The notes under the pieces: model-generated
What the model saw: only the letters and a program-made list of their open reading frames with translations
Database searches by the model: none
What the model was told of the DNA's origin: nothing
Program-made: the position numbers and the translations under genes
Part shown: positions 1 to 64,000 of the stretch, piece after piece
Layout of the letters: every line of letters starts with the position of its first letter
Position numbering within the stretch: position 1 is the first letter of the stretch
Virus record (IMG/VR): IMGVR_UViG_3300015371_000005
Span: 1-64,000 of that record
DNA: 64,000 nt
Direction: 5' to 3' (one strand)
DNA from: a virus

Positions 1-197
1 CGGACGTTGTGCAGCTTGCCGTCGATCATCATCACCGCCCAGACATGGCCGAAGCTGCTCTGGGAATAACCCATGCACTGGCCCTTCTTGCCCCGTAGAT
101 CAACGTAATTGGCTGAGTTCTCAGGGATGATGTAGTGCTTGTACTTGACCGGCGTGAACCACCGTCCCACCCAATCGAACTTGGTGAACTTGCTCAT
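1..197 (-). CDS. hypothetical protein (N-terminal part only; continues past the left edge)
   Basis: ATG at 197 overlaps the TGA of the upstream gene (ATGA). The open frame runs off the window (MSKFTKFDWVGRWFTPVKYKHYIIPENS...). Confidence 0.5.
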   Translation of the reverse strand, partial: MSKFTKFDWVGRWFTPVKYKHYIIPENSANYVDLRGKKGQCMGYSQSSFGHVWAVMMIDGKLHNV

Positions 198-625
198 GCC
201 TTCTTAGCCTTGCGTACCTCTACCGAGCGGTGCGCCATCGCGATAGCCTCTTCTTGTGTCCATTGCCTTCTAAGCAGCGAAATCCTATCACGTCGCTTGA
301 GCACATCCCACGCCTGGCTGCGCGTTCTGAAGGGTATGCCCATCCTGCGCATCATCTTCTCCACCGCTCCGGACCTTATGTCAAGTTCATAGGCAATCTC
401 TATGGTTGACAGCTCGCACTCCCAGTAAAGCTCATTTATGAGCCAGCGCGGGTAATCGTGCTTGAGTGGACGCTTGCGCTCCCTGATGATCTCAGGTGAT
501 TTGATACCAAACTGCTGACAACGCCAACGTATGGTCCCCCACGGAACTCCCGTAAGCCGTGAAATCTCTTTGTAAGTGAACCCGGCCTCGCGCAATCTGC
601 GTAACTCAGCAGTGCTCAACTGCAT
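194..625 (-). CDS. DNA-binding protein with two helix-turn-helix-like repeats
   Basis: ATG at 625 is preceded by GGAGGTG. HTH-like segments LSTAELRRLREAGFTYKEISRLTGVPWGTIRWRC and LSTIEIAYELDIRSGAVEKMMRRMGIP. The upstream part of ORF 194-1102 is Arg/Pro-rich shadow sequence. Confidence 0.7.
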   Translation of the reverse strand: MQLSTAELRRLREAGFTYKEISRLTGVPWGTIRWRCQQFGIKSPEIIRERKRPLKHDYPRWLINELYWECELSTIEIAYELDIRSGAVEKMMRRMGIPFRTRSQAWDVLKRRDRISLLRRQWTQEEAIAMAHRSVEVRKAKKA

Positions 626-644
626 TGCACCTCCATAGACAGAC

Positions 645-680
645 AAAAGGCCCCCGCCAGTACTTGCACGAGGGCCTTTT
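645..680 (-). terminator. stem-loop, possible intrinsic terminator or attenuator between two minus-strand genes
   Basis: 9-bp stem AAAAGGCCC/GGGCCTTTT (645-653 with 672-680) and an 18-nt loop. On the minus-strand RNA the 3' arm ends in UUUU followed by GUCUGUCU. Confidence 0.45.
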
Positions 681-698
681 GGTGCACGGCGCGCTTGA

Positions 699-1160
699 TC
701 AGTCGTCCTCGGCACGCGCCTTGAACGGCGACCTCCCACCTGCGCGAGCCTTGGCGGCGCGGCCAGCCTTCGTGCGACCGTCAACCTTCTTGGCTGCGGT
801 CTTGGTGCCAGTCGTGCGGCCGCGAGTGGTGCTCCCCTTGGGACGGCCACGCCGCCTCGGTGCCGGTGCCGGTTCGTCATCCACCGACTCGACAACCTGA
901 GTGCTTCCGTTGTTCGACATCCTGATTGCGCGCTTCGGGCGCTCCTCGACCGGCGCCTCCGGATCGAGTTCGAGGATGACGATCTCCCCGCCCTCTTCCA
1001 TCGACCCGACCACGGCTGCGAAGATGGTGCTCTGGTTGGCGACGCGCGGCATCTCATCGAGCAGCGCATCGAGTGCCATGTCAGGACGCTCAACCTCATC
1101 AACCTCAGCCACGTACTTCAGATCGCCGTTGTCACGCGGGATGAAGATCGTGATGGACAT
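699..1160 (-). CDS. hypothetical protein with basic Gly/Arg/Lys-rich C-terminal tail
   Basis: 153-aa ORF with SD AAAGGAG 5 nt upstream of the ATG. The C-terminus (RRRGRPKGSTTRGRTTGTKTAAKK...) is AT-hook-like. Confidence 0.7.
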   Translation of the reverse strand: MSITIFIPRDNGDLKYVAEVDEVERPDMALDALLDEMPRVANQSTIFAAVVGSMEEGGEIVILELDPEAPVEERPKRAIRMSNNGSTQVVESVDDEPAPAPRRRGRPKGSTTRGRTTGTKTAAKKVDGRTKAGRAAKARAGGRSPFKARAEDD

Positions 1161-1184
1161 GTATACTCCTTTCCTATCTGATTG

Positions 1185-2090
1185 TCAGCGGATCTTGCGC
1201 CTGATGGCAGGCTTACCGCCGTTGCTGGACTTCTTACGTGCGGCAGCGATGCCCTTCGTCGTTGCCTTCTTGGCCGTCCGGCGACCCGAGCTTCTGGTAG
1301 GGCTGTCGCCGTTGTCATCATCTTCCTCGTCGTCTACGTTCCGCCTGCTGCCCTTGCGCTCCTTGTCGAACACCGAGCCACGCCTACGGGACTTCTCTCC
1401 GACATCATCATCTTCGTTGTCAAAGCCCGCCGGCTCGTAGAACTCTTCCTCATCGGGCAGAGCAGTATAGCGCTCAAAGGCTTCGATGGTATCTTCGGCT
1501 TCATCGATGAGCTTCTGATCGGCCTTCGACAGCGGAACGTCCTCGTCTGTGGCCCACTCAACCTCGTACTGGACCTCAAAGCCCTCGCCATCTCGCGAGA
1601 CTTCGATATCGCGCCGATCGAGGTTGCGGCGCTTGTGCTTCTGGTTCAGCGCCTTGACAAGCCTATTGGCGCCACTGAGGATGCGGACCTGATCCTCCTC
1701 GCCGATGACCTTGCCCGACTTGTTCTCCTTAGGCGCGTCTCTGACGATGACCAGCAGCCAGAACTTGTAACGCCGGTCGAGATCGTCACGGCAGCCGGGA
1801 CAGGGCTCGCCTTCATCGTCGGGATCGAGACAGCGGACATCGGCCGTGTAGGTCGATCCATCCTTGCGCTCGAACTGGACGGGATGCACCCAGCCATCCC
1901 TGAAGTAGTTCTCGGTATCGAACGCCCGCATGGTCATTGTCTCGCCATCGGGGACGTTCACGAACCTGCCCTGGCGGCGCTTCTTGGGACGAGCCAGATG
2001 CTTGTCCACGGAACCGCCGCCAAGTCCTACCCGCTCTGAAGGCTTCGATCTTGCTGTTGCGGATGACCTCCGCGACCGAGGTGTTGCCAT
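1185..2090 (-). CDS. hypothetical protein, possible ssDNA-binding or replication accessory protein
   Basis: 301-aa ORF in the replication module. It has a Cys cluster (C-x11-CPGC) and an acidic then basic C-terminal tail. The functional guess is by context only. Confidence 0.6.
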   Translation of the reverse strand: MATPRSRRSSATARSKPSERVGLGGGSVDKHLARPKKRRQGRFVNVPDGETMTMRAFDTENYFRDGWVHPVQFERKDGSTYTADVRCLDPDDEGEPCPGCRDDLDRRYKFWLLVIVRDAPKENKSGKVIGEEDQVRILSGANRLVKALNQKHKRRNLDRRDIEVSRDGEGFEVQYEVEWATDEDVPLSKADQKLIDEAEDTIEAFERYTALPDEEEFYEPAGFDNEDDDVGEKSRRRGSVFDKERKGSRRNVDDEEDDDNGDSPTRSSGRRTAKKATTKGIAAARKKSSNGGKPAIRRKIR

Positions 2091-2185
2091 TCTTACTTCA
2101 GCGCTCCTTTCTGCTCTCTATGCTCTTAGCTGCTCTTGGGTTTATTGGCCGCCGTCTGGTGCAAAAATGACTATAGCATCGTCAA

Positions 2186-3325
2186 TCAGCGATGCACAAC
2201 AAAACTTCTATCAGCGGTCCGGATCAGCTCGCGTATACGATCCCTCTTGCCCCGTCGAAGCAAAGCATTCGCATCGAGCATATGACGTTTGACAATCCGA
2301 ACTCGGATGAAGGGCTCAAGCTTCTCAACAGCGCCGGGATGGTGCTCTCCCTCATCATCGTCCCAGCCCCAGATGCCATGGCTACCGGCGACATCATTGT
2401 CAAGGAACAATACAACCTCATTAGCGTATTCCCTGATGATCTGCACCTGCGTGTCGCTGAGCCAAGAGCCGCCGCACATGGCAGGTATACCTAGCTTCCA
2501 TAGGGACATGACATTGATCTCGCCCTCGTCGTAGACGTAGCTGTCCTGTTCGCCCCACTTGTCTATGCCGAAGATCACACGCGACTTGTCATAGGGCGCG
2601 AATCCGTACGCCTCACCACGCTTTGCAATAGACTTGGTGGTATCGCCGATGATGAGGTACTTGGGTTTGCGCCCCTTCTCCCAGGCTCGGCCCTTGATCC
2701 CAATTAGGTTGCCTTTGGGATCGCAGACGGGAATCGTTATGCGCCCGGAGATGCTGTCGTAGCCGATGGCCCACTCCTCCAGCTCTGCCGGCGTGAACCC
2801 GCGATCAAGCATGTAGCCCACATCGGGCTCGTCCTCGTACTCTTCTGCGTAATGGCCCCACTCCACGCCAAAGCGCTTGTGGTACATCTCCCACTCAAGC
2901 ATCGGCAGCTCGTACGAGATATCTTCAACTTCATTTTGCTTGATGCGCTTCTCGAATTCGGCCGCGATCCCGCCCTTGGGCTGGTTGAAACCGGGCGCGT
3001 AGTACTCCTTGATCCAGTTGGCCGCACGCAAGCGTGAGATGTGCTCCTGATCGGCTAGGAAGCTGATTGCATTACCCGAGCGCCCACAGCCATGGCACTT
3101 CCACATCGTGCACAGGCGATCATTCTTGGTACCGTCGTTCATGTAGGCCGATGGTCGTTCATCGCCATGCAGGTGCCCTGGAAACGGACAACTGAATTGT
3201 ACCTCGTCGATCGTCGCCTGGCTGATGTTGGAGATCTCCAGGTGCTCCAGGAAGTCAATGACATCTACACGCCGTAGGAACTCGACCGACTTGGCCTTGC
3301 GCCCGCCGGCATGCTTACGGCCCAT
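2186..3325 (-). CDS. dnaG: DNA primase, DnaG-like (CHC2 zinc finger plus TOPRIM)
   Basis: Zinc-finger segment CPFPGHLHGDERPSAYM...CHGCGRSGNAISF. TOPRIM acidic motifs EGEINVMSL and LFLDNDVAG. An alternative start at 3403 would overlap the upstream gene. Confidence 0.85.
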   Translation of the reverse strand: MGRKHAGGRKAKSVEFLRRVDVIDFLEHLEISNISQATIDEVQFSCPFPGHLHGDERPSAYMNDGTKNDRLCTMWKCHGCGRSGNAISFLADQEHISRLRAANWIKEYYAPGFNQPKGGIAAEFEKRIKQNEVEDISYELPMLEWEMYHKRFGVEWGHYAEEYEDEPDVGYMLDRGFTPAELEEWAIGYDSISGRITIPVCDPKGNLIGIKGRAWEKGRKPKYLIIGDTTKSIAKRGEAYGFAPYDKSRVIFGIDKWGEQDSYVYDEGEINVMSLWKLGIPAMCGGSWLSDTQVQIIREYANEVVLFLDNDVAGSHGIWGWDDDEGEHHPGAVEKLEPFIRVRIVKRHMLDANALLRRGKRDRIRELIRTADRSFVVHR

Positions 3326-3347
3326 CCCTGCGACAATGGGACTAAGG

Positions 3348-3731
3348 CTAGCTGGCACTGGCACCAACCCACCAGATTGCTCGCCAAACACATTGCACGC
3401 CATCAGCGCGAGCGATCGACATCATGTCTGCTGTCCCCTTGCCATAGCCGATCCCTACCACGAGCTTGGGCCTGCCGCGTGCCAACATCTCTCGGTTGCG
3501 TTTCGGGCCAGCGTACGCGCCCTTGCTCCAATCGGCGGGATAGGGGTCCACAGAAAGACCAAGAGCTTCGCTAGCACGGCGAGCAAGGCTGTCAACACCA
3601 GGTGCTTCGCCTTCGATGATGACAATGTGCGATCCATACTTGCGCTTGAGCGATGCAACTACGCCTAACACGTAAAGGTAGTTGGTAAAGTCACGAGGTC
3701 CACAGATCAGAATCCTCATCGGCGACTTCAT
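3348..3731 (-). CDS. DUF2493 / SLOG-family protein
   Basis: MRILICGPRDF...IIEGEAPGVDSLARRASEALGL...PADWSKGAYAGPKRNREML...GKGTADM matches the DUF2493 pattern from memory. Confidence 0.75.
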   Translation of the reverse strand: MKSPMRILICGPRDFTNYLYVLGVVASLKRKYGSHIVIIEGEAPGVDSLARRASEALGLSVDPYPADWSKGAYAGPKRNREMLARGRPKLVVGIGYGKGTADMMSIARADGVQCVWRAIWWVGASAS

Positions 3732-3734
3732 GGC

Positions 3735-4250
3735 TCAGCCATTGTAAATCAGCTCGCGGCGAATGTGCATCCACGTCTCTCCGAGCCAGTTCTGGCCCTC
3801 CTTGGCGCACTTCGGCCTGCCGCAAATGCAATTGCCCCAGAAGTTGTCGTGCCAATCGTTCTCCTCGATCAGCGCGCCGCCATCGGTGAAGAGGAGCTGT
3901 TGACGGATGTAGCCCCAATCGTCAACCTTCTTCTGGATCAGTTCGAGCATCACATCTACGCGGCGCTCATTCCACGCAATCAGCTCGTCTTCTGTCAGCT
4001 TCCAGCGGCGTCCGAGCTTCTTGGCCTGGTACGGAGTCCTGGCCTTGAGGATGATCGCCTGGCGCCACGGGTGCCCCTCGTGCTTGGCCGCCTGGAACTC
4101 ACCCTCGACGTGCGATCCATCATGCTCGACGTAGAAGTTCGACAACCAGTTGTGCTGGAGCTTACCATCGACTCTCAACGAGAACCAGACAACCGACTTG
4201 CGAGCACTAGACTGGGAGTTTGTCACCACTGCGCTTCTCGCGGAGGACAC
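3735..4250 (-). CDS. NADAR (DUF1768, YbiA-like) family protein
   Basis: Family-like motifs WLSNFY...EGEFQAAK...NFWG...GQNWLGETWMHIRREL. GTG start at 4250 with SD AAGGGAG 6 nt upstream. It overlaps the helicase gene end by 44 nt. Confidence 0.75.
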   Translation of the reverse strand: MSSARSAVVTNSQSSARKSVVWFSLRVDGKLQHNWLSNFYVEHDGSHVEGEFQAAKHEGHPWRQAIILKARTPYQAKKLGRRWKLTEDELIAWNERRVDVMLELIQKKVDDWGYIRQQLLFTDGGALIEENDWHDNFWGNCICGRPKCAKEGQNWLGETWMHIRRELIYNG

Positions 4251-5571
4251 CTAGCGCTCCCTTCGGATGGTTGAGCTTGCCATTGCGGAGAGTAGCCAGA
4301 GCGCCAACCTTGGGCTGATGCTCCTCCTTGCCGTTCTTTCTGCCCACAAGCGATCTGCCACGACGTTCTGGAAAGCGCGAGTCAACGCCAATCTCATGGA
4401 TATCGCCATTCTCGATATCCCAGCGCATCTTCACTACCCTCCGAGAAGGCCCGTCACGATACTTGCGGAGCAGCAATTCCATTTCATTCTTGGCTTCGTC
4501 CTCTTCGTCGGGTTGCAGGATGATCAGCATATCAGCAATTTTCTGAGCCGACTGATACGCCGTCTCTCCCTCTCGATTGAGCTGCGTCGCGGTAACGTGC
4601 GGGACCTTTGACAACCTTGCTGCCTGCTTGAGCCCGCGCCCGTTCTGGGCCACACCCTCCCAACCTGCTTGACCCTTGGGCGTGCGCATCTCTTCCAGGT
4701 AGTCAACCACGACCATTCCCGGACTGTAACGCAATTGCTCGGCCCCGACCTTCTCCACCGAGCAGTTCTTGATGTCATCGCGGATGATGATGTCGTGCTC
4801 CATCTTCTCGCGCTCACATCTGTCAAGCCACTTGTGCCAGCGCTCCTCTTCCTTGGGATTCAGCTCAAGAGCCTTCAACGCTCGCCCTCGAACCTTGGCA
4901 AGCATGGTGTCAAAGCGCCTGAGGATCTGCTCGGCCTCTACTTCAAGCGAGATGAAGAGGACCGTACGTCCCTGTAGATACGCTTGGAGCGCGACGTGCT
5001 GTTGACCAGTAGTCTTACCCCCGCCAGGAGGGCCACCAAAAATAAGCAGCTCGTGTGGCTGTAGTCCAACCGTGATGTCATCGTAGGACGGTATCCCGAG
5101 CATGACGCCATGCTGTTCCCCCTTCTCACGCCGCCGGTAGTAGTTGTCCTTACGGCGCTTGCCCTCTGACAGGCGCTCGGCCCTGGGTGCCGGCACGACC
5201 TCTGACAACTGCCTTGCCATGTCAAGCGCATGAACCTCGATGTCATCTACCATAACGGGATCATCGAGAATGTCGTGATACAAGCGCACCAGCTCGATCG
5301 CGCGAACCTCCTTGACATGGCGAACGAACTCCTCGGTGTGATAGGTCAGCGGGTCCTTGCTGAACTTGGGCTTGAAGCCAGGAAACTCCTTCTTGATTGC
5401 TCCTAGCGACGGTGATGCATTGTGATCGCGCATGAACTCAAGCGACCACTCGTAGACTTCCCTGATGTAGTCATCGAGGAAGTGGTCTGGTTCGATCCCA
5501 CGAATTACAACGTCAGCCAGCTTGCCGGACTGAATCGCCTTTGAGATCAACAGTGTCTCAAAGTCGGCCAT
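4207..5571 (-). CDS. dnaB: replicative DNA helicase, DnaB-like
   Basis: DnaB-type N-terminal domain, Walker A GGPPGGGKTT, Walker B VVVDYLEEM, 454 aa. Confidence 0.9.
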   Translation of the reverse strand: MADFETLLISKAIQSGKLADVVIRGIEPDHFLDDYIREVYEWSLEFMRDHNASPSLGAIKKEFPGFKPKFSKDPLTYHTEEFVRHVKEVRAIELVRLYHDILDDPVMVDDIEVHALDMARQLSEVVPAPRAERLSEGKRRKDNYYRRREKGEQHGVMLGIPSYDDITVGLQPHELLIFGGPPGGGKTTGQQHVALQAYLQGRTVLFISLEVEAEQILRRFDTMLAKVRGRALKALELNPKEEERWHKWLDRCEREKMEHDIIIRDDIKNCSVEKVGAEQLRYSPGMVVVDYLEEMRTPKGQAGWEGVAQNGRGLKQAARLSKVPHVTATQLNREGETAYQSAQKIADMLIILQPDEEDEAKNEMELLLRKYRDGPSRRVVKMRWDIENGDIHEIGVDSRFPERRGRSLVGRKNGKEEHQPKVGALATLRNGKLNHPKGALGVLREKRSGDKLPV

Positions 5572-5573
5572 GA

Positions 5574-6080
5574 CTAGCGCCGACGAGGCTTCTTCTTCTC
5601 CGATGCCTCGCTAGCTTCACGTTCGTTGTGCTGACGGATCGAACGCTCGACCGTCTCGCGATCATCAGAGATATGGATTTCCAGCACCTTGCTTGTCGCC
5701 TTGAGTGCACCGATAATGCGATCGTAAGCAGATTGCTGTTCGTCTGTGAGCTGTTCCTCGGCGTCCCAGTCAACATCCGCCAAAGCATTCATGTCAGCAC
5801 CATTGAGCTTCCATGCAATCATGTTGGGTCCAAGTGTGACGTTCGCGTACTGAGCGACAGGAACCAGCTCCGAGAGTTGACACGCGATCAGCACTTCACC
5901 GTTACCCAGATTGCGCGCAGATGCAATCAACGGCGATTCAACCTGCTTGTGGGCTGCTGACCTGACGATTGAGCCCGAGGTATCCTCAGTGTCCTCTACA
6001 CGAGCGGTAGTACGTGGCTTGGCCGCCGGCTTCTTCTTCACGAGCGACTTGCTCGCTTGCCTTGTCTTGATGGCTGGCAC
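5574..6080 (-). CDS. hypothetical protein
   Basis: 168-aa ORF with a GTG start preceded by AGGAGA and the TGACAAC junction motif. Confidence 0.6.
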   Translation of the reverse strand: MPAIKTRQASKSLVKKKPAAKPRTTARVEDTEDTSGSIVRSAAHKQVESPLIASARNLGNGEVLIACQLSELVPVAQYANVTLGPNMIAWKLNGADMNALADVDWDAEEQLTDEQQSAYDRIIGALKATSKVLEIHISDDRETVERSIRQHNEREASEASEKKKPRRR

Positions 6081-6097
6081 TTATGTCTCCTGTGTTG

Positions 6098-6805
6098 TCA
6101 TTTCATCATCCGCTCGATCGCCTTGAGCTGTCGCTCCAGCGCTCGTATCTCCGCTTGTTGTCGGTGCGTCAGTTTGTCCTTCCACGGCACGGTCGGGTCG
6201 CTGTGAGGAAGCTCCCAATCGCGCAGTTCAAAAGCACGAACGAGATCCCCCTCAAGCTCGATGTGACCAGTATAGCTCGTGCGCCTGTAGAGCGTGTTCA
6301 CTATCTCCTCTAAGCACTGTCCATGGGCCTGTAGGCGCCGTGCAGTGCGGAGGTTGTTCATGGTGAGATAGCGCGGAGGAACCGGGAAGCCGTGATACCG
6401 ACAGCAACCGACAATGGCTTTGTCAAATGCGTCCTGCGTCGTGTAGCTGACCTCGGGGAACAGCGCATCGTTGATCTGCTCGCGCGACTGATTGCGTGCT
6501 ATGCGACTACGAATCTTCTTGACAATCCTGTCAGGGAACCTGTAGCCCGTGCGCATGATGACCGCAAAGCGATGCATGTCCTCAGTAGTATCAACCAAAG
6601 TACCGCGTTCCTGGGCAAGAAGCTGAGCAATCTCATTAGCCTGAGCCACGGTCCAATAACGTTGTTTACCCTCCTCGCGATGAGGGAACAGGCGCTCTGG
6701 CAACTTGCCAAACTGCATCCAGCGATTGATCGTTCGCTTGGTACGGTTGGTAAGCTCCTCAAGCTCATCCATGTAAACCTTATTACGATCTAGCTTCAGG
6801 GGCAC
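6098..6805 (-). CDS. DNA-binding protein with N-terminal MerR/excisionase-type HTH
   Basis: YMDELEELTNRTKRTINRWMQFGKLPE HTH-like segment. It is the first gene of the leftward replication operon. The start is uncertain (GTG 6805 or ATG 6772). Confidence 0.65.
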   Translation of the reverse strand: MPLKLDRNKVYMDELEELTNRTKRTINRWMQFGKLPERLFPHREEGKQRYWTVAQANEIAQLLAQERGTLVDTTEDMHRFAVIMRTGYRFPDRIVKKIRSRIARNQSREQINDALFPEVSYTTQDAFDKAIVGCCRYHGFPVPPRYLTMNNLRTARRLQAHGQCLEEIVNTLYRRTSYTGHIELEGDLVRAFELRDWELPHSDPTVPWKDKLTHRQQAEIRALERQLKAIERMMK

Positions 6806-7014
6806 TTGACAATCGCGCTAGGCTGTCTGTGGGCGGCGGGGCGGGGATGTTGGCTGCGGAGAATTGGAACTATCTAAGATAGCTGCTAAGTAAGGCTGAT
6901 TGGTAACTTTCCTTACGAACTGAGGAACTAAAGAGAAGTAATGTCATACAATGAGATATGCATAAGATGCAGGAAACGCGAGTGTGCGCGTATGAGCGCC
7001 CGTGCGATTCTATC
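6806..7014 (-). promoter_or_regulatory. AT-rich intergenic control region upstream of the replication operon
   Basis: 209 nt without an ORF and visibly AT-richer than its flanks. It contains the near-perfect palindrome CTATCT-A-AGATAG and a second CTATCTTAG copy near 7005. Confidence 0.4.
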
Positions 7015-7524
7015 TTAGTAAAGCGCACTTGTATGCATCGACATTCTCTTTGACTTGAAGGGATCTATCTCAGTACCAGGACGCTTATCCTTGATTTTCT
7101 GAGGAGTGAATGGATTCCTGTTCCTTCCTGCATTCAGCGCTGATGTACAGTATCCATCAGCAACATGATTGGTAGCGCGCTTAGCCCATTCGATAGCCCA
7201 AGCATTAGGAAACAGATTGCCAAGCAGTTTGATTGCTTCACTGTAGAGCGGCTTCAGCTCTGATTGGCGGATCTTGTACTTGCCCATGAGCTGTCTCTCG
7301 ACCAGTTGGCTGTCAGTTTTCAGCAAGATGCTGTCAGCGCCGAGGGAGTGGGCATACTTGATCGCCACCACACAGCCGTTGTACTCGGCGTAGTTGTTGG
7401 TGTGCCAGCCGATGTAGCGCGCTATCACGTACTGCTCACCGTCAAGTTCAATGACAGATGCGAAGGCTGCGTGACCAGGGTTCCGAGGACGACACCCTCC
7501 GTCAAAATGAGCTACAGCTAGCAT
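7015..7524 (-). CDS. RNase H (RNase HI-like)
   Basis: Catalytic-type segments AHFDGGCRPRNPG, NNYAEYNG, LKTDSQLV and NHVADGY (D-E-D-D pattern). Confidence 0.8.
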   Translation of the reverse strand: MLAVAHFDGGCRPRNPGHAAFASVIELDGEQYVIARYIGWHTNNYAEYNGCVVAIKYAHSLGADSILLKTDSQLVERQLMGKYKIRQSELKPLYSEAIKLLGNLFPNAWAIEWAKRATNHVADGYCTSALNAGRNRNPFTPQKIKDKRPGTEIDPFKSKRMSMHTSALY

Positions 7525-8002
7525 TATTGGCTGCCTCGATTCCAGTACGCCGCAAATATTTGATTGACTTGTCAAGTAGGAAGATGTTATCATCGAATGC
7601 TGCTAATCCACGATTACATGGTGCACAGAGCAAGCCTCTCACGTGTCCCCACTTATGACAGTGATCGACTTGAAGATGCCCACCGCAGTTGTCAGCAATC
7701 TCAGAACCGCAGATTGCGCATCCACCTTTTTGCTTCTCCAGTAGATCATTGTAATCGTCAATCGTAATGTCATATTTCTTCTTGAACTCATATCCTCTAA
7801 AGGTTTGCTTGAACTCAGGATTGGCACGTCTATCTCGCGCATAGGCAGCACCATATTGGCGCCGACATCTGCGACAGTAGGGATCTAGCCCATCATTCTT
7901 TGCCTGATTAGGGCCGAAGTATTTGACAAGTTTATTGCGTTGGCATCTGCTGCAACGCTTATGCAGCAAGGGTTTTTCATCGAAGAAGGCGACTGCTCTC
8001 AT
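7502..8002 (-). CDS. recombination endonuclease VII-like protein
   Basis: GGCAICGSE...LQVDHCHKWGHVRGLLCAPCNRGLAAF matches the Endonuclease_7 signature. The N-terminus carries CxxC pairs. Confidence 0.85.
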   Translation of the reverse strand: MRAVAFFDEKPLLHKRCSRCQRNKLVKYFGPNQAKNDGLDPYCRRCRRQYGAAYARDRRANPEFKQTFRGYEFKKKYDITIDDYNDLLEKQKGGCAICGSEIADNCGGHLQVDHCHKWGHVRGLLCAPCNRGLAAFDDNIFLLDKSIKYLRRTGIEAANNASCSSF

Positions 8003-8072
8003 GCGGATCGAGTATACTGGCCGCCCAGGCAGGCCACAGTGGCTCGTCTGTATGGTTCCCTAAGGAGGGGGC

Positions 8073-8408
8073 GTGGCGGATGATCATGAAAACCTAAAGA
8101 AGCACCTCAAGCCTAGCTTGAGCACGCTGCCCGTGCACCAGCAGAAGGCACAAGGAGCGGCACTTGATGAGCAGATATCGAGGCCAATGGCGGCCCTCGG
8201 ATCATTGCTCAGTCCCGAGCCCTACATTCGCTCGGCAATCAAGGTGATGTACAAAGTTGAAGTAACCGGCGGACATATCAAGGACTTCGATCGATGCGTA
8301 GGGATGTTCTTGGATCTTGGAAATTCGCTTGTCGAGTATGGCGAGCTGAGAGACTATGACATCTCGGATGTCAAGGAGTTCTTGAAAAACAGAGAGATAA
8401 CAGGATGA
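8073..8408 (+). CDS. hypothetical protein (first gene of an opposite-strand cassette)
   Basis: GTG start with SD AAGGAGGGGG. The stop overlaps the next ATG (ATGA). Confidence 0.6.
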   Translation: MADDHENLKKHLKPSLSTLPVHQQKAQGAALDEQISRPMAALGSLLSPEPYIRSAIKVMYKVEVTGGHIKDFDRCVGMFLDLGNSLVEYGELRDYDISDVKEFLKNREITG

Positions 8409-8842
8409 AAAGGTATCAACTCATCGATCAGTTCATTGAGGACTCCGAACTAGAAATCGATGACATCTTCGATAGCTCGACGGTCCAGAGATGGTTTGAC
8501 AGGCATGGCGTCGAGACGGCTGTCGGAGATGCGCTGGCGGCGCACAGACGTTCCACAGAACGAAAGTACACAACCGAACGCATTGGCATGGGGCCATTCA
8601 GCTACTACCGTGTGGTAGACGACGGGCTCTTGGCGGACTCCGACGCAGCAAGCCGGATGATCACGCAGATGGCCATGGAAACGGTTGACAGATGGATCAA
8701 CGAGCTTGACAATCGCATCAAGCGCGTGATCGTCACTCCGGAAGGAGAACTAGCCCGCTCACGAGCTGAGAACGGCATCTTGTTGATGGCTAATCAGCTT
8801 GACATGGATTTGAAGGCGATCTCGCAGGAGATGGAGAGTTAG
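8405..8842 (+). CDS. hypothetical protein (second gene of the cassette)
   Basis: 145-aa ORF translationally coupled to the previous gene and followed by a hairpin. Confidence 0.65.
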   Translation: MKRYQLIDQFIEDSELEIDDIFDSSTVQRWFDRHGVETAVGDALAAHRRSTERKYTTERIGMGPFSYYRVVDDGLLADSDAASRMITQMAMETVDRWINELDNRIKRVIVTPEGELARSRAENGILLMANQLDMDLKAISQEMES

Positions 8843-8859
8843 AGAGGGAGCGGCAAAGC

Positions 8860-8882
8860 GGGGGCGGACAAGTTCCGTCCCC
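8860..8882. terminator. hairpin between convergent genes
   Basis: 9-bp stem GGGGGCGGA/TCCGTCCCC (one G-U pair) with loop CAAGT, between the convergent genes 8405-8842 (+) and 8891-9454 (-). Confidence 0.5.
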
Positions 8883-8890
8883 AGCCGCTT

Positions 8891-9454
8891 TCATGTCCCA
8901 ATCCAGTTGATCGACGTTCTGAGCATGCGAGCGTCGGCGTAGAGCGTGTCCATGAGCCGGCCGTCGTGCAGCGCCGCGCTCGGGTGGTACATCGGGAACA
9001 GCCGTGGACTGCCGGTCAAGAGCATGCCATGTGCTGCTGTGATCGTGATGTGCGGACAGAAGAACTTCAGCGCATGGCTGCCGAGCGGAACGACCAAGCG
9101 TGGTGCAATGACCTTGAGCTGGGCGTGCAGCCAGTGCGAGTGGTGCTTGATCTCGACCGGCGTGGGATCGCGGTTGTCAGGTGGCCGAGCCTTGACGACG
9201 TTGGTGATGTAAACCTCAGGACGGCTCATTCCGGCTTCGACAAGCAGCTCGTCAAGCAAGTTACCGGCTCTCCCGACGAATGGGCGGCCGGTTTTCTCCT
9301 CGGTGGCGCCGGGTGCCTCGCCTACAAACACCACCTCGGCCTCAGAGTTCCCTTCTCCGGGCACGAACCGGGTCGCCCCTTGACACAACCCATGTGAGCA
9401 GCCCGAGTGGCGCAGAATCGATTCTGTGATCTCATCAAGCGTCACAGCGTCCAC
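8891..9454 (-). CDS. uracil-DNA glycosylase, family 4
   Basis: Family motifs [18 protein letters not shown] and HPSAAL. The start is uncertain (GTG 9454, GTG 9445 as a GTGA overlap, or ATG 9529). Confidence 0.8.
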
Positions 9455-9597
9455 CTTCTGCCGCACCCGAAGCAGCGATACCACGCCATTGTGCTGATGA
9501 ATCTGATTACGCCGCCGCAGTGATGGCACTTGCCAGTACGACCGTCATCCGAGTTGATGATTTCGTTGTAGATCTGTGGCGGTAGCTGAGGAATCAT
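9442..9597 (-). CDS. small zinc-ribbon protein
   Basis: CHHCGG...CFGCG pairs. ATG at 9597 overlaps the helicase stop (ATGA). Confidence 0.6.
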   Translation of the reverse strand: MIPQLPPQIYNEIINSDDGRTGKCHHCGGVIRFISTMAWYRCFGCGRRWTL

Positions 9598-11102
9598 AGC
9601 GACACATCGATATTCAGCTTGTCGTAGCACTTGTACCTCCGGTTGCGGAACTGTCCCTTCAAGATACTTACGTTGTTGTCAAGGAAATCGAAGATGACTG
9701 TCGCCTTCTTACCAGGATGGCTACGCGAGCCTCGGCCGATCTTCTGCTGCGTAACCTTGGCATTGCCATTCGGGAAAACGAGATAGACGCGATCAATCGG
9801 CGGGATGTCAAGCCCTTCCTTAGCTACAGTAGCAAAGACGAGCGCTGAGGGCGCCTGCTTGATGCGCTCGACCATCGTCTTGCGATCCTTGCCCTTGATG
9901 CGGCCTGTCAACATGAACATCTCGGGCGTATCATTGGTCAAGCTTGTCATCTGATACGTAGAGTAAAGTGCTTCGAGATGTCTGACCTCATCGGAGATGA
10001 CAAGATGGTGATGTTGGCCCTTTTGACACTCAGCTTCGATGGTTTCGCAGATAAGCTGATTGCGTCCGTCATCATGAACCAGCTTGTCTTTGAGGCCCTG
10101 GTAGTTGTTGCGATGGCCGTGAGGGCGCTTGATTGAGCACCCCGGTACCTTGCACTCGCCCTTCTCGTTAGACTGGTGATCAGGCCAGTAGGTAAACTTG
10201 AAGTTTGTGCGAACGACTTCGACATGAGGCTTGACAATGATCCCGAGCTTACGAAGCTCATTTTCGTCATCCTTGTGGAAGACTTCTCCGAGGACCGCTT
10301 GCGTAACCTCGAACTTTCCGTCAACACGATCTGGCGTGGCGCTGGGACCAATCCGCATGCGAGCCCAGAACTCAGTAACGATGAACTGAATTGTCTCGGC
10401 TGAGACATGGTGGCATTCATCGATAATCATGTTGTCGTAGAACCGGAAGAAAACCGATCTGAGCAGCGCTAAATCGTCTTTTCCCTTCTTCATCGCAGAC
10501 CAGATTGTCTGCACAGTGGCAACGTTCACACGCCGGCTATCAATCCACTGTCCATCACCGATCTGACCGGCCTTGAGCCCCAGCCAGTAGTCAAAGCCAG
10601 CGATCCACTGGTTCATCAGATCGATTCTGTCAACCAAGATAATGGTGTGCGCAGGGTGCGTGTCGTGGATGAAACGCATGCAGGTAACCATCTTGCCCGA
10701 GCCCGTCGGCGCCTCGTAGATCCCCTGCTCGTGCTTGCGCATCAGCTTGACAGCACGTGCCTGATGCTTGAAGCGCGGATCAGGCTCATTGCGCCAGACA
10801 AACGGCTTGCCTTGTCGCCATTTGCGTCTGTCAACCCAGACGACCTTGATGTTGTTCTCGCGCAAAAGCAGCTTGAGCTGTAGCGCATAGCCACGCGGCA
10901 TGACAACGGTATCGCCGATCAGATCACTTAGCTGGAAGAACTCAGGAAGCTCCCACCAGCCCCAGCGATTGGCCCGCTCAGCCTTGACGCGGGCATCGTT
11001 AGGTATCTCCAGTTCGTCGAAGATCTGATTGGTAAGATCATGCCCAATAAGGTTGCCATCGACACGGAGACAGTTATCTACTATGACGGGAATTGACCGC
11101 AC
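9594..11102 (-). CDS. SF2 DEAD/DEAH-box type DNA helicase
   Basis: Motif I APTGSGKM, motif II IIDECHH, motif III SATP, motif VI QKIGRGSR. GTG start. Confidence 0.85.
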   Translation of the reverse strand: MRSIPVIVDNCLRVDGNLIGHDLTNQIFDELEIPNDARVKAERANRWGWWELPEFFQLSDLIGDTVVMPRGYALQLKLLLRENNIKVVWVDRRKWRQGKPFVWRNEPDPRFKHQARAVKLMRKHEQGIYEAPTGSGKMVTCMRFIHDTHPAHTIILVDRIDLMNQWIAGFDYWLGLKAGQIGDGQWIDSRRVNVATVQTIWSAMKKGKDDLALLRSVFFRFYDNMIIDECHHVSAETIQFIVTEFWARMRIGPSATPDRVDGKFEVTQAVLGEVFHKDDENELRKLGIIVKPHVEVVRTNFKFTYWPDHQSNEKGECKVPGCSIKRPHGHRNNYQGLKDKLVHDDGRNQLICETIEAECQKGQHHHLVISDEVRHLEALYSTYQMTSLTNDTPEMFMLTGRIKGKDRKTMVERIKQAPSALVFATVAKEGLDIPPIDRVYLVFPNGNAKVTQQKIGRGSRSHPGKKATVIFDFLDNNVSILKGQFRNRRYKCYDKLNIDVSL

Positions 11103-11137
11103 TGGACAAGCCTATCACGGCGAGCTACACTGTCTGT

Positions 11138-11190
11138 CGGCCAGAGAGGGCACATGCGACGCATGCCGGACCCACAGTCCTCTCTGGCCG
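11138..11190. repeat. 12-bp inverted repeat with nested palindrome in a divergent intergenic region
   Basis: CGGCCAGAGAGG (11138-11149) pairs with CCTCTCTGGCCG (11179-11190). The inner palindrome is CATGCG-A-CGCATG. Confidence 0.6.
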
Positions 11191-11214
11191 CTATACTGAC
11201 AACCAGGGGGACGC

Positions 11215-11448
11215 ATGCGCTACATCGTCAGGCGCTACAGACGCATCTTCGGGCCACCGCCTGGCGAGGCCGTGCGTCTCGCTCTACTGATACCAGACAG
11301 ATTCCTGTGTGAACCAGATTGGGGGTTCGACACAATAGAATTCAAGTGGCCTATTCGCAAGCTTGACACGACGTATCACGATCGTCGTCTAGCAAAACGC
11401 CTAAAAGATCCGGAGTTTCGCGCGGCGTTTGAAACGCGCTGGACATAA
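11215..11448 (+). CDS. hypothetical protein
   Basis: 77-aa ORF. Its upstream CTGACAACC-AGGGGG-N4-ATG layout is the same as for other plus-strand genes. Confidence 0.45.
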   Translation: MRYIVRRYRRIFGPPPGEAVRLALLIPDRFLCEPDWGFDTIEFKWPIRKLDTTYHDRRLAKRLKDPEFRAAFETRWT

Positions 11449-11469
11449 TTCAAGTGGCCCACGAACGCC

Positions 11470-11496
11470 GGAGTCTGAGAGAGCGGCAAAGACTCC
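11470..11496. terminator. hairpin between convergent genes
   Basis: 7-bp stem GGAGTCT/AGACTCC with a 13-nt loop. There is no clear U tract. Confidence 0.3.
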
Positions 11497-11545
11497 AACG
11501 CTCGTGAGCCGTCTCGGGAGAGGCTGTCCCATCCCTTCCCAAGTG

Positions 11546-11785
11546 CTAGAGGGAAACTCCCTCGTACAAGATCCAACCGCCAGATTCGTGTGCACCGATC
11601 CAACCAGAGTTCACAAGCTCATTGATCTCTGCTGTGGCCTGTGGCTGCTGGCCTGCATACTTGCGATCCACATAAAGGCTCATTGTCTCGCACAGTTGCA
11701 GAACAAGATTGTCGTCTGATCGTGCGACCATCCGCCCGAACAAAGCCCTGGCCTCGATGCTTGGTGAGATGATTGTCGTTTCCAT
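11546..11785 (-). CDS. hypothetical protein
   Basis: 79-aa reading frame from the internal ATG of ORF 11546-11905. Upstream lies CAATCAGATAGAAAG, similar to the leader of gene 699-1160. Confidence 0.5.
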   Translation of the reverse strand: METTIISPSIEARALFGRMVARSDDNLVLQLCETMSLYVDRKYAGQQPQATAEINELVNSGWIGAHESGGWILYEGVSL

Positions 11786-11818
11786 TGTCTTGCTTTCTAT
11801 CTGATTGACTAAGTGTGT

Positions 11819-11908
11819 CGCCCCGCCCACGGCGCTCGACCAGCTATCCCATGCGGGAGCAGCACGCGAGCGGGGCGCTTGTGAGACGGTGGCGGCTCCG
11901 CTCACAAG
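11819..11908 (-). other. two tandem hairpins downstream of a membrane-protein gene
   Basis: CGCCCCGC/GCGGGGCG (11819-11826 with 11870-11877) and CTTGTGAG/CTCACAAG (11878-11885 with 11901-11908). Confidence 0.4.
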
Positions 11909-11924
11909 TTGTCATATACCTGCC

Positions 11925-12128
11925 TTATTCATGTCCATTGCTCCTACCCAGAACGTATCCAGCGGCCAACCCCAAGATGCTGGCGAACATCGAAGCGAAC
12001 CCGGAAATCATTCTGGCTGCAACTGTGGAATCGCTATAGATGATCACAAATATCATTCCAGCTCCGTAGAGAATCAGGACGACAAACAATCCGATCATGA
12101 CCTTGAGGAAGAGCGCATCATTCTTCAT
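11925..12128 (-). CDS. small membrane protein (two predicted TM helices)
   Basis: 67 aa and strongly hydrophobic (IGLFVVLILYGAGMIFVII, ISGFASMFASILGLAAGYVL). SD AAAGGA. Confidence 0.6.
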   Translation of the reverse strand: MKNDALFLKVMIGLFVVLILYGAGMIFVIIYSDSTVAARMISGFASMFASILGLAAGYVLGRSNGHE

Positions 12129-12184
12129 ATTCCTTTAGTCAACTGCTTTCCGTTTTCTTCGGTATTGGGGCCTGAACGACTGAA

Positions 12185-12391
12185 CTAAGTAAACGTCATT
12201 GCTCCCTCCATTTTCTGTTGAGCCATGACTGCCTGTGCTCGTGTCATCGTCCCGCACATCGGGCAGTACCATGCATTGGCCGCAGACTTGTAAAACATCT
12301 TGTTGCCACAGCGCTCGGGCAAACCATCAATGCGATGGATTCTGCGATCACAGCGAGGTATCGCGTTCTCAATTGTCAAGTCAGTAGGCAT
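12185..12391 (-). CDS. small zinc-ribbon protein
   Basis: CDRR...CGNK...CPMCG cysteines. ATG at 12391 overlaps the upstream stop (TAATG). Confidence 0.55.
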   Translation of the reverse strand: MPTDLTIENAIPRCDRRIHRIDGLPERCGNKMFYKSAANAWYCPMCGTMTRAQAVMAQQKMEGAMTFT

Positions 12392-12876
12392 TACTTCACC
12401 GTACACCCTGCTCGCGAGGCATGACGGATGAGGTTGTTCAGATCAGCTCGTCCCATAGGAGTGTTGTAATAACCATTTCTATGTGCGATCTTCGCGAACA
12501 ATCTGGTTCTTGCACAGTCAGCGGCAATCGCAGCAGCAGCTTCTCGCCTGTCGATGGCATCGTTCTTCCGATTTACCTTTTGAATAAGATTGATGGCCTT
12601 TGCATTATCATTGACACGATCGTCGTGCTCCTTTTGACCGATATAGAACGCGAGGACCATGGCCACTGCCAGCGCGAAATACGCAATCCACACCTTGCGC
12701 ACCCACCTGTGTACGCTCTCTGTGTCAATGTAGACATCGCCACCTTGACCACCCATGCCACCACGACCGCTGGGATCGCCACCGCGTCCGCCGGTACCAC
12801 CAGTGCCGCCGAGTCCGAACTGACCCTTCTGACCGGGCTGACCAGGATGGCCTTCTCGTGGATCGCGCTCACTCAT
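12391..12876 (-). CDS. single-pass membrane protein with collagen-like Gly-X-Y N-terminus
   Basis: Nine consecutive G-X-Y triplets (GHPGQPGQKGQFGLGGTGGTGGRGGDP), then TM segment VWIAYFALAVAMVLAFYIG. ATG at 12876 overlaps the upstream stop (ATGA). Confidence 0.65.
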   Translation of the reverse strand: MSERDPREGHPGQPGQKGQFGLGGTGGTGGRGGDPSGRGGMGGQGGDVYIDTESVHRWVRKVWIAYFALAVAMVLAFYIGQKEHDDRVNDNAKAINLIQKVNRKNDAIDRREAAAAIAADCARTRLFAKIAHRNGYYNTPMGRADLNNLIRHASRAGCTVK

Positions 12877-13250
12877 CTCTTTACCTTTGGGCAATGCGAT
12901 GCCCTTCTGATTTCACTGGCAAGATCACCATGTAGATTGGCTAGTATTTCGCATGACAAGCGTTGACTCTGAACATCTGACAAGTTATTTTCAAGCCTGT
13001 TGAATAGTTCCCTGCAAGCAGCACCCTGATTGCTCTTTGAGCAAACCTGCTCGCTCTTGAACGTCGATTGAACGACCGCGACATGAGCTTTGTGCTCTGC
13101 TTGCTTGGCCACCATCTCGATACGATCGATCGACTTCTGTTGAGCATCGATGCGGTGGTTGCGCTCGATAACGCCTAGTGCAAGACCGATTGCCACTGCG
13201 ATGGCCAGCCCAAAATACGCAAACCACACTCTCATGACCCAGGGCTTCAT
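12873..13250 (-). CDS. N-terminally anchored membrane protein, paralogue of 12391-12876
   Basis: RVWFAYFGLAIAVAIGLALGVIERNHRID aligns with KVWIAYFALAVAMVLAFYIGQKEHDDRVN. ATGA overlap with the upstream gene. Confidence 0.65.
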   Translation of the reverse strand: MKPWVMRVWFAYFGLAIAVAIGLALGVIERNHRIDAQQKSIDRIEMVAKQAEHKAHVAVVQSTFKSEQVCSKSNQGAACRELFNRLENNLSDVQSQRLSCEILANLHGDLASEIRRASHCPKVKR

Positions 13251-13459
13251 TGCTCAGGTCCCTTGACAATCGACGGCCCGAAGATGAGCAGTGCGATCAG
13301 CGGCGGCTCATACGGTTGCCACGTTCCCTGCAAACTCAAGTAAATTGCTAGACCAACACCGGTTACTGGACCGACAACGAGGCGAATCCATTCATTGAAT
13401 GAGCTTGGCGTCATCCTTCCGCCTGACTTTTTCGTTTGGACCATCATGAGTGCTTCCAT
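13247..13459 (-). CDS. small membrane protein (holin-like by size and topology only)
   Basis: 70 aa with two hydrophobic segments. An alternative ATG at 13447 gives an ATGA overlap. Confidence 0.55.
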   Translation of the reverse strand: MEALMMVQTKKSGGRMTPSSFNEWIRLVVGPVTGVGLAIYLSLQGTWQPYEPPLIALLIFGPSIVKGPEQ

Positions 13460-13797
13460 ACGTCAGCCCTCAATGTCCCCGAAGCCAAGTCAATTGTCCC
13501 TGCTGTCCCGTTACGAAGGACCACGGTGACAACGCCCGCTGAGGACACGTAACCAGTCATCTGTATTCCAACCAAGCTCTGGCTGAAACCGACACTCACG
13601 GTGTCGCCCAGTGCTGCACCTGTCACGTTCAGCGTGGTTGTCGTCTGCACGCCGGCACCAAGCGATGGCGGATCGTACGTGACCGATGCCGTTAGTAGTC
13701 CGACCGTTCTGGCCATGAAGCGCTCAAGATTGGCAATCCGAGCATCAATGCGGTTGTCCTGAACCAGCATGTCGTCTTTGCGCTGGATCTTGCTCAT
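13444..13797 (-). CDS. hypothetical tail-associated protein
   Basis: 117 aa, beta-rich and Thr/Gly/Val-rich, at the end of the tail module. ATGA overlap with the upstream gene. Confidence 0.6.
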   Translation of the reverse strand: MSKIQRKDDMLVQDNRIDARIANLERFMARTVGLLTASVTYDPPSLGAGVQTTTTLNVTGAALGDTVSVGFSQSLVGIQMTGYVSSAGVVTVVLRNGTAGTIDLASGTLRADVWKHS

Positions 13798-15017
13798 GGC
13801 GCGATCTGGAGTTGGCCGAGCTTTTCATTGCCAGAGTCATCGATATCAACCGACATACCGAAGACACGAACAGCTTGATTGGTGATGTTCCCGCGCGGAG
13901 GAAGCTTGGCAGTGACGCGAATCTGATCACCAACGCGGTAGTCAACGAACGGCTCTGGCGAGCTGTTGATCGAGGTGTAGCCGAATGGCGTTACTCCATA
14001 CGTGACGAGTCCATTGGCGCGGACCAGAACCTCTGCTCCTGCATAGGCCAGCAGGACTGCATTGTCATTGATACCAGAGATCTGCTCCACCTCTTCTATC
14101 AAGCCAATCTGATCGATGCGGGTTACATCGTCCTTGAAGGCCGGTGTGGTGGCAGCATCACCCTGTGCCAGGAGGTAGTTGACCTCGCGCTCACCATCGA
14201 GATCGCGATTGAAGGCCGCAGCGTTACGTGGCCCCCAGTTGAAGCCAACAATCACGTTATCCATAACGCGCCGATAGCGGCGATGACAAGTCAGAACCCT
14301 GGTCTTGGGGTCAAGCGATATATCACATCCATTCTCAATGTTGACAATTTGATCGATGATAGGCCCGACGTACTGATACTTGGCAACCTTGAAGTTGCGC
14401 GGAGCAGCGACGTAGGAAGTTGCCCCGCCGACACCTTCGTTGGGCAGCGTTCCGCCCCACTTGACCCACGTTGACGTGTTCGGCAGTGAGCCTGCGGGCC
14501 AGCGCACCGAGTAGCCGTCTGGCGCCGTGTAGGACGAGACGCCGGTGTTCATCTCGAAGCTCGGTCCGGCGGGATCGCCGTTGAGCTTCTGGACCAGATC
14601 GCGGATAATCAAGCTGTCATCGGTCGTGCTCCAGAGCATGTCTGTTCTGACATAGCGCTTCTGAAGGCGCTCCATCCAGCCCAGACATGAGATCACCATC
14701 TTGTTGTCAGTCCAATTCTCATTGATGGTGCGAACATAGCCTGACCAGATTGCATCCCAGATCTCACCATGGTTGCCGCCGGCCTGCCATGTCCGTGTTG
14801 CGCGCCAGTTGAAGCGCTCGGCGATGATCCCAGTCTTGTACTTCTCGATGGTGGCTGCGTAGTGCGCATCCATCGGATAGGTGAAATCAGAGCTACCGGG
14901 CTTGTTTGCAAGCACGTTGAGCTTACGGCCACTGGCTTGCCGCAGTTCACCGATTCTGCTCAGATCAAGAGAATTCACGAGGATGAAGCGCCATTTGGGT
15001 CGGTAGACAAAGGCCAT
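13794..15017 (-). CDS. minor tail protein (Tal-like position)
   Basis: 407 aa, downstream of the Dit-like gene, with TAATG coupling. Confidence 0.65.
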   Translation of the reverse strand: MAFVYRPKWRFILVNSLDLSRIGELRQASGRKLNVLANKPGSSDFTYPMDAHYAATIEKYKTGIIAERFNWRATRTWQAGGNHGEIWDAIWSGYVRTINENWTDNKMVISCLGWMERLQKRYVRTDMLWSTTDDSLIIRDLVQKLNGDPAGPSFEMNTGVSSYTAPDGYSVRWPAGSLPNTSTWVKWGGTLPNEGVGGATSYVAAPRNFKVAKYQYVGPIIDQIVNIENGCDISLDPKTRVLTCHRRYRRVMDNVIVGFNWGPRNAAAFNRDLDGEREVNYLLAQGDAATTPAFKDDVTRIDQIGLIEEVEQISGINDNAVLLAYAGAEVLVRANGLVTYGVTPFGYTSINSSPEPFVDYRVGDQIRVTAKLPPRGNITNQAVRVFGMSVDIDDSGNEKLGQLQIAP

Positions 15018-15934
15018 TACATCCAGGTGTCGTAGTTCCAGCTTCCGAGCGAAGAAGCTGACGTCAATCCTGTTGCAGAGAATCTGATCTGGTTCAGTGT
15101 TCCTGGCTCATAGGAAAGGTCAGTGCTCGTGGGATCGACAAAGCTCCACCGGTCTGCACTGTCGCTCTTGCGGTAGATGGTAGGCGGCGCTGTCATGTCA
15201 ATCACCCATGTCTCACCGTTGGGGATGTTGCCGGTGAAGCCAAGGAAGGTGTCGTTTGTCTCATTGACGATCTGAGGAGCGTTTGCCGGCCCGCTGATCT
15301 CAAGATATGGCTGTGCCTTGAAGTTGCCCATGTTGGGCGCCTGGAACACAATGGCATTCACAGATGAACTGCCAGCATAGACCCAGGGCTTGTAGCTACG
15401 CAGGACGCTGAGGAAACGCGGGCTGCTGGCACGAAGTGTGATGCTGAATGGCCGTTCAAAGTGATTGAGCGTCGTCTGTGCATCCGGCATCTCAAGCTTC
15501 TGCGACTTCTTGCACCAGATTTGCAAGTCCTCTTCTGGAGCTGTGCCGTGGAAGATCAGCGGAAGCTCCTGATCGAGGTCTGCGAAGGCCGCGCGCAATG
15601 CCTGTTCCATGTCGCGCAGCTTCCAGATCGTCTTCGTGATGATCTTTCCCTGCAATACTATTGTACGGCCACCGTACAGTGATGCGCCTGGAGTCTCACC
15701 GTGCTGACCAGGATTTGGATCGCGCGTATCACGCACATCTGCATCGTCAATCCCGAGAATGTTGTTGACGATGAATGTGTCTATCCAATTGCGAACATTG
15801 AGATAGAGGCCGTTGTATTCGATGATCGACTCGATACCACGCGGACCACTGGTCTTCGTGCCCAGCACTGAGCCATCGGGCGAGCCCGTGCCTAGACCGA
15901 AGAGTGCGCTTCTTAGTGATACGAGTGGCGGCAT
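15017..15934 (-). CDS. minor tail protein (distal tail, Dit-like)
   Basis: 305 aa. Size and position in the tail module are typical of siphovirus distal tail proteins. Confidence 0.6.
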   Translation of the reverse strand: MPPLVSLRSALFGLGTGSPDGSVLGTKTSGPRGIESIIEYNGLYLNVRNWIDTFIVNNILGIDDADVRDTRDPNPGQHGETPGASLYGGRTIVLQGKIITKTIWKLRDMEQALRAAFADLDQELPLIFHGTAPEEDLQIWCKKSQKLEMPDAQTTLNHFERPFSITLRASSPRFLSVLRSYKPWVYAGSSSVNAIVFQAPNMGNFKAQPYLEISGPANAPQIVNETNDTFLGFTGNIPNGETWVIDMTAPPTIYRKSDSADRWSFVDPTSTDLSYEPGTLNQIRFSATGLTSASSLGSWNYDTWM

Positions 15935-15937
15935 GGC

Positions 15938-16300
15938 TTACAGCTCTTCCCCAATGCCAGGCATCTGCGTGAATTCTGCTTGACGCCGAACAGCCTCCAT
16001 GTGCTGAGACTCGACCGCCTCCATTGCCTCCTTGATCTGCCTGCGCTGCTCATTGGCAATGTGCTCCGGGGTCTGGCCCTTCCACTGCTCATCGTCAGCA
16101 GAAAACAGGATGTCAAACTCATGCACAACTTGTTCTCTGATCTCGATATTGACCAGCGGCTTGTCATCGTCATCGAGGACTTGGTTGTCATCGTTATCAA
16201 GCACAGGAACTTCCACGGGCTCTTCCTGAATTACATTGATGACAACCCTGTAGACCTCCTGTTCCTCGTCGTGGTAATGATCCTTGATGATTTGCTTCAT
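15938..16300 (-). CDS. hypothetical acidic protein
   Basis: 120 aa and Asp/Glu-rich. ATGA overlap with the fibre gene upstream. Confidence 0.6.
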   Translation of the reverse strand: MKQIIKDHYHDEEQEVYRVVINVIQEEPVEVPVLDNDDNQVLDDDDKPLVNIEIREQVVHEFDILFSADDEQWKGQTPEHIANEQRRQIKEAMEAVESQHMEAVRRQAEFTQMPGIGEEL

Positions 16301-17172
16301 GCGATTCTCACAATGTAGTTGTCTATCTCGTAAGGGTGCATAACGTTCATGGGAGTGGTGGAACCCACTGTTGTCGTGTTCCTTGTTCCTCCGCCAATAG
16401 CCCAGTTGGCCTGAGTTCCAGTACCTGCAAGCGATGTAGACAGGTATTGGTAATCCATGACGTGAGCATGAGCGACAAGTTCACTCAGCGTCTGTGTATG
16501 ACGCTCTTCGCCACCGTTCTGCCCGAGCGCGCGATTGGAATTGGGCATGCGACCAGCAGCACCTGGGCTGGAACCAACCAATCTTGTCCCAAGCATATTG
16601 TCAGCACCGACACTGCTACGTCCGCGCTTGTCCGGGATGCGAACCTGGTTGCTGCCAGGATCGACACCTCCGTTGTATGCATGACCGGCTACCGTGAAGA
16701 AGCTGGCATACGTAGTCCTGTTGATGAGGCGGCCATCAGCCATGAGGAAGTGCAGTCCGGCAGGATCGCCAGAGCCCGCGTAAGGCAGTATCCCGCCGAT
16801 CGGAACGAACATCGCGAGCACATCAGCATCAAATTGAGATGCCACGATGCCATCGAGAGGAATCGAATTGAACTGGATCGTCCTGTCGGACATGCGCGCC
16901 GGCACTTCAGTATCGTGAAGCACGATGTCATAGCGACCGGCATCGACCCAGAACTGCACTGCCCCGCTGGCACCTGTGACGAACGGATTCGGTCCGCCGG
17001 CGGCTCCTGCCTCTGGGGATGGCCCTTGCGTGATGCCTGTCTCGCGCTGGTAGATCGTCGCAAGGGAACCGTTGTGAACATTCACGGTGACACTGATCCC
17101 GGACAGGACGAGGTAGAAGCCAGTACCAGTATCTGTCTTGCCCAATGTGGCTTCGTAAAAGTTTCGAGGCAT
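16297..17172 (-). CDS. tail fibre protein with phage tail-collar domain (paralogue 2)
   Basis: LPYAGSGDPAGLHFLMADGRLINRTTYASFFTVAGHAYNGG...IPDKRGRSSVG matches the collar-domain pattern. The N-terminal ~100 aa align with 17174-18130. Confidence 0.8.
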   Translation of the reverse strand: MPRNFYEATLGKTDTGTGFYLVLSGISVTVNVHNGSLATIYQRETGITQGPSPEAGAAGGPNPFVTGASGAVQFWVDAGRYDIVLHDTEVPARMSDRTIQFNSIPLDGIVASQFDADVLAMFVPIGGILPYAGSGDPAGLHFLMADGRLINRTTYASFFTVAGHAYNGGVDPGSNQVRIPDKRGRSSVGADNMLGTRLVGSSPGAAGRMPNSNRALGQNGGEERHTQTLSELVAHAHVMDYQYLSTSLAGTGTQANWAIGGGTRNTTTVGSTTPMNVMHPYEIDNYIVRIA

Positions 17173-17173
17173 A

Positions 17174-18130
17174 TCAGGCAATCCTCACAAGGTAATTGTC
17201 AACTTCGTATGGTTGCAGAACGTTGAATGCAGTCCCTGATCCCTGCGATGGGATTGAATGGTTGTGGTTGGAGTCTCCTGCTTCAACTGCGCCTGACACG
17301 TTGTATGAGCTTCCGCCATCGATGGTCGCTGCTGGATCATGACCATGAGCACCGGGAGCCACGCTGAGCCCTGTAACGCTGCCATGATTGTGAGCAGCCA
17401 TCTCTGCTATCGATTGCGCGTGACGTTCCTCGCCGCCATTTTGACCACGAGCACGATTGGAGTTTGGAATTCGGTTGGCAGCACCGGTAAGACCAAAGTT
17501 GTCAGCACCAACAGGAACTCGTCCACGCTTATCAGGCTTTCTAACCTGGCTGCTACCGGGATCAACTCCACCGTTGTAGGAATGTCCGACGCGCGAGAAG
17601 AATGTTGCGTAGGTAATGCGGTTGATGAGTCCGCCATCAGCCCAATCCCAGACACCGCCGGTTGGCAACGTTCCACCACTGAAGGGGATCTGAATTCCAA
17701 TTGGCAGCCACTTGTCAAGCAGCAAGACGAGATCCGACTCGGGAATGCCTGATGCCCATGCAATCGTCCTGCCAGGGATGTTACCCAGGATGTTTGCCCC
17801 GGGGATGTCGTCAAACGGCTTGGCATTCCACTGGATCGTGCGATCGGCCAGACGTGCCGGAACCTGCGTGTCATGCAGAAAGATGTCGAGCCTGCCGATA
17901 TCGGCCCAGAACTGAACCGATCCCGAGGCGCCGGTGGTGAACGGGTTCGGGCCTCCGACAGCCCCGGCTTCAGGCGATGGCCCCTGCGACACACCCGTCT
18001 CGCGCTGGAACATGGTTACCAAGTTGGTTGTTCCACGAGCACGCAGGGAAACGCTGACGCCGCTGAAGACCTCGAACAGTCCGGATGCGTTTGGACCTCC
18101 CAATACAGTTTCGTAGAAATCTCGTGGCAT
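17174..18130 (-). CDS. tail fibre protein with phage tail-collar domain (paralogue 1)
   Basis: Collar-domain pattern (WDWADGGLINRITYATFFSRVGHSYNGG...KPDKRGRVPVG). SD AAGGAG 6 nt upstream of ATG 18130. Confidence 0.8.
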   Translation of the reverse strand: MPRDFYETVLGGPNASGLFEVFSGVSVSLRARGTTNLVTMFQRETGVSQGPSPEAGAVGGPNPFTTGASGSVQFWADIGRLDIFLHDTQVPARLADRTIQWNAKPFDDIPGANILGNIPGRTIAWASGIPESDLVLLLDKWLPIGIQIPFSGGTLPTGGVWDWADGGLINRITYATFFSRVGHSYNGGVDPGSSQVRKPDKRGRVPVGADNFGLTGAANRIPNSNRARGQNGGEERHAQSIAEMAAHNHGSVTGLSVAPGAHGHDPAATIDGGSSYNVSGAVEAGDSNHNHSIPSQGSGTAFNVLQPYEVDNYLVRIA

Positions 18131-18142
18131 CAATATCTCCTT

Positions 18143-21100
18143 CTACTGATGAGTCTTCCTAGCGAAGGCAATGACACCAGTAAGCTCGGTTGTGTCAATC
18201 GGCCTGCCCGCTTCGTAGATGTTGAATGTGTCGCCGCCATCCATCTTGTCAGTCCAGCTACCAGCAGATCTGATCAGCTCGCCGGCATGCAATTGCATTA
18301 GACCAGTCCTGGAGACAATGCCGCCGGTATCAGCCATCGGGAACGAGAACTGTGGCAGCACCTGGCCCATGCCGCTGAAGATCGCCTCACGGAAGATCGA
18401 CCACGCGCTCGATGAGAAGGTCTGCGGGTCCTTCATCACGCCTGCAAGCTCATTGAGAGTGACGGTATTCTGTAGCAGTGCAACCTTGTTTTCAAGCACT
18501 GCCTTCTGCAAGTCGTTGATCGCCTGCTGATCGCGGTTGGCAATCGCCTCGTTGTAGAGCGCCTGAAGCTCATTGCCCTTCTGCGTGAGAATCCCCTGGC
18601 GCTGCTGTGCCAGCACGAGCAAGCCTGCCTGGTCTGCCTGTCCGGCGATCTGCCCCTGAAGGTCGAGAATCTGCTTGTTGAGATCGTTGATCCCAAGCGT
18701 AAAGTCTGCACGTGCGTTGACATCTTCGACTCGGGCGATGAAGGCTGCTCTGGCCTGCTCCTGAATGGTCACGCTCAGGTCTGCCAGCGAGTCGGTGAGC
18801 TGTTCAATGAGCTGGACATTCTCAGGCTGCTCGCGCTGGACACGATTCAGCAGTTCCTGAGTTTGTGAAATCTGGTTAGCAGTATTGGCCTGCTGCTGTG
18901 CTGCGAGTCCTGCGGCCGAGAACGATTCGCCACCGAGGCTGACCGCTGCCGTCTGTCCGATCGTTCCCGTAGCAGCAAGCAGGCGGCTGAAGAGATCCAG
19001 GCGTGAGCTGCGTCGCTGTCCTTGGGCTTGAATGCGCTGTGCCGCGTCTGCTAGTTCCGCAGCGAGCGACTCCACGATTTGCGTACGTAGATCCGCCACC
19101 TGGACTTCGAGTTGGTCTGCAAGATCTGTGGCCCCGGATGCTGCGGCTGCGCCAATGCGCGCTTCAAGTTGGTTGGCTTCGTCTGCAAGTATCCCACGTT
19201 GTGCGGCATTGATCTGTGCTAGTGCTCCCTGATTGCCGAAGACCGTTGCAACACGCCGCGAGAAGTCTAGGAAGCTAGATTGACGCTCCGCAGACTTGGT
19301 GATGTTGTCAACTGCTTCCTGCTGTTCAGCGATACGAGCTTCAAGCAAAGCCTGCTGAGCATCGAAGATCGCTTGAATGTTGTCTGCAACCCGTCCCTGT
19401 GCATCATCGAGGCGTGTCTTGAGATCGTTCTCCTGGGCCTGCAAGCGCTGCTTCTGCTTGGCACTGAGTCCCTTGCGCGAGGTTCCCTGCACCCTCTTCA
19501 GCTCTTGAGCAATCTCATCGCGCTCACTGAGCAGATCGGTACGCTGACCACGCACATCCTGAAGTTGACGCTCTGCGAGCTGAGGACCGCTCAGGCGCTC
19601 GGTGACAACACGACCAGCACCGACCCTGAAGCGATCCAGGGTCAATCTTCTTGCAGCTTGTGTGACGCGGCGATCGATAGAAGTACGCAGGCGATCAAGC
19701 AACTGACCTTCACCGGTGATCTTGTCAAGCGCTGAGAAGAAAGCCTTGAGTGCTACGTCACGCTCAGCCGACTTCCTGGCCTTGTTCGCCAGCCCTGAAA
19801 GCCTGCGAACGCGATCAAAGACATTGCCGATGTCTTCAAACAGATTGCTGACGCTACGGAAGGTATCCTGTCCAAGATCAGGAAGCTTGATTGTTGCAAG
19901 TTGCTTTACGAACTCTGTGAACTGCTTGATGGCGCTGACATCGATCGGTCCGCCATGAACGACACGCGGCTCTGGGACATCGAGCCCGCCCTGAGCATTG
20001 CCTGGCCTGCCGTGGAAGCCGAGAGCGCCCTTCAGACCCTCGACGCTGACACCCAGCATACGCGCGAGCTTGGACTGCTGGAGACGGTTGAGAATCCACT
20101 CGCTGGCGTGGGCGATGATCGGGACCGGTGTACCGTCGCCACCGGGCACGATGCCACCCTGGGCGAAGTGAGCGTATGCATTGTAGGCGGCACGCGCGGG
20201 GCTCAGGCGGTCACCGATGATGCCGGCACGCTCGTACTGCGTAGCAATGGCAGCGACAGCATCAGCGATCGTATGAGCTGATCTGATTGACATCATTGCA
20301 GAACGCTCAGGGCCATTCAGCTCGTGCATGACGAAGGCGAGCTGAGCACCGGCATCCTGCCAGGGCTTTCCTAGTCCCTTGGCGAAGTCAACCAGCGCGG
20401 CAAATCTTCCGCCGCCCCACTGAGCCAGGCCACGGCCAGGGCCACCGGGCTGAACTCGTGATGGGTCCAAACCTGATTCCTGCGTGAAGTTGCCAACCCA
20501 CGCTGCTGCCTGAGCCGGTGAGAAGCCCTGGCTCCTGAAGAAACTGAAGATGCCCTTGCCCTGGATCGAGGCGCCAATACCGAGGGCTTTCTCAAGACCA
20601 GGATCAGCACCAGCCATCGCTACACTGTCAAGGCGCTTGTTGCCAGCCCTGCGAACGAGATTGAACATCCGCTGCATCATGCTTCTGAACGGACCTCTTG
20701 GCCCCCTCACAGCAACATGATCAACGTGATCGATCAGCGGAGCGCCGATGTCGTCGGTACCAGCCTTCAGCAGATCAGTTATTGACAACCCTCTTGATGC
20801 ACGAGAGAGGATCTTCGCCATGATCGATCCGTCGAAGGCGTACTGATCGGGCATCGCCAAGTGGACGTGATCTTCGTGGTCACCAATATTGAATCCGCCA
20901 ATCTGATCGATAGACCTCCAGATAAGCTGCTTGATAACTTGCGGGATCTTCGTCTTGATGAATGCGTTGAGCGCATCCTCGCCGGCCGTCAGGACACCAT
21001 TGCCCATGTCGAGCGCACGGTGGAAGAAGTGATCGGAGACGTTGTTCGAGGTGGTCATCTTGCTGTGACCATCGAAGCCGGTGAAGTACGACATCCCGAA

Positions 21101-24100
21101 CTTGCTCTTGGCGAAGTTCCACATGGGCGTGAAGCCCTCGCCCGAGTGCCCTGGTCCGGTGAAGCCGCCCTTGGCAAAGCGCGGAATGCCCTGGAAGTTC
21201 AGGAATTCCAGTACGCTTCTGCCAATCTTGTTTGTGGCAACCTTGTTGAAGACGAACTCGCCTGGCTCAAGCAGCGCGGGAATCTTGTCGCCCGAGCCGC
21301 TGCCTGGAACCATGAAGCCACCCTCGGCACGCCTCTGGACAGTCGGTGCAGTCAGGTGGAAGTCGATTGCCTTGCCGCCGAATGCCGTCAGGGCAAGATT
21401 CGACTCGTGTCCGATGTAGAACAGGCCCTCATAGGCAAGCTTGTCAAGCTGCCTCCACGTCTTCGTCCAAGCTTCAACCGCGTCGGACAGCATGCGCTTC
21501 GTCGTGGCTGTCGTATTGACACGCATGTCACGCCACTGAGCCTCAACATAATTGGCGCCACGACGTGTAATGCGCTTGATGTCCTCCCACATCTCAGAAA
21601 CTTGCTTGACACGAACGTCCTCTGTGCGACGGTCCTCCTTCTCCATGTCGCGATTCAAAGCCTTCTCGATATTGAGCTGGCGTTGATCAGCAACCCAAGT
21701 ACCCTGAGGATTGTTCTGCGCCGCGCCACCAGCAGCGTACCCAAGACCACTAGATTGACCGCCGCCTCCAAGTATCGCGCGCAGAGCAAAGATGGCACGG
21801 TGCCCACCGGCAGCCTGTACCTCGCTCTTGGTCAGGATGTGCTCCCCGGGCTCCAGCAGCGCCGGAATCCTGTCACCGCCACCGAAGCCGCCGGGAACGG
21901 GTCCACCCAGGGCGCCACGAATCGAGGTGCTCGTGCTGCCATCGCCACCGCCGCCACTGGTAAAGGGATCAGCGAGGAAGCTGCCAATGGACTTGAAGAT
22001 TCCGCCAATCTTCTTGATGCCTCTCAGCAGAGCCTCACCAATGCGCTTGCCGATGCTCTCAAGCGCATCACCCATGCCGTGAATGAGGTCACTGAGTAGG
22101 TGTGGAAGCTGCTTGAAGCCGTTGATCAGGCCACGAGCAAGGTTCTTACCGATGCGCTCGAAGAGACCAGACGGTGACTTGATCTCAAAGAAGTCGTAAA
22201 TAGGCTTGATGACATGCCTGAAGAGCCATTCACCGATGTCCTTGAAGAAGCCGATGATCGTGTCACCGAACTTGCCGTAGAGCGCCTTCGCCATGTTGAC
22301 GCCGATACGGGCAAGAATCCCCACTGGCGAGTACCTGAGGATAAGGCGACCGATCGTCCGCATTGCTTCGCCGATCCTGCCCCCGCCGCCCTGGAACAGA
22401 TCAACGATCGCATCGAATGCTGCTCTGACACCGTGCTTGATCTTGTCCCAATTCTTGGCAATGATCGTGACAGCCAGACCGAATGGGCCGGTCAAGATGG
22501 TCAGCACGAGCGGCCAATGCGTCTTCAGCCAATCGAGCGTATCCCTGACTGCGCCCTGCAACCACTTGAATGTTGCACCAAGGAAGTGGAACTTCTTGTC
22601 AAGCAGGATGATGGCTAGGATCACTGCGCCGATGGCAAGACCCCAAGGCCCGAAGGCGAATGCTGCTGCTGCTCTGATGATGACGCCAGCACGAGCAATG
22701 GCTGGACCGATGAGCGTAAATGCGCGTGTCAGCAATGTCGTCTTGCCGGCATAGGCAACCTGCGCGTCACCAGCAAAGGCCAGCGTCCTACCATAGGCAG
22801 CTACCCTGGAGCCCAGCGCCACGAAGCTCGGGCCGATCTTGAAGATCTCTCCGAACCCGACCCTCAAGAGCAGTGCAGCACCCTCGACTCGCCTGATGAT
22901 GAATCCCAGAGCGGTGATGGTCAGGATGACTTGCGTGATCTGGCTGATGATGGGGTTGCCAAAGGCTATTGCAAACAAGTTGGCGAATGTACCGGTTACC
23001 TTGATGAGCATTCCAAGCGCCGGAATGACAACGCGCACAAGGAAGTCGGCAAAATGCTCAGTCTTATCAGGGCTGAATGCCTTGGCCAGCTCACGACCGA
23101 GCGCGACAAGCACACGTACAATCTGTCCCGTTACTTCGTGAACCTGCTTGAAGAACCTGCGTACGCCCGAGCCATCTCGATTGATGCGCTTGGTCCAGCC
23201 ATCGAGCGCGGCAGTCAATGCATCGATCGAGCGCTTGCCCTCTGCTGCACCACCAGCGCCACTGATCGCGGCGAAGAAATTCACCACTGCGATGGTCAGG
23301 TTGATCCAGCTCTCAAGATGACGCTCAGCAGTAAGGAAGAACTCCTCGACCTTGCCCTGGTTCGATGTCAACCTCAGGAAGCGCAGTGCAAGTTGATTCA
23401 CGAAGCCAAGGAACCTGGAGAATGCTGGCGATGCACCCTCGGCGATGTTGGTGAACGCTCTACCCAGGCGAATGAGCAGCGTTGTCAACGGCTGTAGATT
23501 CTTGCGCCCAAGCTCTGCAAGCCTGCTGAACTGCGCAACTTGCTTGTCGGAGGTGAACGAATCTGTGATCCTGTCGAACTGCTGCCCCATCGACGTTGCC
23601 AGTCTCCGTGCCGTCTGTAGCACGGAGGGCATCTGCATAATGCGATTGACTCTATCAACGCTTCGTGTGAAGGAATCGATGATCGGGTCCATGATCCCGC
23701 CGGGGCCAGTCCACGCGGTCTTCCATGTGCGCTGGATACGACGGATCGCCTCGTACAGCCTGCGCTCTGCCGGTGAGAGCTGCGACAAGAGGAAATTCAG
23801 GTTGGCAGCGGCTGTCTGCGTACCACTGACGGCTTCCTGAGCGTTGCGCCGCGCTGTTTCGATTCCCCTGGTGGCTCGTGTAACGGCGCGTTCTGAGTTC
23901 TGGACACCCTGATTGGCCTGCTCAACGGCGCGAGCTGCGTCATCTGCTGCGCGCTTGGCCTGCTGTAGGCCCTCCATCCCTTCGACGCCGCCACTAACTG
24001 CACGGCCGGTATCAGAGGTTTGACGCCGCGCTTCAAGCCGTGTGCGCTGAACGTTGGCCTTCGCCTCTTCGAGCGCTGCCTGGGCGTGCTGGACGGCGAG

Positions 24101-25117
24101 ATCATCACCTGAGCGGACTGCCTGCTCAAGCGCCCTCTGTGCATCAAGTTGCGAGAGCACTGCACCGTCTGCCGCGCGCTTGGCATCCTGCTCGGCAACG
24201 ATCATGTCATGTAGCTGGCGCGTGGCATCACGGCGCGCTGTGGTGATGCCTTCCTGTGCCAACTGACTTTGACGCTCAGCTTGCGTCAGGCGGTCGTGTG
24301 CGTCCCCAACACCCTGCAATGCACTTGTAAGACTGTCATTGGCGTTGGCAATTGCATCAGCGCCGTCAGCTTCCTTGCGTGCTGACTGGAAGCGAGCCTG
24401 TGATTGCGCTTGCTGCAACTTGGTTGCTTGCTGTACAGCATCGATCGTGGCCTTGACCCGCGTCATTGCGCCGATCAGCAGCCCGATTGCAGGTAGAGCT
24501 TGCCCAATGCCGGCGACAAGGATACCGCCGAGCGCCACGCCAGCCTGTGCCGCCGATGCTGCAACCGCTACGAGTTCGCCGCCAAGACCAACCAGTACGG
24601 TGATGAGCTGCTGTGCGAATCCAATTGCAGCAAGGAGTGCGATGCCGCGAAGCTGATTGTCGAAGGAACCGACACCCTTGCCAGCGTAGTTGTAGGCGTC
24701 GCCTGTCTTTCTTACTGCCGCCCCATGTCTGTCAACATCTCTGGTAGTCGAGCGAACCGTGCCGCCGGTGCTTCTAATGCTGTTCGTAAAGCTTCGTGTC
24801 GATCTGCTCGTACCATCGAATCTGCCGCCAACTCTTGCAAGTGCATTGTCGATGTTCTTGAGTGAATTGTCGGCGTCATCACCATCACCAGCGAAGTTGC
24901 GTAGTTCAGAACGCCATGCCTTCAGCTTATCGGTGAGGTTGCCGACTCTGCGGTTCATCGAGGTCAGGCGCGTGTTCAGGCCATCGATATCTCCACCAAG
25001 CCGCCGTGAATCATTGGCAAAGCCACGCAGCTCGACACGAGCCTTGGCGAACGCTGCCGCCATCTCATCTCTCGCACGGAGAATGATTCGGAGCACATAC
25101 TCTACATCTGTCGGCAT
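18143..25117 (-). CDS. tape measure protein with embedded metallopeptidase-like and lysozyme-like domains
   Basis: 2324 aa, directly downstream of the chaperone pair, with long Ala/Gln/Arg coiled-coil stretches and hydrophobic Gly/Ala segments. SDHFFHRALD plus HEDHVHLAMP lie at about 20840-21100. GNFTQESGLDPSRVQPGGPGRGLAQWGGGRF lies at about 20400-20500. Confidence 0.9.
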   Translation of the reverse strand: MPTDVEYVLRIILRARDEMAAAFAKARVELRGFANDSRRLGGDIDGLNTRLTSMNRRVGNLTDKLKAWRSELRNFAGDGDDADNSLKNIDNALARVGGRFDGTSRSTRSFTNSIRSTGGTVRSTTRDVDRHGAAVRKTGDAYNYAGKGVGSFDNQLRGIALLAAIGFAQQLITVLVGLGGELVAVAASAAQAGVALGGILVAGIGQALPAIGLLIGAMTRVKATIDAVQQATKLQQAQSQARFQSARKEADGADAIANANDSLTSALQGVGDAHDRLTQAERQSQLAQEGITTARRDATRQLHDMIVAEQDAKRAADGAVLSQLDAQRALEQAVRSGDDLAVQHAQAALEEAKANVQRTRLEARRQTSDTGRAVSGGVEGMEGLQQAKRAADDAARAVEQANQGVQNSERAVTRATRGIETARRNAQEAVSGTQTAAANLNFLLSQLSPAERRLYEAIRRIQRTWKTAWTGPGGIMDPIIDSFTRSVDRVNRIMQMPSVLQTARRLATSMGQQFDRITDSFTSDKQVAQFSRLAELGRKNLQPLTTLLIRLGRAFTNIAEGASPAFSRFLGFVNQLALRFLRLTSNQGKVEEFFLTAERHLESWINLTIAVVNFFAAISGAGGAAEGKRSIDALTAALDGWTKRINRDGSGVRRFFKQVHEVTGQIVRVLVALGRELAKAFSPDKTEHFADFLVRVVIPALGMLIKVTGTFANLFAIAFGNPIISQITQVILTITALGFIIRRVEGAALLLRVGFGEIFKIGPSFVALGSRVAAYGRTLAFAGDAQVAYAGKTTLLTRAFTLIGPAIARAGVIIRAAAAFAFGPWGLAIGAVILAIILLDKKFHFLGATFKWLQGAVRDTLDWLKTHWPLVLTILTGPFGLAVTIIAKNWDKIKHGVRAAFDAIVDLFQGGGGRIGEAMRTIGRLILRYSPVGILARIGVNMAKALYGKFGDTIIGFFKDIGEWLFRHVIKPIYDFFEIKSPSGLFERIGKNLARGLINGFKQLPHLLSDLIHGMGDALESIGKRIGEALLRGIKKIGGIFKSIGSFLADPFTSGGGGDGSTSTSIRGALGGPVPGGFGGGDRIPALLEPGEHILTKSEVQAAGGHRAIFALRAILGGGGQSSGLGYAAGGAAQNNPQGTWVADQRQLNIEKALNRDMEKEDRRTEDVRVKQVSEMWEDIKRITRRGANYVEAQWRDMRVNTTATTKRMLSDAVEAWTKTWRQLDKLAYEGLFYIGHESNLALTAFGGKAIDFHLTAPTVQRRAEGGFMVPGSGSGDKIPALLEPGEFVFNKVATNKIGRSVLEFLNFQGIPRFAKGGFTGPGHSGEGFTPMWNFAKSKFGMSYFTGFDGHSKMTTSNNVSDHFFHRALDMGNGVLTAGEDALNAFIKTKIPQVIKQLIWRSIDQIGGFNIGDHEDHVHLAMPDQYAFDGSIMAKILSRASRGLSITDLLKAGTDDIGAPLIDHVDHVAVRGPRGPFRSMMQRMFNLVRRAGNKRLDSVAMAGADPGLEKALGIGASIQGKGIFSFFRSQGFSPAQAAAWVGNFTQESGLDPSRVQPGGPGRGLAQWGGGRFAALVDFAKGLGKPWQDAGAQLAFVMHELNGPERSAMMSIRSAHTIADAVAAIATQYERAGIIGDRLSPARAAYNAYAHFAQGGIVPGGDGTPVPIIAHASEWILNRLQQSKLARMLGVSVEGLKGALGFHGRPGNAQGGLDVPEPRVVHGGPIDVSAIKQFTEFVKQLATIKLPDLGQDTFRSVSNLFEDIGNVFDRVRRLSGLANKARKSAERDVALKAFFSALDKITGEGQLLDRLRTSIDRRVTQAARRLTLDRFRVGAGRVVTERLSGPQLAERQLQDVRGQRTDLLSERDEIAQELKRVQGTSRKGLSAKQKQRLQAQENDLKTRLDDAQGRVADNIQAIFDAQQALLEARIAEQQEAVDNITKSAERQSSFLDFSRRVATVFGNQGALAQINAAQRGILADEANQLEARIGAAAASGATDLADQLEVQVADLRTQIVESLAAELADAAQRIQAQGQRRSSRLDLFSRLLAATGTIGQTAAVSLGGESFSAAGLAAQQQANTANQISQTQELLNRVQREQPENVQLIEQLTDSLADLSVTIQEQARAAFIARVEDVNARADFTLGINDLNKQILDLQGQIAGQADQAGLLVLAQQRQGILTQKGNELQALYNEAIANRDQQAINDLQKAVLENKVALLQNTVTLNELAGVMKDPQTFSSSAWSIFREAIFSGMGQVLPQFSFPMADTGGIVSRTGLMQLHAGELIRSAGSWTDKMDGGDTFNIYEAGRPIDTTELTGVIAFARKTHQ

Positions 25118-25131
25118 CGTTCACCACCTTC

Positions 25132-26396
25132 CTACGTTTGGTCAATTTCCTTGCGAGAATCCAACCGGGCCTTGAGCTGTTCAACATCAATTTCGGTTGT
25201 CATCTCTACGACTTCACTCATCGACTTGCCCGAGATACCAAGCTTCTGGCGCGTCTTGTCCAGTCCGCGTAGGGCTGCTGCATAGAATGGGTTGTTCCAA
25301 TCGATGTCAGGATCTACGCCTTCCGGGTAATACAGTAACTCGATTGCCTTGTTGAAGTGTTGGTTGAGGTTCTGAATGTACGCCGTACGCTTGTCCGAGT
25401 TCTCGCCATCCCAATTCGGATTGGCAAACAACGCTGAGATCATCTGCATACGTTGTGATTCAATGCTCTGAACACCCTCGCGTTGGATGATCGCCTTATA
25501 GACTGCATCAACGCGATCCGAGGGCCAATCGAGTATGTCTTCTAGCTTGTCACCTCCTCCTGTTGACCATATCTTTTCGATCACCTCTACTGGTCCGACC
25601 TTGATGCGCGGTCCTGAGACTTCTCGTGCAGAGCTATCCTTCGGCCGAGGGTCGGGATTGTCTCGACGAAAAAACGCCTGATCTCCTCGTAGTTCTGATC
25701 GATGAACGTCTGAATGATCAGCTCGTGGTCCTCATCCTTGAGCCCCCACTTGTCGGCCTCGGGCTCCCACGGCTCGGAGAACCGCATCCGTGCCCACTCA
25801 CGCTCGGAGCGAGGCACGCTGAGGAGGATCACGTAGCAGTCAATCAGGAAGTCAGCGCTGTAGCCGATCAGCTCGAAGGCGAGCGCCATGAACTGCGATG
25901 CATCGGTGAGATCGCGCTCGGACAGACGCCGGCCGCGCTCGATGAGCGATCCGCCTTCTTGGCTGCCGAACACATCGGCCATGCCACCCACATTGCCACC
26001 ACTGGCCTTGATCGCCTGGGAGAACGTACGTGCCACGAGCGAGAAGAACTGCTGTCGCGGCATCCACGGAAGCTTGTCCTGCACGTAGATTGAGTACTGC
26101 TTCTCGTTACCGCCGTGCTCAGGCGTCTTGCCTACCATCCAGCGAACGGGAACGGTGCGCGGTTCCAGCTTGTCAAGTTCCTCGCGAGCCCGCTCGATCT
26201 CCTGCTCGCGCTCGTGCTCGGCCTCTGCCTGCTTCTGAGCGGCGAGATCAGCGTTCTGCTCGTCTACCTTGGAAGTGGTCTTCTTGCGCCGTGGCTTGGC
26301 CTCTGCCTCTTCCGCCTCAGGTGCCGGGCCACCGATGTTGTCACCCTTCTCGGGCTCTTCGGTCTCTGGCTTTTCGATTGTCGGTGTCTCTGACAT
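25132..26396 (-). CDS. tail assembly chaperone G-T fusion via programmed -1 frameshift
   Basis: The -1 frame is open from the slippery site to the stop at 25132. I translated it by hand across 25668-25584 and found no stop. Confidence 0.65.
25587..26396 (-). CDS. tail assembly chaperone (G-like)
   Basis: 269 aa, immediately upstream of the tape measure gene, with SD AAAGGAGAG. It contains the slippery heptamer near its 3' end. Confidence 0.75.
   Translation of the reverse strand: MSETPTIEKPETEEPEKGDNIGGPAPEAEEAEAKPRRKKTTSKVDEQNADLAAQKQAEAEHEREQEIERAREELDKLEPRTVPVRWMVGKTPEHGGNEKQYSIYVQDKLPWMPRQQFFSLVARTFSQAIKASGGNVGGMADVFGSQEGGSLIERGRRLSERDLTDASQFMALAFELIGYSADFLIDCYVILLSVPRSEREWARMRFSEPWEPEADKWGLKDEDHELIIQTFIDQNYEEIRRFFVETIPTLGRRIALHEKSQDRASRSDQ
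25668..25674 (-). other. -1 ribosomal frameshift slippery heptamer T TTT TTC
   Basis: The zero frame reads cgT TTT TTC (R F F). This fits the X XXY YYZ pattern, 26 codons before the G stop. Confidence 0.65.
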
Positions 26397-26423
26397 TGCG
26401 CTCTCCTTTGATGAGCTAGATTG

Positions 26424-26918
26424 TCACTTGAACATGTCGGCCAGCATCATGCGACCACGAGCGTAGACCAGAAGTTCCCGCCAGGTGTGGTAGAGGTAAC
26501 GCTGTGGACGCTGGCCGCGTGTGTGAGTTACATTGATGACGCGATGAAAGCGAGTGCTGTAGAAGGTCATGTACTGCGCGCGGACCGGAACGATGAACCA
26601 GCCGACAGCTCCATAGATGCCCGTGCCGAACTCGACATACAGCGGATGCTTGGACTCGCCGCGCTTCACTCCGATTACCGCTTCCCATGAGCCGCCGCCG
26701 CCTGCACCGCCAGGACGCCAGGTGACATCACTACGAGCGACGTGGCGCAGGAGGTAGCTTGTATGACGGGGCACGCTGGACTGAAGAACGTGGTAGCCAA
26801 AGTCAGCAAGGTTGTCGAGAAGCCGTTTGGTAGCGATGCGGCTCTGAGCCTCGACGCGCTTCATCCCGAGGAGAATGTCTTCCTCGTTCTCAACGTTGTA
26901 TTCAATGAACTTGGCCAT
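26424..26918 (-). CDS. HK97 gp10-like tail-completion or head-tail joining protein
   Basis: SVPRHTSYLLRHVARSDV resembles the gp10-family VP-x-TG-x-LRxSI segment. The internal ATG at 26918 overlaps the upstream stop (TAATG). Confidence 0.55.
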   Translation of the reverse strand: MAKFIEYNVENEEDILLGMKRVEAQSRIATKRLLDNLADFGYHVLQSSVPRHTSYLLRHVARSDVTWRPGGAGGGGSWEAVIGVKRGESKHPLYVEFGTGIYGAVGWFIVPVRAQYMTFYSTRFHRVINVTHTRGQRPQRYLYHTWRELLVYARGRMMLADMFK

Positions 26919-27166
26919 TAGGAACCGTCGTCGCTCTTGTTCTCGTGGCGGACAACAGAAACCAGAATGCTGCTGTAAGCGCTGAACCAAAGTGCCATTG
27001 CGCTCATCTGATAGATCAGACGAGGTTCTTCCTTGCCAATGATGTTCAGTGGCCAGTTTCCGATTGCCAGGAAGAGCCCAGCAATCAGCATGGCGAGAGA
27101 AATCGCCATGTTGGCCTTCGGACTGAAAATCACATTTAGCATTAGAGCAACGAAAAGGCCGAGCAC
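26918..27166 (-). CDS. small integral membrane protein inserted in the tail module
   Basis: 82 aa with three hydrophobic segments. GTG start. Visibly lower GC than the neighbouring genes. Confidence 0.5.
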   Translation of the reverse strand: MLGLFVALMLNVIFSPKANMAISLAMLIAGLFLAIGNWPLNIIGKEEPRLIYQMSAMALWFSAYSSILVSVVRHENKSDDGS

Positions 27167-27238
27167 GCAGACCCGACCTTTCCGTAGATATCGATTCCAG
27201 GCATGCCCTTTGGTCTCGCCTTGTTTTCTTGGTTGTCT

Positions 27239-27889
27239 CTAAGCAGGGATCTGCTCGAAGATCTCTCCGAACTGGGTATCAATCTCCTGGTCAGAGTCGG
27301 CGAGTGCATTCCAGCGCGTCGGAAGCGAAACCTGCTCGCCCGTCTTCTGAAGCGTCATGCCGGACTCCTGCGCTGCACGGATGCAACGACGGAAGATCCA
27401 TGCACGGATGATGCCCGAGTCGAACTGGAACAGCACGGCGATCTTGCGCTCGGTGTACGTCGTCGGAGCAGACAGACCAACGTGTGTCTCCAGAAGCTGC
27501 GTCGGGGCACCAGCCGGCGTGACATCAGCCGGATCGGGAAGCTCCCAAGCAAGCGCGAACGAGTCGAGCGTTGCTTCTGCGAGCTGTGTTCCGATTGACA
27601 TCTCCCAGTTGGTCGGGCGACGAAGAATCGACCCTCGCACCTGATCAACGTCGAAGTCCTCCTCGGCGTTGTTTCGGTTGATGTTGATCCCGGTCTTGGT
27701 GAAGCCAGCTTCGTTCCATCCTGCCTGAGCGTCATACTGCGTACCACCGGCATCCAGAACGATCAGATCAGAAAGGTCTTCCGGCCAGTCTGGTTCGTCA
27801 ACACCAATGTCACCGAAGATGATTCGCCCAGCTCCCTGAACGAACCCTTGCTCGTTGTCGAGACTGTGGCGAGCCTTGAACCAACCCAT
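27239..27889 (-). CDS. major tail protein
   Basis: 216 aa with a strong SD (GGAAGGAGGTGA). Its position lies between the connector genes and the chaperones. Confidence 0.65.
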   Translation of the reverse strand: MGWFKARHSLDNEQGFVQGAGRIIFGDIGVDEPDWPEDLSDLIVLDAGGTQYDAQAGWNEAGFTKTGININRNNAEEDFDVDQVRGSILRRPTNWEMSIGTQLAEATLDSFALAWELPDPADVTPAGAPTQLLETHVGLSAPTTYTERKIAVLFQFDSGIIRAWIFRRCIRAAQESGMTLQKTGEQVSLPTRWNALADSDQEIDTQFGEIFEQIPA

Positions 27890-27905
27890 TCAGCTCACCT
27901 CCTTC

Positions 27906-28118
27906 CTAGGACTCGTCGTCCTGGTCATTTTCATTGTCTGTATCTTGCCCTTCTGACGCCTTGCGGAGCACGTAGCGCTCACGCAGCTCGTCAACTTCGT
28001 CCTCTTCAAGCTCGACGGGTTCGCCGCCAACCTCAAGGACACGCCCTTTGCTAAGCGCCAAGCGAGTACGCTTTTGGCCAGAGCGCTTGCTTCCGTAGAA
28101 TCTGTAGCTGTCGCCCAA
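27906..28118 (-). CDS. hypothetical protein
   Basis: TTG start 5 nt after GGAGG. 70 aa with an acidic C-terminus. The longer ORF 27906-28292 overlaps the upstream gene. Confidence 0.5.
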   Translation of the reverse strand: MGDSYRFYGSKRSGQKRTRLALSKGRVLEVGGEPVELEEDEVDELRERYVLRKASEGQDTDNENDQDDES

Positions 28119-28128
28119 GGTAACCTCC

Positions 28129-28728
28129 TCAGTCAGCCATCGTTGTCCGGTTTGTAAGCCCGTATGTCGTTCCCACTGCCTGGTACCAGAAGTCTTCACC
28201 GTGACCGTCTTCCTGCGCGGTCCATGGAATTGACGGCTGGCTCCTAACAGGATTGACAAAGGCTGCCAGAGCTGTACGAAGGGAAGGTTCACTTGCGAGA
28301 CTCAGGTAGACAGCTTCGCCCATCCTGATTGCTCTACGAAAGACAACCTCACTACCTTCCTCTGGATTGGCCTTTGCCAGGCAATGGATGACTAGCGCCT
28401 CACGATAGACGTTCACCTGATCCATATCGCTGTCGATGGCCGAGGGTGCATATTCCTCGATTGTCAACACGATAAATGGATAGGCATCCTTGGGAACCTC
28501 ATTCAGCACCAGCGACGGGAAGTTGCCGGTGTGAAAGTGTGAAGGAGGAACCTGATCGTACGTCATAGGGATGTATTCAACTTGACGCCGTTCTGCTCGC
28601 GCCATATCGCTTTCGACCATGCGCTCGTAAACTTCTGCAAGCGCACTGTCAATATCCCTGATCAGCACCTCTTCCACTACATCGAGCAGCTCTTCCGTGC
28701 CTGTGCTGCGCTGCCAGATGGCTACCAT
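28129..28728 (-). CDS. head-tail joining region protein
   Basis: 199 aa from the internal ATG at 28728, just after the upstream stop. The call is by position only. Confidence 0.55.
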   Translation of the reverse strand: MVAIWQRSTGTEELLDVVEEVLIRDIDSALAEVYERMVESDMARAERRQVEYIPMTYDQVPPSHFHTGNFPSLVLNEVPKDAYPFIVLTIEEYAPSAIDSDMDQVNVYREALVIHCLAKANPEEGSEVVFRRAIRMGEAVYLSLASEPSLRTALAAFVNPVRSQPSIPWTAQEDGHGEDFWYQAVGTTYGLTNRTTMAD

Positions 28729-28732
28729 TGGA

Positions 28733-29290
28733 CTAAGCACCCGTCGTGGTTTCAGGAGGAGCAAATTCCGGCTCAATGTCATACGGATTGGCGGTTGTAT
28801 GAACCACCTGCTCGCCTTGAGTGCGAGGATTTTCAACCGTATTGGTCAGTTCGCCGGCAATAGCAACGCGAGGTACATCCCCCGCTGTCCCTGGCTGAAG
28901 CGGGAGCAATGGAGAGATGTCAATGAACATCGCTGCTAGATCTGCTGTCCAATCCTTCTTGAGCTGGCGGAGATCTTCAGCACGATCCTTGTACGTGCTG
29001 CTTTCGCGATCACCGACAGACCGAGCGAGGATCTGGCGCGACCAGTATTCGATACCGGGATCGAGCAAGCTGATTGCAAACCTCTTGCCCAGATACTCGA
29101 TCAAGCGCCAGTTGAGGGCGTTCAGTGCGTCCACGTCCAGCGCAATGCCGAACGTTCTCATGATGGCTGCATCGTGCCGACGTTCGAGAGCAGCCGGACC
29201 AAAGGTTGACGCCTTGGCCAGGGCATCCCAGGTCTCAGGAATGAGATCCTTGGCTTCCCTTGCAACCACAGTGTCAATTGTCTCGGTCAC
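28733..29290 (-). CDS. head-tail connector region protein
   Basis: 185 aa with a GTG start. The call is by position only. Confidence 0.55.
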   Translation of the reverse strand: MTETIDTVVAREAKDLIPETWDALAKASTFGPAALERRHDAAIMRTFGIALDVDALNALNWRLIEYLGKRFAISLLDPGIEYWSRQILARSVGDRESSTYKDRAEDLRQLKKDWTADLAAMFIDISPLLPLQPGTAGDVPRVAIAGELTNTVENPRTQGEQVVHTTANPYDIEPEFAPPETTTGA

Positions 29291-29320
29291 AGCATGCTCT
29301 CGATTATCGGTGTCAACCTG

Positions 29321-30070
29321 CTAGTCGTTCGAGCTTTCGAGCGATGTCTTCTCACCGCTACCGGGCTTGACCTGAGGAGAGCGATCACGGCGCCCTCGAC
29401 GTGCCTTGGCCACGTTGCCGCTGCGGCCCCTGGATGCCTTGGTGGAACGAGAAGCGACCTCATCTCCATCCTCCGCATCCTTCGTGGCTCCGTAGGGCTT
29501 CTGGGGATCGCCGGTGCCGGTGTATCCCTCACCGCGCTGAACCGGACCACTGTCAGGCACATTGCGGGTAGTCAGGCGTCCTGCTGCCTTGCCTTCGGCC
29601 GTTTCTTCCACCTCCAACTCGGCAAGCTGCCTGTCATCCGGGTGCTCGCCGTAGCCGATGTTGTAGTCCACGATCTCGGTACGGGGGTCTTCCCTGGCGC
29701 TCTCGAACTCCTTGATCCGCATGATCGTCGCCGACGGCAGAACCGACATCGCGCGAACGATGTCATCCACATTCATGTCGTCGTAACCTTCAAACGGGAG
29801 CCCGAGGCGTGCGACAGAATCCTCAACCGGATTGTCGTCAACCGGCTTGAGAACCTTGCTCAGGTGCGCGTAGAGGGGACCATCTTCCTCATCGAGCGCC
29901 TGCTTCCAGTCTTCTGCCACAAGCTCAGGGGGAATGACCTCACCGCGAACGTACGTCCTGCCCATGCCGTTCTGATGGATCACTCCACCGTCGAGCTGGG
30001 GCAGAGAGCTGACCGTCCTGAGAACGGTAAGCTCATTGTCCGCGATAACTTCGTATCCCTTGGCTGCCAT
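29321..30070 (-). CDS. hypothetical protein downstream of the capsid gene
   Basis: ATG at 30070 lies 9 nt after GGAGGTG. 249 aa with a basic C-terminal tail. Confidence 0.6.
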   Translation of the reverse strand: MAAKGYEVIADNELTVLRTVSSLPQLDGGVIHQNGMGRTYVRGEVIPPELVAEDWKQALDEEDGPLYAHLSKVLKPVDDNPVEDSVARLGLPFEGYDDMNVDDIVRAMSVLPSATIMRIKEFESAREDPRTEIVDYNIGYGEHPDDRQLAELEVEETAEGKAAGRLTTRNVPDSGPVQRGEGYTGTGDPQKPYGATKDAEDGDEVASRSTKASRGRSGNVAKARRGRRDRSPQVKPGSGEKTSLESSND

Positions 30071-30087
30071 GTTTGTTGTCACCTCCT

Positions 30088-31161
30088 CTAGGGGGTATCG
30101 TCGTGGTAGATGTTCGCGTACAGGAACGCCTCGGGGCGACGCAGGCGAACCATGCGACGCGATGCCTGACGCAGAAGGCGCGTATAGACGCCTTCGCCCT
30201 TGAGGATGATCTCGGACTGCGGACCGGGCAGGAACACCGTGTCGTTGGGACCGGACTTGATCTCGACCGGGCCGTTCAGCGTTTCTGCGATCGGCAGGCC
30301 GTTGACCGAGTATTCGGTCGTGATCAGGATCGAACCGAGAGGAAGGAACCTGGTGTGATCCTCGCGGCGCTTGGACGCACCGACGGACTCATCCCTGTAA
30401 GCCTCATTGGTGGGGACGAAAGTCGTACCCTGAGGCAGGAGCTTGAGAACGTCATCCAGCGTGGGCATGAACGGTTGCCCGACATCCACGTTGAAATACG
30501 TCCGGAGCTTCGCGTTGTTGACGATCAGGTCGGCGTCCTCATCGCTGAGGTGCACGCGACGGGCCGGCGATCCCGCTGCCGTGGTTGCGGTCTGCATCCA
30601 CGTCTTGAGATCGTTGACCGGATCGGCGTTCGTGAGATCCGTCCACGGAACTGCTGTCTGCGGCTTGTTGCCGACAGGGATCGGGTAGTCGATGACAAGC
30701 GCGGTGTCACGCTGCTGATACTCGATCGTGAGCTGTCCTGCGAATGCCTGCCAGCGCATCCACTCGGTCAGTCGTTCGTTGCGGCGTTCGAGAATCTGTC
30801 CGATCTCGACCAGGCGACGTGCCTCGCGGCTCGCCAGCCTTTCTCCACCTTGCGTCAGGATCTCCCAGCGACGCGGAGAAATGCGATGGGCTTCATCGAG
30901 ATATGCCATCTCAATGACTTCCTCGCGCTCCTCGCGACCGGTGATGTCCATCAGCGGGATTGACGCTTCAGGCGCTCGGAACTGACCGATGCCAGTAGCG
31001 TGGAGATCTTCGACTCGCATGGAGACGTACTGTGAGTCGGAATCCGCCATCGGAGCGATCTGCTCTCCAATGTACGGCGCCAACTCCATTTCCGTCTCGA
31101 CCTCACCGGCGATTGCGTCCGTCAGTGCGGCTTGATCCATGATGTCGTCAATGACTGCCAT
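30088..31161 (-). CDS. major capsid protein (lambda gpE-like family)
   Basis: 357 aa with a strong SD. The C-terminal segments RFLPLGSILITTE and RRPEAFLYANI resemble lambda gpE NFLPDNTMVLGNT and ADPDEFVSVQL (from memory). It follows the decoration-like gene. Confidence 0.7.
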   Translation of the reverse strand: MAVIDDIMDQAALTDAIAGEVETEMELAPYIGEQIAPMADSDSQYVSMRVEDLHATGIGQFRAPEASIPLMDITGREEREEVIEMAYLDEAHRISPRRWEILTQGGERLASREARRLVEIGQILERRNERLTEWMRWQAFAGQLTIEYQQRDTALVIDYPIPVGNKPQTAVPWTDLTNADPVNDLKTWMQTATTAAGSPARRVHLSDEDADLIVNNAKLRTYFNVDVGQPFMPTLDDVLKLLPQGTTFVPTNEAYRDESVGASKRREDHTRFLPLGSILITTEYSVNGLPIAETLNGPVEIKSGPNDTVFLPGPQSEIILKGEGVYTRLLRQASRRMVRLRRPEAFLYANIYHDDTP

Positions 31162-31183
31162 GTTGTCTCACCTCCTCTCGCGG

Positions 31184-31870
31184 CTACGAGAACTTGCAGG
31201 TTGGTAGAGCTGCCTTGATGGCAGTCGAATCGCTGGCCCAGCCGACGATCCTGTCGGAGCGGAACCACTGACCGTGATTCCACATCGCGCTCGGGATATC
31301 GGAATGAGACAGTGTGTCCGGAACCTTCTCGGTACGCGAGAGGATACCCATGATGCTGCTCAGTGTGCTTGTGATTGTCACCGTGCCAGCACCACCGGTC
31401 AGCGAGTCAGTCGCCGTGATTGCACCAGCTTCGGTGGGAACGGTGAACGTGACCTCGTACGTGTACGAGACGTGCGTCGAACCGGTCAGTTGCTCGGTGC
31501 GCGAGACTTCCACGCCACCAGCAGAGATGGTTGACAGTGCTTCAAGCGCTGCCTTGACCTCGGCTGCTGTCGAGTCCCAGTCCAGTGCAGAGGTTGACTG
31601 ACCACCGTGAATCAGCACGAATGTGCCACCGGTACCGTCAACCACGACCTTCTGGACAATCAGCGAACCACCGGATGCATACGCTTGATACTGGTTGTTG
31701 GAGTTCTTCACCAGCGGCGTACCGGCCTTCAGCTCGCGCTCACCGGCAGAATTGACCGGGAAGGTGCTGGCGTCGAGCACGATCGAAGGAGCGACATCCA
31801 CATTGACCTGATGGACGAGGATCTCCAGATCGGGAGAGAACTGCCTTGATGTACGGATGTTCCATGCCAT
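31184..31870 (-). CDS. head decoration-like protein
   Basis: 228 aa, between the scaffold and capsid genes as in lambda-like head modules. Beta-rich and Thr/Ser/Gly-rich. Confidence 0.5.
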   Translation of the reverse strand: MAWNIRTSRQFSPDLEILVHQVNVDVAPSIVLDASTFPVNSAGERELKAGTPLVKNSNNQYQAYASGGSLIVQKVVVDGTGGTFVLIHGGQSTSALDWDSTAAEVKAALEALSTISAGGVEVSRTEQLTGSTHVSYTYEVTFTVPTEAGAITATDSLTGGAGTVTITSTLSSIMGILSRTEKVPDTLSHSDIPSAMWNHGQWFRSDRIVGWASDSTAIKAALPTCKFS

Positions 31871-31873
31871 GTG

Positions 31874-32449
31874 TTACTCACCTCCCCCTGAAATGGATGC
31901 GGTGCGGTAACGCTTGCCACGAACCTCATCGCGGTTGATGGGGCGCCCTGACAGACGATTGGCACGCTCGCGGCGCTCTGTCTGCCTCTCCTCTTCGGAA
32001 AGCTCTCCACCATCATCGGGTCGGTCGTGGTCGCCCTCACCGGTGATCTGCTGAGCGAACGTAAGCTTGAGCTTGCCATCGTCCTTCGGCATCAGCTCAA
32101 TGAACTTGCGGATCGCTCCTGCGACGGAGACTTCTTCGCGACCTGTGGCTCCGGTTGCCTGGTCGCCGGACAGACCAAGCTCGTTGTCAGCAAGCAGGAC
32201 CGCTCCCGGTGCCTCGGCATCGGACGAGAGGTAGATGCGTCGGACCCATGCCAGCAGCCCAGGAGCATCCTCGAAACCCATCCCTGAGAGCGTGCTGATC
32301 TCGCGCTCGACCTGTTCCTTCCTGGTCGCTGCGGAGAGCGTGCGATTCTCGTCACGGATTGGATCGATCTCCTTTTGATGAGCCTGGATGAGCTGTTGCT
32401 TCACATCATCAGCCAGATCCATCTCCTGGATATCCTCAATATAACCCAC
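31874..32449 (-). CDS. scaffolding protein
   Basis: GTG start after GGAGGTG. 191 aa, charged and helical-looking, between the protease and decoration genes. Confidence 0.55.
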   Translation of the reverse strand: MGYIEDIQEMDLADDVKQQLIQAHQKEIDPIRDENRTLSAATRKEQVEREISTLSGMGFEDAPGLLAWVRRIYLSSDAEAPGAVLLADNELGLSGDQATGATGREEVSVAGAIRKFIELMPKDDGKLKLTFAQQITGEGDHDRPDDGGELSEEERQTERRERANRLSGRPINRDEVRGKRYRTASISGGGE

Positions 32450-32471
32450 GTTGTCACCTCCTTCTTGGTTT

Positions 32472-33806
32472 TCAGTTGGACTTACCAGCGAACATTTGTC
32501 GCCGTTGTTGACGTGCTGCTGCGACGCGGCCTTCTGGAGTGGTGACATCGAAGATCGCAGTCACGTTGCTCGGCTCCTTAGGAGCAGGCAATGGCGCTGG
32601 TTCCTCAGGCTGATCGTCCAGCTTGATTGACTGCACCCTGTCCCACTCACTTGGAGCCGAAAGGAACACCTGGCCGTTCCCGAGACGAGTGAATGTCGCC
32701 TCGAATGTCAGCCCTGTCTTCTTGTTCTGGATGCGACAGCGCTGATCCATGCTGACGCGGACAATCTCGAAGTCATCGTCACCGATTCTGTCTTCGAGCG
32801 CTGTATTCAGCTTGTCGCTGATCGCTTCGACGGAAACGTCATCGAAGTCATCGTCGCTGGCGGCAATCAGTGCGTCCTTACCGCGTGTCCAGCGACGCTC
32901 GGGTCCTGGCTCAACCTTGTCGTCGTTGATGTCAAATGGAATGACCCAGCGCGAACGGTCGCCCTTGAACCACTCTTCTACCAGGGCAAGCTTCTTGTTC
33001 TGCGAGATGTCATGCACTACGTAACTTGCTTGCGGAACCTGCGGGCGCCCCGAATCATCCACAACCTGCTCGGGATTCAACGACGTTTGCAGTGATTCAC
33101 GTAGCCAGTTGACACCATCCTGCTCGTTCCAAACGATCTCGCCGGTCTGAGTCTGGTTGTCAGTGCTTCCGTCGCTGGGAGGATCGCCCTCAGCGAAGTT
33201 TGCAGCGTCGATCTCGAAATCGCCGCTCACATTGTCGTCAGATGCGAAAATCCGCTTGAACGGAGCCAGATCGTTGATCCAGCCGGACTTGGCCAGTGCA
33301 ACGTGGTTGAGAGAGCAACGGAATTGCTTGCCATCGTGCTTGCGAGTGTAGCCGAACAGCACTCCACTTGACACGTTGGGAACAGTCCCACGGCTCACCT
33401 TTGCCTGCACATCAGGCTCTGTAAACCCGAGTGCAGCCTGCAAGAAATGCTGCCCCTTCTTCTTGACAACCCGCAGACCGCGAACGTACCCCGTGTTGTT
33501 GAGAGCGCTATCCGTTCCCTTCTTCGGATCAGGATGGCCATCAGGGATTGTCACGTCCTCGAAAGCGCGATCGTCGTATGCCTCGATCAGGTCAGACATC
33601 GAGATGATGCGATCAGCCTGAGATGAAATGCCTTGCGGGATCACCTCGAATGGGAGTTTCTTGCCTACCCCAGGCGTGATCGCAAATCGACCTTCACGAA
33701 GGATGTCCTTCCAGATGACATTCTTGTCACCAAGCTTGTCTTCTGCGCCCTCCTCTGCCGACGAGAAGTGCAGTTCGATTGCATGAAGAGGCTCGGCGGT
33801 GCTCAT
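32472..33806 (-). CDS. prohead protease (HK97/S78-like N-terminal domain) with long C-terminal extension
   Basis: IPDGHPDP...GYVRGLRVVKKKG...VSRGTVPNVSSGVLFGY resembles the His...Ser (SxGF) S78 pattern. Confidence 0.5.
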   Translation of the reverse strand: MSTAEPLHAIELHFSSAEEGAEDKLGDKNVIWKDILREGRFAITPGVGKKLPFEVIPQGISSQADRIISMSDLIEAYDDRAFEDVTIPDGHPDPKKGTDSALNNTGYVRGLRVVKKKGQHFLQAALGFTEPDVQAKVSRGTVPNVSSGVLFGYTRKHDGKQFRCSLNHVALAKSGWINDLAPFKRIFASDDNVSGDFEIDAANFAEGDPPSDGSTDNQTQTGEIVWNEQDGVNWLRESLQTSLNPEQVVDDSGRPQVPQASYVVHDISQNKKLALVEEWFKGDRSRWVIPFDINDDKVEPGPERRWTRGKDALIAASDDDFDDVSVEAISDKLNTALEDRIGDDDFEIVRVSMDQRCRIQNKKTGLTFEATFTRLGNGQVFLSAPSEWDRVQSIKLDDQPEEPAPLPAPKEPSNVTAIFDVTTPEGRVAAARQQRRQMFAGKSN

Positions 33807-34063
33807 GTCGTGTATGCCTCCTCTCTGCTGCCGTTGAGTCTTACGTAATCCATAGGGATGTGCGGAACGAGGGGCGCAAAGACGTGCCCACAGCCTCCAC
33901 GGTCCCTACGATGGCGGTAGACGGTGGCTAGCTGCTCTCCGTAGCGCTCGTTCTTGTCCAGCGGCTTGAAGTGCTGGCCAATCGAGCCCGTAGCCTCGCA
34001 ACCAGGGCAACGGAGATGGCCGTTCCCTGTAAGTAAGGTAAGGGGGCGTGTCTGAGCCGCCAT
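33803..34063 (-). CDS. small Cys/His-rich protein, first gene of the head operon
   Basis: CPGC...CGH cluster. The stop overlaps the protease ATG (ATGA). Confidence 0.55.
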   Translation of the reverse strand: MAAQTRPLTLLTGNGHLRCPGCEATGSIGQHFKPLDKNERYGEQLATVYRHRRDRGGCGHVFAPLVPHIPMDYVRLNGSREEAYTT

Positions 34064-34161
34064 TGCAGGCCACCATAGGCCACAGAAGCCAAGCTGGGAA
34101 ACGAACTCAGTGATTTATCGGCCTGATTGGGTATGATTGGCTCCAGCAGCCCGTCAGCGAG

Positions 34162-34189
34162 TAGACAAATCACCTCAAGGGGGTAGAAT
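34162..34189 (+). promoter_or_regulatory. sigma70-like promoter TAGACA-N16-TAGAAT
   Basis: -35 at 34162-34167 and -10 at 34184-34189, followed by SD GAAGGTGG and the ATG at 34212. Confidence 0.45.
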
Positions 34190-34211
34190 CGTCAATGAAG
34201 GTGGTCCAAAC

Positions 34212-34463
34212 ATGACGCTCGTGACAGATCCGACCCTGGCGATGATCCGCAGTGAGAGCAGCAAGCTCATCCGCGATGAGGTCCGCACCGCAGAGCAGCG
34301 CCGCATGCTGGAGAGCGCTGTCGCCGATGCCATCCTGAAGCTCGGCTGCACCCCCGATGACATCTCAGAGGCATCGGGCCTTACCCTTACGGAGATCAAG
34401 CGCATCCTGAGCGACGTGCGGGCCGTTGACGCAGACTTGGCGCATCTGGCCGGTTTGCGATAA
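34212..34463 (+). CDS. small HTH-like protein
   Basis: 83 aa. The segment DDISEASGLTLTEIKRIL looks HTH-like. Confidence 0.55.
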   Translation: MTLVTDPTLAMIRSESSKLIRDEVRTAEQRRMLESAVADAILKLGCTPDDISEASGLTLTEIKRILSDVRAVDADLAHLAGLR

Positions 34464-34512
34464 GCTGGCGCCTCCTCAATCCAGGGGGCTGGACGGGACG
34501 AAGGACGGGACG

Positions 34513-34541
34513 GGGCGCTCGAATAGGGCGCCCTGTTTCTT
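34513..34541 (+). terminator. intrinsic terminator-like hairpin
   Basis: Stem GGGCGC/GCGCCC with a 9-nt loop, followed by TGTTTCTT. Confidence 0.5.
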
Positions 34542-34674
34542 CCCCTAGAAGGCTTCCGTAACCGAAGGGAGTTGATCCACTGGCTAGCTAGGTCGGCGTC
34601 CGTGTGCCGGCCGCAGCGCAGTGAAGTAGCTCGCCACAGCGGTGTAGCTGCGACGGCTGGCCAAGGGAGCTTCT

Positions 34675-35250
34675 ATGCGTACCACCATAGGACGGTTCCT
34701 GCTTACCGTCATACCGATTGTCAGTATCCTTGTGGTGCCGGCAATGGCCAGTGCCAAGCAGGGTTCATCCCCGCCTCTCAAGCGCGAGCTGAAGAAGTAC
34801 AGCGCCTTATGGCATGCAGCTCACAAGGAGTGCGGTGACTGCTCGGGGCGTAACATCCGCCGGTACGGGATGAGGACGCCAAAGGGCAGGGTGATTGACA
34901 ATCCGTCAGCCACCCACTTCGCAAAGACCATTCGTCAGTTGCGGATGATTCGGATGCCGATGCTGAGCGGCCATCCGCCAGCTCAGCCCCCAGCCGGTGT
35001 GCACACAGCAAGAGCGCTTGGCGGTGTGGCGGCATGTATCCGGCAGCACGAGGCAGGTGGCAACTACGCCACGAACACGGGTAACGGTTACTACGGTGCG
35101 TATCAATTTGATATCGCAACGTGGCATGCAGCAGGCGGAACCGGCAACCCGGCGACCGCGAGTCCGGCTGAGCAGGACGCGGCCTTTGCAAGATGGTGGC
35201 CTGGTCACCACGGCGCATGGCCTCTGACCAGCCGTATGTGCGGCTACTAG
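34675..35250 (+). CDS. secreted protein with Rpf-like (transglycosylase-like) domain
   Basis: Signal peptide MRTTIGRFLLTVIPIVSILVVPAMASA. The C-terminal segment CIRQHEAGGNYATNTGNGYYGAYQFDIATWHAAGG...AWP...CG matches the Rpf/transglycosylase-like pattern. Confidence 0.8.
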   Translation: MRTTIGRFLLTVIPIVSILVVPAMASAKQGSSPPLKRELKKYSALWHAAHKECGDCSGRNIRRYGMRTPKGRVIDNPSATHFAKTIRQLRMIRMPMLSGHPPAQPPAGVHTARALGGVAACIRQHEAGGNYATNTGNGYYGAYQFDIATWHAAGGTGNPATASPAEQDAAFARWWPGHHGAWPLTSRMCGY

Positions 35251-35534
35251 GATGACACAGGTGCAGGGTTCCTGGACGGACCTGGGAGCCCTGCGCCAGG
35301 CATGCGCTCGCCCTCATCGTTCCAGACAAGCACTCCTGAAGCGATGACGATGCTTGCCAAGTGAGTTGTCGTCTTTGCTCCTGTGTTGCGCTTGGCTCTC
35401 CGCAGATGATCCTTGACGTTCGACAACGAGTAATTCATCTTGTCGGCTACTTCTGTCAGCGTCAAGCCATTACACAGGTGGCAGATGACCTCTAGCTGTA
35501 GCATTGTCAGGGCGCCTGTGCCATTGCTGCTCAT
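35247..35534 (-). CDS. LuxR/GerE-type HTH regulator
   Basis: LTMLQLEVICHLCNGLTLTEVADKMNYSLSNVKDHLRRAKRNTG. ATG at 35534 overlaps the upstream stop (ATGA). Confidence 0.75.
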   Translation of the reverse strand: MSSNGTGALTMLQLEVICHLCNGLTLTEVADKMNYSLSNVKDHLRRAKRNTGAKTTTHLASIVIASGVLVWNDEGERMPGAGLPGPSRNPAPVSS

Positions 35535-35824
35535 CGAATCAGAGCCTCCTGTTCCTCCATCAGCCGGTGAACGCGCTGTTGTGCAAGCCTGTTTACAGCG
35601 TTTATCCTGCCGAACTTCTCTAGTTGGATCTCGCCAATCCTGGTGATAGCCGCACAGCGCTTGCGCAGGTACTCCATTCGCTTGGTGCTGAGCCGGATCA
35701 ACGCCTCGTACGGACACATGGTGCAGGTTATGTAAACCTCTATGACAGTATCGCTGCCTTTATGCGAGCGATGACGAAGCGGGAAGCGCTGCTCCGAGTT
35801 ACAGTAGGGGCAGTTAGCAATCAT
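35531..35824 (-). CDS. zinc-ribbon protein
   Basis: CPYC...CTMC pairs. 97 aa from the internal ATG. Confidence 0.55.
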   Translation of the reverse strand: MIANCPYCNSEQRFPLRHRSHKGSDTVIEVYITCTMCPYEALIRLSTKRMEYLRKRCAAITRIGEIQLEKFGRINAVNRLAQQRVHRLMEEQEALIR

Positions 35825-35956
35825 CAGGCAAGCAAGTATACCCCTAGAACGAGAACGACCCGCCCCCCTTAGGTTAGGAGAACGGGTCGCCCACGCTGAC
35901 AACACCTCCAACGTCACAGGAGGCTGCGAGGCACCACCCTCGCAAAGCGAAGTCTA

Positions 35957-36364
35957 TCACGCCGTTTTGGCGACGTGTTCTGTAACCATACGTCTAAGAG
36001 CCCTCATCGCGCGACGCCTATTTACGGTGTACTCCTCGGACTGGTATGCCTCGACCGAGAGCTGCGTCTGTTTGTGAGTCACCTTGACACCTGAATTGGT
36101 GAAGCGCTCGACATAATCAATCCCCATGTCGGGCGTAAAGCGCTGTTCTTCTACGTCCTCCTCACGGAAGATTCCATCCCAGGCAGTGTCCGGACTAGGG
36201 CAACGGGCTAGGATCGCTTCTACGGCGTCTGCTGGGCCGGCAATCATGTCCTCAAACTCCTCGCTGAGCACGGTCGCGGCGTTTTTGCTGACCGTAACCA
36301 GAATGCGGGAGGCAACGATCAGCTCGTCAAATAGCTTGCGTTCCTCTTCTTTCAACGCGCTCAA
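35957..36364 (-). CDS. hypothetical protein
   Basis: 135 aa. The TTG start overlaps the upstream TGA (TTGA). Confidence 0.55.
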   Translation of the reverse strand: MSALKEEERKLFDELIVASRILVTVSKNAATVLSEEFEDMIAGPADAVEAILARCPSPDTAWDGIFREEDVEEQRFTPDMGIDYVERFTNSGVKVTHKQTQLSVEAYQSEEYTVNRRRAMRALRRMVTEHVAKTA

Positions 36365-36693
36365 TCTGGTTCCTTCATCAGTTCGCGGTGCTCAAAGCGA
36401 AACTTGTCAAACGCTTTGACGGAGTTATCGATGCCATCAAGATGATTGGCCGGCGCTGATTTGGATTGATGGTCGCGATAGTAGACAATCGCCCCAATCG
36501 CCCGCTGATCACGAGCCCGCAAGGTGAATGTCGGCTCATTGGCAGGGAACTTGAAGGCAGTCCCGTTGTCTTCCATGCTGTTGACAAGATCTATCAGACC
36601 CTCGATGTCCTTGCCAGCGGCTGGAACAATGAGCTTGATGATCTTTTCGATATCCGAGAGCGTGAACAACCGGCCGTACTTCATATCAGCCAT
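36361..36693 (-). CDS. hypothetical protein
   Basis: ATG at 36693 with SD CAGGAGG. 110 aa. Confidence 0.6.
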   Translation of the reverse strand: MADMKYGRLFTLSDIEKIIKLIVPAAGKDIEGLIDLVNSMEDNGTAFKFPANEPTFTLRARDQRAIGAIVYYRDHQSKSAPANHLDGIDNSVKAFDKFRFEHRELMKEPD

Positions 36694-36949
36694 CCTGTTC
36701 GCCTCCTGTCGTGACGTAAGCCAGCTCGCGGTCGCCATTCACTATCAACTCACGTTCCTGCGGACGGATGCCGGCCGTCGATGTGCGCAAGTTGACAGTA
36801 AGCTCGCGTTGCTCGGGCGTAAGCGGGGCCGCCACCTTCTTGCGACGCTTGCGCCTGGGCTTGGGCGGTATGAGCGCATCAATCACAATCTGGCGCTCCA
36901 CGATCTCTTCACGCATCTGCTTGACAAAGTTGTCAATCCATTCGCTCAT
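36686..36949 (-). CDS. hypothetical protein
   Basis: 87 aa with SD AGGAGGTAAGG. Confidence 0.6.
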   Translation of the reverse strand: MSEWIDNFVKQMREEIVERQIVIDALIPPKPRRKRRKKVAAPLTPEQRELTVNLRTSTAGIRPQERELIVNGDRELAYVTTGGEQDG

Positions 36950-37023
36950 CCTTACCTCCTATCCAGGGGATCGCGGTAGCGACGTGCGAGGCTTCCCACA
37001 CGCCGCGCCGCAGTCATCCATCG

Positions 37024-37317
37024 TTACTCTGCGTCCTCATCGGGGCCGCCCTCGTCCTTCTCCTCGTCCGAGCCAACGCCAATGACGTTATCGGGAGTCG
37101 GAGCAATGCGACCGAATGCGATCACATCGCCATCTTCGTCACGAACAATCGTCTTGAAGGTCAGCTTGTGCAGCGGCCGATTGCGCGTCTTGTCATCGGC
37201 CTTTGAGCCATCCTGAGTGGTGCCAGTGATGGCCTGGTTGATGCGATGCCGAACGAGATTGAAATTAGCATCGATCTCGACCGGTTCCATGCCCCTGATG
37301 AACAGGAACGTTGCCAT
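37024..37317 (-). CDS. hypothetical protein
   Basis: 97 aa. TAATG overlap with the upstream gene. Confidence 0.6.
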   Translation of the reverse strand: MATFLFIRGMEPVEIDANFNLVRHRINQAITGTTQDGSKADDKTRNRPLHKLTFKTIVRDEDGDVIAFGRIAPTPDNVIGVGSDEEKDEGGPDEDAE

Positions 37318-37628
37318 TACTTCCTCCTTACATTTGTTACTTCAATTGACGGCGCTTTCATCCAGCGCCGCTCCTTGTCCGCCAAAGCAATCAGTTCCAT
37401 GCCTGCCGCCGTGGCAGTGTATCCATGCTTGACCTTTTCCACAAGACCCAGATTGGCCAAGCCCTTCAACGTGGTTACAGCTTGCATCTTAGAGTGAGGG
37501 AGGTCACTCCATTTGATCTTGTTACAGCATGCTTCTGGCGCTGTGTAAGGATTACCTTGCTTCGTTCGGGCACAGACATAACGCAGAACCTTGCCGGCAC
37601 GCGGCGTTAGATCCTGCGGCTCAGTCAC
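37317..37628 (-). CDS. winged-helix (MarR-like) DNA-binding protein
   Basis: AVTTLKGLANLGLVEKVKHGYTATAAG is a wing-like segment. GTGA overlap with the upstream gene. Confidence 0.5.
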   Translation of the reverse strand: MTEPQDLTPRAGKVLRYVCARTKQGNPYTAPEACCNKIKWSDLPHSKMQAVTTLKGLANLGLVEKVKHGYTATAAGMELIALADKERRWMKAPSIEVTNVRRK

Positions 37629-38008
37629 ACCCGTTCCATGATTTGCTTGTGCAGAGACGAGTTGTCAACCACATCCTCGTACGGCATGTCGTCGTCTGCT
37701 CCCCATACAAAGTTCAGTCCGAGCGTTTCTGCATGATTGACGATCAAACTAATCAGCGCGTCAATATCCCTCCCCTCTTCGTCCACGCTGATGCCAGTGA
37801 AGAACAGTGCGATCCGTACCGGTGCTGGCGCGTCATCAGGAATATTGTCACGCCAATTGTCAAAAGTTTCGGGCTCTGGTGGCTCCATCTCCTCCTCTTC
37901 CTCAAACGGATCGTCAAGGTCTTCGGGGGCAGGGTCCTGCGGCTTGAGTGGTGGTGACACGGGCTCTTTGTCCTTGTAGCTATCAATAAAGTGGTCAGCC
38001 ACTAGCAT
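37625..38008 (-). CDS. hypothetical acidic protein
   Basis: 127 aa with SD GAAGAAGG. Confidence 0.6.
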   Translation of the reverse strand: MLVADHFIDSYKDKEPVSPPLKPQDPAPEDLDDPFEEEEEMEPPEPETFDNWRDNIPDDAPAPVRIALFFTGISVDEEGRDIDALISLIVNHAETLGLNFVWGADDDMPYEDVVDNSSLHKQIMERV

Positions 38009-38216
38009 CCTTCTTCAACTGCCGCCAACTCGTGTTGTTGAATGACAGTGCTCGTTGAACCTGCCTGCGCGAGAGATGTGTAATTGCACAGAAGTCAACC
38101 AGCGTATCTGTTGGGTAGTAAGCCAAATGCTCCTTTGCTCTGTTCCGGATGTAGTTATATCGACCAATGGTTTCAATACGATGCTCGTAGTCATGCGCCT
38201 TCTCAGGCAACGTCAT
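37995..38216 (-). CDS. small HTH-like protein
   Basis: 73 aa from the internal ATG. HTH-like segment DFCAITHLSRRQVQRAL. Confidence 0.45.
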   Translation of the reverse strand: MTLPEKAHDYEHRIETIGRYNYIRNRAKEHLAYYPTDTLVDFCAITHLSRRQVQRALSFNNTSWRQLKKDASG

Positions 38217-38670
38217 CACCCGACGGCGGTGCAATTGCCTTGGCATCGGCCGAAGACACAGTTTCTTCCTCTGGCCAGTAGTCCATGTAGCCCTGGAACA
38301 TCGTAATGACGTGATCAATCACCTTCTCCCATCCTTCTGGGAGATCTCCCTCCATGGTGTTGTCAAGAAGATTGTAGTAGTCTGCTGGCGTTTTCAGAGA
38401 GTGCAGGAAGCTGAGCATATCTGCCGCATGCAAGACCTTGCCGAGGTCACCGAACGGGTTCGGGTCCTCATGAATCGCTTTAGCAAGCATCGTAACGAGA
38501 TTGAGCCGTGCTTCGACTACTGTCTTGCCTTGTCCCCGACTCAGATAGTACGTCGTATGTGGCCATGAATCGAGCCGTGCGACAATAGGACTGTCATAAC
38601 GCTGCTTCTCAAAGCTGATTCCCCACATCTCGGTGAGTTTTTGGCCTGCCTGAATGCTCTGATCTCTCAT
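38203..38670 (-). CDS. hypothetical protein
   Basis: 155-aa ORF. The ATG overlaps the upstream stop. Confidence 0.6.
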   Translation of the reverse strand: MRDQSIQAGQKLTEMWGISFEKQRYDSPIVARLDSWPHTTYYLSRGQGKTVVEARLNLVTMLAKAIHEDPNPFGDLGKVLHAADMLSFLHSLKTPADYYNLLDNTMEGDLPEGWEKVIDHVITMFQGYMDYWPEEETVSSADAKAIAPPSGDDVA

Positions 38671-38831
38671 GTCCGCTTCCTAACAGGTCGGCGCTTGGGC
38701 GCAACAATCTTGCTATCGGCTTCTGCTACCTGAGCTTCCAGTTCGTCGGCATAGTTCTCTGTAACCATTGCTATGAATCTACCAAATTGACGAATAAGCT
38801 CAGCCAACTCTCTTGCAACCTTGGCATTCAT
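38667..38831 (-). CDS. hypothetical small protein (54 aa, below the ORF-track cutoff)
   Basis: Hand translation gives MNAKVARELAELIRQFGRFIAMVTENYADELEAQVAEADSKIVAPKRRPVRKRT. ATGA overlaps at both ends. Confidence 0.5.
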   Translation of the reverse strand: MNAKVARELAELIRQFGRFIAMVTENYADELEAQVAEADSKIVAPKRRPVRKRT

Positions 38832-39388
38832 CTTGGACGCTTCTTCCTACCCTTGCCTCCGCGCCGGTTCTCACGGTTTCCGTGCTGTACGACAACTAAG
38901 TTATCGCGCTTATCGTGACCTGGCCCGCCCTTGGCATTGTCGCGAGCGATCTCCTCTAGCATCGGCTGAGCCTGGGCGTGCTGAAGCGCTGACGCCAGCT
39001 CGCGTGACGTGTTCTGAGCGAGAACCGCCTGGAAGGCGTAGAGGCCGCGCCGATGCTCGACTGTGATTGTGCCCTTGCCATTGCAATCGCCGCACTCAAT
39101 GGCAATGTCGCTTTCCTCTTCAGCAAGATTGCCATTACCATCGCAAGCTACACAGCTCTCTTCTTCCTCCCACACGTAGTTCTTGCCCGTACCGGAGACA
39201 CCCAACTCGACCAAGCGCTCGTTCTTGAGCGACTGGAACGATGTCAAGCCGTGTGTCATATGCAGATCAGCGCCAACGACCTTGGACGGCGAGGCTGGAA
39301 TCCAATCCATCCATTCGACAATGCGAACGAGTGTCGTCTCCTCCTGTTCAACTTCCTTGGCTTCGTTTCTTATCGCCTCGTCAGCCAT
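38828..39388 (-). CDS. protein with DnaJ-type CxxCxGxG zinc-finger pair
   Basis: Zinc-finger motifs CVACDGNG and CGDCNGKG. Basic C-terminal tail. Confidence 0.65.
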   Translation of the reverse strand: MADEAIRNEAKEVEQEETTLVRIVEWMDWIPASPSKVVGADLHMTHGLTSFQSLKNERLVELGVSGTGKNYVWEEEESCVACDGNGNLAEEESDIAIECGDCNGKGTITVEHRRGLYAFQAVLAQNTSRELASALQHAQAQPMLEEIARDNAKGGPGHDKRDNLVVVQHGNRENRRGGKGRKKRPR

Positions 39389-39651
39389 CAGCCCTCCGCT
39401 GGTACGAATCCGTAGATCCCCTGCGTCTCGGTATCGAGCGCTCCGACACAGACAATGAATCTGTCATTGCGAATGAAGCCGCCTTCGGTTCCGACAATGC
39501 GCTTCGCCTCCCAGCGATCGTCAGTCGCATAGACAGGTCTTGCATCCCTGCGATGCTGTTCAACCACATCGCGTGGCTCGAATGCTGCGTTGCTCTCGCG
39601 ATCCACAGCCTCAAAGCCATAGACAATATACCTACCCTGAAGCTCTGGCAT
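39388..39651 (-). CDS. hypothetical protein
   Basis: 87 aa from ATG 39651 (alternative TTG at 39657). Confidence 0.55.
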   Translation of the reverse strand: MPELQGRYIVYGFEAVDRESNAAFEPRDVVEQHRRDARPVYATDDRWEAKRIVGTEGGFIRNDRFIVCVGALDTETQGIYGFVPAEG

Positions 39652-39653
39652 TT

Positions 39654-39902
39654 TCAATGTCCTCTCTTCTCAGTCGCCACGACATCCCACTGTGCCCAAC
39701 CGTGCTTGTCAACTCTCACACCACGAGCCCAGCCGGGAATCCCATTGGCCTCAAGCAAGCGCCCGATGCCGTCGATGACGCCCTTCTCAGGGTTCTTCTG
39801 GATTACGCCGTAGGCAATGTCGAGCGTTCTCTGGATGTCACGTTCTTCCTCTCTCGCCTTGCGGCGGAAGTAATGCGTTGACAGAACCTTTGTCTTTTCC
39901 AT
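39654..39902 (-). CDS. hypothetical protein
   Basis: 82-aa ORF in the operon. Confidence 0.55.
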   Translation of the reverse strand: MEKTKVLSTHYFRRKAREEERDIQRTLDIAYGVIQKNPEKGVIDGIGRLLEANGIPGWARGVRVDKHGWAQWDVVATEKRGH

Positions 39903-39904
39903 CT

Positions 39905-40162
39905 CTAGTAAATGTCCTTGCTGTTGTGGTGTCTCTCGATCGCTTGCCGACGACGCTGCTGCTTGTCTTGCAAATCGTCAGCATGGATCGCTAGGAAGAT
40001 GCCTACACCGGCACTGAGGGCGGCAACCGGCGCGACAACCATACCTACGAGTCCAGCCAGCCATACGCAGAGGATGGCAAACGCAAGCAGAACGACACCG
40101 GTAAGGCGAACGACCCATGGCCTACCGGTCTCTGTCAGGACGTAGTAAATGCGCTTGATCAC
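39905..40162 (-). CDS. small membrane protein
   Basis: Two hydrophobic segments. GTGA overlap with the upstream gene. Confidence 0.55.
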   Translation of the reverse strand: MIKRIYYVLTETGRPWVVRLTGVVLLAFAILCVWLAGLVGMVVAPVAALSAGVGIFLAIHADDLQDKQQRRRQAIERHHNSKDIY

Positions 40163-40437
40163 TTGTACGTACCTCTTCGCCAGTACTCGTCAGCTTCCAT
40201 CGCCTTGTCCATGTCGAACTTCTCAGCACGATAGAGGCGACTGACAATGTTTTTGGCAATCTCATCGGACAGATCCATGTCAAGATCGGGCAGATGCACG
40301 AACAGCTCGTTCCTCACGAGATCGAGCACGCGCCCTGGAACGCCATCGGACTTGCCATAGGTTACGTTGTCACTCCAGCCAGGGCCAATGTCAAGCTGTC
40401 TAACGATCAAAAAGCGCTCTCTGATGGTATCGCTCAT
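40159..40437 (-). CDS. hypothetical protein
   Basis: 92 aa. ATGA overlap with the upstream gene. Confidence 0.6.
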   Translation of the reverse strand: MSDTIRERFLIVRQLDIGPGWSDNVTYGKSDGVPGRVLDLVRNELFVHLPDLDMDLSDEIAKNIVSRLYRAEKFDMDKAMEADEYWRRGTYK

Positions 40438-40838
40438 CCTAGTTCAACACTCACTGAATCGACCTCGCCACTGAGAAATGATATTTCGCAGTACTTGCCA
40501 TGGTCCTCGGCCAGCGGGTAAAGGAGCAACCCGGCATAGCTGTCGTTGGCATCGTCGTCGGCGGGCCATCCGTAGCGGAAGATCAGATCGCTGAAATCGG
40601 TCCCGTGAGCGATCGTATAGCACTTGTCTCGTGCGATATAGCCCGAGGGCTTCTTCACCTGGTCGTGCACAACGACATTGCGCGTCTTGTAGATTGTCTT
40701 GGTGTCCTGCACCTTGACGGGGACCTTGACCTCGCGCGTTGGTTGGACATCCATGCTGGCGATGCCGGCGCTTACCAAGGCGAAGCTGGCAACGATGGCA
40801 GTGACAATCTGCTTCTCATTGCTCGACATCAGAATCAT
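40434..40838 (-). CDS. secreted or membrane-anchored hypothetical protein
   Basis: N-terminal hydrophobic segment IVTAIVASFALVSAGIASM. Confidence 0.55.
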   Translation of the reverse strand: MILMSSNEKQIVTAIVASFALVSAGIASMDVQPTREVKVPVKVQDTKTIYKTRNVVVHDQVKKPSGYIARDKCYTIAHGTDFSDLIFRYGWPADDDANDSYAGLLLYPLAEDHGKYCEISFLSGEVDSVSVELG

Positions 40839-41133
40839 CCTGGCCTGCTGGCCTGGCCTCGAAGTGCTGCATTTGCCCTACCGCTGCGGCAACAGAATTG
40901 TTCCCGCCAACATACAGCTCGGGTTCATCTGGTTGCTTTCCGTAGAAGTGGAGCGTACCGTTCTCATGCACCATGCATTTAGGTTTCTCGTTCCAGACGC
41001 CATAGCGAGCGATACTGAGCATCTCATTGGCAGGAGTGATGATCACCCACCAGCGTGTGTCCTCCTCGGGCTCGGTAGCGTCATTGCTGTCTGCTTTGGG
41101 CTTACGCTGACGCCGCGTTGGTGCTTCAGCCAT
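40816..41133 (-). CDS. hypothetical protein
   Basis: The internal ATG at 41133 is preceded by CTGACAAC plus AAAGGCGG. Confidence 0.55.
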   Translation of the reverse strand: MAEAPTRRQRKPKADSNDATEPEEDTRWWVIITPANEMLSIARYGVWNEKPKCMVHENGTLHFYGKQPDEPELYVGGNNSVAAAVGQMQHFEARPAGQDDSDVEQ

Positions 41134-41243
41134 GGTGATGCCGCCTTTGTTGTCAGATAAACATGGTGGTCCGGCAGCAGGTGGGTGTGAGGGGCCGCCG
41201 CCAGACCACCACCAACAGCCTACCAAAATGCGCCAACTTCTTG

Positions 41244-41263
41244 AAAAAGCCCTGGAAAAGGGC
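41244..41263 (-). terminator. intrinsic terminator after the beta-helix gene
   Basis: The minus-strand RNA reads GCCCU-UUUCC-AGGGC followed by UUUUUC. Confidence 0.5.
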
Positions 41264-41283
41264 AATTCTGACGCTACTGAACG

Positions 41284-42438
41284 TCAGCCACCGAACTCGT
41301 AGGCACCGATGTCAACTCCATTGCCCTGTTGCCGTGGCGCGAGCGCGTAGTCGTCTGCTGGGGCTCCGACCGCTGACCCGGCATCGATCGCTGGCGACCC
41401 TGCCTGTGGCCTGTAGTTGGCATCGAGCAGCGGATTTGAGAGCAGATCGCCGGTTCCGGTACCGGGTGAGGTGCCCCCGAACCAGATGTTGTGATCCTCG
41501 GCGAACGTGCCCACGCCCTTCTCCCACTGCGTACCTCCGTCGCTGCGAACGAAGATGTTGTTGCGGATGGTGCCGCTGGTAGGACCGGCCACCTCGCCGC
41601 ATGACGTTGTGATTGACGCACGGCGCCATGTACCGACAAACGTATTGTTGTGGACGCTGACATTCGTCGCCTTGTCGCAGATGAACACACCGGTGGAATG
41701 GTTCACCACGAGGTTGTCGTAGAAATCGATGTTGGCACCCTGACAATCATGGTACATGTGCAGAGCGCCGCCAACCGAGTTACCCATCCAGTTGTGATCG
41801 ATCGTGATGTCGTGGTTGGCACCACAGGCACCGCCGGCCGTGTAAACATCATGGTCATTCTCTATGCGCGGGGCTCCATCGCCGTTGCACTCGGGCCAGT
41901 CAGCTCCATTGAAGGTGAACGTGTTGCCCGTGATCCGCAGGAAACTGGAAGAGCTGGGCGTGATGACGCCGTTACCAAAGCAGTTGTCGAAGTGCTGCAT
42001 CGTGATACCAGGTCCGAGCGTTATGTAGCTCTTACCTGATGGAATCCACAGCTCTCCGTTGACACCGCCGGTTGTACACCAGTTTGTCCGCGCTCCGCTG
42101 GTCTGGATCGGGCAATTGCCGTCGAGTATCGGAGTCTGCCCGGTGACTGCTCTGACCTCTGTCCAGTTTCCCGATGTGCCGGAAGGAATCGGATTGAGCG
42201 TATTGTCCAGGTTGGCGTAGGTTCCGCCATAGAGATTCAGATCGTCACCGCTGGCCAGCTTGGCGATGCCCGATGTCAATGAGCATGGCGAGGCGCTTGA
42301 ACAGGTGGTCCCAGTTCCCGTAGGAGAAGCGAAGAAGCCCGACTGAGGTGGCGGTGTTCCGGTGACAGCGACGGCGATACCTATAGCTGATGCTGCGATA
42401 CCGCCAGCAATCAAGACACGTGCTCGGCGTAGGCCCAT
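41284..42438 (-). CDS. secreted right-handed beta-helix protein (pectate-lyase-fold, depolymerase-like)
   Basis: N-terminal RR plus a hydrophobic signal (MGLRRARVLIAGGIAASAIGIAVAVTG). Repetitive segments NNxFxG/HDNxV/IxxN are typical of parallel beta-helix repeats. Confidence 0.65.
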   Translation of the reverse strand: MGLRRARVLIAGGIAASAIGIAVAVTGTPPPQSGFFASPTGTGTTCSSASPCSLTSGIAKLASGDDLNLYGGTYANLDNTLNPIPSGTSGNWTEVRAVTGQTPILDGNCPIQTSGARTNWCTTGGVNGELWIPSGKSYITLGPGITMQHFDNCFGNGVITPSSSSFLRITGNTFTFNGADWPECNGDGAPRIENDHDVYTAGGACGANHDITIDHNWMGNSVGGALHMYHDCQGANIDFYDNLVVNHSTGVFICDKATNVSVHNNTFVGTWRRASITTSCGEVAGPTSGTIRNNIFVRSDGGTQWEKGVGTFAEDHNIWFGGTSPGTGTGDLLSNPLLDANYRPQAGSPAIDAGSAVGAPADDYALAPRQQGNGVDIGAYEFGG

Positions 42439-42444
42439 GCGGGC

Positions 42445-42453
42445 ATGATATCA
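42445..42453 (-). promoter_or_regulatory. extended -10 element TGATATCAT, 6 nt from the ATG (leaderless arrangement)
   Basis: The minus strand reads TGATATCAT-gcccgc-ATG. Confidence 0.35.
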
Positions 42454-42466
42454 CAGGTACCTAAAG

Positions 42467-42760
42467 TTACTTACCCTTACCTTCCATGGCCTCAAGCTCG
42501 CTCTCTGTCAGCACTCTCACCTTCCTGTCAACCTCAATACGGCCGGGAATCTGGCCATTGACTCGTGTGTCAACCTGAACTATGTCTCCAGGCTTGAGCG
42601 TCTGGTCATCCAGAAGCTGCTTATCGCGATTGACACTAAGCTCCGACAGCTTGACGAAGAAGCCGTGAACCTGCAATATCAAAATCTCATTGCTCGGATC
42701 ACCTTCAGTGGCCACGACATGAGCGCGCAACCACACTCCATCGCCTGACTTGTAGCTCAT
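42467..42760 (-). CDS. hypothetical protein
   Basis: 97 aa. ATGA overlap with the upstream gene. Confidence 0.6.
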   Translation of the reverse strand: MSYKSGDGVWLRAHVVATEGDPSNEILILQVHGFFVKLSELSVNRDKQLLDDQTLKPGDIVQVDTRVNGQIPGRIEVDRKVRVLTESELEAMEGKGK

Positions 42761-42999
42761 TGCTTACCTCCAAACTCGCGCTCAATTGAATTTGCTGTTT
42801 CGTGGTCTGGCATCGTTGGGCCATCGTCTGTGCGTAGCCACTCAATCACATCGCGCAGGCAGATTGAACGGTCGAGCCCGAGCTTAGGGCTATGCGCGGC
42901 GTTCAATGTCAGGCTGACATGCCCTCCCCACGGGCCGTGGAAGTGCTCGGTCATAGCAGCCTCCGCAAACTCAATCGCCTTTGCACTCGGTCCGCTCAT
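42757..42999 (-). CDS. hypothetical protein
   Basis: 80 aa, preceded by CTGACAAC-ACT-AGGAGG. Confidence 0.6.
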   Translation of the reverse strand: MSGPSAKAIEFAEAAMTEHFHGPWGGHVSLTLNAAHSPKLGLDRSICLRDVIEWLRTDDGPTMPDHETANSIEREFGGKQ

Positions 43000-43153
43000 C
43001 CATTCCTCCTAGTGTTGTCAGTTACACCGCTGCCGGGTGCCGGCGCTCCCAGGGTCTGCCTGTTTAGACCGTGGCTCTTGTCACTCATGGAAGTTGAGCT
43101 AGAGCCAGCCACCGACACCACGGCAACGGCGCGATCAATCCTATCAAACCCCG

Positions 43154-43480
43154 TCAACCACCGCTCGGCGCTCTCACTAAACTCAGTTCGTCGGAACCTA
43201 ATTGCTGAAAGCAGTTTCGCTCGTAAAATGCAAGCAGCTCAGCATTCCTCAATCCTGTTCCATCACTCTCAACCTTCAACAATAGGGTTGCACGCTCGCG
43301 ATCGGCGTGATCACACACCACCTTGAGCAAGCGCGAAGCAGAACCTCTTCCCCTAGAACCAGGTTGAACCCACACAGAGGTCACCAACCAGCAGTTGGCG
43401 CGACCAAGATCAACCACATCACCGAGCCCCATCAGCGTGATATTCGATCTATCAACATGATTCCAGTAAGAATTCTTCAT
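43154..43480 (-). CDS. short GNAT-family acetyltransferase-like protein
   Basis: The segment VQPGSRGRGSASRLL resembles the acetyl-CoA motif A. It is only 108 aa and is the first gene of the leftward operon. Confidence 0.55.
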   Translation of the reverse strand: MKNSYWNHVDRSNITLMGLGDVVDLGRANCWLVTSVWVQPGSRGRGSASRLLKVVCDHADRERATLLLKVESDGTGLRNAELLAFYERNCFQQLGSDELSLVRAPSGG

Positions 43481-43486
43481 TCTGTG

Positions 43487-43522
43487 AGTCTATCAGCGCC
43501 CTCAGAACGCCCTCCCGGAGGG
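43487..43522 (-). promoter_or_regulatory. extended -10 TGATAGACT (6 nt from the ATG) plus 13-bp palindrome CCCTCC-C-GGAGGG
   Basis: The minus strand reads TGATAGACT-cacaga-ATG. The palindrome at 43510-43522 sits where a -35 or operator would be. Confidence 0.35.
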
Positions 43523-43616
43523 TACTGGAAGGGGAAATCACGGCAAATCAATGCGATTTTTAGTCAATTTCTCCGCATTTTCCTTCGGAATCGTGCCGAC
43601 TTCCCTGCAATTTAGG

Positions 43617-43679
43617 CGATTTCAAGCCGAATCATGCACGTTTCAAGCAGATTCTTACACGTTTCACGGCATTTCAATC
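43617..43679. repeat. iteron-like direct repeats CG(A)TTTCA at about 20-nt spacing
   Basis: Copies are CGATTTCAAGC (43617), CGTTTCAAGC (43639), CGTTTCACGG (43659) and GCATTTCAATC (43669). More degenerate copies extend to about 43730. Confidence 0.6.
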
Positions 43680-43759
43680 ACATTTTTGTGTCATTCTGGT
43701 TCGTTTCGACGTGTTTCTACGAGGCCCTCCTCCAATCGCTCCCTCCTGAGTCCTCGCGC

Positions 43760-44771
43760 AACCTGATTACATACAGTAATCAGTAGTGCCTACCTGATTT
43801 CCTATGTCATGCAAGTTTCGTGGCGCGTAAGAGACGTACTGGTTTCACCTGAGGCACACTGGTTTACATCCTTGGCCCAGGCCCCCCGATCAACCGGATT
43901 TCGGCGCATGGGTGCCCCCGATTGGCGGGAACTTGATTGACATGAAACCAAATTGATAACAAACCCGATTGTCGTGCGTTGGGCGTTTCAAAATGAGCCG
44001 ATCTGAGGCTCTACTCTGTAATCAGGTTTCATGGAATTTGCAGGGTAATCAGATTCAGGGGTACTAGGACCCGGGTCGCGCGTAAATATCATTTGTTACA
44101 AGCTTCGCCAGCGGGGGCGCGTGCGGGGGAGGGTCTCGTCCTAGGACGCAATCTTGTTTCAGACAATTCCATTGCAGATAGTCTAGTAATTCGATTGTTC
44201 CGTGGTGGTCCCTTCTAGCTAAGGAGGGGTGGAAGGGGGCGGAAGGGGCAGAGGGAGCGGAGGGGGCGGGATCGGCTGGGCAGGGGAGACTCTGAGGGAG
44301 TCCCTACGGGAAGCGGACGGATCGGTGGGGACTGACGAGAGGTACTGGCCTAGCTGGCGCCTGGACGGACGAGGGACTGACCTACCGGCGCCTGGTCACT
44401 GTTCTCCGCGCCAGCCGAACCCGATTGACTGGAAACTAGGTTGTCAGGGGCCATTTGTCTATGAAACCTGATTGTAGAGCGGGGGTAGTTGGGGCTCTCG
44501 TCTCCGTAGTAACTACTGATCTTCCCTCAGGGTGAACTACTGAGATTCATCTAGTAGATTGATCAACCAGATTCTATGGAATGCCTGCAAATGAGCATGT
44601 TTTGGGCCGATTTGGCTTGCAATCAAATAGACCGTGGAAACCCGATTGATACGCCCGATTCAGGTCCTAGGTAAATCAGGTTGAATGAGCGGCAATGTGC
44701 CAAGCAGGGTGACAAATAGTTCGGATGAAACCCCTGCAAATCAGCACATTCGGTGAGTTGTAAATCAGGTT
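43760..44771. repeat. array of at least 10 exact AACCNGATT motifs in both orientations, plus degenerate copies
   Basis: Plus-strand copies start at 43760, 43892, 43962, 44418, 44465, 44565 and 44639. Inverted AATCAGGTT copies start at 44020, 44674 and 44763. About one copy per strand would be expected in the whole window. Confidence 0.8.
44221..44300 (+). repeat. polypurine G-tract cluster (G-quadruplex-capable)
   Basis: At least 8 runs of 3 or more G within 80 nt (AAGGAGGGGTGGAAGGGGGCGGAAGGGGCAGAGGGAGCGGAGGGGGCGGG...). Confidence 0.7.
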
Positions 44772-44789
44772 TGCGGGAAACTACGGATA

Positions 44790-45690
44790 TCGCTGCGGGG
44801 GCCGGGTGCCGTTCAGTGGAGTGCAGCACCGAGGACCACCCGGCAGGCGAAGCGGGTGGGGCGGGAGCATCGCCACGGGAGCCTCACCCATGCCAGCCCT
44901 GCGGCTGGCGCAAGCGAACGGGGGTTGCCCCGGGGCGCGTTGTCACCCTTGCGACGGCGCGCTGGACATACCCGCAAGGGGCGTGCATTCCACCGAACGG
45001 ATGCTCGCGGGACTGGCAAGTGGCGCGAAGGAAGCGTTGCCTGCGCGGTGGGAAACCGGGTTTACTCCCGTTCGGTCTCACGGCGCAGGACCGGGCACAT
45101 ACACTGGCCCGGGAAAGCGACTGATGTGCGGTCACCCAACAGTGCGAATGCATGCATACGCAAGTACGCTGCAAATGGAAACTGCCAACTAGTTTCCCCG
45201 ATCCTGTAGTTCCCGCCGAACGGCCGAGTGTACGCCGGTAAGGCGCGGAAGGGGAGGGTGAGGCGAATGGAAACAAGCGTCAAGTACGCACCAGGGACCT
45301 ATGCACGTATCACCCGGCCACGGTGGGTGGGCGTATGAATGGCGGTCAGTCAAGCGGGTTACCCCCGTGCGGTGAAACCGAACGTGAGCAAGCGTACGCA
45401 ACGCTTGGAAGGATGGCGCAGTAAGCGCAGCGGATGCCCGCTCGTACGGGGGCTAGGAAACCGGGCCGACGCCGGACTGAAATAAGGTTGCGAAGTAACG
45501 CGGTGTACCGTCCAGCGAGGGTTTCCCGCTGTCGATGGGTGACGTGTGAACGCTGTGAGTAAACGGTGAGCACATCCTGCCATGAGTGAGGACAAGCGAG
45601 CGTACGCAATGATCCGGGCAAGTCTCGCGCTAAGAACGCGAGTGTCAATGTGGCTTCAAAACCCGCTTGCCCATTGCCTGACAACACCAC
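44790..45690 (+). ncRNA. candidate large structured non-coding RNA or structured leader (class unknown)
   Basis: No credible ORF. More than 12 hand-paired hairpins with 5-8-bp stems. Recurrent GAAA and RGUAA loops appear only on the plus strand. GTACGC recurs 5 times. The region is co-oriented with the downstream genes. Confidence 0.45.
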
Positions 45691-45706
45691 CCGAAAGGAC
45701 GGCATC

Positions 45707-45847
45707 ATGGCCGCCACCGCACAGAAGACCCCTGCCAAGACCAAGCAGGTTGAGCCGCCCGAGAACGGGCCGGCATACGACGAGATGACCAAGTACGGCA
45801 CCCACGCCTGGGACGAAGCGTTCCTCAACGTCGGGCGCTACAGCTAG
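45707..45847 (+). CDS. hypothetical small protein (46 aa)
   Basis: The ATG is preceded by CTGACAACACCACCC and GAAAGGA. Confidence 0.4.
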   Translation: MAATAQKTPAKTKQVEPPENGPAYDEMTKYGTHAWDEAFLNVGRYS

Positions 45848-45978
45848 CCCCTACGGTCCAGCACCCTGCCCCTTAGAAGCGCGACCACCATTGCGCACAA
45901 CGGCCTGCCGTGAGAACGGCCCGGGTTCGAGATCCCGGAGGGGGCACTAGACCCTGCCACCATACGAAAGGCACCACC

Positions 45979-46098
45979 ATGCTCGCCGTCGTCTTGATTG
46001 TCACGCTGTACCCGCTGTTCCTGTCCATCTTCGTCGGCATTGACAAGCTGACCGGCTGGACGATCGCCGATGCCTTCGGAAAGGATGCCCCGCGATGA
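45979..46098 (+). CDS. hypothetical small membrane protein (39 aa)
   Basis: Hydrophobic segment MLAVVLIVTLYPLFLSIFVGI. The stop overlaps the next ATG. Confidence 0.45.
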   Translation: MLAVVLIVTLYPLFLSIFVGIDKLTGWTIADAFGKDAPR

Positions 46099-46280
46099 CG
46101 TACATGGATGCCCTCACGGGCGCGACTCGAACCAACGCCCCTGTCGTCAAGGTTGCCACCATCGCCGACCGTAGGTCCGGGCAGCGCGTGGCAGCGGCGA
46201 TGGAACGTCGCGACGACGACTCACGAGACTTCCGCACCGTCCGCGCGGTGATGAGCCAGCGCTACGGAGTCTGCGGCTGA
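46095..46280 (+). CDS. hypothetical protein (61 aa)
   Basis: ATGA overlap with the upstream ORF. Confidence 0.5.
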   Translation: MTYMDALTGATRTNAPVVKVATIADRRSGQRVAAAMERRDDDSRDFRTVRAVMSQRYGVCG

Positions 46281-46295
46281 AAGGAGATTGCAACC

Positions 46296-46400
46296 ATGTC
46301 CCCGTACCTCCTGTACCTGCTCCGACGCTATGTCGAGCCGACCGATGACCGCGTTTGGATTGACTGCCATAAGGCCGTCGCCAGCGTGCGCAACTTCTGA
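46296..46400 (+). CDS. hypothetical small protein (34 aa)
   Basis: SD GAAAGGAG 8 nt upstream. Hand-translated as MSPYLLYLLRRYVEPTDDRVWIDCHKAVASVRNF. Confidence 0.4.
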   Translation: MSPYLLYLLRRYVEPTDDRVWIDCHKAVASVRNF

Positions 46401-46411
46401 AGGGAGCCACC

Positions 46412-46513
46412 ATGGCAAAGCATCGCCCCTCGCATACCAACGTCAAGCGCGACGACACCCAGGAGCATCTTTGGGTGACCAAGCTCGCACAGTACGAAGC
46501 TACCCGAAAGTAG
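46412..46513 (+). CDS. hypothetical small protein (33 aa)
   Basis: SD GAAGGGAG. Hand-translated as MAKHRPSHTNVKRDDTQEHLWVTKLAQYEATRK. Confidence 0.4.
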   Translation: MAKHRPSHTNVKRDDTQEHLWVTKLAQYEATRK

Positions 46514-46522
46514 GTTGCCACC

Positions 46523-46702
46523 ATGCTTGGAACATGGCGAACGAAGTCAACCGAACCGATCCAGATGCGCGGGGCAAAGCAAGCCTGCGCGCCGACCGGA
46601 GGCTTTGTCAACCCCGGCATGGTCGCCGGAACCGCATCAAAGCGCAAGCCTCGCAAGGGCGCGCTGAAGGCCAAGACACCCAAGCGTAACCGCCACCGCT
46701 GA
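46523..46702 (+). CDS. hypothetical basic small protein (59 aa)
   Basis: Hand-translated, with a Lys/Arg-rich C-terminus. Confidence 0.4.
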   Translation: MLGTWRTKSTEPIQMRGAKQACAPTGGFVNPGMVAGTASKRKPRKGALKAKTPKRNRHR

Positions 46703-46793
46703 CCCGTGAGGAGAGCTGCCACCAAAGGTGACGGCTGTCCCAACGGCAGCAATCCCGTTGCCGCTGACAACCAAACTCCCATAGGAGGGAACC

Positions 46794-46988
46794 ATGTCGA
46801 GCTTCACCATCCAGCGTCGCACCGCCCCGCGCAAGCCGTGGAAGGCGACCAAGCACACCGTCACCGCCAAGACGGCCAACGACGCGCTGCGTAAGTTCGG
46901 TTGCGCCGAGGCGTTCAAGTCCCCGCGCGTGAAGGTCGCCACGGGCCATCGCACCGGGCGCCAGTACCGGGCGGTCAAGGCCGCTTAG
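46794..46988 (+). CDS. hypothetical basic protein (64 aa)
   Basis: Preceded by CTGACAAC ... AGGAGGG. Confidence 0.55.
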   Translation: MSSFTIQRRTAPRKPWKATKHTVTAKTANDALRKFGCAEAFKSPRVKVATGHRTGRQYRAVKAA

Positions 46989-47003
46989 TACCTCGTCTGG
47001 TCC

Positions 47004-47074
47004 TGGCGTGAAGCGCAAGCCGACAGGAACTTGCAACTAGCTTGCAAGCGCGGGTTCAACTCCCGTCACGCCAA
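47004..47074 (+). ncRNA. tRNA-like element (intact acceptor stem and T arm, no canonical D arm or anticodon loop)
   Basis: 7-bp acceptor TGGCGTG/CACGCCA. T arm GCGGG-TTCAACT-CCCGT with a canonical T-loop. Central 6-bp hairpin with loop ACUAGCU. A GC-GCAA-GC mini-hairpin sits in place of the D arm. Confidence 0.35.
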
Positions 47075-47075
47075 T

Positions 47076-47173
47076 TGAGTTGCAGGCACCACCCGGCCAA
47101 GCTGGGCAGGCGCCGCTAGTCCCTGCGAGAGCGCCCAGCCATGCTCGCAGGGTATGGGAGTGCCTGCAACTCA
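47076..47173 (+). ncRNA. structured element: 14-bp outer stem, 9-bp inner hairpin, possible pseudoknot
   Basis: TGAGTTGCAGGCAC (47076-47089) pairs with GTGCCTGCAACTCA (47160-47173). CCCTGCGAG (47121-47129) pairs with CTCGCAGGG (47144-47152). Loop GCCCAGC (47133-47139) is complementary to GCTGGGC (47101-47107). Confidence 0.5.
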
Positions 47174-47202
47174 CCTTTCCCCCACGCCGAGGAGGCGATG
47201 AA

Positions 47203-47481
47203 ATGACAACCTTCACCGCTCATGAAAGCGCGATGTTTGCGTACGACGCTGCCACCATCGCGACCACCGCTGCCGAGAAGTACGACGGCGAGCGCGCCGA
47301 TAACGTCAAGGCGATTCTGCTTGCCCACGCCGAGCGGCGGATGCAAGATGCGCGACAGTTCTCCGTGCTTGCCACTACGCAGTCGAGCGAGCAGATTCAC
47401 GCCGATCTCACCGAATGGACCGTCGAGCAGCCGGCGCTTGTCGTGGCCGAGCCTGCCCGCAAGGCCCCGTGGACGAGGTGA
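47203..47481 (+). CDS. hypothetical protein
   Basis: 92 aa with SD GAGGAGG. Confidence 0.6.
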   Translation: MTTFTAHESAMFAYDAATIATTAAEKYDGERADNVKAILLAHAERRMQDARQFSVLATTQSSEQIHADLTEWTVEQPALVVAEPARKAPWTR

Positions 47482-47486
47482 CAATC

Positions 47487-47594
47487 ATGTTCGTCGTCAA
47501 GCGCAATGACGGTACGTACTACAACCAGTTCGCCACGCTCAAGCAAGCCAACAGCGTTGTCAAGCTGCTTGGTCCGAACTTCTACGTCGCCTGA
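47487..47594 (+). CDS. hypothetical small protein (35 aa)
   Basis: Hand-translated as MFVVKRNDGTYYNQFATLKQANSVVKLLGPNFYVA, preceded by GTGACAAT. Confidence 0.4.
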   Translation: MFVVKRNDGTYYNQFATLKQANSVVKLLGPNFYVA

Positions 47595-47610
47595 AAGGGG
47601 GCGCTAAACT

Positions 47611-47982
47611 ATGGTCCTGCTTCACAATGACTTCACCGTAGGGCCGTCTGGCGCCCTTCGCAAGGAACGCTCACACAACGGTGGAGCGCGTCCCAACGCC
47701 TACCAGCGACGCTCGAACAAGCGCTATCTGCTGTCGCCCGAGGCTGGCTTCGGTGGCAACGGCTCCGTAGTCCCCTGCGCTCACTGTGGCAAGGAACTTG
47801 ACTTTGCCGCTGTCGAAGCCGATCGCGCGAAGCCGGGCAGCAAGGGTGGCGGTTACCAGCAATGGAACCTCGTTCCCTCCTGCTCGCCGTGCAACAAGCG
47901 TCGCGGTGACAAGTCACTGTGGAGCTTCAATCCTTCGCTCGCGCGTCGCATGGCGCGGCGCAGAAAGGCTACAAATGTCTGA
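47611..47982 (+). CDS. HNH endonuclease
   Basis: CAHCG...GGYQQWNLVPSCSPCNKRRGDK matches an HNH/zinc pattern. Confidence 0.7.
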   Translation: MVLLHNDFTVGPSGALRKERSHNGGARPNAYQRRSNKRYLLSPEAGFGGNGSVVPCAHCGKELDFAAVEADRAKPGSKGGGYQQWNLVPSCSPCNKRRGDKSLWSFNPSLARRMARRRKATNV

Positions 47983-48208
47983 CAATTACCTTACTCACGA
48001 CGACTGCTTGGAAGGCCCGGAAGGCTGCGAGGGCGCAGTCGAGTACCGGATGCCGCTGTCGGGTACGGGCAAGGCTTTCCCGCGCTGTGACAAGCATTGG
48101 GAGCAGCGACTCGACAAGCAGGAAGACATCAATCGGCGCTACCCTGTCAACGCGCCGCAAGACTTCGATCCGTCCTATGCCGGCGAGCATTGGGACGAGG
48201 ACTATTAG
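47975..48208 (+). CDS. hypothetical protein
   Basis: 77 aa from the internal ATG (MSDNYLTHDDCLEGPEGCEG...). Confidence 0.55.
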   Translation: MSDNYLTHDDCLEGPEGCEGAVEYRMPLSGTGKAFPRCDKHWEQRLDKQEDINRRYPVNAPQDFDPSYAGEHWDEDY

Positions 48209-48216
48209 GAGCCAAC

Positions 48217-48447
48217 ATGTCCGAATACCGCGTCCATCAGGCAATCACCATGTATCGCCTTGTCGGGCTGGGTTACAAGCAAATCAACAGCTACAGCGAT
48301 GGCGTCGTGCTGGTCGAGAACGCTTACGGCGTGCGTACGTTCGTGCGTCCCGATGGCACGGTCACGGTTCCGCATACGGCCGTCACCATCGACGCAAAGA
48401 GCGATATCGTCAACGCAGGAATCAGGGTGACAGTAAACGGAGAGTAA
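48217..48447 (+). CDS. hypothetical protein
   Basis: 76 aa with SD AGGAG. Confidence 0.55.
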   Translation: MSEYRVHQAITMYRLVGLGYKQINSYSDGVVLVENAYGVRTFVRPDGTVTVPHTAVTIDAKSDIVNAGIRVTVNGE

Positions 48448-48488
48448 GCATTTTTACCTGCAAACAAGCGATTTCAAGGAGATTCATC

Positions 48489-48665
48489 ATGCTCACCACC
48501 AGCGACGGACGTGTGCCCCGCGAGATCGGCCGCCAGCTCCGCGCCCAGGAGCGCAAGGCCAAGGCGATCAAGCGCGAGCACGAACTCGACATGCGTCGCG
48601 CTGCCAACCTGCGCCGCGCTTCGAGCCTGCCCCTGCCCAAGCTCGGCCCGAGGATCGCGCGATGA
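48489..48665 (+). CDS. hypothetical basic protein
   Basis: 58 aa with SD AAGGAG. Confidence 0.5.
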   Translation: MLTTSDGRVPREIGRQLRAQERKAKAIKREHELDMRRAANLRRASSLPLPKLGPRIAR

Positions 48666-48874
48666 ACACTCGTAACCCGCAGGATATCCGCGAGGGTCAG
48701 GAAGTCGTGTTCCTGTCCAATCCCGCTGCTGGCACGTACTTTGTCACACGAGTTTGGTCCACGGGCAAGGTCGATCTCGTTGTCAGCGAGAACTCTGTCG
48801 TACCCTTCCCTTCAGCCCAAGCGAAGGATCTCGTGCAAGCTGACCACTTCAAGGACGTAGCCTGGAAGGAGTAA
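48662..48874 (+). CDS. hypothetical protein
   Basis: 70 aa. ATGA overlap with the upstream gene. Confidence 0.6.
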   Translation: MNTRNPQDIREGQEVVFLSNPAAGTYFVTRVWSTGKVDLVVSENSVVPFPSAQAKDLVQADHFKDVAWKE

Positions 48875-48876
48875 TC

Positions 48877-49086
48877 ATGCCCAGATACGGACCCACCGAC
48901 GAAGAACTCGACCGCGCAGCCCGCGCTAAGGAACGCTCCAGCGAAGCAATCGACAGCTTCCGTGAGCGCATGGACAAGAATGCCAATCTTGCCGTCGATC
49001 TCAACACAATGATGTTGCTTGAGGCAATCAACGTGCAGACTGAAGTTCTCGTCCAGATTCTCGAACGTCTCGAAAGGATGCGGTAA
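48877..49086 (+). CDS. hypothetical protein
   Basis: 69 aa with SD AAGGAG. Confidence 0.6.
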   Translation: MPRYGPTDEELDRAARAKERSSEAIDSFRERMDKNANLAVDLNTMMLLEAINVQTEVLVQILERLERMR

Positions 49087-49088
49087 AC

Positions 49089-49361
49089 ATGACTGACAAC
49101 ACCATTTATCAAGGATGGCACGAGGATGGCACGATCAAGATAACGGTCAAGCGTAAGGATGCCGAGCACTTCCTTGTCATCCGCGAGGATGGTGTGGATG
49201 AGCCGCTGCAAGCGCTGACCGAAATGTACCGCGCCGATCGTGCATCGCGCCGTGAAATCATCGTCACGTCCGGCTATCTGTACGACAATCAGATACCCAC
49301 AGCCGCATACGAGGCGATGTGGAACGCAATCATCAACGGCAAGGGGCTGAATCATGCCTGA
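49089..49361 (+). CDS. hypothetical protein
   Basis: 90-aa ORF. Confidence 0.6.
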   Translation: MTDNTIYQGWHEDGTIKITVKRKDAEHFLVIREDGVDEPLQALTEMYRADRASRREIIVTSGYLYDNQIPTAAYEAMWNAIINGKGLNHA

Positions 49362-49650
49362 CATCACCACCACCGACTGGGAAGACTATTGCGCCGGCCG
49401 CTCCGAGCCGCGCGAGCGCCCTGCCGAGCCGGGAGACTTCCGCTTTGACATCGGACCCAAGGATGAGGACGGCTATTGTCGCGTTGAGATGATCGACGAC
49501 AAGGGCAATGTCGTTTCCAGCGACTACACAGACAACCCGTATGGCATGGTCGAAGCCTTCCGTGAGTCGCAGGCACACAGCTTCGAGGAGCTTTACGAGC
49601 CCTACGGCATCCGCTGGCAGCAGGAGATGCGAGAGGAGGGACGACTGTAA
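49354..49650 (+). CDS. hypothetical protein
   Basis: 98-aa ORF. Confidence 0.6.
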   Translation: MPDITTTDWEDYCAGRSEPRERPAEPGDFRFDIGPKDEDGYCRVEMIDDKGNVVSSDYTDNPYGMVEAFRESQAHSFEELYEPYGIRWQQEMREEGRL

Positions 49651-50036
49651 TGAGATTCGCAATCTTCGTGCACGATCCCGATGACGATATGGGTTACGGT
49701 CGCATCGTTGGGCCGTTCTACGATGCTCATGCGGCTGACAAGCGTGCCAACGAGATCAACGCAATGGCCGACAACGAGGACATCGCGATTGAAACAATTG
49801 TGTTGCCGATAGTACCAAGCAGCACGTCAAACAAGCGAATCCGCGACGCAATAAGGAGCTATGACGATATGTCAAGCGAGGAAACATACAGGATCGTCCG
49901 CTTCTGTTTCAACGAGAATGACCCTGAGCATCGTATGGTCATCAAGACAGGGCTCACCCTAGAGGAAGCGCAAGAACACTGCCAGCGCGAGGATACGCAC
50001 GGCGAGGGCTGGTTTGACGGCTACCAGCCTGAGTAG
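49650..50036 (+). CDS. hypothetical protein
   Basis: 128 aa. The stop/start overlap is TAATG. Confidence 0.6.
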   Translation: MRFAIFVHDPDDDMGYGRIVGPFYDAHAADKRANEINAMADNEDIAIETIVLPIVPSSTSNKRIRDAIRSYDDMSSEETYRIVRFCFNENDPEHRMVIKTGLTLEEAQEHCQREDTHGEGWFDGYQPE

Positions 50037-50438
50037 TAGGGTGTCGAATTTCGTGGGCAAAGATAAGTCCGATCTAAGGGAAGGTAAGGTGGTCGTTTGA
50101 AGACGAAGCGCCCGGTGGCCCCTTGGACTCCGGCGGGTACACTCTCAATCTAACTAACACTCGTAAGCAGCGCAGAGTAGCATCGTAGCTGTAACCGTTA
50201 CTGCTGTGCTGTAGGCGAGCACACAAGCCTGTCAAGCAGGCTGCTGGTACCGATAGGGTGGCGCTCAACGAGTTTGTCACCCCGCTACTAGCCCTAACGT
50301 CAGGTCCGAGTGCGTGTCGAGTCAGCGTTGTCAAATGGATTCGCGATCTATTAGGCGACCAGCATCGAGCACTCCACGTATTCGGACCTGAGGTAAGGGC
50401 GGTAAATACCGCTGACAACACCACCACCAGGAGGAACT
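50037..50438 (+). other. 400-nt non-coding, hairpin-containing leader
   Basis: No credible ORF. Long-range stem AGGTCCGA/TCGGACCT, local hairpins GCCTG-TCAA-CAGGC and GCGG-TAAATA-CCGC. It ends in CTGACAACACCACCACC-AGGAGG. Confidence 0.4.
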
Positions 50439-51356
50439 ATGCGCAAGCTGCTAACAGCGCTTGCGTTGTCACTGATCTTCGCCACACCGGCATCGGCGGA
50501 CTACACGGTGACTTCGCTAACAGGCGATTGGTCCGGTAATCACGTTGCGCTTACCAGCAATGGCGTGCAATTCTCTGGCACTACCGGAGGCGAGTTGAAC
50601 TACCACGGATACGACGGCTACACGGTAAGTACGTTGTCGCACCTCAGCTACACGTTCAGCTATCACACGTCTGACACGACAGGCGTCAACGCTCCGTGGC
50701 TGGAAGTCTACACGACGGACGGCGCGATTGTGCTCTACCCGTACTCCGACAAGGTTGACTATGCGTTCCCAACGCAAGATCAGACGTTGACCTACAACAT
50801 GATTGACGGATCGGCGGAGCTGATTGAGCCGCTTGCTACTCACGCAAACTCAACGATCCTCTACATCCAAATCGGGGTCAACGACAAGGCTGACACCACA
50901 GCGCTCATAACGCGCTTTCAGATCAACGGTCTGGGACTCGTGTTCAGCAATCTCGCTACGCCGGTTGACATTCCCGATCCGCAACCCGATCCTGGCGATG
51001 AGCCGGCCGATCAGCATGACAACGGCCATCATCCGCCAACGCCGGATAACGACAACGATTACGACGATTACGACTACGACGACGCCTATGCCGACGACTC
51101 TCCGGTGTACATCGTCAAGTACGTTGGCCGTTGCAAGCGCACGCTGCACGTAGCCAAGCGCAGAGGCGAGAAGTTCATCAGTGCCCGTGCAACCATGCAT
51201 GGCAAGAAGCTGCCTGTCAAGGGTCGGACCATCGTTGTCAACCTCAGCAAGAAGCCGGTTGGCAAGTACAGCGTCAAGATCGTTGCCAAGTACCGTAAGC
51301 ATGGCAAGATTCACATCGTCAAGACCACACGCCATCTGAACGTGATGGCAAGCTAG
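50439..51356 (+). CDS. secreted hypothetical protein
   Basis: Signal peptide MRKLLTALALSLIFATPASA. Acidic DNDNDYDDYDYDD linker and a basic C-terminal domain. Confidence 0.7.
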   Translation: MRKLLTALALSLIFATPASADYTVTSLTGDWSGNHVALTSNGVQFSGTTGGELNYHGYDGYTVSTLSHLSYTFSYHTSDTTGVNAPWLEVYTTDGAIVLYPYSDKVDYAFPTQDQTLTYNMIDGSAELIEPLATHANSTILYIQIGVNDKADTTALITRFQINGLGLVFSNLATPVDIPDPQPDPGDEPADQHDNGHHPPTPDNDNDYDDYDYDDAYADDSPVYIVKYVGRCKRTLHVAKRRGEKFISARATMHGKKLPVKGRTIVVNLSKKPVGKYSVKIVAKYRKHGKIHIVKTTRHLNVMAS

Positions 51357-51382
51357 TTGACCAAATCAACCAGGGGAGAAGC

Positions 51383-51754
51383 ATGAAGTACACCAAGAAG
51401 ATTGCAGCATTGCTCGCAATCGCAATGCTTGGCGCTCTCGCTTTCACAGCCGCAGCGCAAGCTTCAACGCCAGGACAGCGTAACGCTCTGAGCAAGGCTC
51501 AGACGTACCTGCGTGTCTTGCCCTTCTCGAAGGAGGGGCTGTACGACCAGCTAAGGTACGAGAAGTTCTCTCGGTCGAATGCCCGTTGGGCCGTCAATCA
51601 CGTTCACGCGAACTGGTACGCACAGGCTGTCAGGAAGGCCAGGCAGTACCTGAAGGTAATGTCGTTCTCTCGTCAGGGACTCATCGAACAGTTGGAGTAC
51701 GACAAGTTCACACACTCGCAAGCCGTGTACGGAGTTAGCAAGGTGTACCACTGA
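51383..51754 (+). CDS. Ltp-family (host cell surface-exposed lipoprotein-like) protein, putative superinfection exclusion
   Basis: Signal peptide plus two repeats: NALSKAQTYLRVLPFSKEGLYDQLRYEKFSRSNARWAV and AVRKARQYLKVMSFSRQGLIEQLEYDKFTHSQAVYGV. Both match the Ltp repeat pattern. No lipobox Cys is present. Confidence 0.75.
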   Translation: MKYTKKIAALLAIAMLGALAFTAAAQASTPGQRNALSKAQTYLRVLPFSKEGLYDQLRYEKFSRSNARWAVNHVHANWYAQAVRKARQYLKVMSFSRQGLIEQLEYDKFTHSQAVYGVSKVYH

Positions 51755-51989
51755 CAACACCAAACCAGGAGGTGATCGTACGGGCCATGTAGTAACCGAT
51801 GAGGATTGCAATTGGGTTTACGATTACCCAAATGACCTCTTCTCACGGGCGATGCGCGAAGCCGCTCGTCGCAATTTCAACAAACTTGTCGGACTTGACG
51901 AACCGGATGAGCCATCTGCTATAGTTGGCTTCAGTAAGGCTCGGCAACGATCCGCCGAGGACAACACACCCACCACAGGAGGTAGTACC

Positions 51990-52277
51990 ATGCCGACCGT
52001 CAAGACCACGAAGTCCCCGGCCAAGCGCCAGACCCGCAAGGCGTCGCCGGTGAAGACGAGCTTCGAGCCCATCGTGCTTGAGTTCGTGCCGGATGACAAG
52101 CGCCCTGACACGCAGCCCAGCGATGAGCTGAAGGGCGCCCTGCGCTTCGCCGAGCAGACCGAGAACGGCGAGACTCCCCTCATCGGGATGCTCTACAACC
52201 GCAAGTCCGTGCTGGCCGAGCGCTACAAGGGCAAGGTCCCGCAGGGCTGGAAGGTCACCCTGGAGCCGATCTTTTAG
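51990..52277 (+). CDS. hypothetical basic protein
   Basis: ATG with SD CAGGAGG. An in-frame ATG at 51852 lacks an SD. Confidence 0.55.
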   Translation: MPTVKTTKSPAKRQTRKASPVKTSFEPIVLEFVPDDKRPDTQPSDELKGALRFAEQTENGETPLIGMLYNRKSVLAERYKGKVPQGWKVTLEPIF

Positions 52278-52286
52278 GCTCTAGCC

Positions 52287-52385
52287 GCTGCCAGTCTGAT
52301 TGCACATAGGCTGGCAGCAACTTGGCGTCAGTGGGACTCGCGTTTCTCCAGAACGCCCATACCCCACAGCCTCACTGGCGCCAAG
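52287..52385 (+). other. two strong hairpins in the intergenic region
   Basis: 8-bp stem GCTGCCAG/CTGGCAGC (52287-52318). 13-bp stem CTTGGCGTCAGTG/CACTGGCGCCAAG with one G-U pair (52321-52385). Confidence 0.55.
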
Positions 52386-52422
52386 CTGCTGCCAATCTGA
52401 CAACACACCTATAGGAGGAAGC

Positions 52423-52992
52423 ATGCCGACCATGGATGACATTCGCGCTGACGTTGTGCAGCGCACCAAGCTACTTGCAGAAGCCGTCAACAAGCTCAGC
52501 ATTGCCGATAGCTACGTTGGCGAGGCTGACGCTGCAATCGATAACGCATGGAAGGGCTGGCCGCTTGCCTACAACGACAAGTCAAGCGCTTGCAACGCCA
52601 TTGGCACGATCATCGGGATGACAAGCGAGAACGTCAAGCGCGATCTCATGGCAAGCGTCACGCAGCTTGGCCGGCTCGTGGCCCGCGATGTGATCGCTCC
52701 GGTTGCGCGACAATCAGCTTTCGAGCCTGTCGTTTGGCTGACTTCCAACAACTACATGCCGCCGCTGCGCTCGATCGATGAGGCTGAAGCAATCTGGCAG
52801 CTTGAGGGCTTGGAAGATGACGACGTTTGGGGCGCATTTGTCGAAGCGCTTGAGTCCGCGCTAGAAGAAGAGCAGGTTTACATGGCTCAGCCCGAGTACG
52901 ACAATGCGCTTTACGTAGTCAACCTCGCACAGTGGGAGCACGTTGACAGTGACTCTGACAACCTCAACGATGAGTGGCAGGTGAAGGCATGA
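52423..52992 (+). CDS. hypothetical protein
   Basis: 189 aa, preceded by CTGACAAC ... AGGAGG. Confidence 0.6.
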   Translation: MPTMDDIRADVVQRTKLLAEAVNKLSIADSYVGEADAAIDNAWKGWPLAYNDKSSACNAIGTIIGMTSENVKRDLMASVTQLGRLVARDVIAPVARQSAFEPVVWLTSNNYMPPLRSIDEAEAIWQLEGLEDDDVWGAFVEALESALEEEQVYMAQPEYDNALYVVNLAQWEHVDSDSDNLNDEWQVKA

Positions 52993-53174
52993 CCAAGAAG
53001 AAGACCGACGACAAAGTGATTACCTGGCTTCTCGCACATTGCGACGAGCGCGGCAAGAACACCGCACAGACACAGGTTGCCGCCCCGACGCAGCGCAAGG
53101 CCGAGGCGTACTTCAAGGGACTCTATCCCGACCGTGAGATCACGGCTACGGGCATCAAGGGAGATGAGGGCTGA
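52989..53174 (+). CDS. hypothetical protein
   Basis: 61 aa. ATGA overlap with the upstream gene. Confidence 0.55.
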   Translation: MTKKKTDDKVITWLLAHCDERGKNTAQTQVAAPTQRKAEAYFKGLYPDREITATGIKGDEG

Positions 53175-53374
53175 TGGACCCTATCGCTAACCTGATTGAG
53201 CAGCGTGAGATAGCCAAGCGCATACTTGACGAGCCCCTCATGAGCGATGATGCTGCAAGCAGACTGGCAGAGCTTGTCATCGCGCTTGACGAATGGCGCT
53301 TGATGGGCGGCTGGGACCCCTACGACAAGGCCGGAAGCTTAGTCATCAACGAACCTTACGCAGGAACAGACTGA
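53174..53374 (+). CDS. hypothetical protein
   Basis: 66 aa. TGATG overlap with the upstream gene. Confidence 0.6.
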   Translation: MDPIANLIEQREIAKRILDEPLMSDDAASRLAELVIALDEWRLMGGWDPYDKAGSLVINEPYAGTD

Positions 53375-53394
53375 CAACACCACCAGGAGGCATC

Positions 53395-54420
53395 ATGTAT
53401 AGCTACGAATGGGCGGTTGACAAGCTCAACCATGCTCGCAGCAAGGATGCGGGCAAGCCGGTCCAGAACAACACTCGCCTCTATGAGCGCGAGGATGGCA
53501 TCGCTGTCAAGTTCCATGCCGTCGATGTCGTCACCATCCATCCCGACGGGACCTACACCCTGCGCAACGGCGGCTGGAACACGGTCACCACGCTTGAGCG
53601 AATCCGTGATTTCTCACCTGCCAAGCTGGTTTCCGTCAATCAGGATAGGGGGGGCCGGGGCGATTGGTACGTTCAGCTTGAGCCCAATCCCGACGATCCC
53701 AAGCCCGAGTACGTGAACCGTCCCATCCCGGCGCCGTTCACCGAGCCCAATCCCGGTCCCAAGCCCGAGAACCCGTGGCTGGGCGACTGGTGGGAGCGCA
53801 ATCGGCGTTACCAGCAGTGCATGGATTTGCTTGACACCTACGGCTCGCTGGAAGGCTGGAAGGCCGAGCGCAAGATCCAGTACCGCGCTCGCCGCGACTA
53901 CCTCAAGGCCGAGCGCGAATGGTGGACTCGCAACTACATTCCGTTCTACGACGGTATCAAGGTTGACAGCGAAGGCTATGCGCCGCGCTTGCGTGCCGAT
54001 GGCCCGAGCCCGGCCAAGCTGCGCCGGTACGAGGCTGCCGTCAAGCAGATGAAGGCTCGCATCGACAAGTATGCCAAGGAGTACATCGACGCGCTCCGAG
54101 AGGGTATGCCAATGCCAGGTTCGGGTGATTGCTGGTTCTGCGCGATGACGGCCGAGAACGGCCAGCCACTAGGCGACGCTACCGGCAACCACGATCACCT
54201 CATCAACCATATGGAGGATGACTACTACGTCCCGAGCCTCGCTGTCAATGCGATTCGTGAGGCTGGCTACAGTGACACAGGCATCTACATCTTCCTGAAC
54301 ATAAAGCCCGAGCAGGGAACGATGGGAGGCCATGCCAATCACTTCGACAACAGGATTGTAAAGAAGAGCATTGTGTCCTATATGCGCAAGCGGCTCCTCC
54401 CACAAGCTCCGACAGAGTAA
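53395..54420 (+). CDS. hypothetical protein
   Basis: 341 aa, preceded by CTGACAACACCACC-AGGAGG. Cys/His segment GSGDCWFCAM...GNHDHLINHMEDDYY. Confidence 0.65.
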   Translation: MYSYEWAVDKLNHARSKDAGKPVQNNTRLYEREDGIAVKFHAVDVVTIHPDGTYTLRNGGWNTVTTLERIRDFSPAKLVSVNQDRGGRGDWYVQLEPNPDDPKPEYVNRPIPAPFTEPNPGPKPENPWLGDWWERNRRYQQCMDLLDTYGSLEGWKAERKIQYRARRDYLKAEREWWTRNYIPFYDGIKVDSEGYAPRLRADGPSPAKLRRYEAAVKQMKARIDKYAKEYIDALREGMPMPGSGDCWFCAMTAENGQPLGDATGNHDHLINHMEDDYYVPSLAVNAIREAGYSDTGIYIFLNIKPEQGTMGGHANHFDNRIVKKSIVSYMRKRLLPQAPTE

Positions 54421-54430
54421 GGAGAATAGC

Positions 54431-54703
54431 ATGCCAAGATACGAATCAATCAACACGAAGATCATCAACGAGAGCGACTCACTCACCGCGCTAACCGACG
54501 CGCTGACCGATCTCATGCTCATCTACGGCACAGACGACATCCAGTCACCGCGTATGCAAGCCGCGCTTGATGTTGCCCTCAACTCGGCTGTCAATACCCA
54601 TTACCCGGCCGAGATCAATGGCGACAGCGAGGGTTACACAATCATCATCGAACCCAATGATGGCGATCCCTACAAGCTGGCTGACAGAAAGGCGGCGTCA
54701 TGA
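54431..54703 (+). CDS. hypothetical protein
   Basis: 90 aa with SD AAGGAG. Confidence 0.6.
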   Translation: MPRYESINTKIINESDSLTALTDALTDLMLIYGTDDIQSPRMQAALDVALNSAVNTHYPAEINGDSEGYTIIIEPNDGDPYKLADRKAAS

Positions 54704-54963
54704 AAGTTGAAGTTCTGCACTATCGCGATCCCGATTCGTCGTGCGATATCACTGTCTGGATCGACGGAAAACTAGTTGACTGCACGGTTGAGGACATCGA
54801 TCCCGGTCGCGGCTACATGATGAGCGATTGGGAAGAGCGCATCCGTGACAATCGGGAGAACACGACGTACTCGGAGCCCTTCAGGCAGGCTGTCGATGAA
54901 GCGCTGGAGGCCGCAAGCGGCAGCAAGTACATTGAGGACGACAGCGAATACATCGAGGACTGA
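54700..54963 (+). CDS. hypothetical protein
   Basis: 87 aa. ATGA overlap with the upstream gene. Confidence 0.6.
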   Translation: MKVEVLHYRDPDSSCDITVWIDGKLVDCTVEDIDPGRGYMMSDWEERIRDNRENTTYSEPFRQAVDEALEAASGSKYIEDDSEYIED

Positions 54964-54964
54964 C

Positions 54965-55189
54965 ATGGCCGAAGACAATGTGCAAGTGACGTTGCCGAGA
55001 AGGCTCGTCAACCTACTTCCCCAAGCAATCGACGATGCAATCTGGTATCGCATGAGCGATGACGAGGACGAGGATGGCAAAAACGACAATGCGCAGGCTG
55101 ATCGTTACCGCGAGCTACTTGCCATGATTCAGACGAGCGAACTGTTCGGACCGAGCAAGATCGAAAACGAACTCGACATACAGGAGTAG
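54965..55189 (+). CDS. hypothetical acidic protein
   Basis: 74 aa from the internal ATG, directly after the upstream stop. Confidence 0.55.
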   Translation: MAEDNVQVTLPRRLVNLLPQAIDDAIWYRMSDDEDEDGKNDNAQADRYRELLAMIQTSELFGPSKIENELDIQE

Positions 55190-55191
55190 AC

Positions 55192-55389
55192 ATGGCAATC
55201 ATGATTCTGGCCGTCGAGCTGGAAGACATGCAGGAAACGCCTGCGGCCGGATCGCTGGGCGATTGGTCCAACGACGAATGGACCTTTCTCGACGTGGCGG
55301 TGGCAACAACCATACTCGGCGACGTGGTTGACGCAGAGAATGTCAGCGTCGTTGTCGAGGCGATCAACTCGGCGCTAACCACACGCTGA
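55192..55389 (+). CDS. hypothetical protein
   Basis: 65-aa ORF. Confidence 0.55.
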   Translation: MAIMILAVELEDMQETPAAGSLGDWSNDEWTFLDVAVATTILGDVVDAENVSVVVEAINSALTTR

Positions 55390-55485
55390 GCCGGCGTTTG
55401 CTAGACTGGCACCGGGCTGGATGAGTGCCCTGGAAGTCGCTCGTCCGGCCCCTATTACTTACCTCAATGGCGAAGGAGAATTTCG

Positions 55486-57090
55486 ATGGCACAGCCTCGA
55501 AACGCAAAGCCGAAGCACAGCAGACTTGACGGGCAGGAAGTCAAGTACAAGCTCACTGACGAACAAGAAGCAATCCGACAGGCTGTCAAGCAAGGCGGCG
55601 ACGGCGTGATCGGAGCCTATGCCGGCACGGGCAAGACGTTCATGCTGCGTACGATCGCTGAGGACACTCCGCGACGCAAGTTCCACCTCGCTGCCTACAA
55701 CCGGGCGATTGCCGACGACGCGAAGAAGTCCTTCCCGCGCAACGCAACGTGCCGGACGATGCACTCAATCGCATTTCAGGCAGTCGGACTCAACTACAAG
55801 CACCGTCTGAGTTCGCCTCGTATGCGGGGTAAGGATGTTGCTCGCATTCTCGGCATCAAGCAGGGATTCCTTGTGCGCCAAGGACATTTCCTGCGCGATT
55901 GGCAGCTTGCCATGCTCGTCAATCAGACCGTCAAGAACTTCTGCTACAGCGCTGACGAGATGCCTGCGCCGCAGCATGTGCCATGGGTTCCGGGCGCTGA
56001 GGAGACGTTCGATGAGCTGTCGAACATGCTCGCACAGTATGCCGGCAAGGCGTGGATCGACATCCAGAAGCAGGATGGGATGCTCAAGTTCGAGCATGAC
56101 CACTACCTCAAGATGTGGGCGTTGACCCATCCGGTCATCCGCACCGACTGCCTCATGGTTGACGAGGCGCAGGACTCAAACCCTTGCGTCACCGGGATTG
56201 TCATGGAGCAGGATTGCCAGAAGATCCTGGTTGGCGACCAGTATCAGCAGCTCTACGCCTGGCGCGGCGCCAAGGATTCGATGGCAGAGTTTGAGTCTGA
56301 TTGGCGGCTCATGTTGTCGCAGTCCTTCCGCTTCGGGCAGGCAGTCGCGGCCGAGGGCAACAAGTGGCTCAAGCTGCTTGGCGCGACAACCGACCTGAAG
56401 GGGCTCGACTCGATCGCATCCGAGGTACGCGAGCTTCCCAACGCTCGCACCATTCTCTGCCGTACCAACGCGACGGTGATTGCCGAAGCGATGCGCGTTC
56501 AGGAGGAAGGCAATACCGTTGCCATCACCGGAGGCACGGGCGATATCGAATCATTCGCCAAGGCAGTTCAGATTCTCCAGAGCAACACCGCTCTGCCCGA
56601 GCAAGCTCAGCAGCCGGTGACACACCCTGACCTGATGGGCTTCGGAACCTGGCAGGATGTCAAGGAGTATGTCGAGGAAGAGGGCTCTGACCTCAAGGTT
56701 CTCGTTGACATGATCGATCGCTATGGCGTGCCGGCGATCATGCAAGTTGCCCACCAGTCTGTCAACGAAGATAGCGCTGACACGATTGTCTCCACCGCAC
56801 ACAAGGCCAAGGGCCGCGAGTGGAGAAGTGTGCGAATTGCAGGGGATTTCAAGGAGCCTGTCGATCCCGAGACCGGCGAGCGCAAGATCAATCGCTCAGA
56901 GTTCATGCTGCTCTACGTGGCCTGCACCCGTGCCAAGCAGGTTCTCGACAACTCAAATGTCAGCTGGGTCAATGACTGGCTGCCCGAGCGAGGCGATGAG
57001 GACAAGGGCGCGAACGAACTACTTGAGTACGAGCCCGAGACCAATGGCCGCACGATCCCGGTGGCACGTAGAAAGAGAGCACAACGATGA
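55486..57090 (+). CDS. SF1 (UvrD/RecD-like) DNA helicase
   Basis: Walker A GAYAGTGKT, Walker B LMVDEAQD, motif VI-like VSTAHKAKGREW. SD GAAGGAG. Confidence 0.8.
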   Translation: MAQPRNAKPKHSRLDGQEVKYKLTDEQEAIRQAVKQGGDGVIGAYAGTGKTFMLRTIAEDTPRRKFHLAAYNRAIADDAKKSFPRNATCRTMHSIAFQAVGLNYKHRLSSPRMRGKDVARILGIKQGFLVRQGHFLRDWQLAMLVNQTVKNFCYSADEMPAPQHVPWVPGAEETFDELSNMLAQYAGKAWIDIQKQDGMLKFEHDHYLKMWALTHPVIRTDCLMVDEAQDSNPCVTGIVMEQDCQKILVGDQYQQLYAWRGAKDSMAEFESDWRLMLSQSFRFGQAVAAEGNKWLKLLGATTDLKGLDSIASEVRELPNARTILCRTNATVIAEAMRVQEEGNTVAITGGTGDIESFAKAVQILQSNTALPEQAQQPVTHPDLMGFGTWQDVKEYVEEEGSDLKVLVDMIDRYGVPAIMQVAHQSVNEDSADTIVSTAHKAKGREWRSVRIAGDFKEPVDPETGERKINRSEFMLLYVACTRAKQVLDNSNVSWVNDWLPERGDEDKGANELLEYEPETNGRTIPVARRKRAQR

Positions 57091-57272
57091 ATGAACCTTA
57101 CATCCCGCTGCGCGACATGAGCGGCAAGCTGATTAGCGAGTTGTCAACCTATGAGATCGAGCGTAGGCTGTCGATTCTGCGGCGCAACAATGATGGCCAT
57201 GCCATAACCGTCCAGTACAAGCGTGCCTATGAGGCAATGCTGAGAGAACGCGCGAGGGCTCGACATGAGTGA
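57087..57272 (+). CDS. hypothetical protein
   Basis: 61 aa. ATGA overlap with the upstream gene. Confidence 0.55.
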   Translation: MNEPYIPLRDMSGKLISELSTYEIERRLSILRRNNDGHAITVQYKRAYEAMLRERARARHE

Positions 57273-57903
57273 GCTTGTCAGTGTAGCGCCGGCCATTGCC
57301 AAGCGAGCGCGCAGGCAGCGCTGGAATCAGTTTGCCAAGTACTTCCCGTACCTTGACAAGATGACCGTACTCGATCTCGGCGGGACACTCGCATTCTGGT
57401 ATACGGCACCGGTGCTACCAAGGCAATTGACGATCGTCAATCATGTTCCTGATCCCTTGTGGAAGCACGATTCACCATGGTTGGCGGTGATTGTCGGCGA
57501 TGCTTGTGACCCGCCGCTGCCTCGCCTTCAAGGCTATGATCTCGTGTTCTCAAACTCGGTCATCGGTCACCTCGGCGGTCACTACCGGCGCGATCAATTC
57601 GCCGAGATTGTCGCATACTTCGGCGAGAACCACTGGATTCAGACCCCGTATCGCTACTTCCCGATCGATTCGTTCATGGCCTGTCCTGGTTTCATGTCTA
57701 TGCCAATCGCATTGCGTACACAAATCAGCTTGCACTGGCCGATCGGTACACGGCGAGCGCAGACCAAGCAAGAGGCAGTGGCGCGCAACCTGGAAGTAGA
57801 GTTCCTGTCCAAGACCGAGATGCAATACTATTTCCCTGACTCCACCATCGTTACAGAGCGATTCGCGGGGCTAACCAAGTCCCTGATCGCGGTGAGGAAT
57901 TGA
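57265..57903 (+). CDS. class I SAM-dependent methyltransferase-like protein
   Basis: Motif I-like VLDLGG. DLVFSNSVIGHLG is typical of Methyltransf_11/23-type enzymes. The substrate is unknown. Confidence 0.55.
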   Translation: MSELVSVAPAIAKRARRQRWNQFAKYFPYLDKMTVLDLGGTLAFWYTAPVLPRQLTIVNHVPDPLWKHDSPWLAVIVGDACDPPLPRLQGYDLVFSNSVIGHLGGHYRRDQFAEIVAYFGENHWIQTPYRYFPIDSFMACPGFMSMPIALRTQISLHWPIGTRRAQTKQEAVARNLEVEFLSKTEMQYYFPDSTIVTERFAGLTKSLIAVRN

Positions 57904-57904
57904 C

Positions 57905-58150
57905 ATGACTGAGGACGAGCTTCAAGCAACTTACGACAGACTCGTAGCCTACCGAGCGCGGACAATCAAGTATTACGACGAGTGTCCGGATGGAGATCCG
58001 CGCAAGGCACAGGCACTAGACAAGCTTCAAGAACTGAACGAGCGCATCAACGAGGTTGAGAGCGAGTTCGACCAGTTCGACAAGGAAGAGACCAAGCAAG
58101 CAGGTTGGACACCGATGTCACACCCGTATCATCCCGACGACCTGTTCTGA
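57905..58150 (+). CDS. hypothetical protein
   Basis: 81-aa ORF. Confidence 0.6.
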   Translation: MTEDELQATYDRLVAYRARTIKYYDECPDGDPRKAQALDKLQELNERINEVESEFDQFDKEETKQAGWTPMSHPYHPDDLF

Positions 58151-58162
58151 CAACCAGGAGGC

Positions 58163-58345
58163 ATGATGTACCACGATCTCTACATGGGTGAGCCTAAGCT
58201 GGCCCACGAGGAAGACTTCGATACCAACTTGACAACCGGACAGGTTGTCGCCCGCATAAGCCAAGCAGTCATCGATGGCGAGAAGCACGGCGATGAGCTG
58301 ACCATCGTTGTCAAGACATTCAGTCGGCGTCGCAAGATTGCCTGA
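58163..58345 (+). CDS. hypothetical protein
   Basis: 60 aa, preceded by CTGACAACC-AGGAGG. Confidence 0.6.
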   Translation: MMYHDLYMGEPKLAHEEDFDTNLTTGQVVARISQAVIDGEKHGDELTIVVKTFSRRRKIA

Positions 58346-58360
58346 CAACCGGGAGACACC

Positions 58361-58606
58361 ATGAATACCAACAACACACTTCGCTTCGCAGACGGAGACA
58401 CGCTCAACACGGTGCTGAGCATGATGAAAGGCTATACCGTGGACATGCCGGCGGCCAAGGATTACGTCGGAACGACAACGGTAGTTCTCGTCAGCGCCAA
58501 TCCGAACGGCGTGCTCGTCAACGAAGCTGACAATACCGGAGCACCGATCAAGAACGCAACATGGCTCATTCCTTGGGATGAGATCAAAGAGATCATCGTA
58601 GTCTGA
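58361..58606 (+). CDS. hypothetical protein
   Basis: 81 aa, preceded by CTGACAACC-GGGAGA. Confidence 0.6.
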   Translation: MNTNNTLRFADGDTLNTVLSMMKGYTVDMPAAKDYVGTTTVVLVSANPNGVLVNEADNTGAPIKNATWLIPWDEIKEIIVV

Positions 58607-58624
58607 CAACCAGGAGGCACCACC

Positions 58625-59488
58625 ATGCCGTACGATACCAAGAAGTACACCATCACTGTCAACGACATTCAGTACGATGTCGATGAAGAGGAGACCGACA
58701 GTGGGAACGACTTCACGATCTCGCTCGATGGCGAGCCCGTGTTCGAGGGGCTGGAAGGACACATCGCCTACGAGCAGGACGCTGACAGCCCACGCGATTG
58801 GGAAAACGTGGGTACCATGCTCGTCAACTACGATCACTACAACCTAGGCGACGGCAATAACGACGAGTTTGAGGTTGAGTGCGATCAGTGCGGAGGCGCA
58901 GGCTGCTATCCCGATCCCGACAGCGATCACGAACTTGATTGCGAAAAGTGCAATGGCGATGGCTATATCACGCTAGATCCGGCCAGCTACTACCGCAAGG
59001 AGCGCGGCGCTCGCGTCGTCCTGCCGCTGTTCGTCTACGAGCACAGTGGAATCACCATGAGCGCTGGCGCTGCAATCGCTGACCGCGCCAAGCAGGGTGA
59101 CGTTCGCTCGACCGGGCGCTTCGTAGGCGACGATGCTGGTTGGGATACCTCGTTCGTCGGGTTCATCTTCGACACGCCCGAGGGCATCGATAAGTGCTTC
59201 GGAGACTCGGCTGGTATTGCGCATGTAGCCGGTGTGCTTGACGATCAGATTGAGGAGGCGCTGCGCAGCGAGGTGTCAATCTACGCCAGCTACCTTGAGG
59301 GCGATGTCGTCTACTTCCTCACCTACGACGAGGAGACCGAATACGGCGATGGCTGCGGTGGCTTCATTGGCGACCACGAGGAGTGCAAGAATCAGCTCTT
59401 CGCCTCGCTTGAGCAGGCAATCAAGATTCGCCTGGACGAGTACAAGGAGCGTGCCGAATGGGCAGCGCGAGACACGATCACGATCTGA
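58625..59488 (+). CDS. hypothetical protein with inserted DnaJ-type zinc-finger pair
   Basis: Zinc-finger motifs CDQCGGAG and CEKCNGDG. Preceded by CTGACAACC-AGGAGG. Confidence 0.65.
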   Translation: MPYDTKKYTITVNDIQYDVDEEETDSGNDFTISLDGEPVFEGLEGHIAYEQDADSPRDWENVGTMLVNYDHYNLGDGNNDEFEVECDQCGGAGCYPDPDSDHELDCEKCNGDGYITLDPASYYRKERGARVVLPLFVYEHSGITMSAGAAIADRAKQGDVRSTGRFVGDDAGWDTSFVGFIFDTPEGIDKCFGDSAGIAHVAGVLDDQIEEALRSEVSIYASYLEGDVVYFLTYDEETEYGDGCGGFIGDHEECKNQLFASLEQAIKIRLDEYKERAEWAARDTITI

Positions 59489-59700
59489 TTACCTCAGAAG
59501 ACCTGCATGACGCTACCGATGTTGTGCAGGCTACGGAGAGCGAGGCGGCAATCGGCTTTGAGGCCAATGCGATTCAAACGTTCTTCGATGAGACGATCTG
59601 GGACAACCATCCGCAGATGGGCAACGTATCGCTCGCGCTGGGTATTTTTATCGGCGCGGTAGCAGCTAGGAAGGTGATTGACAATGGTCATTCCAGGTGA
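59458..59700 (+). CDS. hypothetical protein
   Basis: 80-aa ORF that overlaps the upstream gene by 31 nt. Confidence 0.45.
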   Translation: MGSARHDHDLITSEDLHDATDVVQATESEAAIGFEANAIQTFFDETIWDNHPQMGNVSLALGIFIGAVAARKVIDNGHSR

Positions 59701-59884
59701 TGTCAAGCTGGTTTTTGACGCCAAGCTGTGGGCGGGCAAAGACGTTGGTGACAACTCGCAGTTCTACAAGGAAGCTACCATTCTCAACATGTCTGACGAT
59801 GGCAAGCTGGCGGACGTACGCTTTCACCACAGCAATCGCGTCAGTCGCGGGCACTTCACCTACGGCATGAAGGAACTTCTATGA
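59684..59884 (+). CDS. hypothetical protein
   Basis: ATG after GGAAGGTG. 66 aa. Confidence 0.5.
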   Translation: MVIPGDVKLVFDAKLWAGKDVGDNSQFYKEATILNMSDDGKLADVRFHHSNRVSRGHFTYGMKELL

Positions 59885-60417
59885 CTCCGATTCAACCAGG
59901 TGACATCTTCGTCAAGCCATATGGCAAGAACGAAATCGTATTGATGATGTTACCTCGTACGAAACGATCGGCCAAGCAACCCTACGCTCGGCTCTCTTCC
60001 TCGCCTGTCACCTTCGATTCGGCGTGGTGGGATAGCCGTGACATGGTAGGCGGCGCTCATAAGAACCTGCGCTACGTGGGCACCGTGCCCAAGCAGCACA
60101 TGGTCCGGCTCCTCAAGCAACGTACACGCAAACGCAGCACACTCAAGGATAGGCTCATGGCTGACTCAATGAAGTTCACAGAGCGTAGGATCATGGACGA
60201 GGACTCGGGCGTTCAGTACACGCCGTTCATCACACACGATGGCCGCGTGGGCTACGAATGCACCGACACCGCAACGGGAAGGTTCGAGTTCCTGTACTTC
60301 AACCCGAGCAACGGTAGCGATGATGGCGTTCCCAACGTCTTTGTCTACCAGGGTACGCAGAACGATCCCTACGCAGACGGCGCGGTTCACCACTACACAG
60401 TGCTTGACAACAACTAG
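59881..60417 (+). CDS. hypothetical protein
   Basis: 178 aa. ATGA overlap with the upstream gene. Confidence 0.6.
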   Translation: MTPIQPGDIFVKPYGKNEIVLMMLPRTKRSAKQPYARLSSSPVTFDSAWWDSRDMVGGAHKNLRYVGTVPKQHMVRLLKQRTRKRSTLKDRLMADSMKFTERRIMDEDSGVQYTPFITHDGRVGYECTDTATGRFEFLYFNPSNGSDDGVPNVFVYQGTQNDPYADGAVHHYTVLDNN

Positions 60418-60425
60418 GAGGAATC

Positions 60426-60731
60426 ATGCTTGCACTAGCAGTCAGAGTCGTGCAAACCGTCCATCGCAATCTGGATGGCGCTGAAGTAATCGGGTTGATC
60501 CACACATCGACTGACAGGAACAACGAGTACTGGGAGCGTGTCTACGAAGTTGCGTGGCAACGCCCTGACCAGTGTGGTACTCATCGCGTTCACATTGACA
60601 GCGACGATCACGGTGCCTGCTTCGTCGGTCACTACGACATGAACCGCGAGGAAGCGCTTGAGGACATGATCGTCCGCGCCGGATGCACACCGCTACCGAT
60701 GCCCGTCAAGGCACGTAAGGCTCGCCGGTAG
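60426..60731 (+). CDS. hypothetical protein
   Basis: 101 aa with SD AGGAGG. Confidence 0.6.
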   Translation: MLALAVRVVQTVHRNLDGAEVIGLIHTSTDRNNEYWERVYEVAWQRPDQCGTHRVHIDSDDHGACFVGHYDMNREEALEDMIVRAGCTPLPMPVKARKARR

Positions 60732-60752
60732 CGGTGCACACCTAGCTTGCAT

Positions 60753-62087
60753 TTAGATTTCTGTCAACGAGGCAAGCGGGAACTGGAAGCTGATTGCCAC
60801 CATTGCCGTCTGCGTATCCTTGTTGACACTGTTGACCGTGCCCGTCTTGCCGTAGTACTTCGAGCGCGGGTTCGTGATCTTCACCTTGTCACCCGCCGCA
60901 ATCTCGTTCACGGGCGGCGGGGGCGGCGGGGGCGGTGCCGATGCGACGATGACCGGGTGCGCAACCTTGTTGGTATCGCCGTCAACGTCCTTGACAGACA
61001 GGTTCACATTCTTTGTCCCTGGCTGCTGGAAGGTGAACGACAGCTTGGAACCGGTTCCCAGCGGGTACACGGCTCCGGAGGTCTCATCGGTCCAGGTGAA
61101 GGTGGCTGATCCGTCACCGACATCCGATGCGGACCCGTCGAAGGCCACGGGCTGGCCGATGACCGGGGCCGCAGGGCTGAAGGTGAAGCGTGCGACAGGC
61201 ACCTTGTCAGTCGGCGGCGGGGGCGGGGGAGGCGTGATACCGCCAGCCAAGCGACGCGAGCCCCACACCTGACCGTCCGGTGCGTTGGCCGGCGTGGCGA
61301 GCTGGAAGCCGGCGCGCGTCCCGGGATCGCCTGGTGCCTTGAACACGGCGTTTGTCAAGTCAGGTCCCTTGGTTCCGGTGATACCTGATTGCGCCACGTT
61401 GAACTTGGTTCCCCCGTCATAGGCGTTGTAACGCGAGATGTAGCCATTGGATGGCGGGTTGTCAGCATGGTCATCGAGGATGCGCGTGCCGTAGTTGGAA
61501 GCCACGAAGGTATTGTGCTCACAGCGGACACGAGCAACGCCTGACAAGCAGAAATCCCAGCCATCCTGATGTGTAACCAGATTGTCCTCAAACACGTTGT
61601 CGGAGTTGTTCCAGTCAACCATCATCACTGCAACTGCATTGTCGTGGAACCAGTTACCACGGATGACCACGAACTGGCTGTCCATGACCTGGATCGAGTC
61701 GGCGTGCATGACGTCAACCTGGGCGTGGTTGCGGAACTCGCAATCCTCCACGAGCACGCCTCGCACCGTTCCCATCTGGATTCCATCGCCCGAGCCGCCA
61801 TCGGACAGGAAGTTGCGGAAGATGATGCCGGCGCGTCCCGTACCCCAGTTCACGCCGCTTCCGAGGATCTGGAACTGCCCCTCGTAGGACTGAGCGGTGA
61901 CCGACATGTCGTTGACTTTCTTGCCGCCATCAATGACAAGGTTCATGTCAACGGATGCCTTGATAATGTGCTGGCCGGTGAAGGTACAATCCTTCAGCGT
62001 GATCCCCTTGTTGGAGATCGTGCCTCCGGTGATCGTCTCGCCGGTGACTGTCTGACCAGCAGCAATGCTGCCGATGGCAACACTCAT
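60753..62087 (-). CDS. beta-helix / PKD-domain / KOW-like C-terminal protein (depolymerase or receptor-binding candidate)
   Basis: N-terminal parallel beta-helix-like repeats. Two poly-Pro linkers (PPPPPPP, PPPPPPPP). PKD-like segment ARFTFSPAAPVIGQPVAFDGSASDVGDG...NLSVKDVDGD. C-terminal AAGDKVKITNPRSKYYGKTGTV. It is the only minus-strand gene in this block. Confidence 0.7.
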   Translation of the reverse strand: MSVAIGSIAAGQTVTGETITGGTISNKGITLKDCTFTGQHIIKASVDMNLVIDGGKKVNDMSVTAQSYEGQFQILGSGVNWGTGRAGIIFRNFLSDGGSGDGIQMGTVRGVLVEDCEFRNHAQVDVMHADSIQVMDSQFVVIRGNWFHDNAVAVMMVDWNNSDNVFEDNLVTHQDGWDFCLSGVARVRCEHNTFVASNYGTRILDDHADNPPSNGYISRYNAYDGGTKFNVAQSGITGTKGPDLTNAVFKAPGDPGTRAGFQLATPANAPDGQVWGSRRLAGGITPPPPPPPTDKVPVARFTFSPAAPVIGQPVAFDGSASDVGDGSATFTWTDETSGAVYPLGTGSKLSFTFQQPGTKNVNLSVKDVDGDTNKVAHPVIVASAPPPPPPPPVNEIAAGDKVKITNPRSKYYGKTGTVNSVNKDTQTAMVAISFQFPLASLTEI

Positions 62088-62169
62088 ACAGACCTTCCCT
62101 TACTCGTGACCACCTTAGCCTAAGATGATCTTGGTGGATGACACATCATAGCACACGAACTTAGAAGAT

Positions 62170-62199
62170 TTGACAAGCTGAATCGGCGGCTGATAGTGT
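62170..62199 (+). promoter_or_regulatory. sigma70-like promoter TTGACA-N18-TAGTGT with TG extension
   Basis: TTGACA at 62170-62175 and TGATAGTGT at 62191-62199, upstream of gene 62238. Confidence 0.4.
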
Positions 62200-62237
62200 G
62201 GTGGCTGCCACCGACAACACCGACAAGGAGAATGACA

Positions 62238-62741
62238 ATGGCGGTTGTAGGAACCAAGGAGATCCTTGGTCAGGAGTACGACATCGATGTTAGTAAGTAT
62301 GGCGTGTTCTACATCAAGGATGTCGCGGGAGAAGACGGCAGGAGCGACATCCTGGGCAGCGGCGATACGCTTGACCAGGCAACAGCAAAGGCTCGCATCG
62401 AGCTGAACAAGCGCAAGGTCAAGGTGCAGGTGCCGTTCATCACCAAGAACGGCCAGCGCGGCATGGCCACCGCTTTGCACGGTCGCAATCGCAAGGTACT
62501 GACCACGCTGGCTGACGGAGCAAAGCAGGCGGTTGACCAGCACACTCGCGTCTTCAAGCCCGACATGCCAAAAGAAGTGCTCGACTCTTACCTTGACAAG
62601 GTGCAGCGAGAGCGCGAGCTTACGGCTGAGATCAGGAAGATTGACAAGGAGTGGGAGTTCTCTCTCGGCCAGACAGTCATCGCCGCCATCAATGAGGCTG
62701 CCGCAGCAAAGGCTAAGCCTCTGGCGCGAATCAAAAGCTGA
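62238..62741 (+). CDS. hypothetical protein
   Basis: 167 aa with SD AAGGAG. Confidence 0.6.
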   Translation: MAVVGTKEILGQEYDIDVSKYGVFYIKDVAGEDGRSDILGSGDTLDQATAKARIELNKRKVKVQVPFITKNGQRGMATALHGRNRKVLTTLADGAKQAVDQHTRVFKPDMPKEVLDSYLDKVQRERELTAEIRKIDKEWEFSLGQTVIAAINEAAAAKAKPLARIKS

Positions 62742-62879
62742 GTTTGGGGGATGACCGGGCACCCCGCTCCCTCAGTCAATCAAGGCTTGCGATAAGGCTG
62801 CTAGGTAACGTGGAGCATGCAGCCTCGGTCATCATAAAGGGTGCCGGTCCGTACTGACAACGCCAACCAAGGAGATAAC

Positions 62880-63182
62880 ATGCCAACCGTAGCCAACATG
62901 CCTGGTGCTGATCTGGAAGTCACGTTTGCATCCGGCAAGACCAAGACAATCTTCATGCCACGTCTGCTCGTGCAGACACAGAATGCCGAGTTCAAGCGCG
63001 ACTACGGCATTTTCCTGCCCGGCGTCAACAAGCTCAGCCCGACTGTCAAGCAGCTTCGTGAGGAGTATGAGCTTGACTACTTCTTCGACGGGCCGGTCAA
63101 GACCTGGAAGGACTGCGCGGCAGTGATGCGCCACTTCTACAATCTGTGTGACAAGCATATCAAGGAGAGCATGAATGAGTAA
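62880..63182 (+). CDS. hypothetical protein
   Basis: 100 aa, preceded by CTGACAAC ... AAGGAG. Confidence 0.6.
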   Translation: MPTVANMPGADLEVTFASGKTKTIFMPRLLVQTQNAEFKRDYGIFLPGVNKLSPTVKQLREEYELDYFFDGPVKTWKDCAAVMRHFYNLCDKHIKESMNE

Positions 63183-63330
63183 CGAGGCTGACATCACTGA
63201 GGTTGTCGATGAGCTTACCGACGAGCTTGACCCGATTCGCATCGAGAACGAGGCAGAACGGCTCGGCATCACCGCCGAAGAGCTACTGCATCGCATCACC
63301 AAAGAGACGCTGAGCAGGTTGGGTGACTGA
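63175..63330 (+). CDS. hypothetical acidic small protein (51 aa)
   Basis: Hand-translated as MSNEADITEVVDELTDELDPIRIENEAERLGITAEELLHRITKETLSRLGD. Confidence 0.45.
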   Translation: MSNEADITEVVDELTDELDPIRIENEAERLGITAEELLHRITKETLSRLGD

Positions 63331-63563
63331 TGCTCAAACACACGAACATCCCGCAACCAAACGAATGGGATGGTGATCGCCTGCGCCGTCTGCGTCTGTC
63401 ACAAGGATTGACAATGCGTGAGCTTGCTCAGCGCGCAAAGATTGGCCATGATCTGATCTCGCGCTTTGAAAGCGGCTGGCGTAGCCCGAACATCGAGACA
63501 GTGTACCGCTTGCAACGAGGCTTGCAATGTTCATGGCGCGAGCTACTAGGACCTGACAACTGA
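63330..63563 (+). CDS. XRE-family HTH regulator
   Basis: LRRLRLSQGLTMRELAQRAKIGHDLISRFESGWRSPNIETVYRL. Confidence 0.75.
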   Translation: MLKHTNIPQPNEWDGDRLRRLRLSQGLTMRELAQRAKIGHDLISRFESGWRSPNIETVYRLQRGLQCSWRELLGPDN

Positions 63564-63733
63564 TGTTGAGAATGTGGACAATCAGGGTCTGCCGATGTGG
63601 ATACCCACTCGGTGCTACACTGGCAGCAATTCGCTTGTACATATGTCCTGATTGCGGGAGACTGACAGTTCCACTTGAAGATGTAACCGAAAGAGTAATC
63701 GTAAGGGAGTTTGTAAATGAGCAAGACAACTAG
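63563..63733 (+). CDS. small zinc-ribbon protein (56 aa)
   Basis: Hand-translated, with CRCG...CPDCG pairs. Confidence 0.45.
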   Translation: MLRMWTIRVCRCGYPLGATLAAIRLYICPDCGRLTVPLEDVTERVIVREFVNEQDN

Positions 63734-63884
63734 CCGTCCGTTCGTTCCCGTAGGCTCATACGACACGAAGGCACGCGCTAGCAATGCCTGTGTCGTGCTC
63801 AACCGCGAGAAGCCCGATCAGCACTGGGAGCCCTGTCCCTCGCCCAAGAATGCTGAGCGCTACGCCATCGTCCGAAAGAAGTGA
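63717..63884 (+). CDS. hypothetical small protein (55 aa)
   Basis: SD AAGGGAG. Hand-translated as MSKTTSRPFVPVGSYDTKARASNACVVLNREKPDQHWEPCPSPKNAERYAIVRKK. Confidence 0.45.
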   Translation: MSKTTSRPFVPVGSYDTKARASNACVVLNREKPDQHWEPCPSPKNAERYAIVRKK

Positions 63885-63889
63885 CAACC

Positions 63890-64000
63890 ATGAAAGAGCA
63901 GGGACTTTACGACTTCATCTCCCCCGTCTGGTCGGTGCCAACGATGTTGCCAGACGGTCATCGGATATGGCACGCGGTTACCACGACCAAGCTCGCCGGC
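63890..64000 (+). CDS. hypothetical protein (N-terminal part; continues past the right edge)
   Basis: The ATG follows GTGACAACC. The frame is open to the window end. Confidence 0.45.
   Translation, partial: MKEQGLYDFISPVWSVPTMLPDGHRIWHAVTTTKLAG

Follow-up and report, generated by a model that had tools for sequence, protein, structure and literature searches.

Judged by comparison among related phages, the 8-nt word CTGACAAC is a regulatory signal and not a chance word, because divergent relatives hold the same word before the same genes. Its orientation, its position, its restriction to one class of genes and its conservation at orthologues were observed directly. We assign a probability of about 40% to the reading in which the motif is an operator or enhancer at the mRNA level, placed in the translation-initiation region. 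The window, that is the whole stretch of DNA that was analysed, is 64 kb of a ~112-kb uncultured soil phage, the host of which is probably actinobacterial.

Number, orientation and position of the motif

The exact word was present in 28 copies on both strands, against 2.36 ± 1.41 expected from dinucleotide-preserving shuffles of the 64-kb window, which bore out the enrichment claimed in the preliminary description. It ranked first by frequency among the 8-mers of the window. In the 40 nt preceding each start it again headed the 8-mers, with 13 genes, where any word containing a Shine-Dalgarno (SD) sequence reached at most 5. For 13 or more of the 28 copies to lie inside 2.8% of the sequence space, the binomial P was 1.4e-13. 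The SD-adjacent set, 0-13 nt 5' of the SD, consisted of 13 exact copies, one orphan and four one-mismatch variants. The motif had been described as always gene-oriented; this was true of all copies next to a ribosome-binding site, but overall 24 of the 28 exact copies were co-oriented with the local genes, those at 515, 5202, 35896 and 48779 being anti-oriented. The sites were as follows.

45678..45685, plus strand: exact CTGACAAC(ACCACC), that is CTGACAACACCACC; 9 nt to the SD and 21 nt to the ATG of 45707-45847, first gene of the plus block; the site ends a 2.2-kb non-coding region
46764..46771, plus strand: exact; AGGAGG 11 nt on, ATG 22 nt on; gene 46794-46988
50412..50419, plus strand: exact CTGACAACACCACC in a 402-nt gap; AGGAGG 9 nt on; gene 50439-51356
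51751..51758, plus strand: exact orphan; TGA stops 51383-51754; AGGAGG, then only very short ORFs
52397..52404, plus strand: exact, 145-nt gap; AGGAGG 8 nt on; gene 52423-52992
52955..52962, plus strand: exact, within the 3' end of 52423-52992 in the frame xCT-GAC-AAC; next start 11-26 nt on (52974 GTG or 52989 ATG)
53371..53378, plus strand: exact CTGACAACACCACC; TGA stops 53174-53374; AGGAGG 6 nt on; gene 53395-54420
58147..58154, plus strand: exact; TGA stops 57905-58150; AGGAGG 1 nt on; gene 58166-58345
58342..58349, plus strand: exact; TGA stops 58166-58345; GGGAG 1 nt on; gene 58361-58606
58603..58610, plus strand: exact; TGA stops 58361-58606; AGGAGG 1 nt on; gene 58625-59488
62854..62861, plus strand: exact, 138-nt gap; SD 7 nt on; gene 62880-63182
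11196..11203, plus strand: exact; before plus-strand gene 11215-11448, which lies within the minus-strand block
43014..43021, minus strand: exact; AGGAGG 3 nt on; first minus-block gene 42757-42999; makes an inverted pair with the copy at 45678
41149..41156, minus strand: exact, 127-150-nt gap; ATG 41133 15 nt on; gene 40816-41133
60404..60411, plus strand: variant TTGACAAC; AGGAGG 4 nt on; gene 60426-60731
62211..62218, plus strand: variant CCGACAAC; SD 6 nt on; gene 62238-62741
1181..1188, minus strand: variant CTGACAAT, common in the family; TGA stops 1185-2009; SD 9 nt on; gene 699-1160
6094..6101, minus strand: variant ATGACAAC; TGA stops 6098-6805; SD 2 nt on; gene 5574-6080
44440..44447, minus strand: exact, no adjoining start, within the 2.2-kb non-coding region; the plus strand reads GTTGTCAGGGG
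63553, plus strand: exact, at the 3' end of the XRE-type HTH gene 63330-63563

Every exact plus-strand copy listed except 52955 had been placed correctly in the preliminary description, as had the minus-strand copies at 41149 and 43014 and the variants at 60404, 1181 and 6094. It was also right about the extended form at 45678, 50412 and 53371, about the motif TGA as the upstream stop codon at the sites so marked, and about the motif occurring where no gene ends (41149, 43014 and 50412). Its list missed 14 exact copies, most of them intragenic. Two of its sites, 47478 and 63881, were GTGACAAY between an SD-like element and the ATG, and these belong to a different or marginal class, together with 11909 (no SD) and 26420 (two mismatches). 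No SD follows the copy at 63553.

The plus copy at 11196 lies in a minus block, which shows that orientation goes with the gene rather than with the half of the genome. Where the gap measured between 61 nt and 2.7 kb (nine copies), the motif always stood 2-11 nt from the SD, and long leaders preceded the motif at the first gene of both divergent blocks. The 11-mer GTTGTCAGGGG at 44440 recurred identically in the equivalent region of relative L125 (571-581). A separate operator-like repeat, AAACCYGATTG, was present in both orientations in the divergent regulatory region.

The element was a sharp 8-mer with A preferred at position -1 (aCTGACAAY), and no dyad partner, conserved upstream element or partner at a fixed distance was found around it. 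The ACCACC extension had been regarded as part of the signal, but the flanks showed a degenerate A/C-rich spacer and not a conserved half-site. The T content of this spacer was 4%, against 19% at the same position of motif-less genes. The predicted unpaired probability was 0.60 at the motif and 0.45 in controls (P = 0.003), a difference that the A/C-rich composition alone may explain, and hairpins were not associated with the motif in comparison with controls (P = 0.49). Sense intragenic copies numbered 8, against 1.7-1.8 expected from synonymous shuffles, so that Asp-Asn codon usage, raised earlier as a possible cause, did not explain the counts. Inside genes, TGACA-containing hexamers were enriched about 3-fold on both strands. 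This general word bias roughly accounted for the intragenic 8-mers, which were therefore not counted as functional sites.

Conservation at orthologues and gene classes

The relatives L124, L125 and L138 (~50% protein identity) contained the same aCTGACAAY word at higher density, upstream of orthologous genes. L124 had 26 copies (18 SD-adjacent) and L125 had 20 (11 SD-adjacent), while 3 of 10 genes carried the motif in L138; the remaining relatives had few copies or none. The motif state was conserved at orthologues despite ~50% protein divergence. The junction orthologous to 53371 had the motif in L122, L124 and L125, and the variant sites 60404 and 62211 corresponded to exact motifs at the L124 and L125 orthologues. 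Over 36 SD-adjacent sites from at least 8 phages, all 8 positions were invariant, but the flanks and the SD varied.

Family-wide, 43 SD-adjacent CTGACAAY sites were found, with a motif-to-SD distance of 0-16 nt (mode 8-10) and a motif-to-start distance of 11-28 nt. The position of the upstream ORF end was examined at 54 family sites. The motif lay between one stop codon and the next SD at 35 of them, its TGA ending the upstream ORF at 27 and a stop codon lying at most 9 nt upstream at 8. The other 19 had no upstream ORF ending nearby.

The motif was present at 12 of 44 plus-block genes (about a quarter of the early genes) and at none of 23 structural genes. When only genes preceded by a gap of 10 nt or more were counted, the plus block had the motif at 10 of 22 and the structural genes at 0 of 12 (P = 0.006). 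Motif genes had stronger SDs (4.65 vs 3.37, P = 0.006), and the gaps before them were longer, with a median of 91 nt vs 8 nt; initiation at motif genes is therefore de novo. Translational coupling to the gene upstream is mostly lacking at these targets.

Comparison with known signals

The motif resembles two known mycobacteriophage signals in its layout and is a member of neither. The closest known systems are the Cluster A stoperators (L5 gp71 sites, GGTGGMTGTCAAG) and the Cluster CA Rhodococcus repeats (TGTCTATTGTCAA). Measurement on the L5 genome showed that the stoperator consensus quoted earlier was correct; L5 stoperators read aCTTGACA(G/T)CCACC on the sense strand, directly before SD-ATG, 8 of the 17 intergenic sites being 11-18 nt away from the start. 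The preliminary description had called the motif stoperator-like and had given equal weight to a role in RNA. The layout of the motif, CTGACAAC(ACCACC)-SD-ATG, did match that of L5, but family membership did not hold: the complement GTTGTCAG has only an 8-bp core and is without TCAAG, which is invariant in stoperators (PMC5559632), and GGTGGMTGTCAAG with at most 2 mismatches occurred at chance level in the window. Like stoperators, the motif is a short asymmetric site in ~20 copies per genome, in a single orientation to transcription; read on the sense strand, it directly precedes the SD and start and often includes the upstream TGA stop. A TGACA core, A preferred at -1, one lone opposite-orientation copy and a probable actinobacterial host are also common to both. 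Unlike stoperators, it is conserved over 8 bp and not 13, TCAG replaces TCAAG, and its CCACC-like part is degenerate and shifted by 2 bp. Of the motif copies in long gaps, 9 of 12 were start-proximal, compared with 0 of 4 L5 stoperators, which were stop- or promoter-proximal there (Fisher P = 0.019). Structural-operon junctions had no sites, unlike in stoperator phages, and no gene was common to this phage and Cluster A phages. No gp71/phrog_357-type repressor, integrase or partition system (parABS) was found in the 64-kb window, a 9-kb extension and the relatives' loci, a search covering ~73 of 112 kb plus those loci. A search of 185,579 reference genomes, sensitive to close relatives only, found no prophage relatives.

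The start-associated sequences (SAS) of Cluster K have the consensus GGGATAGGAGCCC (PMC3203893), and their function is not known (PMC11373665, PMC12699233). The SAS consensus was at chance level in the window and has no sequence similarity to the motif. Both are asymmetric, single-orientation repeats of roughly 11-19 copies in the non-structural genome half only, tied to translation starts (mostly ATG) and sometimes including the upstream stop codon. Both are also kept across divergent lineages or subclusters and at orthologues, with a lineage-dependent copy number and one reverse-oriented copy per genome. However, SAS are 13 nt long, include the SD and lie 3-9 bp from the start, whereas the motif is 8 nt long, does not include the SD but precedes it by 0-16 nt, and stands 11-28 nt before the start. 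The motif has no ESAS-like inverted-repeat partner, and the phages that carry it form an unrelated, uncultured family whose genomes measure ~110 kb. In the T1-like phage TLS, 18 oriented intergenic 21-nt direct repeats, which precede start codons and have no known function, were compared with stoperators by their authors (PMC11447400). Unlike the motif, the TLS repeats are ~76 nt upstream of starts, are not SD-adjacent and are unrelated in sequence.

Short, single-stranded C/A-rich elements that lie just 5' of the SD or overlap the initiation region, and that are used regulon-wide, are also known from the GcvB targets of enterobacteria (sRNA-target or enhancer elements upstream of the SD) and from the translational operators of T4 RegA. 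In contrast to such targets, the 8 positions of the motif are far more strictly conserved, and the probable actinobacterial host, unlike enterobacteria, has no GcvB; actinobacteria are generally not known to have Hfq. No gene for a complementary sRNA was found, and the sole non-coding anti-motif (44440) has unconserved flanks.

Possible modes of action

We infer that aCTGACAAY and its T-poor A/C-rich spacer would act as a cis recognition element in the 5' part of the translation-initiation region, marking a defined subset of early (non-structural) mRNAs. A sequence-specific trans-acting factor, which could be a phage protein, an RNA or a host component, would read the element as single-stranded RNA, and its binding would co-ordinately tune ribosome loading across the motif genes, by either activation or repression. 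T4 RegA operators and the proposed role of SAS are functional parallels to such a translational operator or enhancer regulon. In favour of this reading are the place of the motif just 5' of the SD, kept in long gaps too, its confinement to non-structural genes, the de novo initiation at motif genes, the sharp 8-mer with its T-poor spacer and high predicted accessibility, the conservation in relatives, and the candidate factor described below. The variable motif-to-SD spacing counts against this reading, as do the three or four copies with no adjoining start (44440, 35896, 7688 and 63553) and the DNA-level stoperators of L5, which have the same SD-adjacent sense layout and TGACA core.

The main rival is a stoperator-like site at the DNA level, which we regard as possible but rather unlikely. 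A monomeric protein binding the asymmetric duplex GTTGTCAG/CTGACAAC would block or modulate elongation of early-operon transcription in an orientation-dependent manner, as L5 gp71 does. This would fit the identical sense-strand layout with its embedded stop codon, the TGACA core with a CCACC-like 3' extension at three copies, the ~20 oriented copies (24 of 28 exact copies following local transcription), the lone reverse copy in the regulatory region (cf. L5 position 200) and a probable actinobacterial host like those of Cluster A and CA phages. HTH proteins also exist: one is of the XRE type (63330-63563), and weak matches were obtained at 35247-35534 (sigma-r4/LuxR-like) and at 34212-34463 (HTH). 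However, the motif lacks TCAAG and the 13-bp consensus, its conservation is limited to 8 bp, long-gap copies are start-proximal and structural junctions are empty (0/23). The regulatory region is already filled by the classical-looking AAACCYGATTG operator, and the repressor, integrase, parABS and prophage searches described above were negative within their scope. Cutting of early polycistronic transcripts at or beside CUGACAAY by a host or phage endoribonuclease, for which T7 RNase III sites and T4 RegB are precedents, is unlikely. It would produce mRNAs that start just 5' of the SD, in keeping with the 35 of 54 sites between a stop codon and the next SD, the long leaders, the strictly sense junction copies and a single-stranded, A/C-rich motif predicted to be accessible. 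Against it stand the 19 sites with no upstream ORF end nearby and the lack of an associated hairpin. The window contained no candidate endoribonuclease gene, the HNH proteins at 47611-47982 and 194-625 being typical DNA-endonuclease types, and we know of no nuclease with CUGACAAY specificity.

It is very unlikely that the motif has no dedicated function and reflects shared ancestry or copying of RBS cassettes, a micro-homology linker for module exchange, or a preferred stop-codon context. This view draws on the strong mosaicism of early regions in the family and on the placement of the motif precisely at gene boundaries. The TGACA-word bias of the genome also fits it, as do the longer identical strings that some copies have in common, for example CTGACAACCAGGAGGCA at 58147 and 58603. 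Such an origin is difficult to reconcile with the invariance of all 8 positions beside varying flanks, the orthologue conservation, the copies where no gene ends, and the structural junctions, which have stop codons and SDs but no motif. A promoter element for each downstream gene (-35 or -10 of a host or phage-modified RNA polymerase) is disfavoured as highly improbable. CTGACA is one position off TTGACA, motif genes come after gaps, some with terminator-like hairpins (L124), and a weak -10-like hexamer is suitably spaced from two copies. However, at least six sites have the motif 0-1 nt from the SD, where as a -10 it would place the transcription start within or after the SD and as a -35 beyond the ATG. 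It has no fixed-distance partner, and three copies precede consecutive ~200-bp genes (58147, 58342 and 58603). Promoter-like matches in the regulatory region numbered 0 against 1.5 in shuffles, and elsewhere were not motif-linked.

For the mRNA-level operator or enhancer, one gene product is the sole correlated candidate for the factor.

46794..46988, plus strand: candidate trans-acting factor, a 64-aa basic protein, pI 11.8, by correlation only

This protein had no detectable similarity to RNA- or DNA-binding folds. It was found only in motif-dense phages, a correlation drawn from partial loci and confounded by phylogeny. Its predicted fold, beta-beta-alpha-alpha-beta-beta, was confident, and the motif was located upstream of the gene in all six known homologues.

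An oriented 8-mer beside ribosome-binding sites

An exhaustive count of the 8-mer CTGACAAC gave 28 copies in the window, compared with 2.4 expected from shuffled sequence, which made it the top-ranking 8-mer of the whole window. It again ranked first in the 40 nt upstream of start codons, where it preceded 13 genes (binomial P 1.4e-13) and any word containing a Shine-Dalgarno (SD) sequence preceded at most 5. The SD-linked copies comprised these 13 exact copies, an orphan at 51751 and four variants with a single mismatch (60404, 62211, 1181 and 6094). They preceded the SD by 0-13 nt and the start codon by 11-22 nt, and all of them, about 18, were co-oriented with their gene. Among all exact copies, 24 of the 28 were co-oriented with the local genes. 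Genes in the window point leftward from about 43.0 kb (the minus block) and rightward from 45.7 kb (the + block), with a gene-free region of 2.2 kb separating the two blocks. The copy at 11196 is on the + strand before a + strand gene inside the minus block, so the orientation is set by the gene and not by the half of the genome. The preliminary description had placed a signal of constant orientation at about 20 gene boundaries. Its coordinates were correct, but four of its variant sites (47478, 63881, 11909 and 26420) belong to other or marginal classes; the constant orientation was true of every SD-linked copy, but 14 exact copies had been overlooked, and 4 of these are anti-oriented.

Asp-Asn codon usage, a concern raised earlier, was insufficient alone as a cause, since 8 intragenic sense copies were observed and synonymous-codon and codon-order shuffles predicted 1.1-1.8. 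However, TGACA-containing hexamers were in 2.5-3.4-fold excess on both strands of the window's coding regions in comparison with synonymous shuffles (TTGACA, 70 vs 20; TGTCAA, 52 vs 23; TGACAA, 73 vs 24; TTGTCA, 42 vs 17). Because this general bias roughly predicts the intragenic 8-mers, the intragenic copies were dropped as sites and as evidence. What counts as the signal is the group of oriented copies adjacent to ribosome-binding sites. The words CTTGACAA and GCGCTTGA, considered as a second signal, proved on both strands to be mainly coding sequence read in frame.

Avoidance of palindromic restriction sites in the window was extreme and striking. TTAA was absent (64 expected), as it was from every family locus examined (L121-L127, L133 and L138-L140); ten 6-bp palindromes were also absent from the window (CTCGAG, GTCGAC, GAGCTC, CTGCAG, GGATCC, CCGCGG, ACGCGT, AGGCCT, GGGCCC and TTCGAA), and CAGCTG had only 2 copies. 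This avoidance was rejected as the source of the TGACA bias, since a shuffle forbidding 20 absent palindromes left the expectations unchanged.

The boundaries of the motif were sharp. The 20 nt upstream carried no information, positions +1 and +2 after the motif were A or C, and the spacer between motif and SD contained 4% T, compared with 19% in motif-less genes. Neither a dyad partner nor a fixed-distance upstream element was found, no upstream partner was conserved, and hairpin-plus-motif arrangements were as common as in control gaps (P=0.49). The predicted unpaired probability of the motif, whose single-stranded RNA form is CUGACAAC, was 0.60, compared with 0.45 for control positions (P=0.003). 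Motif genes had stronger SDs and a median upstream gap of 91 nt, compared with 8 nt, and are genes that need de novo ribosome recruitment. In long gaps (61 nt to 2.7 kb), all nine copies lay only 2-11 nt from the SD, which ties the motif to the initiation region and shows it to be no mere filler of short gaps.

The motif preceded 12 of the 44 genes in the + block, 2 of 19 minus-strand early genes, 2 of 12 replication genes and none of 23 structural genes. The + block extended past the right edge of the window together with its motif copies, which lay there at the window-equivalent positions 68316, 72407 and 73138. The orphan motif (51751-51800) is followed by a strong SD (AGGAGG) and then by very short ORFs only; gene calling places the next starts at 51852 or 51990. 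A second family-conserved arrangement has TGACAAC between the SD and the start of late genes, as GGAG-GTGACAAC-(0-5 nt)-ATG; in many relatives, for instance, it occurs at the gene that follows the one for the capsid. It was found at the following positions, and also at late-gene junctions of L001-L018 and L036.

30075-30082, minus strand: TGACAAC between SD and start
32450-32457, minus strand: TGACAAC between SD and start
47478, + strand: TGACAAC between SD and start
63881, + strand: TGACAAC between SD and start

The source phage and the motif in its relatives

The window comes from an uncultured siphovirus-like phage. An exact-protein match located it on a contig of 112,325 bp in rhizosphere metagenomes of the JGI, and the many homologue-bearing contigs of 105-119 kb point to a phage family whose genomes measure about 110 kb. 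Searches of GenBank phages with megablast and tblastn turned up no cultured relatives, and no prophage relatives were found in reference genomes. The host is probably actinobacterial, as the bacterial relatives found for the Rpf-type transglycosylase were all from Actinomycetota. The main genes were as follows.

3348-4250, 7015-7524, 8891-9334 and 43154-43480, minus strand: accessory genes
18143-25117, minus strand: ORF of tape-measure size, 2324 aa
30088-31161, minus strand: major capsid protein (PF03864)
34675-35250, + strand, opposite to the surrounding minus block: Rpf-type transglycosylase-domain protein (PF06737, 1.2e-13)
51383-51754, + strand: superinfection-exclusion-like lipoprotein (phrog_4980, 2.7e-32)
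60753-62087, minus strand, opposite to the surrounding + block: beta-helix and PKD protein, moron-like
63330-63563, + strand: XRE-family HTH protein, 77 aa (HTH_3, 5.9e-12), missed by the gene caller

Genes for a DnaB-type helicase, a DnaG-type primase, SF2 and UvrD-like helicases, a uracil-DNA glycosylase and HNH endonucleases were also identified. The accessory set consists of YAcAr/SLOG-family and NADAR-domain neighbours, an RNase H-like protein (RVT_3), the uracil-DNA glycosylase and a GNAT acetyltransferase, whose gene adjoins the regulatory region. An RF-1-like (release-factor GGQ domain) assignment for 35957-36355 (minus strand) was rejected, as the score of 20 bits fell short of the cutoff, 35, and the protein lacks a GGQ motif.

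Syntenic early regions of relatives, recovered through a motif-preceded protein, contained the motif. Per 21 kb of coding strand, CTGACAAY occurred 26 times in locus L124 (18 SD-adjacent), 20 times in L125 (11 SD-adjacent), 15 times in the window (10 SD-adjacent) and 3-5 times in L121, L122, L126 and L127 (1-3 SD-adjacent), and it was absent from the 21 kb of L123. In the 43 pooled SD-adjacent sites, positions 1-7 were invariant, position 8 was C (36) or T (7), and A was favoured at -1 and +1. Spacing to the SD was 0-16 nt with a mode of 8-10, and the motif ended 11-28 nt from the start codon across the family, upstream of a separate SD. The upstream ORF stopped at the motif's own TGA at 27 of 54 family sites and just upstream of the motif at 8 more, and 19 of the 54 had no ORF end nearby. 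The motif state was kept across gene families shared by the window, L124 and L125: the families of 46794, 53395, 60426 and 62238 had the motif, and those of 48217 and the helicase lacked it.

No comparable word was found upstream of the SD in 80 metagenome loci of distant relatives recovered with the helicase (identity <=47%), the structural regions of capsid-based relatives were without the junction motif, and a scan of viral contigs for motif plus SD gave no matches. Our conclusion is that this is a real motif, that comparative criteria mark it as functional, and that it is specific to one lineage of uncultured soil phages. The same 8-mer is kept across about 50% protein divergence. Two other apparent matches were set aside. 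An abundant repeat in the IMG/VR contigs L038 (3300004634_000002) and L039 (3300025534_000007) is pentapeptide-repeat coding sequence, in which several adjacent genes repeat CGGACCTG about 50 times with a period of 15 nt; the match to Micrococcus phage Kurnik, which has 0 motif copies, was due to chance.

Comparison with stoperators and start-associated sequences

To our knowledge, genome-wide oriented gene-boundary motifs are known in few phage groups only. Among them, stoperators exposed an unusual mode of transcription silencing. The motif belongs with these start- or junction-associated phage signals, as a third, sequence-distinct example, and its source, a family of soil phages of about 110 kb, is wholly uncultured.

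Stoperators, which belong to Cluster A/CA phages and include the repressor (gp71) sites of mycobacteriophage L5, resemble the motif in having many transcription-oriented intergenic copies in small gaps (about 18 junction copies for the motif). Measured on the L5 genome, the stoperators read aCTTGACA(G/T)CCACC on the sense strand, directly 5' of the SD and start, and 8 of 17 intergenic ones lay 11-18 nt from the start. Both elements thus directly precede the SD and start codon, and they often overlap the stop codon of the gene before. Because real stoperators share this layout, SD adjacency alone is no argument for a role at the RNA level. The L5 analogy of the preliminary description was therefore borne out for anatomy, but membership of the stoperator family fails on several tested features. 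Stoperators are 13 bp long and asymmetric, with invariant position 1 and positions 9-13 (G........TCAAG; PMC5559632), whereas the motif has 8 conserved positions and its complement, GTTGTCAG, has TCAG in place of TCAAG. The stoperator consensus GGTGGMTGTCAAG, with up to 2 mismatches, gave 4 matches in the window (3.5 expected), 0 of them at junctions. L5 has 4 stoperators in its structural arm, whereas the motif was at 0 of 23 structural junctions and 12 of 44 + block genes. Placement in long gaps also differed from that of L5 stoperators (Fisher P=0.019).

A search for L5 gp71 (tblastn, phmmer) in the window and 44 family loci, which cover all but about 35-40 kb of the 112-kb genome, gave nothing except a match of generic HTH type to an HTH-HNH protein. 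This protein (194-625, minus strand) was rejected as a gp71-like repressor, being of the HTH-HNH endonuclease type; L5 gp71 matches phrog_357 at 3e-79 and the HTH-HNH protein does not. Its N-terminal HTH resembles that of gp71 (13 of 40 residues identical), and an antisense motif copy (515) lies within its recognition-helix coding sequence. Integrase, recombinase and ParA/B families, sought as markers of a temperate life style, were absent among the proteins scanned, which sample the genome partly.

Start-associated sequences (SAS) of Cluster K mycobacteriophages have the 13-bp consensus GGGATAGGAGCCC, which includes the SD core and lies 3-9 bp from the start (PMC3203893); their function has remained unexplained since 2011 (PMC11373665, PMC12699233). 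The motif is like them in its single orientation, restriction to non-structural genes, association with starts, conservation among orthologues and lineage-specific copy number. In contrast to SAS, which contain the SD, it lies upstream of a separate SD, 11-28 nt from the start. A subset of SAS is preceded by ESAS, 17-bp imperfect inverted repeats, whereas the motif has no upstream conserved sequence, dyad or hairpin excess. With up to 2 mismatches, the SAS consensus gave 2 matches in the window (1.4 expected), 0 of them at gene starts. TLS repeats, about 76 nt upstream of starts (PMC11447400), are a different kind of element.

The comparison also showed that, on the sense strand, genuine stoperators too are start-associated. 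This blurs the assumed split between a translational role for SAS and a transcriptional one for stoperators, and it suggests a side-by-side re-examination of both classes. In L5, the stoperator at 38786-38798 is followed by AGGAGGAAACATG, and the annotated next start is 123 nt off; the downstream start may be unannotated or re-annotated in the GenBank record.

Possible roles of the motif and candidate factors

We favour over all rivals, at a probability of roughly 40%, the reading that the motif would act in mRNA, as an operator or enhancer within the initiation region. A DNA-level site working like a stoperator, at which a bound repressor would block elongation in one orientation, is suggested by analogy with the L5 layout but is somewhat unlikely in view of the features on which family membership fails. 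An RNA processing site is improbable. Still less probable is a non-functional linker or cassette. The poorest candidate is a promoter element, which is extremely unlikely: no partner hexamer was found when sigma-70 -35/-10 pairs 16-18 bp apart were sought, an SD spacing of 0-1 nt at at least 6 sites is incompatible with it, and association with sigma-70 promoters or terminators was tried and rejected. Chi-like or primase recognition sites were rejected by reasoning only, since orientation follows the individual gene (11196, + strand; 61458, minus strand) and tight SD adjacency is unexpected for either.

Copy numbers that vary among relatives between 0 and about 26 per 21 kb make phylogenetic profiling for a trans-acting factor possible, and one small basic protein already co-varies with the motif. 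The product of 46794-46988 (64 aa, pI 11.8) is encoded by the sole gene restricted, within the compared regions, to motif-dense phages, and the motif precedes all 6 known homologues (window, L124, L125, L138, L139 and L140). L138, a 4.2-kb contig, is itself motif-dense (3 of 10 genes). The AlphaFold model of the protein was confident (pLDDT 87.5; beta-beta-alpha-alpha-beta-beta), and its fold had no significant Foldseek, PDB or Pfam match. The link between protein and motif is a correlation from partial loci, confounded by relatedness. A reading in which the motif serves as RNA operator for a new phage post-transcriptional regulon, with CUGACAAY bound by the 64-aa protein, is rather improbable. 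Such a protein would bind the leaders of about 25-40% of early mRNAs, its own included, and their translation would be switched on or off together. If this were true, phages would have converged widely on the use of start-associated signals, and a tractable protein-RNA pair would be at hand for studying them.

The divergent gene-free region, 43481-45706 (2.2 kb), could house operators, an origin or ncRNA. It contains about 8 copies of an operator-like repeat, AAACCYGATTG / AATCAGGTTT, in both orientations, and the following elements.

44014-44035 and 44458-44479: 22-nt inverted pair of the AAACCYGATTG-type repeat
44224-44276: 9-bp G-rich tandem repeat
44.8-45.65 kb: GC-rich stretch with long-range inverted repeats

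The XRE-type HTH protein together with the AAACCYGATTG repeat suggests that conventional transcriptional control coexists with the motif, a copy of which (63553) sits at the 3' end of the HTH gene. An sRNA whose seed would target the motif as a regulon was considered, and a conserved complementary seed was sought. An anti-motif 11-mer, GTTGTCAGGGG (the reverse-oriented motif plus GGG), occurs in non-coding DNA upstream of the + block both in the window (44440-44450, + strand) and in L125 (571-581). Its flanks are not conserved, which speaks against a conserved sRNA around it. Rfam gave nothing at the gathering threshold in the whole window and nothing at E<=1 in 43.0-45.76 kb, and a test for a large structured RNA in 44.8-45.7 kb gave fold z values of -1.4 and -2.2. 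In L125, a tRNA T-arm-like sequence, GGTTCGATTCCC, lies at 1160-1185, just upstream of the first + block gene.

Follow-up and report, generated by a model that had tools for sequence, protein, structure and literature searches.

A two-cluster array of short boxes in the central gap of an uncultured soil phage: a probable protein-binding array and tentative replication origin

The central non-coding gap of this phage carries a dense array of one short box. A self-contained box that recurs 12-17 times in 1 kb of non-coding DNA, and is specific to this phage though its setting is common to relatives, is probably the binding array of a single phage-specific protein. The function placed first for the array is, tentatively, that of a replication origin; an operator array would be nearly as likely, a partition site less likely and a packaging site unlikely. 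From the sequence we infer that a protein binds the boxes and that its binding would open the DNA or start replication.

The DNA analysed, referred to as the window, is a stretch of 64,000 nucleotides (64 kb). An exact-match search within 43760-44771, with both strands counted, returned ten exact copies of AACCNGATT, the same ten, by position and by strand, that the original prediction had listed. The four near-copies listed with them are also present (CCCCGATTG at ~43916, CTTGATTG at 43932, CGCCCGATTC at 44652 and GTAATCAGATTC at 44045), as are the extended forms GAAACC(C/T)GATTG and ATGAAACC. The enrichment survives shuffling: the window holds 19 copies of AACCNGATT against 1.19 ± 1.07 expected from dinucleotide-preserving shuffles (shuffle maximum 5), and the 2.2-kb gap shuffled alone (2000 shuffles) averaged 0.07 copies and never exceeded 2, against the 10 observed, an enrichment of ~140-fold over the gap-only shuffles. 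The array is real and statistically highly significant.

A weight matrix built on the array converges on the consensus (G/C)AAACCnGATT(G/T), with information limited to ~10 positions and a conserved core of 9-12 bp; the core AAYCnGRTT is a near-palindrome, yet it is used asymmetrically. Scanning was carried out with the box matrix at a cut-off of 9 bits and with a 19-nt matrix. Within 43760-44771 the scan distinguished 12 strong boxes (at least 14.7 bits) and about five weaker ones, the array boxes scoring 14.7-22.7 bits. Outside the gap only three sites in the 64-kb window reached 15 bits or more with the 19-nt matrix (43281, 55039 and 60488), and most of the lower-scoring matches lie within coding sequence; of the best outside boxes, two (51810 and 55039) lie where no gene is called. 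The box array is a local feature and not a dispersed one, and since very few high-scoring boxes stand elsewhere, the distribution is not that of dispersed operators such as the Cluster A stoperators or the conserved inverted repeats of phiC31. Membership in this system, as proposed for CTGATTG copies in control regions elsewhere, was not borne out: those at 1178, 6896, 11801 and 34123 score below 11.5 bits or fall under the 9-bit cut-off, and of the 37 CTGATTG copies in the window (11.5 expected) 27 lie in coding sequence, which marks them as background.

The gap and its flanks are organised as follows.

43154..43480, minus strand: left flank, first of the leftward genes, encoding a GNAT acetyltransferase (Pfam Acetyltransf_1, E = 3e-6)
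43481..43750, no strand: AT-rich segment, 42-47% GC, with orphan GTTTCA half-boxes (composition profile, k-mer enrichment)
43620-43666, no strand: 21-nt tandem repeat (Tandem Repeats Finder)
43760, 43892, 43962, 44418, 44465, 44565 and 44639, plus strand: exact copies of AACCNGATT (exact match)
44020, 44674 and 44763, minus strand: exact copies of AACCNGATT (exact match)
43760, 43791, 43892, 43930 (weak), 43946 and 43962, plus strand: forward boxes of cluster A (exact match and matrix)
44020 and 44047, minus strand: reverse boxes of cluster A, that at 44047 being the palindromic variant AATCAGATT (exact match and matrix)
44035..44045, minus strand: copy, in inverted orientation, of the CCTGCAAAT element conserved in the lineage, with boxes 44020 and 44047 close on both sides
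44137..44148, no strand: perfect 12-bp palindrome CGTCCTAGGACG, among several CTAGGAC copies (read from the sequence)
44150, minus strand: further weak reverse box (matrix scan)
44226..44395, plus strand: G-rich spacer, 70% GC
44225-44269, plus strand: 9-nt G-rich repeats in the spacer (Tandem Repeats Finder / composition)
44226-44286, plus strand: 61-nt G-quadruplex-type run in the spacer, the sole plus-strand G4 motif in 64 kb
44319-44335, plus strand: spacer block common to the window and the relative L007 (comparison with L007)
44329-44395, plus strand: 31-nt tandem repeat in the spacer (Tandem Repeats Finder)
44418, 44465, 44565, 44639 and 44652 (weak), plus strand: forward boxes of cluster B (exact match and matrix)
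44674 and 44763, minus strand: reverse boxes of cluster B (exact match and matrix)
44582..44604, plus strand: conserved element TGCCTGCAAATGAGCATGTTTTG (TGCCTGCAAATGAGCA-N2-TTTTG), identical in 21 of 23 bases to L007 1060-1082
44731-44746: second, diverged copy of the 44582-44604 element
44800..45706, plus strand: GC-rich (55-74%) untranslated stretch of ~0.9 kb, 5' of the first rightward ORF
44871-44885, plus strand: patch common to the window and L007 (comparison with L007)
45054, no strand: degenerate box, palindromic AACCGGGTT (matrix scan)
45481, minus strand: degenerate box (matrix scan)
45707..45847, plus strand: right flank, 46-aa ORF that opens the rightward series, with a start-associated CCTGACAAC motif ahead of it

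The boxes form two clusters, A (43760-44055) and B (44418-44771), which lie ~370 bp apart with G-rich DNA between them and share a common plan of five to six forward boxes followed by two to three reverse ones. The best boxes of the two clusters belong to one 22-nt inverted repeat (44014-44035 / 44458-44479), which is roughly symmetric about the spacer. Centre-to-centre spacing is 13-105 bp inside the clusters and 268 bp between them, with no constant phase; the shortest spacings, 13-16 bp, occur at 43930/43946/43962 (~16 bp each) and at 44639/44652, and suggest cooperative loading. K-mer enrichment adds smaller elements to the gap, namely ten copies of GTTTCA against nine in the other 62 kb, four CTAGGAC copies against two elsewhere, and four copies of CTGCAAAT, which has none elsewhere in the window.

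The array lies between the leftward genes, which end at the GNAT gene (also called in near-identical JGI contigs), and the rightward genes, which begin at 45707. No ORF of coding quality is found between the two, and a 68-aa ORF at 44623-44829 on the minus strand has only an 8-residue stretch in common with an L007 protein. The multi-site platform for one protein that had been proposed at this point of divergence holds in that the box is self-contained and clustered and the gap free of coding-quality ORFs. The gap is where the genes change orientation and where local GC skew switches; the local skew switch is largely the G-tract itself, and the cumulative skew drops up to the gap and is then flat, with no rise.

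Boxes are interleaved with copies of the CCTGCAAAT element. Besides the inverted copy at 44035..44045, two forward copies have other boxes 10-15 bp away, and the element at 44582-44604 is matched in 19 of 21 bases, on the opposite strand, by an intergenic copy in the relative L210 (2018-2038). The CCTGCAAAT element recurs in the intergenic early regions of relatives, where its form in L128 and L005 is the near-perfect palindrome CCTGCAAATGCAGG, and it looks like a conserved regulatory site. Other kinds of feature were looked for with little return. No Rfam family matched at gathering score across the window (gap matches are at chance level, E = 0.9-3.9), no tRNA was found, CcrM/GANTC and CtrA sites showed no meaningful enrichment, and 44800-45700 contains no large diverged tandem repeats. 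A conserved structured RNA in 44780-45706 is not supported, given the lack of an Rfam match, modest fold z-scores (only -1.6 and -2.7 on the two strands) and an alignment with four relatives too poor for covariation.

The gene content shows the window to be part of a tailed-phage genome, in which tail proteins are encoded together with the following landmarks.

2186-3403: primase
4207-5571: DnaB-like helicase
9594-11102: second helicase
18143-25117: 2324-aa ORF in the tail-gene block, presumed tape measure from position and size only
30088-31161: major capsid protein
47611-47982: HNH protein
55486-57090: UvrD-like helicase

A 375-aa protein (53293-54420) has ~100 metagenomic homologues, many of them on contigs of 105-120 kb, which places the window in a widespread uncultured lineage; an identical copy lies on a 112,325-bp JGI contig. 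Some 20 of the relatives of this size are complete, the majority coming from ENA and JGI. The phage is an uncultured soil phage of ~112 kb, in a lineage of 105-120-kb phages. No resemblance to a cultured phage was detected: BLASTN with the gap and 25 kb of the window against the GenBank phage collection gave no match in near or distant mode, tblastn with the 444-aa head-module protein gave none, and tblastn with the capsid protein gave only matches of 28-30% to Marinitoga viruses. An Rpf-type transglycosylase domain is encoded in the window and restriction-type palindromes are extremely avoided, two features that hint at an actinobacterial host. Accessory genes of a kind frequent in temperate phages are also present in the window, for example that of an Ltp-like superinfection-exclusion lipoprotein. 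No integrase and no CI-type repressor was seen among the Pfam/PHROG matches of the 64 kb, and a lysogeny switch at the array is for this reason not established. The only helix-turn-helix candidates in the window are an XRE protein (63330-63563) and two sigma-region-4-like proteins (35247-35717 and 194-1102), and no candidate binding protein for the boxes emerged from the window proteins.

Complete equivalents of the gap were available from two distant relatives, L007 (523-2026) and L225 (7454-8848), and partial ones from L210 (right-hand 1.2 kb), L209 and L207; two sister samples (L001 and L002, 99.9% identical) have the same ten boxes and are too close to show conservation. AACCNGATT is absent from the gaps of L007 and L225 and from the available 1.2 kb of L210. 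Other repeats occupy them: CGCGCACG five times and a TGGTAAACAGTG inverted pair in L007, CGCGCAC-type repeats in L210, and AATAGTGA, TTTCACC, three CGCAAATTGCG palindromes and two copies of GGAATGCGGGTTTGAGG in L225. Taken literally, the relatives do not conserve the array, an outcome that the original prediction had counted against itself; two relatives are without the box, yet they carry other short repeats at the same place, which indicates phage-specific specificity and not absence of function. A G-run ending GGGGACTGA and the sequence CGCCACGGGAGCCTC are common to the window and the relatives' gap; a G-run like that of the window stands at the same place in L007 and, more weakly, in L210. 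The stretch 44800-45706 has patchy conservation with relatives, in whose equivalent no gene is called. L007 and L225 keep the first rightward gene (74% amino-acid identity) while their repeats and left-flank genes differ, which suggests exchange of the gap's central part as a module. Judged from this comparison, which rests on only two complete gaps, the box sequence is peculiar to this phage and the architecture that houses it is common to its relatives; the swapped repeats may be likened to the iteron differences between incompatibility groups.

Wider searches for relatives added little. Single-protein scans of IMG/VR returned no matches; the 14-mer CCTGCAAATGAGCA had more than 119 matches, none on a 105-120-kb contig and apparently due to chance; a metagenome scan gave mostly short contigs, none with the gap; a scan of genomes yielded a single distant contig of 46% GC that was binned as Saccharibacteria and proved uninformative; and a search with the HNH protein gave only two relatives, on contigs stopping at the gap. 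The beta-helix gene that adjoins the gap is mobile, and the contig of its homologue (L004) is not syntenic.

The origin is ranked first because of the box number and two-cluster geometry, the AT-rich repeat segment and the G-rich tract, and also because of the gene-orientation switch and the long untranslated stretch. One phage-specific DNA-binding protein would recognise the boxes and load cooperatively on the two ~300-bp clusters, so building a large protein-DNA assembly in the non-coding region at the genome's centre. Such an assembly would mark a replication origin, an iteron-like array beside an AT-rich segment that may be able to unwind; the array would surround the G-rich tract, where an R-loop or G-quadruplex could form and supply a primer, and replication and transcription would leave in both directions. 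As in iteron origins, repeat copies are clustered in non-coding DNA. The AT-rich DNA beside them falls to 42-44% GC at 43550-43700 against a window average of 57%; the segment 43481-43750 could be a DNA-unwinding element, or simply the leftward promoter region. The repeats themselves are not the direct, helically phased repeats of 17-22 bp found in such origins, being of 9-12 bp, in mixed orientation and irregularly spaced. No initiator gene adjoins them, the flanking ORFs being the GNAT gene and small proteins without DNA-binding domain matches. Also against an origin, the primase, the DnaB-like helicase and the second helicase are encoded 32-41 kb from the array, and the close setting of boxes about a conserved element that is partly palindromic looks like operator-promoter interplay. 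A DnaA-box cluster is lacking in the gap: searched with at most one mismatch, TTGTCCACA shows no enrichment in the window, and the sole match in the gap, at 45587, is outside the array.

Known systems offer partial counterparts. In the ori/crr of phage P4, 8-bp type I iterons are bound by the alpha primase-helicase. The likeness lies in a short asymmetric box in both orientations, in two clusters (~six copies each in P4) and in non-coding DNA; the P4 clusters, however, are 4.5 kb apart and their binding protein is known, whereas the clusters of the window are 370 bp apart and its box is unrelated. The Streptomyces oriC, whose 19 DnaA boxes fall into two clusters, resembles the array in its many asymmetric 9-bp boxes of mixed orientation and irregular spacing over ~1 kb; it differs in that the box of the window is not a DnaA box and stands in a phage genome, not in a chromosome. 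The origin of the lactococcal phage c2 lies in a non-coding gap between divergent gene blocks. In non-RepA actinobacteriophages, transcribed non-coding regions act as origins (PMC7157519), and the ~0.9 kb of untranslated DNA in the window recalls them.

An array of operators or enhancers comes next: a regulator particular to this phage would cover both clusters, repressing, activating or timing divergent early promoters, possibly with looping. This is possible rather than likely. It agrees with the place of the array, at the divergence of the leftward and rightward transcription units, with the boxes that closely flank the inverted CCTGCAAAT at 44020-44055 and lie near its forward copies, with the recurrence of that element in early regions of relatives, and with two of the best outside boxes (51810, 55039), which lie clear of called genes. 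A box that varies between relatives, as in heteroimmune phages, and the XRE and sigma-region-4-like proteins also speak for it. The 12-17 sites spread over 1 kb in both orientations are, however, unusually many and far beyond what a simple operator needs; a search of the gap for sigma-70-type promoters found none, and alignment of the boxes shows no second feature kept at constant spacing; no gene for a regulator was found beside the array; and the lack of an integrase or CI-type repressor in the window also weighs against it. A model is phage Mu, whose O1-O3 operator, multi-site and between divergent promoters, is a transposition enhancer too. Like O1-O3 (~nine copies), the array has a short asymmetric consensus in both orientations, clustered between divergent transcription; its position fits, and boxes abut a conserved element. 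The Mu operator, in contrast, covers ~200 bp with the repressor gene adjacent, while the array extends over 1 kb, no adjacent regulator was found and a scan identified no promoters.

A centromere-like partition site of the parS/parC type, at which a ParB/ParR-type protein would occupy both clusters in an extrachromosomal prophage, is improbable. Its closest formal match in layout is phage RedRock, which has two loci, one called parS-L and the other parS-R, with eight copies each of an 8-bp motif (Wetzel et al. 2020, PMC7157519) and a non-RepA, RNA-based prophage origin adjoining them (PMC7157519). The window shares with RedRock two clusters with about eight copies of an 8-9-bp motif beside an ORF-free non-coding region, and probably an actinobacterial host; the lack of an integrase in 64 kb and the accessory genes of temperate-phage type would also suit an extrachromosomal prophage. 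The RedRock repeats, however, are direct and flank parAB, whereas those of the window are of mixed orientation, flank non-coding DNA with a G-rich spacer and have no parAB in 64 kb. No par operon adjoins the repeats within the window, its only Walker-A proteins are the DnaB-like and UvrD-like helicases, and no ParB appears among the strong Pfam/PHROG matches of 99 ORFs (64 kb of the ~112-kb genome). Among the functions put forward by the original prediction, an origin and an operator array are favoured, and a partition centre is disfavoured because the 64-kb window shows neither ParA nor ParB.

The packaging centre also put forward is disfavoured because no terminase gene was found in the window, so that none adjoins the gap. 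A pac or cos site or genome-end region, with the small terminase binding boxes around the cut site, is accordingly very unlikely, both flanks consisting of small early-type genes. The pac site of phage P1 does have hexamer clusters on either side of its cut site, recalling the two clusters around a central spacer, and the contigs of three relatives (L005, L128 and L207) begin or end near the right edge of the equivalent gap. Their break points, however, differ from one another, other contigs (the source of the window, L007 and L225) read through the gap, and hypervariability between co-occurring strains would explain the assembly breaks equally well. Scarcely credible, and rejected, is a family of tandem early promoters whose -35 element would be ATTGAC or ATTGAT in the 3' part of the box: several boxes do end in TTGACA, TTGACT or TTGATA, but they face both directions in non-coding DNA, a promoter scan of 43000-46200 found none, and 15 aligned sites (±45 nt) have no -10-like or other conserved position outside the box (none above 0.8 bit), hence no second element at fixed spacing.

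Clusters of binding sites in a phage control region, whether iterons or operators, are an ordinary and familiar class of element; the phage lineage itself is uncharacterised. It is conceivable, though doubtful, that the gap represents a type of phage replicon-control locus not described before and common to the 105-120-kb soil-phage lineage, in which a conserved scaffold carries swappable arrays; the scaffold could comprise the G-quadruplex/R-loop-prone tract, the partly palindromic CCTGCAAAT boxes and the long untranslated GC-rich stretch. If so, phage-specific arrays would set the specificity of replication or immunity, and related phages could coexist in one host. Should the array be the origin or a master control site, it would provide a first handle on a widespread lineage of soil phages without a cultured representative, in which almost none of the early genes has a recognisable function. 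It would also suggest that specificity among these phages evolves by exchange of box arrays within a conserved scaffold.

The gap, the non-coding stretch (~43481-45706) that separates the leftward GNAT gene from the first rightward ORF, contains a partly palindromic element, CCTGCAAAT(G/C)AGCA, which is conserved in this lineage of uncultured 105-120-kb phages. Its copies are located as follows.

Copies of the CCTGCAAAT(G/C)AGCA element
44035-44045, minus strand: window
44584-44597, 44733-44746 and 45168-45176: window
601-611 and 1060-1082, and 1289 on the minus strand: relative L007
~1519: relative L128
~3157: relative L005
2018-2038, minus strand: relative L210

The form carried by L128 and L005 is CCTGCAAATGCAGG. 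Within the window CTGCAAAT is found in the gap only, and in the relatives the element recurs in intergenic early regions in both orientations. The element is probably the binding site of a conserved regulator. Another stretch of the gap, the 30-nt CCCCTGCAAATCAGCACATTCGGTGAGTTG (44727-44760), matches 26 of 30 bases of L007 8320-8350 on the minus strand. That segment of L007 lies towards the 3' end of a gene for a 73-aa protein (peptide LTECADLQ), read on the reverse strand. Either the gap may have picked up a piece of a gene, or the L007 gene may contain a regulatory element.

To the right of the repeats, 0.55-0.9 kb of GC-rich DNA extends up to the first rightward gene with no called gene in every relative examined.

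GC-rich gene-free stretch
44800-45706: window
1340-2026: L007
600-1240: L210
8290-8848: relative L225

Its conservation is patchy, as in CGCCACGGGAGCCTC and GGTAAGGC-CGGA-GGGAAGGG, its folding z-scores are weak and a search of this stretch against Rfam gave no match. It could act as RNA, either as a primer or as a long leader, or else carry signals at the level of the DNA. The contigs of L005, L128 and L207 start or stop at most ~0.7 kb from where the corresponding gap ends on its right side. They do so at differing positions, a pattern that fits hypervariability between strains, or sequence that is hard to assemble, better than it fits fixed genome ends. On the left side the flanking genes are different in every relative.

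Left-flank gene of the gap
Window: GNAT
L007: 178-aa ORF, secreted-looking from a reading of its N-terminus
L225: 77-aa cysteine-rich ORF

One kb left of the gap, a secreted beta-helix protein is encoded at 41284-42438 on the minus strand; its homologue in the non-syntenic contig L004 is 66% identical and lies in an unrelated genomic context, which by sequence comparison marks the gene as a mobile accessory one.

The original prediction had linked the heptamer CTGATTG to the array, that is, the two clusters of repeated boxes in the gap. CTGATTG is threefold over-represented across the entire window (37 copies vs 11.5 +/- 3), and in the leftward-transcribed arm (1-43 kb) its strand bias, 18 plus vs 7 minus, may be an effect of codon usage. 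A longer motif, TTTC(C)TATCTGATTG, is common to two leaders, at 1178-1184 and 11797-11807, and one of the copies directly precedes the start of the gene at 699-1160 on the minus strand; this motif is unrelated to the array.

Many start codons of the window have CTGACAAC just upstream, followed after 2-12 nt by GGAGG.

Start-associated CTGACAAC sites in the window
42999-43030, minus strand
45680-45706, 46760-46793, 50400-50438 and 58140-58162
58340-58360, 58600-58624 and 60400-60425

The L128 counterpart, TGTCAACAATG, overlaps the start codon in most early genes (L128 200-2040). Cluster K mycobacteriophages have start-associated sequences, which those of the window and L128 resemble.

Word counts against expectation revealed an extreme avoidance of restriction-type palindromes across the whole window. 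TTAA is absent, where base composition predicts 139 copies and a Markov model 32; CCGCGG, GGGCCC, ACGCGT, AGGCCT, CTCGAG, CTGCAG, GAGCTC, GGATCC, GTCGAC, TTCGAA and TCTAGA also have zero copies, and CAGCTG has one. TTAA is equally absent from all the lineage relatives fetched (L005, L006, L007, L128, L209, L210, L213, L214 and L225; ~150 kb summed). The same pattern of palindrome avoidance occurs in broad-host-range Streptomyces phages.

Follow-up and report, generated by a model that had tools for sequence, protein, structure and literature searches.

We propose, with a probability of about 0.5, that positions 44790-45690 of the phage DNA analysed here represent a lineage-specific structured 5' leader or non-coding RNA of the early operon. 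The genome is that of a novel, uncultivated soil siphophage of ~112 kb, and the window referred to throughout is the whole stretch of 64,000 nucleotides under analysis. This segment is non-coding, exceeds chance in perfect hairpins and in two short motifs, and occupies a syntenic position at which related phages carry structured RNAs. A large plus-strand phage non-coding RNA, as put forward in the first-pass annotation of this DNA, is thus plausible in kind and supported by synteny, whereas the resemblance to GOLLD and ROOL RNAs that came with it is unsupported.

The gene-free gap and its hairpin-dense right end

The feature of ~0.9 kb singled out in the first-pass annotation is real, yet it is only part, namely the GC-rich right end, of a larger gene-free gap flanked by divergent gene blocks. 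The final gene of the leftward block encodes a GNAT protein (43154-43480, minus strand), and on the other side, as had been claimed, the segment lies directly upstream of the first rightward gene and on the same strand. The elements of this locus are the following:

43481-45706, no strand assigned: gene-free gap of 2.2 kb, from the ORF list and the GC-frame plot
43760-44771, both orientations: array of 11 AAYCNGRTT copies, stopping 19 nt before the segment
44576-44597 and 44725-44746, plus strand: two copies of the 22-nt repeat ATGRAAnSCCTGCAAATSAGCA
44790-45690, plus strand: candidate structured 5' leader or non-coding RNA of the early operon, non-coding, 63% GC, purine-rich and hairpin-dense
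45707-45847, plus strand: first rightward gene (gene 1), 46 aa, with GAAAGGA preceding its start
45883-45945, plus strand: CCACCAUUG hairpin and T-arm-like hairpin after gene 1, no tRNA called

The base counts of the segment (G315 C255 A193 T138) show an excess of G over C and of A over T, matching the coding strand of the rightward block. The interval from the segment to gene 1 yielded neither a sigma-70-like promoter nor a terminator, and no promoter, transcription start or 3' end is definable for the candidate RNA. An exact look-up of the gene 1 product returned no record, and the early proteins scanned gave HNH and Ltp-like matches only.

All 13 hairpins previously paired by hand in the segment are present at their positions, including those at 44919-44932, 44981-45008, 45041-45088, 45091-45112, 45429-45442 and 45513-45531. 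Individual structures and motifs of the segment are, all on the plus strand:

44836-44859, plus strand: perfect 7-bp hairpin, CCACCCG/CGGGTGG, loop of 10 nt
44892-44909, plus strand: perfect 7-bp hairpin, GCCAGCC-ctgc-GGCTGGC
44946-44980, plus strand: 8-bp stem, CCCTTGCG/CGCAAGGG, enclosing a 19-nt loop
45164-45607, plus strand: span of five GTACGC copies (45164, 45230, 45284, 45394 and 45602)
45177-45197, plus strand: perfect 7-bp hairpin, GGAAACT-gccaact-AGTTTCC
45233-45245, plus strand: first RGUAA-loop hairpin, CGCC-GGUAA-GGCG
45389-45407, plus strand: perfect 7-bp hairpin, CAAGCGT-acgca-ACGCTTG, which includes one copy of GCGTACGC
45416-45428, plus strand: second RGUAA-loop hairpin, GCGC-AGUAA-GCGC
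45487-45504, plus strand: third RGUAA-loop hairpin, GUUGCG-AAGUAA-CGCGGU, with 3 Watson-Crick and 3 wobble pairs
45551-45568, plus strand: fourth RGUAA-loop hairpin, CGCUGU-GAGUAA-ACGGUG
45624-45642, plus strand: 6-bp hairpin, CTCGCG-ctaagaa-CGCGAG

Counting perfect Watson-Crick stems with loops of 3-10 nt against dinucleotide shuffles, the segment holds 4 stems of at least 7 bp, where 0.5-0.6 ± 0.7-0.8 are found in shuffled sequence (P 0.01 or less), and 6 of at least 6 bp, compared with 2.0-2.1 (P 0.010-0.013); the excess is not significant for stems of at least 5 bp (10 vs 7.8). Its number of 7-bp hairpins is the joint-highest among 141 windows of 900 nt. Elsewhere in the analysed DNA, a second hairpin-rich stretch at ~7650-8900 holds plus-strand ORFs.

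The five copies reported for the hexamer GTACGC were confirmed, against an expectation of 0.39 under a first-order Markov model (P<0.0005), with 21 copies in total in the 64 kb; two of the five sit within a 15-nt repeat, AGCRAGCGTACGCAA (45387 and 45595). The heptamers GAAACCG and CCGAACG are also enriched in the segment, with 3 copies each. The second motif excess is that of RGTAA, whose four occurrences (45237, 45420, 45494 and 45558) all fall, as had been noted, in the loops of small hairpins. Such loops number 4 on the plus strand and 1 on the minus strand, and the plus-strand count is 0 in seven control regions. The argument for a plus-strand transcript had been built on these loops and the purine excess, which stand, and on GAAA tetranucleotides, which do not. 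Since GNRA-capped hairpins are nearly as frequent on one strand as on the other (5 plus vs 4 minus), the case for the strand is left with the RGUAA loops and the purine excess.

Structured RNAs at the same locus in related phages

The protein encoded at 53293-54420 has 98 homologues, many of them from contigs measuring 105-120 kb. No protein similarity to T5 was found; for the helicase, the matches are to other phages, with ~33% identity. A gap of ~0.8-2.2 kb between the leftward block and the rightward early genes is present in every relative with enough upstream DNA recovered (L005, L006, L009, L028, L034 and L035), together with L060, a contig covering only the rightward side, on which 1,220 nt devoid of genes precede the first rightward gene. 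The alignable sequences for the segment itself are only contigs 99.9% identical to it, from the JGI samples 3300015372 and 3300015373, and structural conservation was hence assessed in these positional counterparts, the only sequences in which it was tested, where covariation was found and neither codon-like conservation nor an intact ORF was.

In one lineage, that of L005 and L006, ~600 nt of the right part of the gap with ~70% identity were aligned and folded by RNAalifold, with column-shuffled alignments as controls. The consensus structure contains 156 pairs, 49 of them compensatory, compared with 22.0 ± 3.9 (maximum 30) in shuffled alignments, and its plus-strand energy is -170.6 vs -101.4 ± 6.9 (z -10). 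The minus strand is weaker, with an energy of -135.7 and 36 compensatory pairs, and the plus strand is thereby favoured, an advantage that comes from G-U pairs. In a second lineage, L028 and L060 (76% identical) show 19 compensatory pairs in the right part of the gap, where shuffling gives 9.5 ± 2.8 (maximum 15), whereas the left part, which serves as an internal negative control, shows 4 vs 6.7; here the covariation does not distinguish the strands. The pair formed by L009 and L028 shows 26 compensatory pairs vs 16.8 ± 3.3. Rfam holds no match to any of these RNAs. Those of L005 and L006 lack the excess of perfect hairpins; in L005, it is the left part of the gap that shows it.

These covariation-supported RNAs have ordinary single-sequence folding energies (z -0.57 and +0.46), which makes the weak z of the window segment uninformative rather than evidence against structure. 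Compared with shuffled controls (20 shuffles each), the folding energy of the whole segment is not beyond chance, with z -1.86 for the plus strand and -2.61 for the minus strand; local windows of 200 nt range from -2.5 to +0.3, none of them standing out, and the best long-range inverted repeat scores 11 vs 9.8 ± 0.9, so that no significant long-range helix emerges.

The RNAs of the relatives resemble the window segment in position, since they sit in the right part of the gap, directly ahead of the early genes and in the orientation of these, as well as in similar length, non-coding character, ordinary folding z and absence from Rfam. They share no detectable sequence or model similarity with it, nor do the L005/L006 and the L009/L028/L060 versions with each other. 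Searches of the window gap by blastn, nhmmer and three covariance models derived from the relatives' RNAs returned nothing, with nhmmer giving E>1 against the L005/L006 RNA and no match against the L009/L028/L060 RNA. The models R1 and R3, from the two best-supported domains of the L005/L006 RNA, recover L005 and L006 only, and R2, from the conserved 3' domain of the L009/L028/L060 RNA, recovers its own three sequences only; with filters off, R1 reaches at most 7.5 bits and R2 at most 5.5 bits in the window gap. Continuity with these RNAs would then be one of position only, and the occupants of the locus may be unrelated.

Global, local and E-INS-i MAFFT alignments of the window with its relatives were unconvincing. 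Several 10-mers that the window has in common with L009 (among them GGCTAGGAAA) were rejected as collinear blocks of homology, as ~3 are expected by chance at these lengths and neither L028 nor L060, both closer to L009, conserves the blocks. Of the words shared with L009, only two are significant, the 15-mer CGCCACGGGAGCCTC and, lying outside the segment, the 16-mer TGCCTGCAAATGAGCA. Because CGCCACGGGAGCCTC lies inside a perfect hairpin in L009 and in no such hairpin in the window, it appears to be a sequence motif and not a shared structure.

Wider searches did not extend this set. GenBank phage DNA gave no match to 43400-46000, protein and DNA-pattern scans of IMG/VR found nothing, and an IMG/VR scan with the alignment of the homologues of the 53293-54420 protein returned distant phages only, with dissimilar gaps. 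A DNA pattern from the L005/L006 RNA had no match in JGI metagenomes, and the 18 metagenome loci obtained there by a scan with an HNH alignment were judged unrelated, being devoid of any motif of the family. The protein scan of GTDB genomes found nothing, and two matches of a conserved-motif pattern on bacterial chromosomes were rejected as chance.

Alternatives to an RNA leader

The main rival is a regulatory or terminal region acting at the DNA level, that is, a cis element for regulation, replication, packaging or the genome end whose palindromes and repeats (GTACGC, GAAACCG, CCGAACG) are bound by proteins; we regard it as unlikely, though to be taken seriously. The hairpins above chance are perfect palindromes, which a function of the DNA would explain equally well, GCGTACGC is self-complementary, and the folding statistics show no plus-strand preference, with the minus strand folding slightly better by z. 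The four perfect 7-bp hairpins are, however, all of different sequence, which agrees better with the folding of a single strand than with repeated binding of one protein to the DNA. The segment also adjoins the AAYCNGRTT array and a repeated CCTGCAAATSAGCA element. The motif AAYCNGRTT occurs 25 times in the 64-kb window, where 2.5 copies are expected, and the gap contains 12 of these, the array accounting for 11 and the other being at 45054; the gaps of the relatives hold at most one copy each. The array is operator- or iteron-like and specific to the window phage. The core of the 22-nt repeat, CTGCAAATGAGCA, is also found in the gaps of L009 and L005. These repeat arrays nevertheless belong to the left part of the gap, and not to the segment.

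A precedent for such a region exists in phage T5, where an untranslated region of 1.2-1.7 kb with repeats and palindromes holds the injection stop signal; its sequence and order are strongly conserved among T5-like phages, and DnaA boxes are arranged along it in an ordered series (bioRxiv 10.1101/866236). Both regions are non-coding over at least 1 kb, contain repeats, along with inverted repeats as well as palindromes, and lie near the first-expressed genes. A physical genome end within the gap is further hinted at by contig ends in the relatives: two contigs from independent assemblies (L029 and L031) match L028 without any difference from position 2692, the point at which each contig stops, and the L007 contig begins inside the RNA region. 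Contrary to T5, the window gap has no DnaA boxes, the single TTWTNCACA match in the 64 kb being at 37435. Whereas the T5 repeats are conserved beyond the flanking ORFs, the window segment has no blastn or nhmmer similarity to any relative. The same part of the gap evolves in the relatives by compensatory changes, a signature of RNA, with the plus-strand advantage in L005 and L006.

Clearly more doubtful is a functionless GC-rich spacer, made for example of decayed early genes or a former RNA gene, in which hairpins and repeats would be by-products of composition and local duplication. It agrees with a folding energy inside the range of the shuffles, with the lack of significant long-range pairing, with the failure to find homologues beyond near-identical contigs, and with the highly mosaic early regions of these phages. 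The GAAA richness previously pointed out is likewise within chance (7 vs 5.0 expected, P 0.22). However, phage genomes are compact, yet the gap persists in every relative with upstream DNA recovered; perfect hairpins, GTACGC and RGUAA loops each exceed chance significantly on their own; decayed genes might retain a trace of codon periodicity, which is absent here; and structure is kept by compensatory change at the same position in the relatives.

A missed protein gene, whether among the overlapping ORFs, which span 117-130 codons, or at 45278-45349 in the ORF of 23 codons, is very improbable: even though open stretches reach 139 codons and that micro-ORF has a plausible ribosome-binding site (GGAGG, 9 nt upstream), overlap of ORFs in several frames is what GC-rich non-coding DNA is expected to show, the GC-frame plot is flat, with a codon-phase GC spread of 0.01-0.11 across 43300-45500 vs 0.12-0.32 in the flanking genes, the overlapping ORFs have nothing beyond noise in Pfam at E up to 1, the JGI annotation calls zero genes within the gap on the contigs L001 and L002, a search of 1.84 billion representative proteins gave one ORF a single weak match (E 6e-7, 29% identity, seven matched stretches), which we read as low-complexity and not as a real homologue, and two alignments of the counterparts in relatives lack 3-nt periodicity (p 0.58 and 0.60) and contain frame-breaking indels (4 of 8 and 8 of 9). 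The earlier description of the segment as non-coding is thereby upheld, and that of its ORFs as SD-less is nearly true, the micro-ORF being the exception.

Proposed role, known systems and significance

As a structured leader or non-coding RNA, the segment would make up the structured and untranslated 5' portion of the early transcript that runs rightward, either as a leader of ~0.9 kb or as an RNA processed out of that transcript. Transcription would begin inside, or at the border of, the operator-rich left part of the gap, whose last AAYCNGRTT ends at 44771, and would read through the segment into gene 1 (45707), so that segment and early genes would form one unit on the plus strand. The RNA is predicted to fold mainly as a chain of different local hairpins, among which the four with RGUAA loops may serve as repeated docking sites for a protein. 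It may influence the expression of early genes, by affecting transcript stability, antitermination or processing, or by serving as a scaffold or decoy RNA. The segment would then be the window phage's own occupant of the locus that carries conserved structured RNAs in its relatives.

Large structured phage RNAs such as GOLLD and ROOL are few, and these two typically have tRNA genes beside them in the DNA of phages or prophages. The segment shares with GOLLD (RF01998) and ROOL (RF03087) a size class of ~0.6-0.9 kb, a phage location, non-coding character and many local hairpins, and relatives of the window phage carry covariation-supported RNAs of the same size class beside tRNA-like elements. 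However, the Rfam 15 cmscan check gave 0 matches at the gathering score over the whole window, and at E up to 10 it gave, over 43400-46200, four unrelated weak matches, each with E of at least 1. The segment thus matches neither of the two models at E up to 10, nor any covariance model for OLE, HEARO, RNase P, tmRNA, group I/II introns or riboswitches, and it has no adjacent tRNA genes. It differs, moreover, in its fixed position at the start of the early operon, with divergent gene blocks to either side, which is not known as a feature of these RNAs.

The tRNA-like elements reported nearby come down to one T-arm-like hairpin, CCGGG-UUCGAGAU-CCCGG at 45921-45938, as ARAGORN calls neither tRNA nor tmRNA genes, be it in the 64-kb window or in 8 related loci. 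The whole element (45883-45945) is the counterpart of the hairpin and GGTTCGAnTCC elements located between early genes of the relatives, and one such hairpin and T-arm element lies at 468-515 of L003.

Cis-acting RNA elements of early leaders that modify RNA polymerase are exemplified by the lambdoid nut sites, with their boxB hairpins, and by the put RNAs of HK022. A possible likeness to boxB would lie in small hairpins of similar size with purine-rich pentaloops in a candidate early leader, as GGUAA and AGUAA on 4-bp G+C stems; this form, with a 4-bp stem and a 5-nt loop, is that of 2 of the 4 RGUAA-loop hairpins. Contrary to boxB, the loops are not GAAAA or GACAA, and four copies lie within 340 nt where boxB has one per operon.

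The position of the locus makes it interpretable, as this is the candidate first rightward-transcribed DNA, between an operator-rich region and the early genes. What the window itself contributes depends on the segment being transcribed and folded; if it is a DNA-level element only, it would be an ordinary, though elaborate, phage regulatory region. More tentatively than for the segment alone, we consider it possible that a family of uncultivated soil siphophages of ~105-120 kb keeps a dedicated locus at the head of the early operon with structured RNAs of 0.6-0.9 kb that differ between lineages, the segment being one of them, and that T-arm elements punctuate their early mRNAs. If so, these RNAs would constitute a novel group of large phage RNAs whose role in the genome is fixed, mutually dissimilar by detectable sequence and outside Rfam, the tRNA-like hairpin and T-arm elements could serve as processing signals, and the fast evolution would suggest an arms-race function, such as that of a decoy or anti-defence RNA. 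In two related lineages, RNAs with strong comparative support occupy this locus and are covered by no database family, and the turnover of such RNAs can be rapid enough for their counterparts to escape both sequence searches and covariance models. The locus thus offers a testable handle on the role of such RNAs early in infection.

The gap and its surroundings

The window comes from a novel tailed phage and codes for a tape-measure-like protein of 2,324 aa that carries a tail-lysozyme domain, as well as for a primase and three helicases, one of them DnaB-like; no GenBank phage matches it at the DNA level. Its leftward genes run from 43480 and its rightward genes from 45707. In the 2,226-nt gap between them, no gene is called by the JGI annotation of two soil contigs (L001 and L002) that are 99.9% identical to the window. 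The candidate segment, 44790-45690, makes up the right 40% of this gap and is GC-rich (63%); the other 60%, to its left, is richer in AT and resembles a control region of the operator or iteron type.

Features of the gap in the window
43760-44771 (~1 kb): array of 11 copies of AAYCNGRTT in both orientations, with extended forms such as AAACCCGATTG and TAATCAGGTT
44224-44276: G-rich 9-nt tandem repeat of about 5 GGAAGGGGC-like units, in the left part
44576-44597 and 44725-44746: two copies of a 22-nt repeat, ATGRAAnSCCTGCAAATSAGCA, core CCTGCAAATSAGCA
44790-45690 (+): hairpin-dense candidate segment

AAYCNGRTT occurs 25 times in the window against 2.5 expected, with only 13 copies in the 62 kb outside the gap, and was not found in the gaps of related phages; the array probably represents operators or iterons peculiar to this phage. 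The 22-nt repeat could be a promoter or regulator site, and its core CTGCAAATGAGCA, kept in two related loci (L009 1060-1075 and L005 8677-8689), is among the very few words common to the otherwise unalignable gaps of the three phages. The left part of the gap in these loci also carries comparable G-rich tracts (L009 763-800, L005 7825-7880). All four copies of the 8-mer CTGCAAAT in the window lie inside the gap.

The early block to the right encodes an HNH endonuclease (47611-47982), a gene kept near the gap in L008, L009, L028 and L060, and an Ltp-type surface lipoprotein (51383-51754; PF07553, E 2e-30), a superinfection-exclusion family of Gram-positive phages. The two are a possible clue to the host.

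Hairpins, motifs and known RNA families

The hairpins, GTACGC sites and RGTAA sites listed by the first-pass annotation are all in place, and its observation is accurate, only partly beyond chance. That the segment is non-coding holds: the codon-phase GC difference is at most 0.11 across 43300-45500 vs 0.12-0.32 in neighbouring genes, Pfam has no family for the overlapping ORFs, and a comparison of one of these ORFs with 1.84 billion representative proteins brought up just one weak match (E 6e-7, seven matched stretches), read as low-complexity. A 23-codon ORF (METSVKYAPGTYARITRPRWVGV) at 45278-45349 has GGAGG 9 nt upstream and no periodicity.

The segment has 4 perfect hairpins with a stem of 7 bp or more, against 0.5-0.6 in dinucleotide shuffles (P 0.01 or less), a count equalled but not exceeded elsewhere among 141 windows of 900 nt. 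The recurrence of GTACGC likewise exceeds chance (5 vs 0.39 expected), and so do the RGUAA-loop hairpins, with four of four RGTAA sites in loops and none on the plus strand of seven controls. GAAA is no commoner than chance would give (7 vs 5.0 expected), nor is the folding energy better than in shuffles (z -1.86 on the plus strand, -2.61 on the minus). Local-window folding (z -2.5 to +0.3), the best long-range inverted repeat and the GNRA-capped hairpins, which are present on both strands, are not above chance. Four perfect 7-bp hairpins occur in just one further 900-nt stretch, at ~7650-8900, which has low GC (0.49) and a local flip of both skews; since its two plus-strand ORFs (8073-8408 and 8405-8842) lie within the leftward block, it probably represents a small island of inverted genes and not a second non-coding region.

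Rfam 15 at gathering score matched no family in the whole window and, at E up to 10, gave only four chance-level matches in 43400-46200, while ARAGORN found no tRNA or tmRNA in the window. GOLLD, ROOL, OLE, HEARO, RNase P, tmRNA and introns are thereby ruled out. Of the likeness to GOLLD and ROOL that had been proposed, family membership thus falls; a large structured phage RNA at 44790-45690 stays plausible by synteny, unproven for this copy.

A two-hairpin element recurs between early genes and right after the gap RNA of relatives: a short hairpin of the type CCACCAUUG or CACCCUACGGGUG, then a T-arm-like one, which reads CCGGG-UUCGAGAU-CCCGG in the window and GCGGG-UUCGAUU-CCCGC in relatives. 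Neither ARAGORN nor Rfam calls these as tRNA; they may act in processing or stabilisation as tRNA-like elements.

Hairpin plus T-arm-like elements
Window: 45883-45945
L003: 468-515
L004: 126-156 and 640-680
L006: 7190-7235
L035: 3922-3940

Counterpart gaps in related phages

For the protein encoded at 53293-54420 there are 98 homologues, many of which lie on 105-120-kb contigs (the contig of the window measures 112,325 bp); they define a soil-phage family, whose early regions are mosaic and share with the window only this protein and its immediate upstream neighbourhood. By walking from that protein and from small early proteins, the equivalent gap was recovered in six further lineages, and that of the L008 locus partially, all with a divergent architecture like the window's. 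No relative's gap resembles the segment by blastn or nhmmer.

Gap lengths in related loci
L005: 2,240 nt
L006/L007: 809 nt
L009: 1,504 nt
L028-L033 and L060: about 1.2-1.4 kb
L034: 1,020 nt
L035: 937 nt or less

L005 and L006 are about 70% identical over a discrete block of some 600 nt, for which RNAalifold gives, on the plus strand, 156 pairs, 49 of them changed on both sides, at -170.6 kcal/mol, against 22.0 ± 3.9 compensatory pairs (max 30) and -101.4 ± 6.9 kcal/mol (z -10) in sixty column shuffles, a lenient null applied throughout to two or three sequences per comparison. The minus-strand fold scores less well (-135.7 kcal/mol, 125 pairs, 36 compensatory), and one-sided changes preserve 12 pairs via G-U on the plus strand vs 6 on the minus; the plus strand is the most likely one for this RNA. 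Across the whole gap, L028 and L060 share 76% identity, with 19 compensatory pairs in the right-hand 700 nt vs 9.5 ± 2.8 (max 15) expected; the left-hand 500 nt, which serves as the method's own negative control, has 4 vs 6.7. L009/L028 gives 26 vs 16.8 ± 3.3.

Codon-like conservation, the coding signature named by the first-pass annotation, was not seen in these counterparts, whose mismatches lack 3-nt periodicity (p 0.58 and 0.60). Of the internal indels, 4 of 8 and 8 of 9 are frame-breaking, and in one L028 stretch the gene callers are at odds, with a 164-aa plus-strand ORF vs a 201-aa minus-strand one. Taken with the compensatory excess and the lack of any Rfam match to the relatives' gap RNA regions, this argues that the part of the gap matching the segment in position encodes an RNA of conserved structure in two or more related lineages. 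These covariation-supported RNAs are without the window's excess of perfect hairpins, and their single-sequence folding z is -0.57 and +0.46, so the weak z-score of the window is not counted against the segment.

Two independent assemblies, L029 and L031, end at exactly L028 position 2692, 86 nt past the last leftward gene, and the 111-kb contig L007 begins inside the L006 structured region (about L006 6635); such coinciding ends may mark a physical genome end or a repeat boundary. L006 6636-8015 and L007 6-1388, two contigs of one sample, are 100% identical over the RNA and the first two early genes. Past this stretch their neighbours differ, one contig having ParA, PLD-like and sigma-70 region-2 genes; the identical stretch stems either from a recent module exchange or from a chimeric assembly.

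Readings of the segment

The link between the segment and the relatives' RNAs is position alone. Covariance models of the L005/L006 domains (R1, R3) and of L009/L028/L060 (R2) each recover their own sequences only, the window gap scoring at most 7.5 bits with filters off, and the two versions do not detect each other by nhmmer or covariance models. Two words shared by the window and L009 are unlikely by chance: TGCCTGCAAATGAGCA, upstream of the segment and also present in L005, and CGCCACGGGAGCCTC, at window 44871.

We give a probability of about one half to the segment being the 5' portion, untranslated and structured, of the early transcript that runs rightward, this phage's own version of a fast-turnover RNA locus. 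Counted in its favour are hairpins that all differ in sequence, the RGUAA loop common to four of them, and the absence of a sigma-70-like promoter between the segment and gene 1 (45707-45847, +). The main rival, a DNA-level element similar in kind to the untranslated repeat region of T5, which holds the injection stop signal, would account for the perfect palindromes, the enriched short motifs and the coinciding contig ends within relatives' gaps; we hold it unlikely, however, given the missing DnaA boxes in the gap, the lack of sequence conservation among relatives and their RNA-type evolution. Ranked below both are a functionless spacer, which is less probable again, and a missed gene, which is very improbable.

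As a structured RNA, the segment would be the phage's own occupant of a rapidly turning-over locus, perhaps offering a platform to a protein that affects early transcription or the stability of RNA, or else being a processed stand-alone RNA. Firmer than the result for this copy is that for the family: soil phages of ~110 kb carry, at a fixed locus, structured RNAs outside Rfam.
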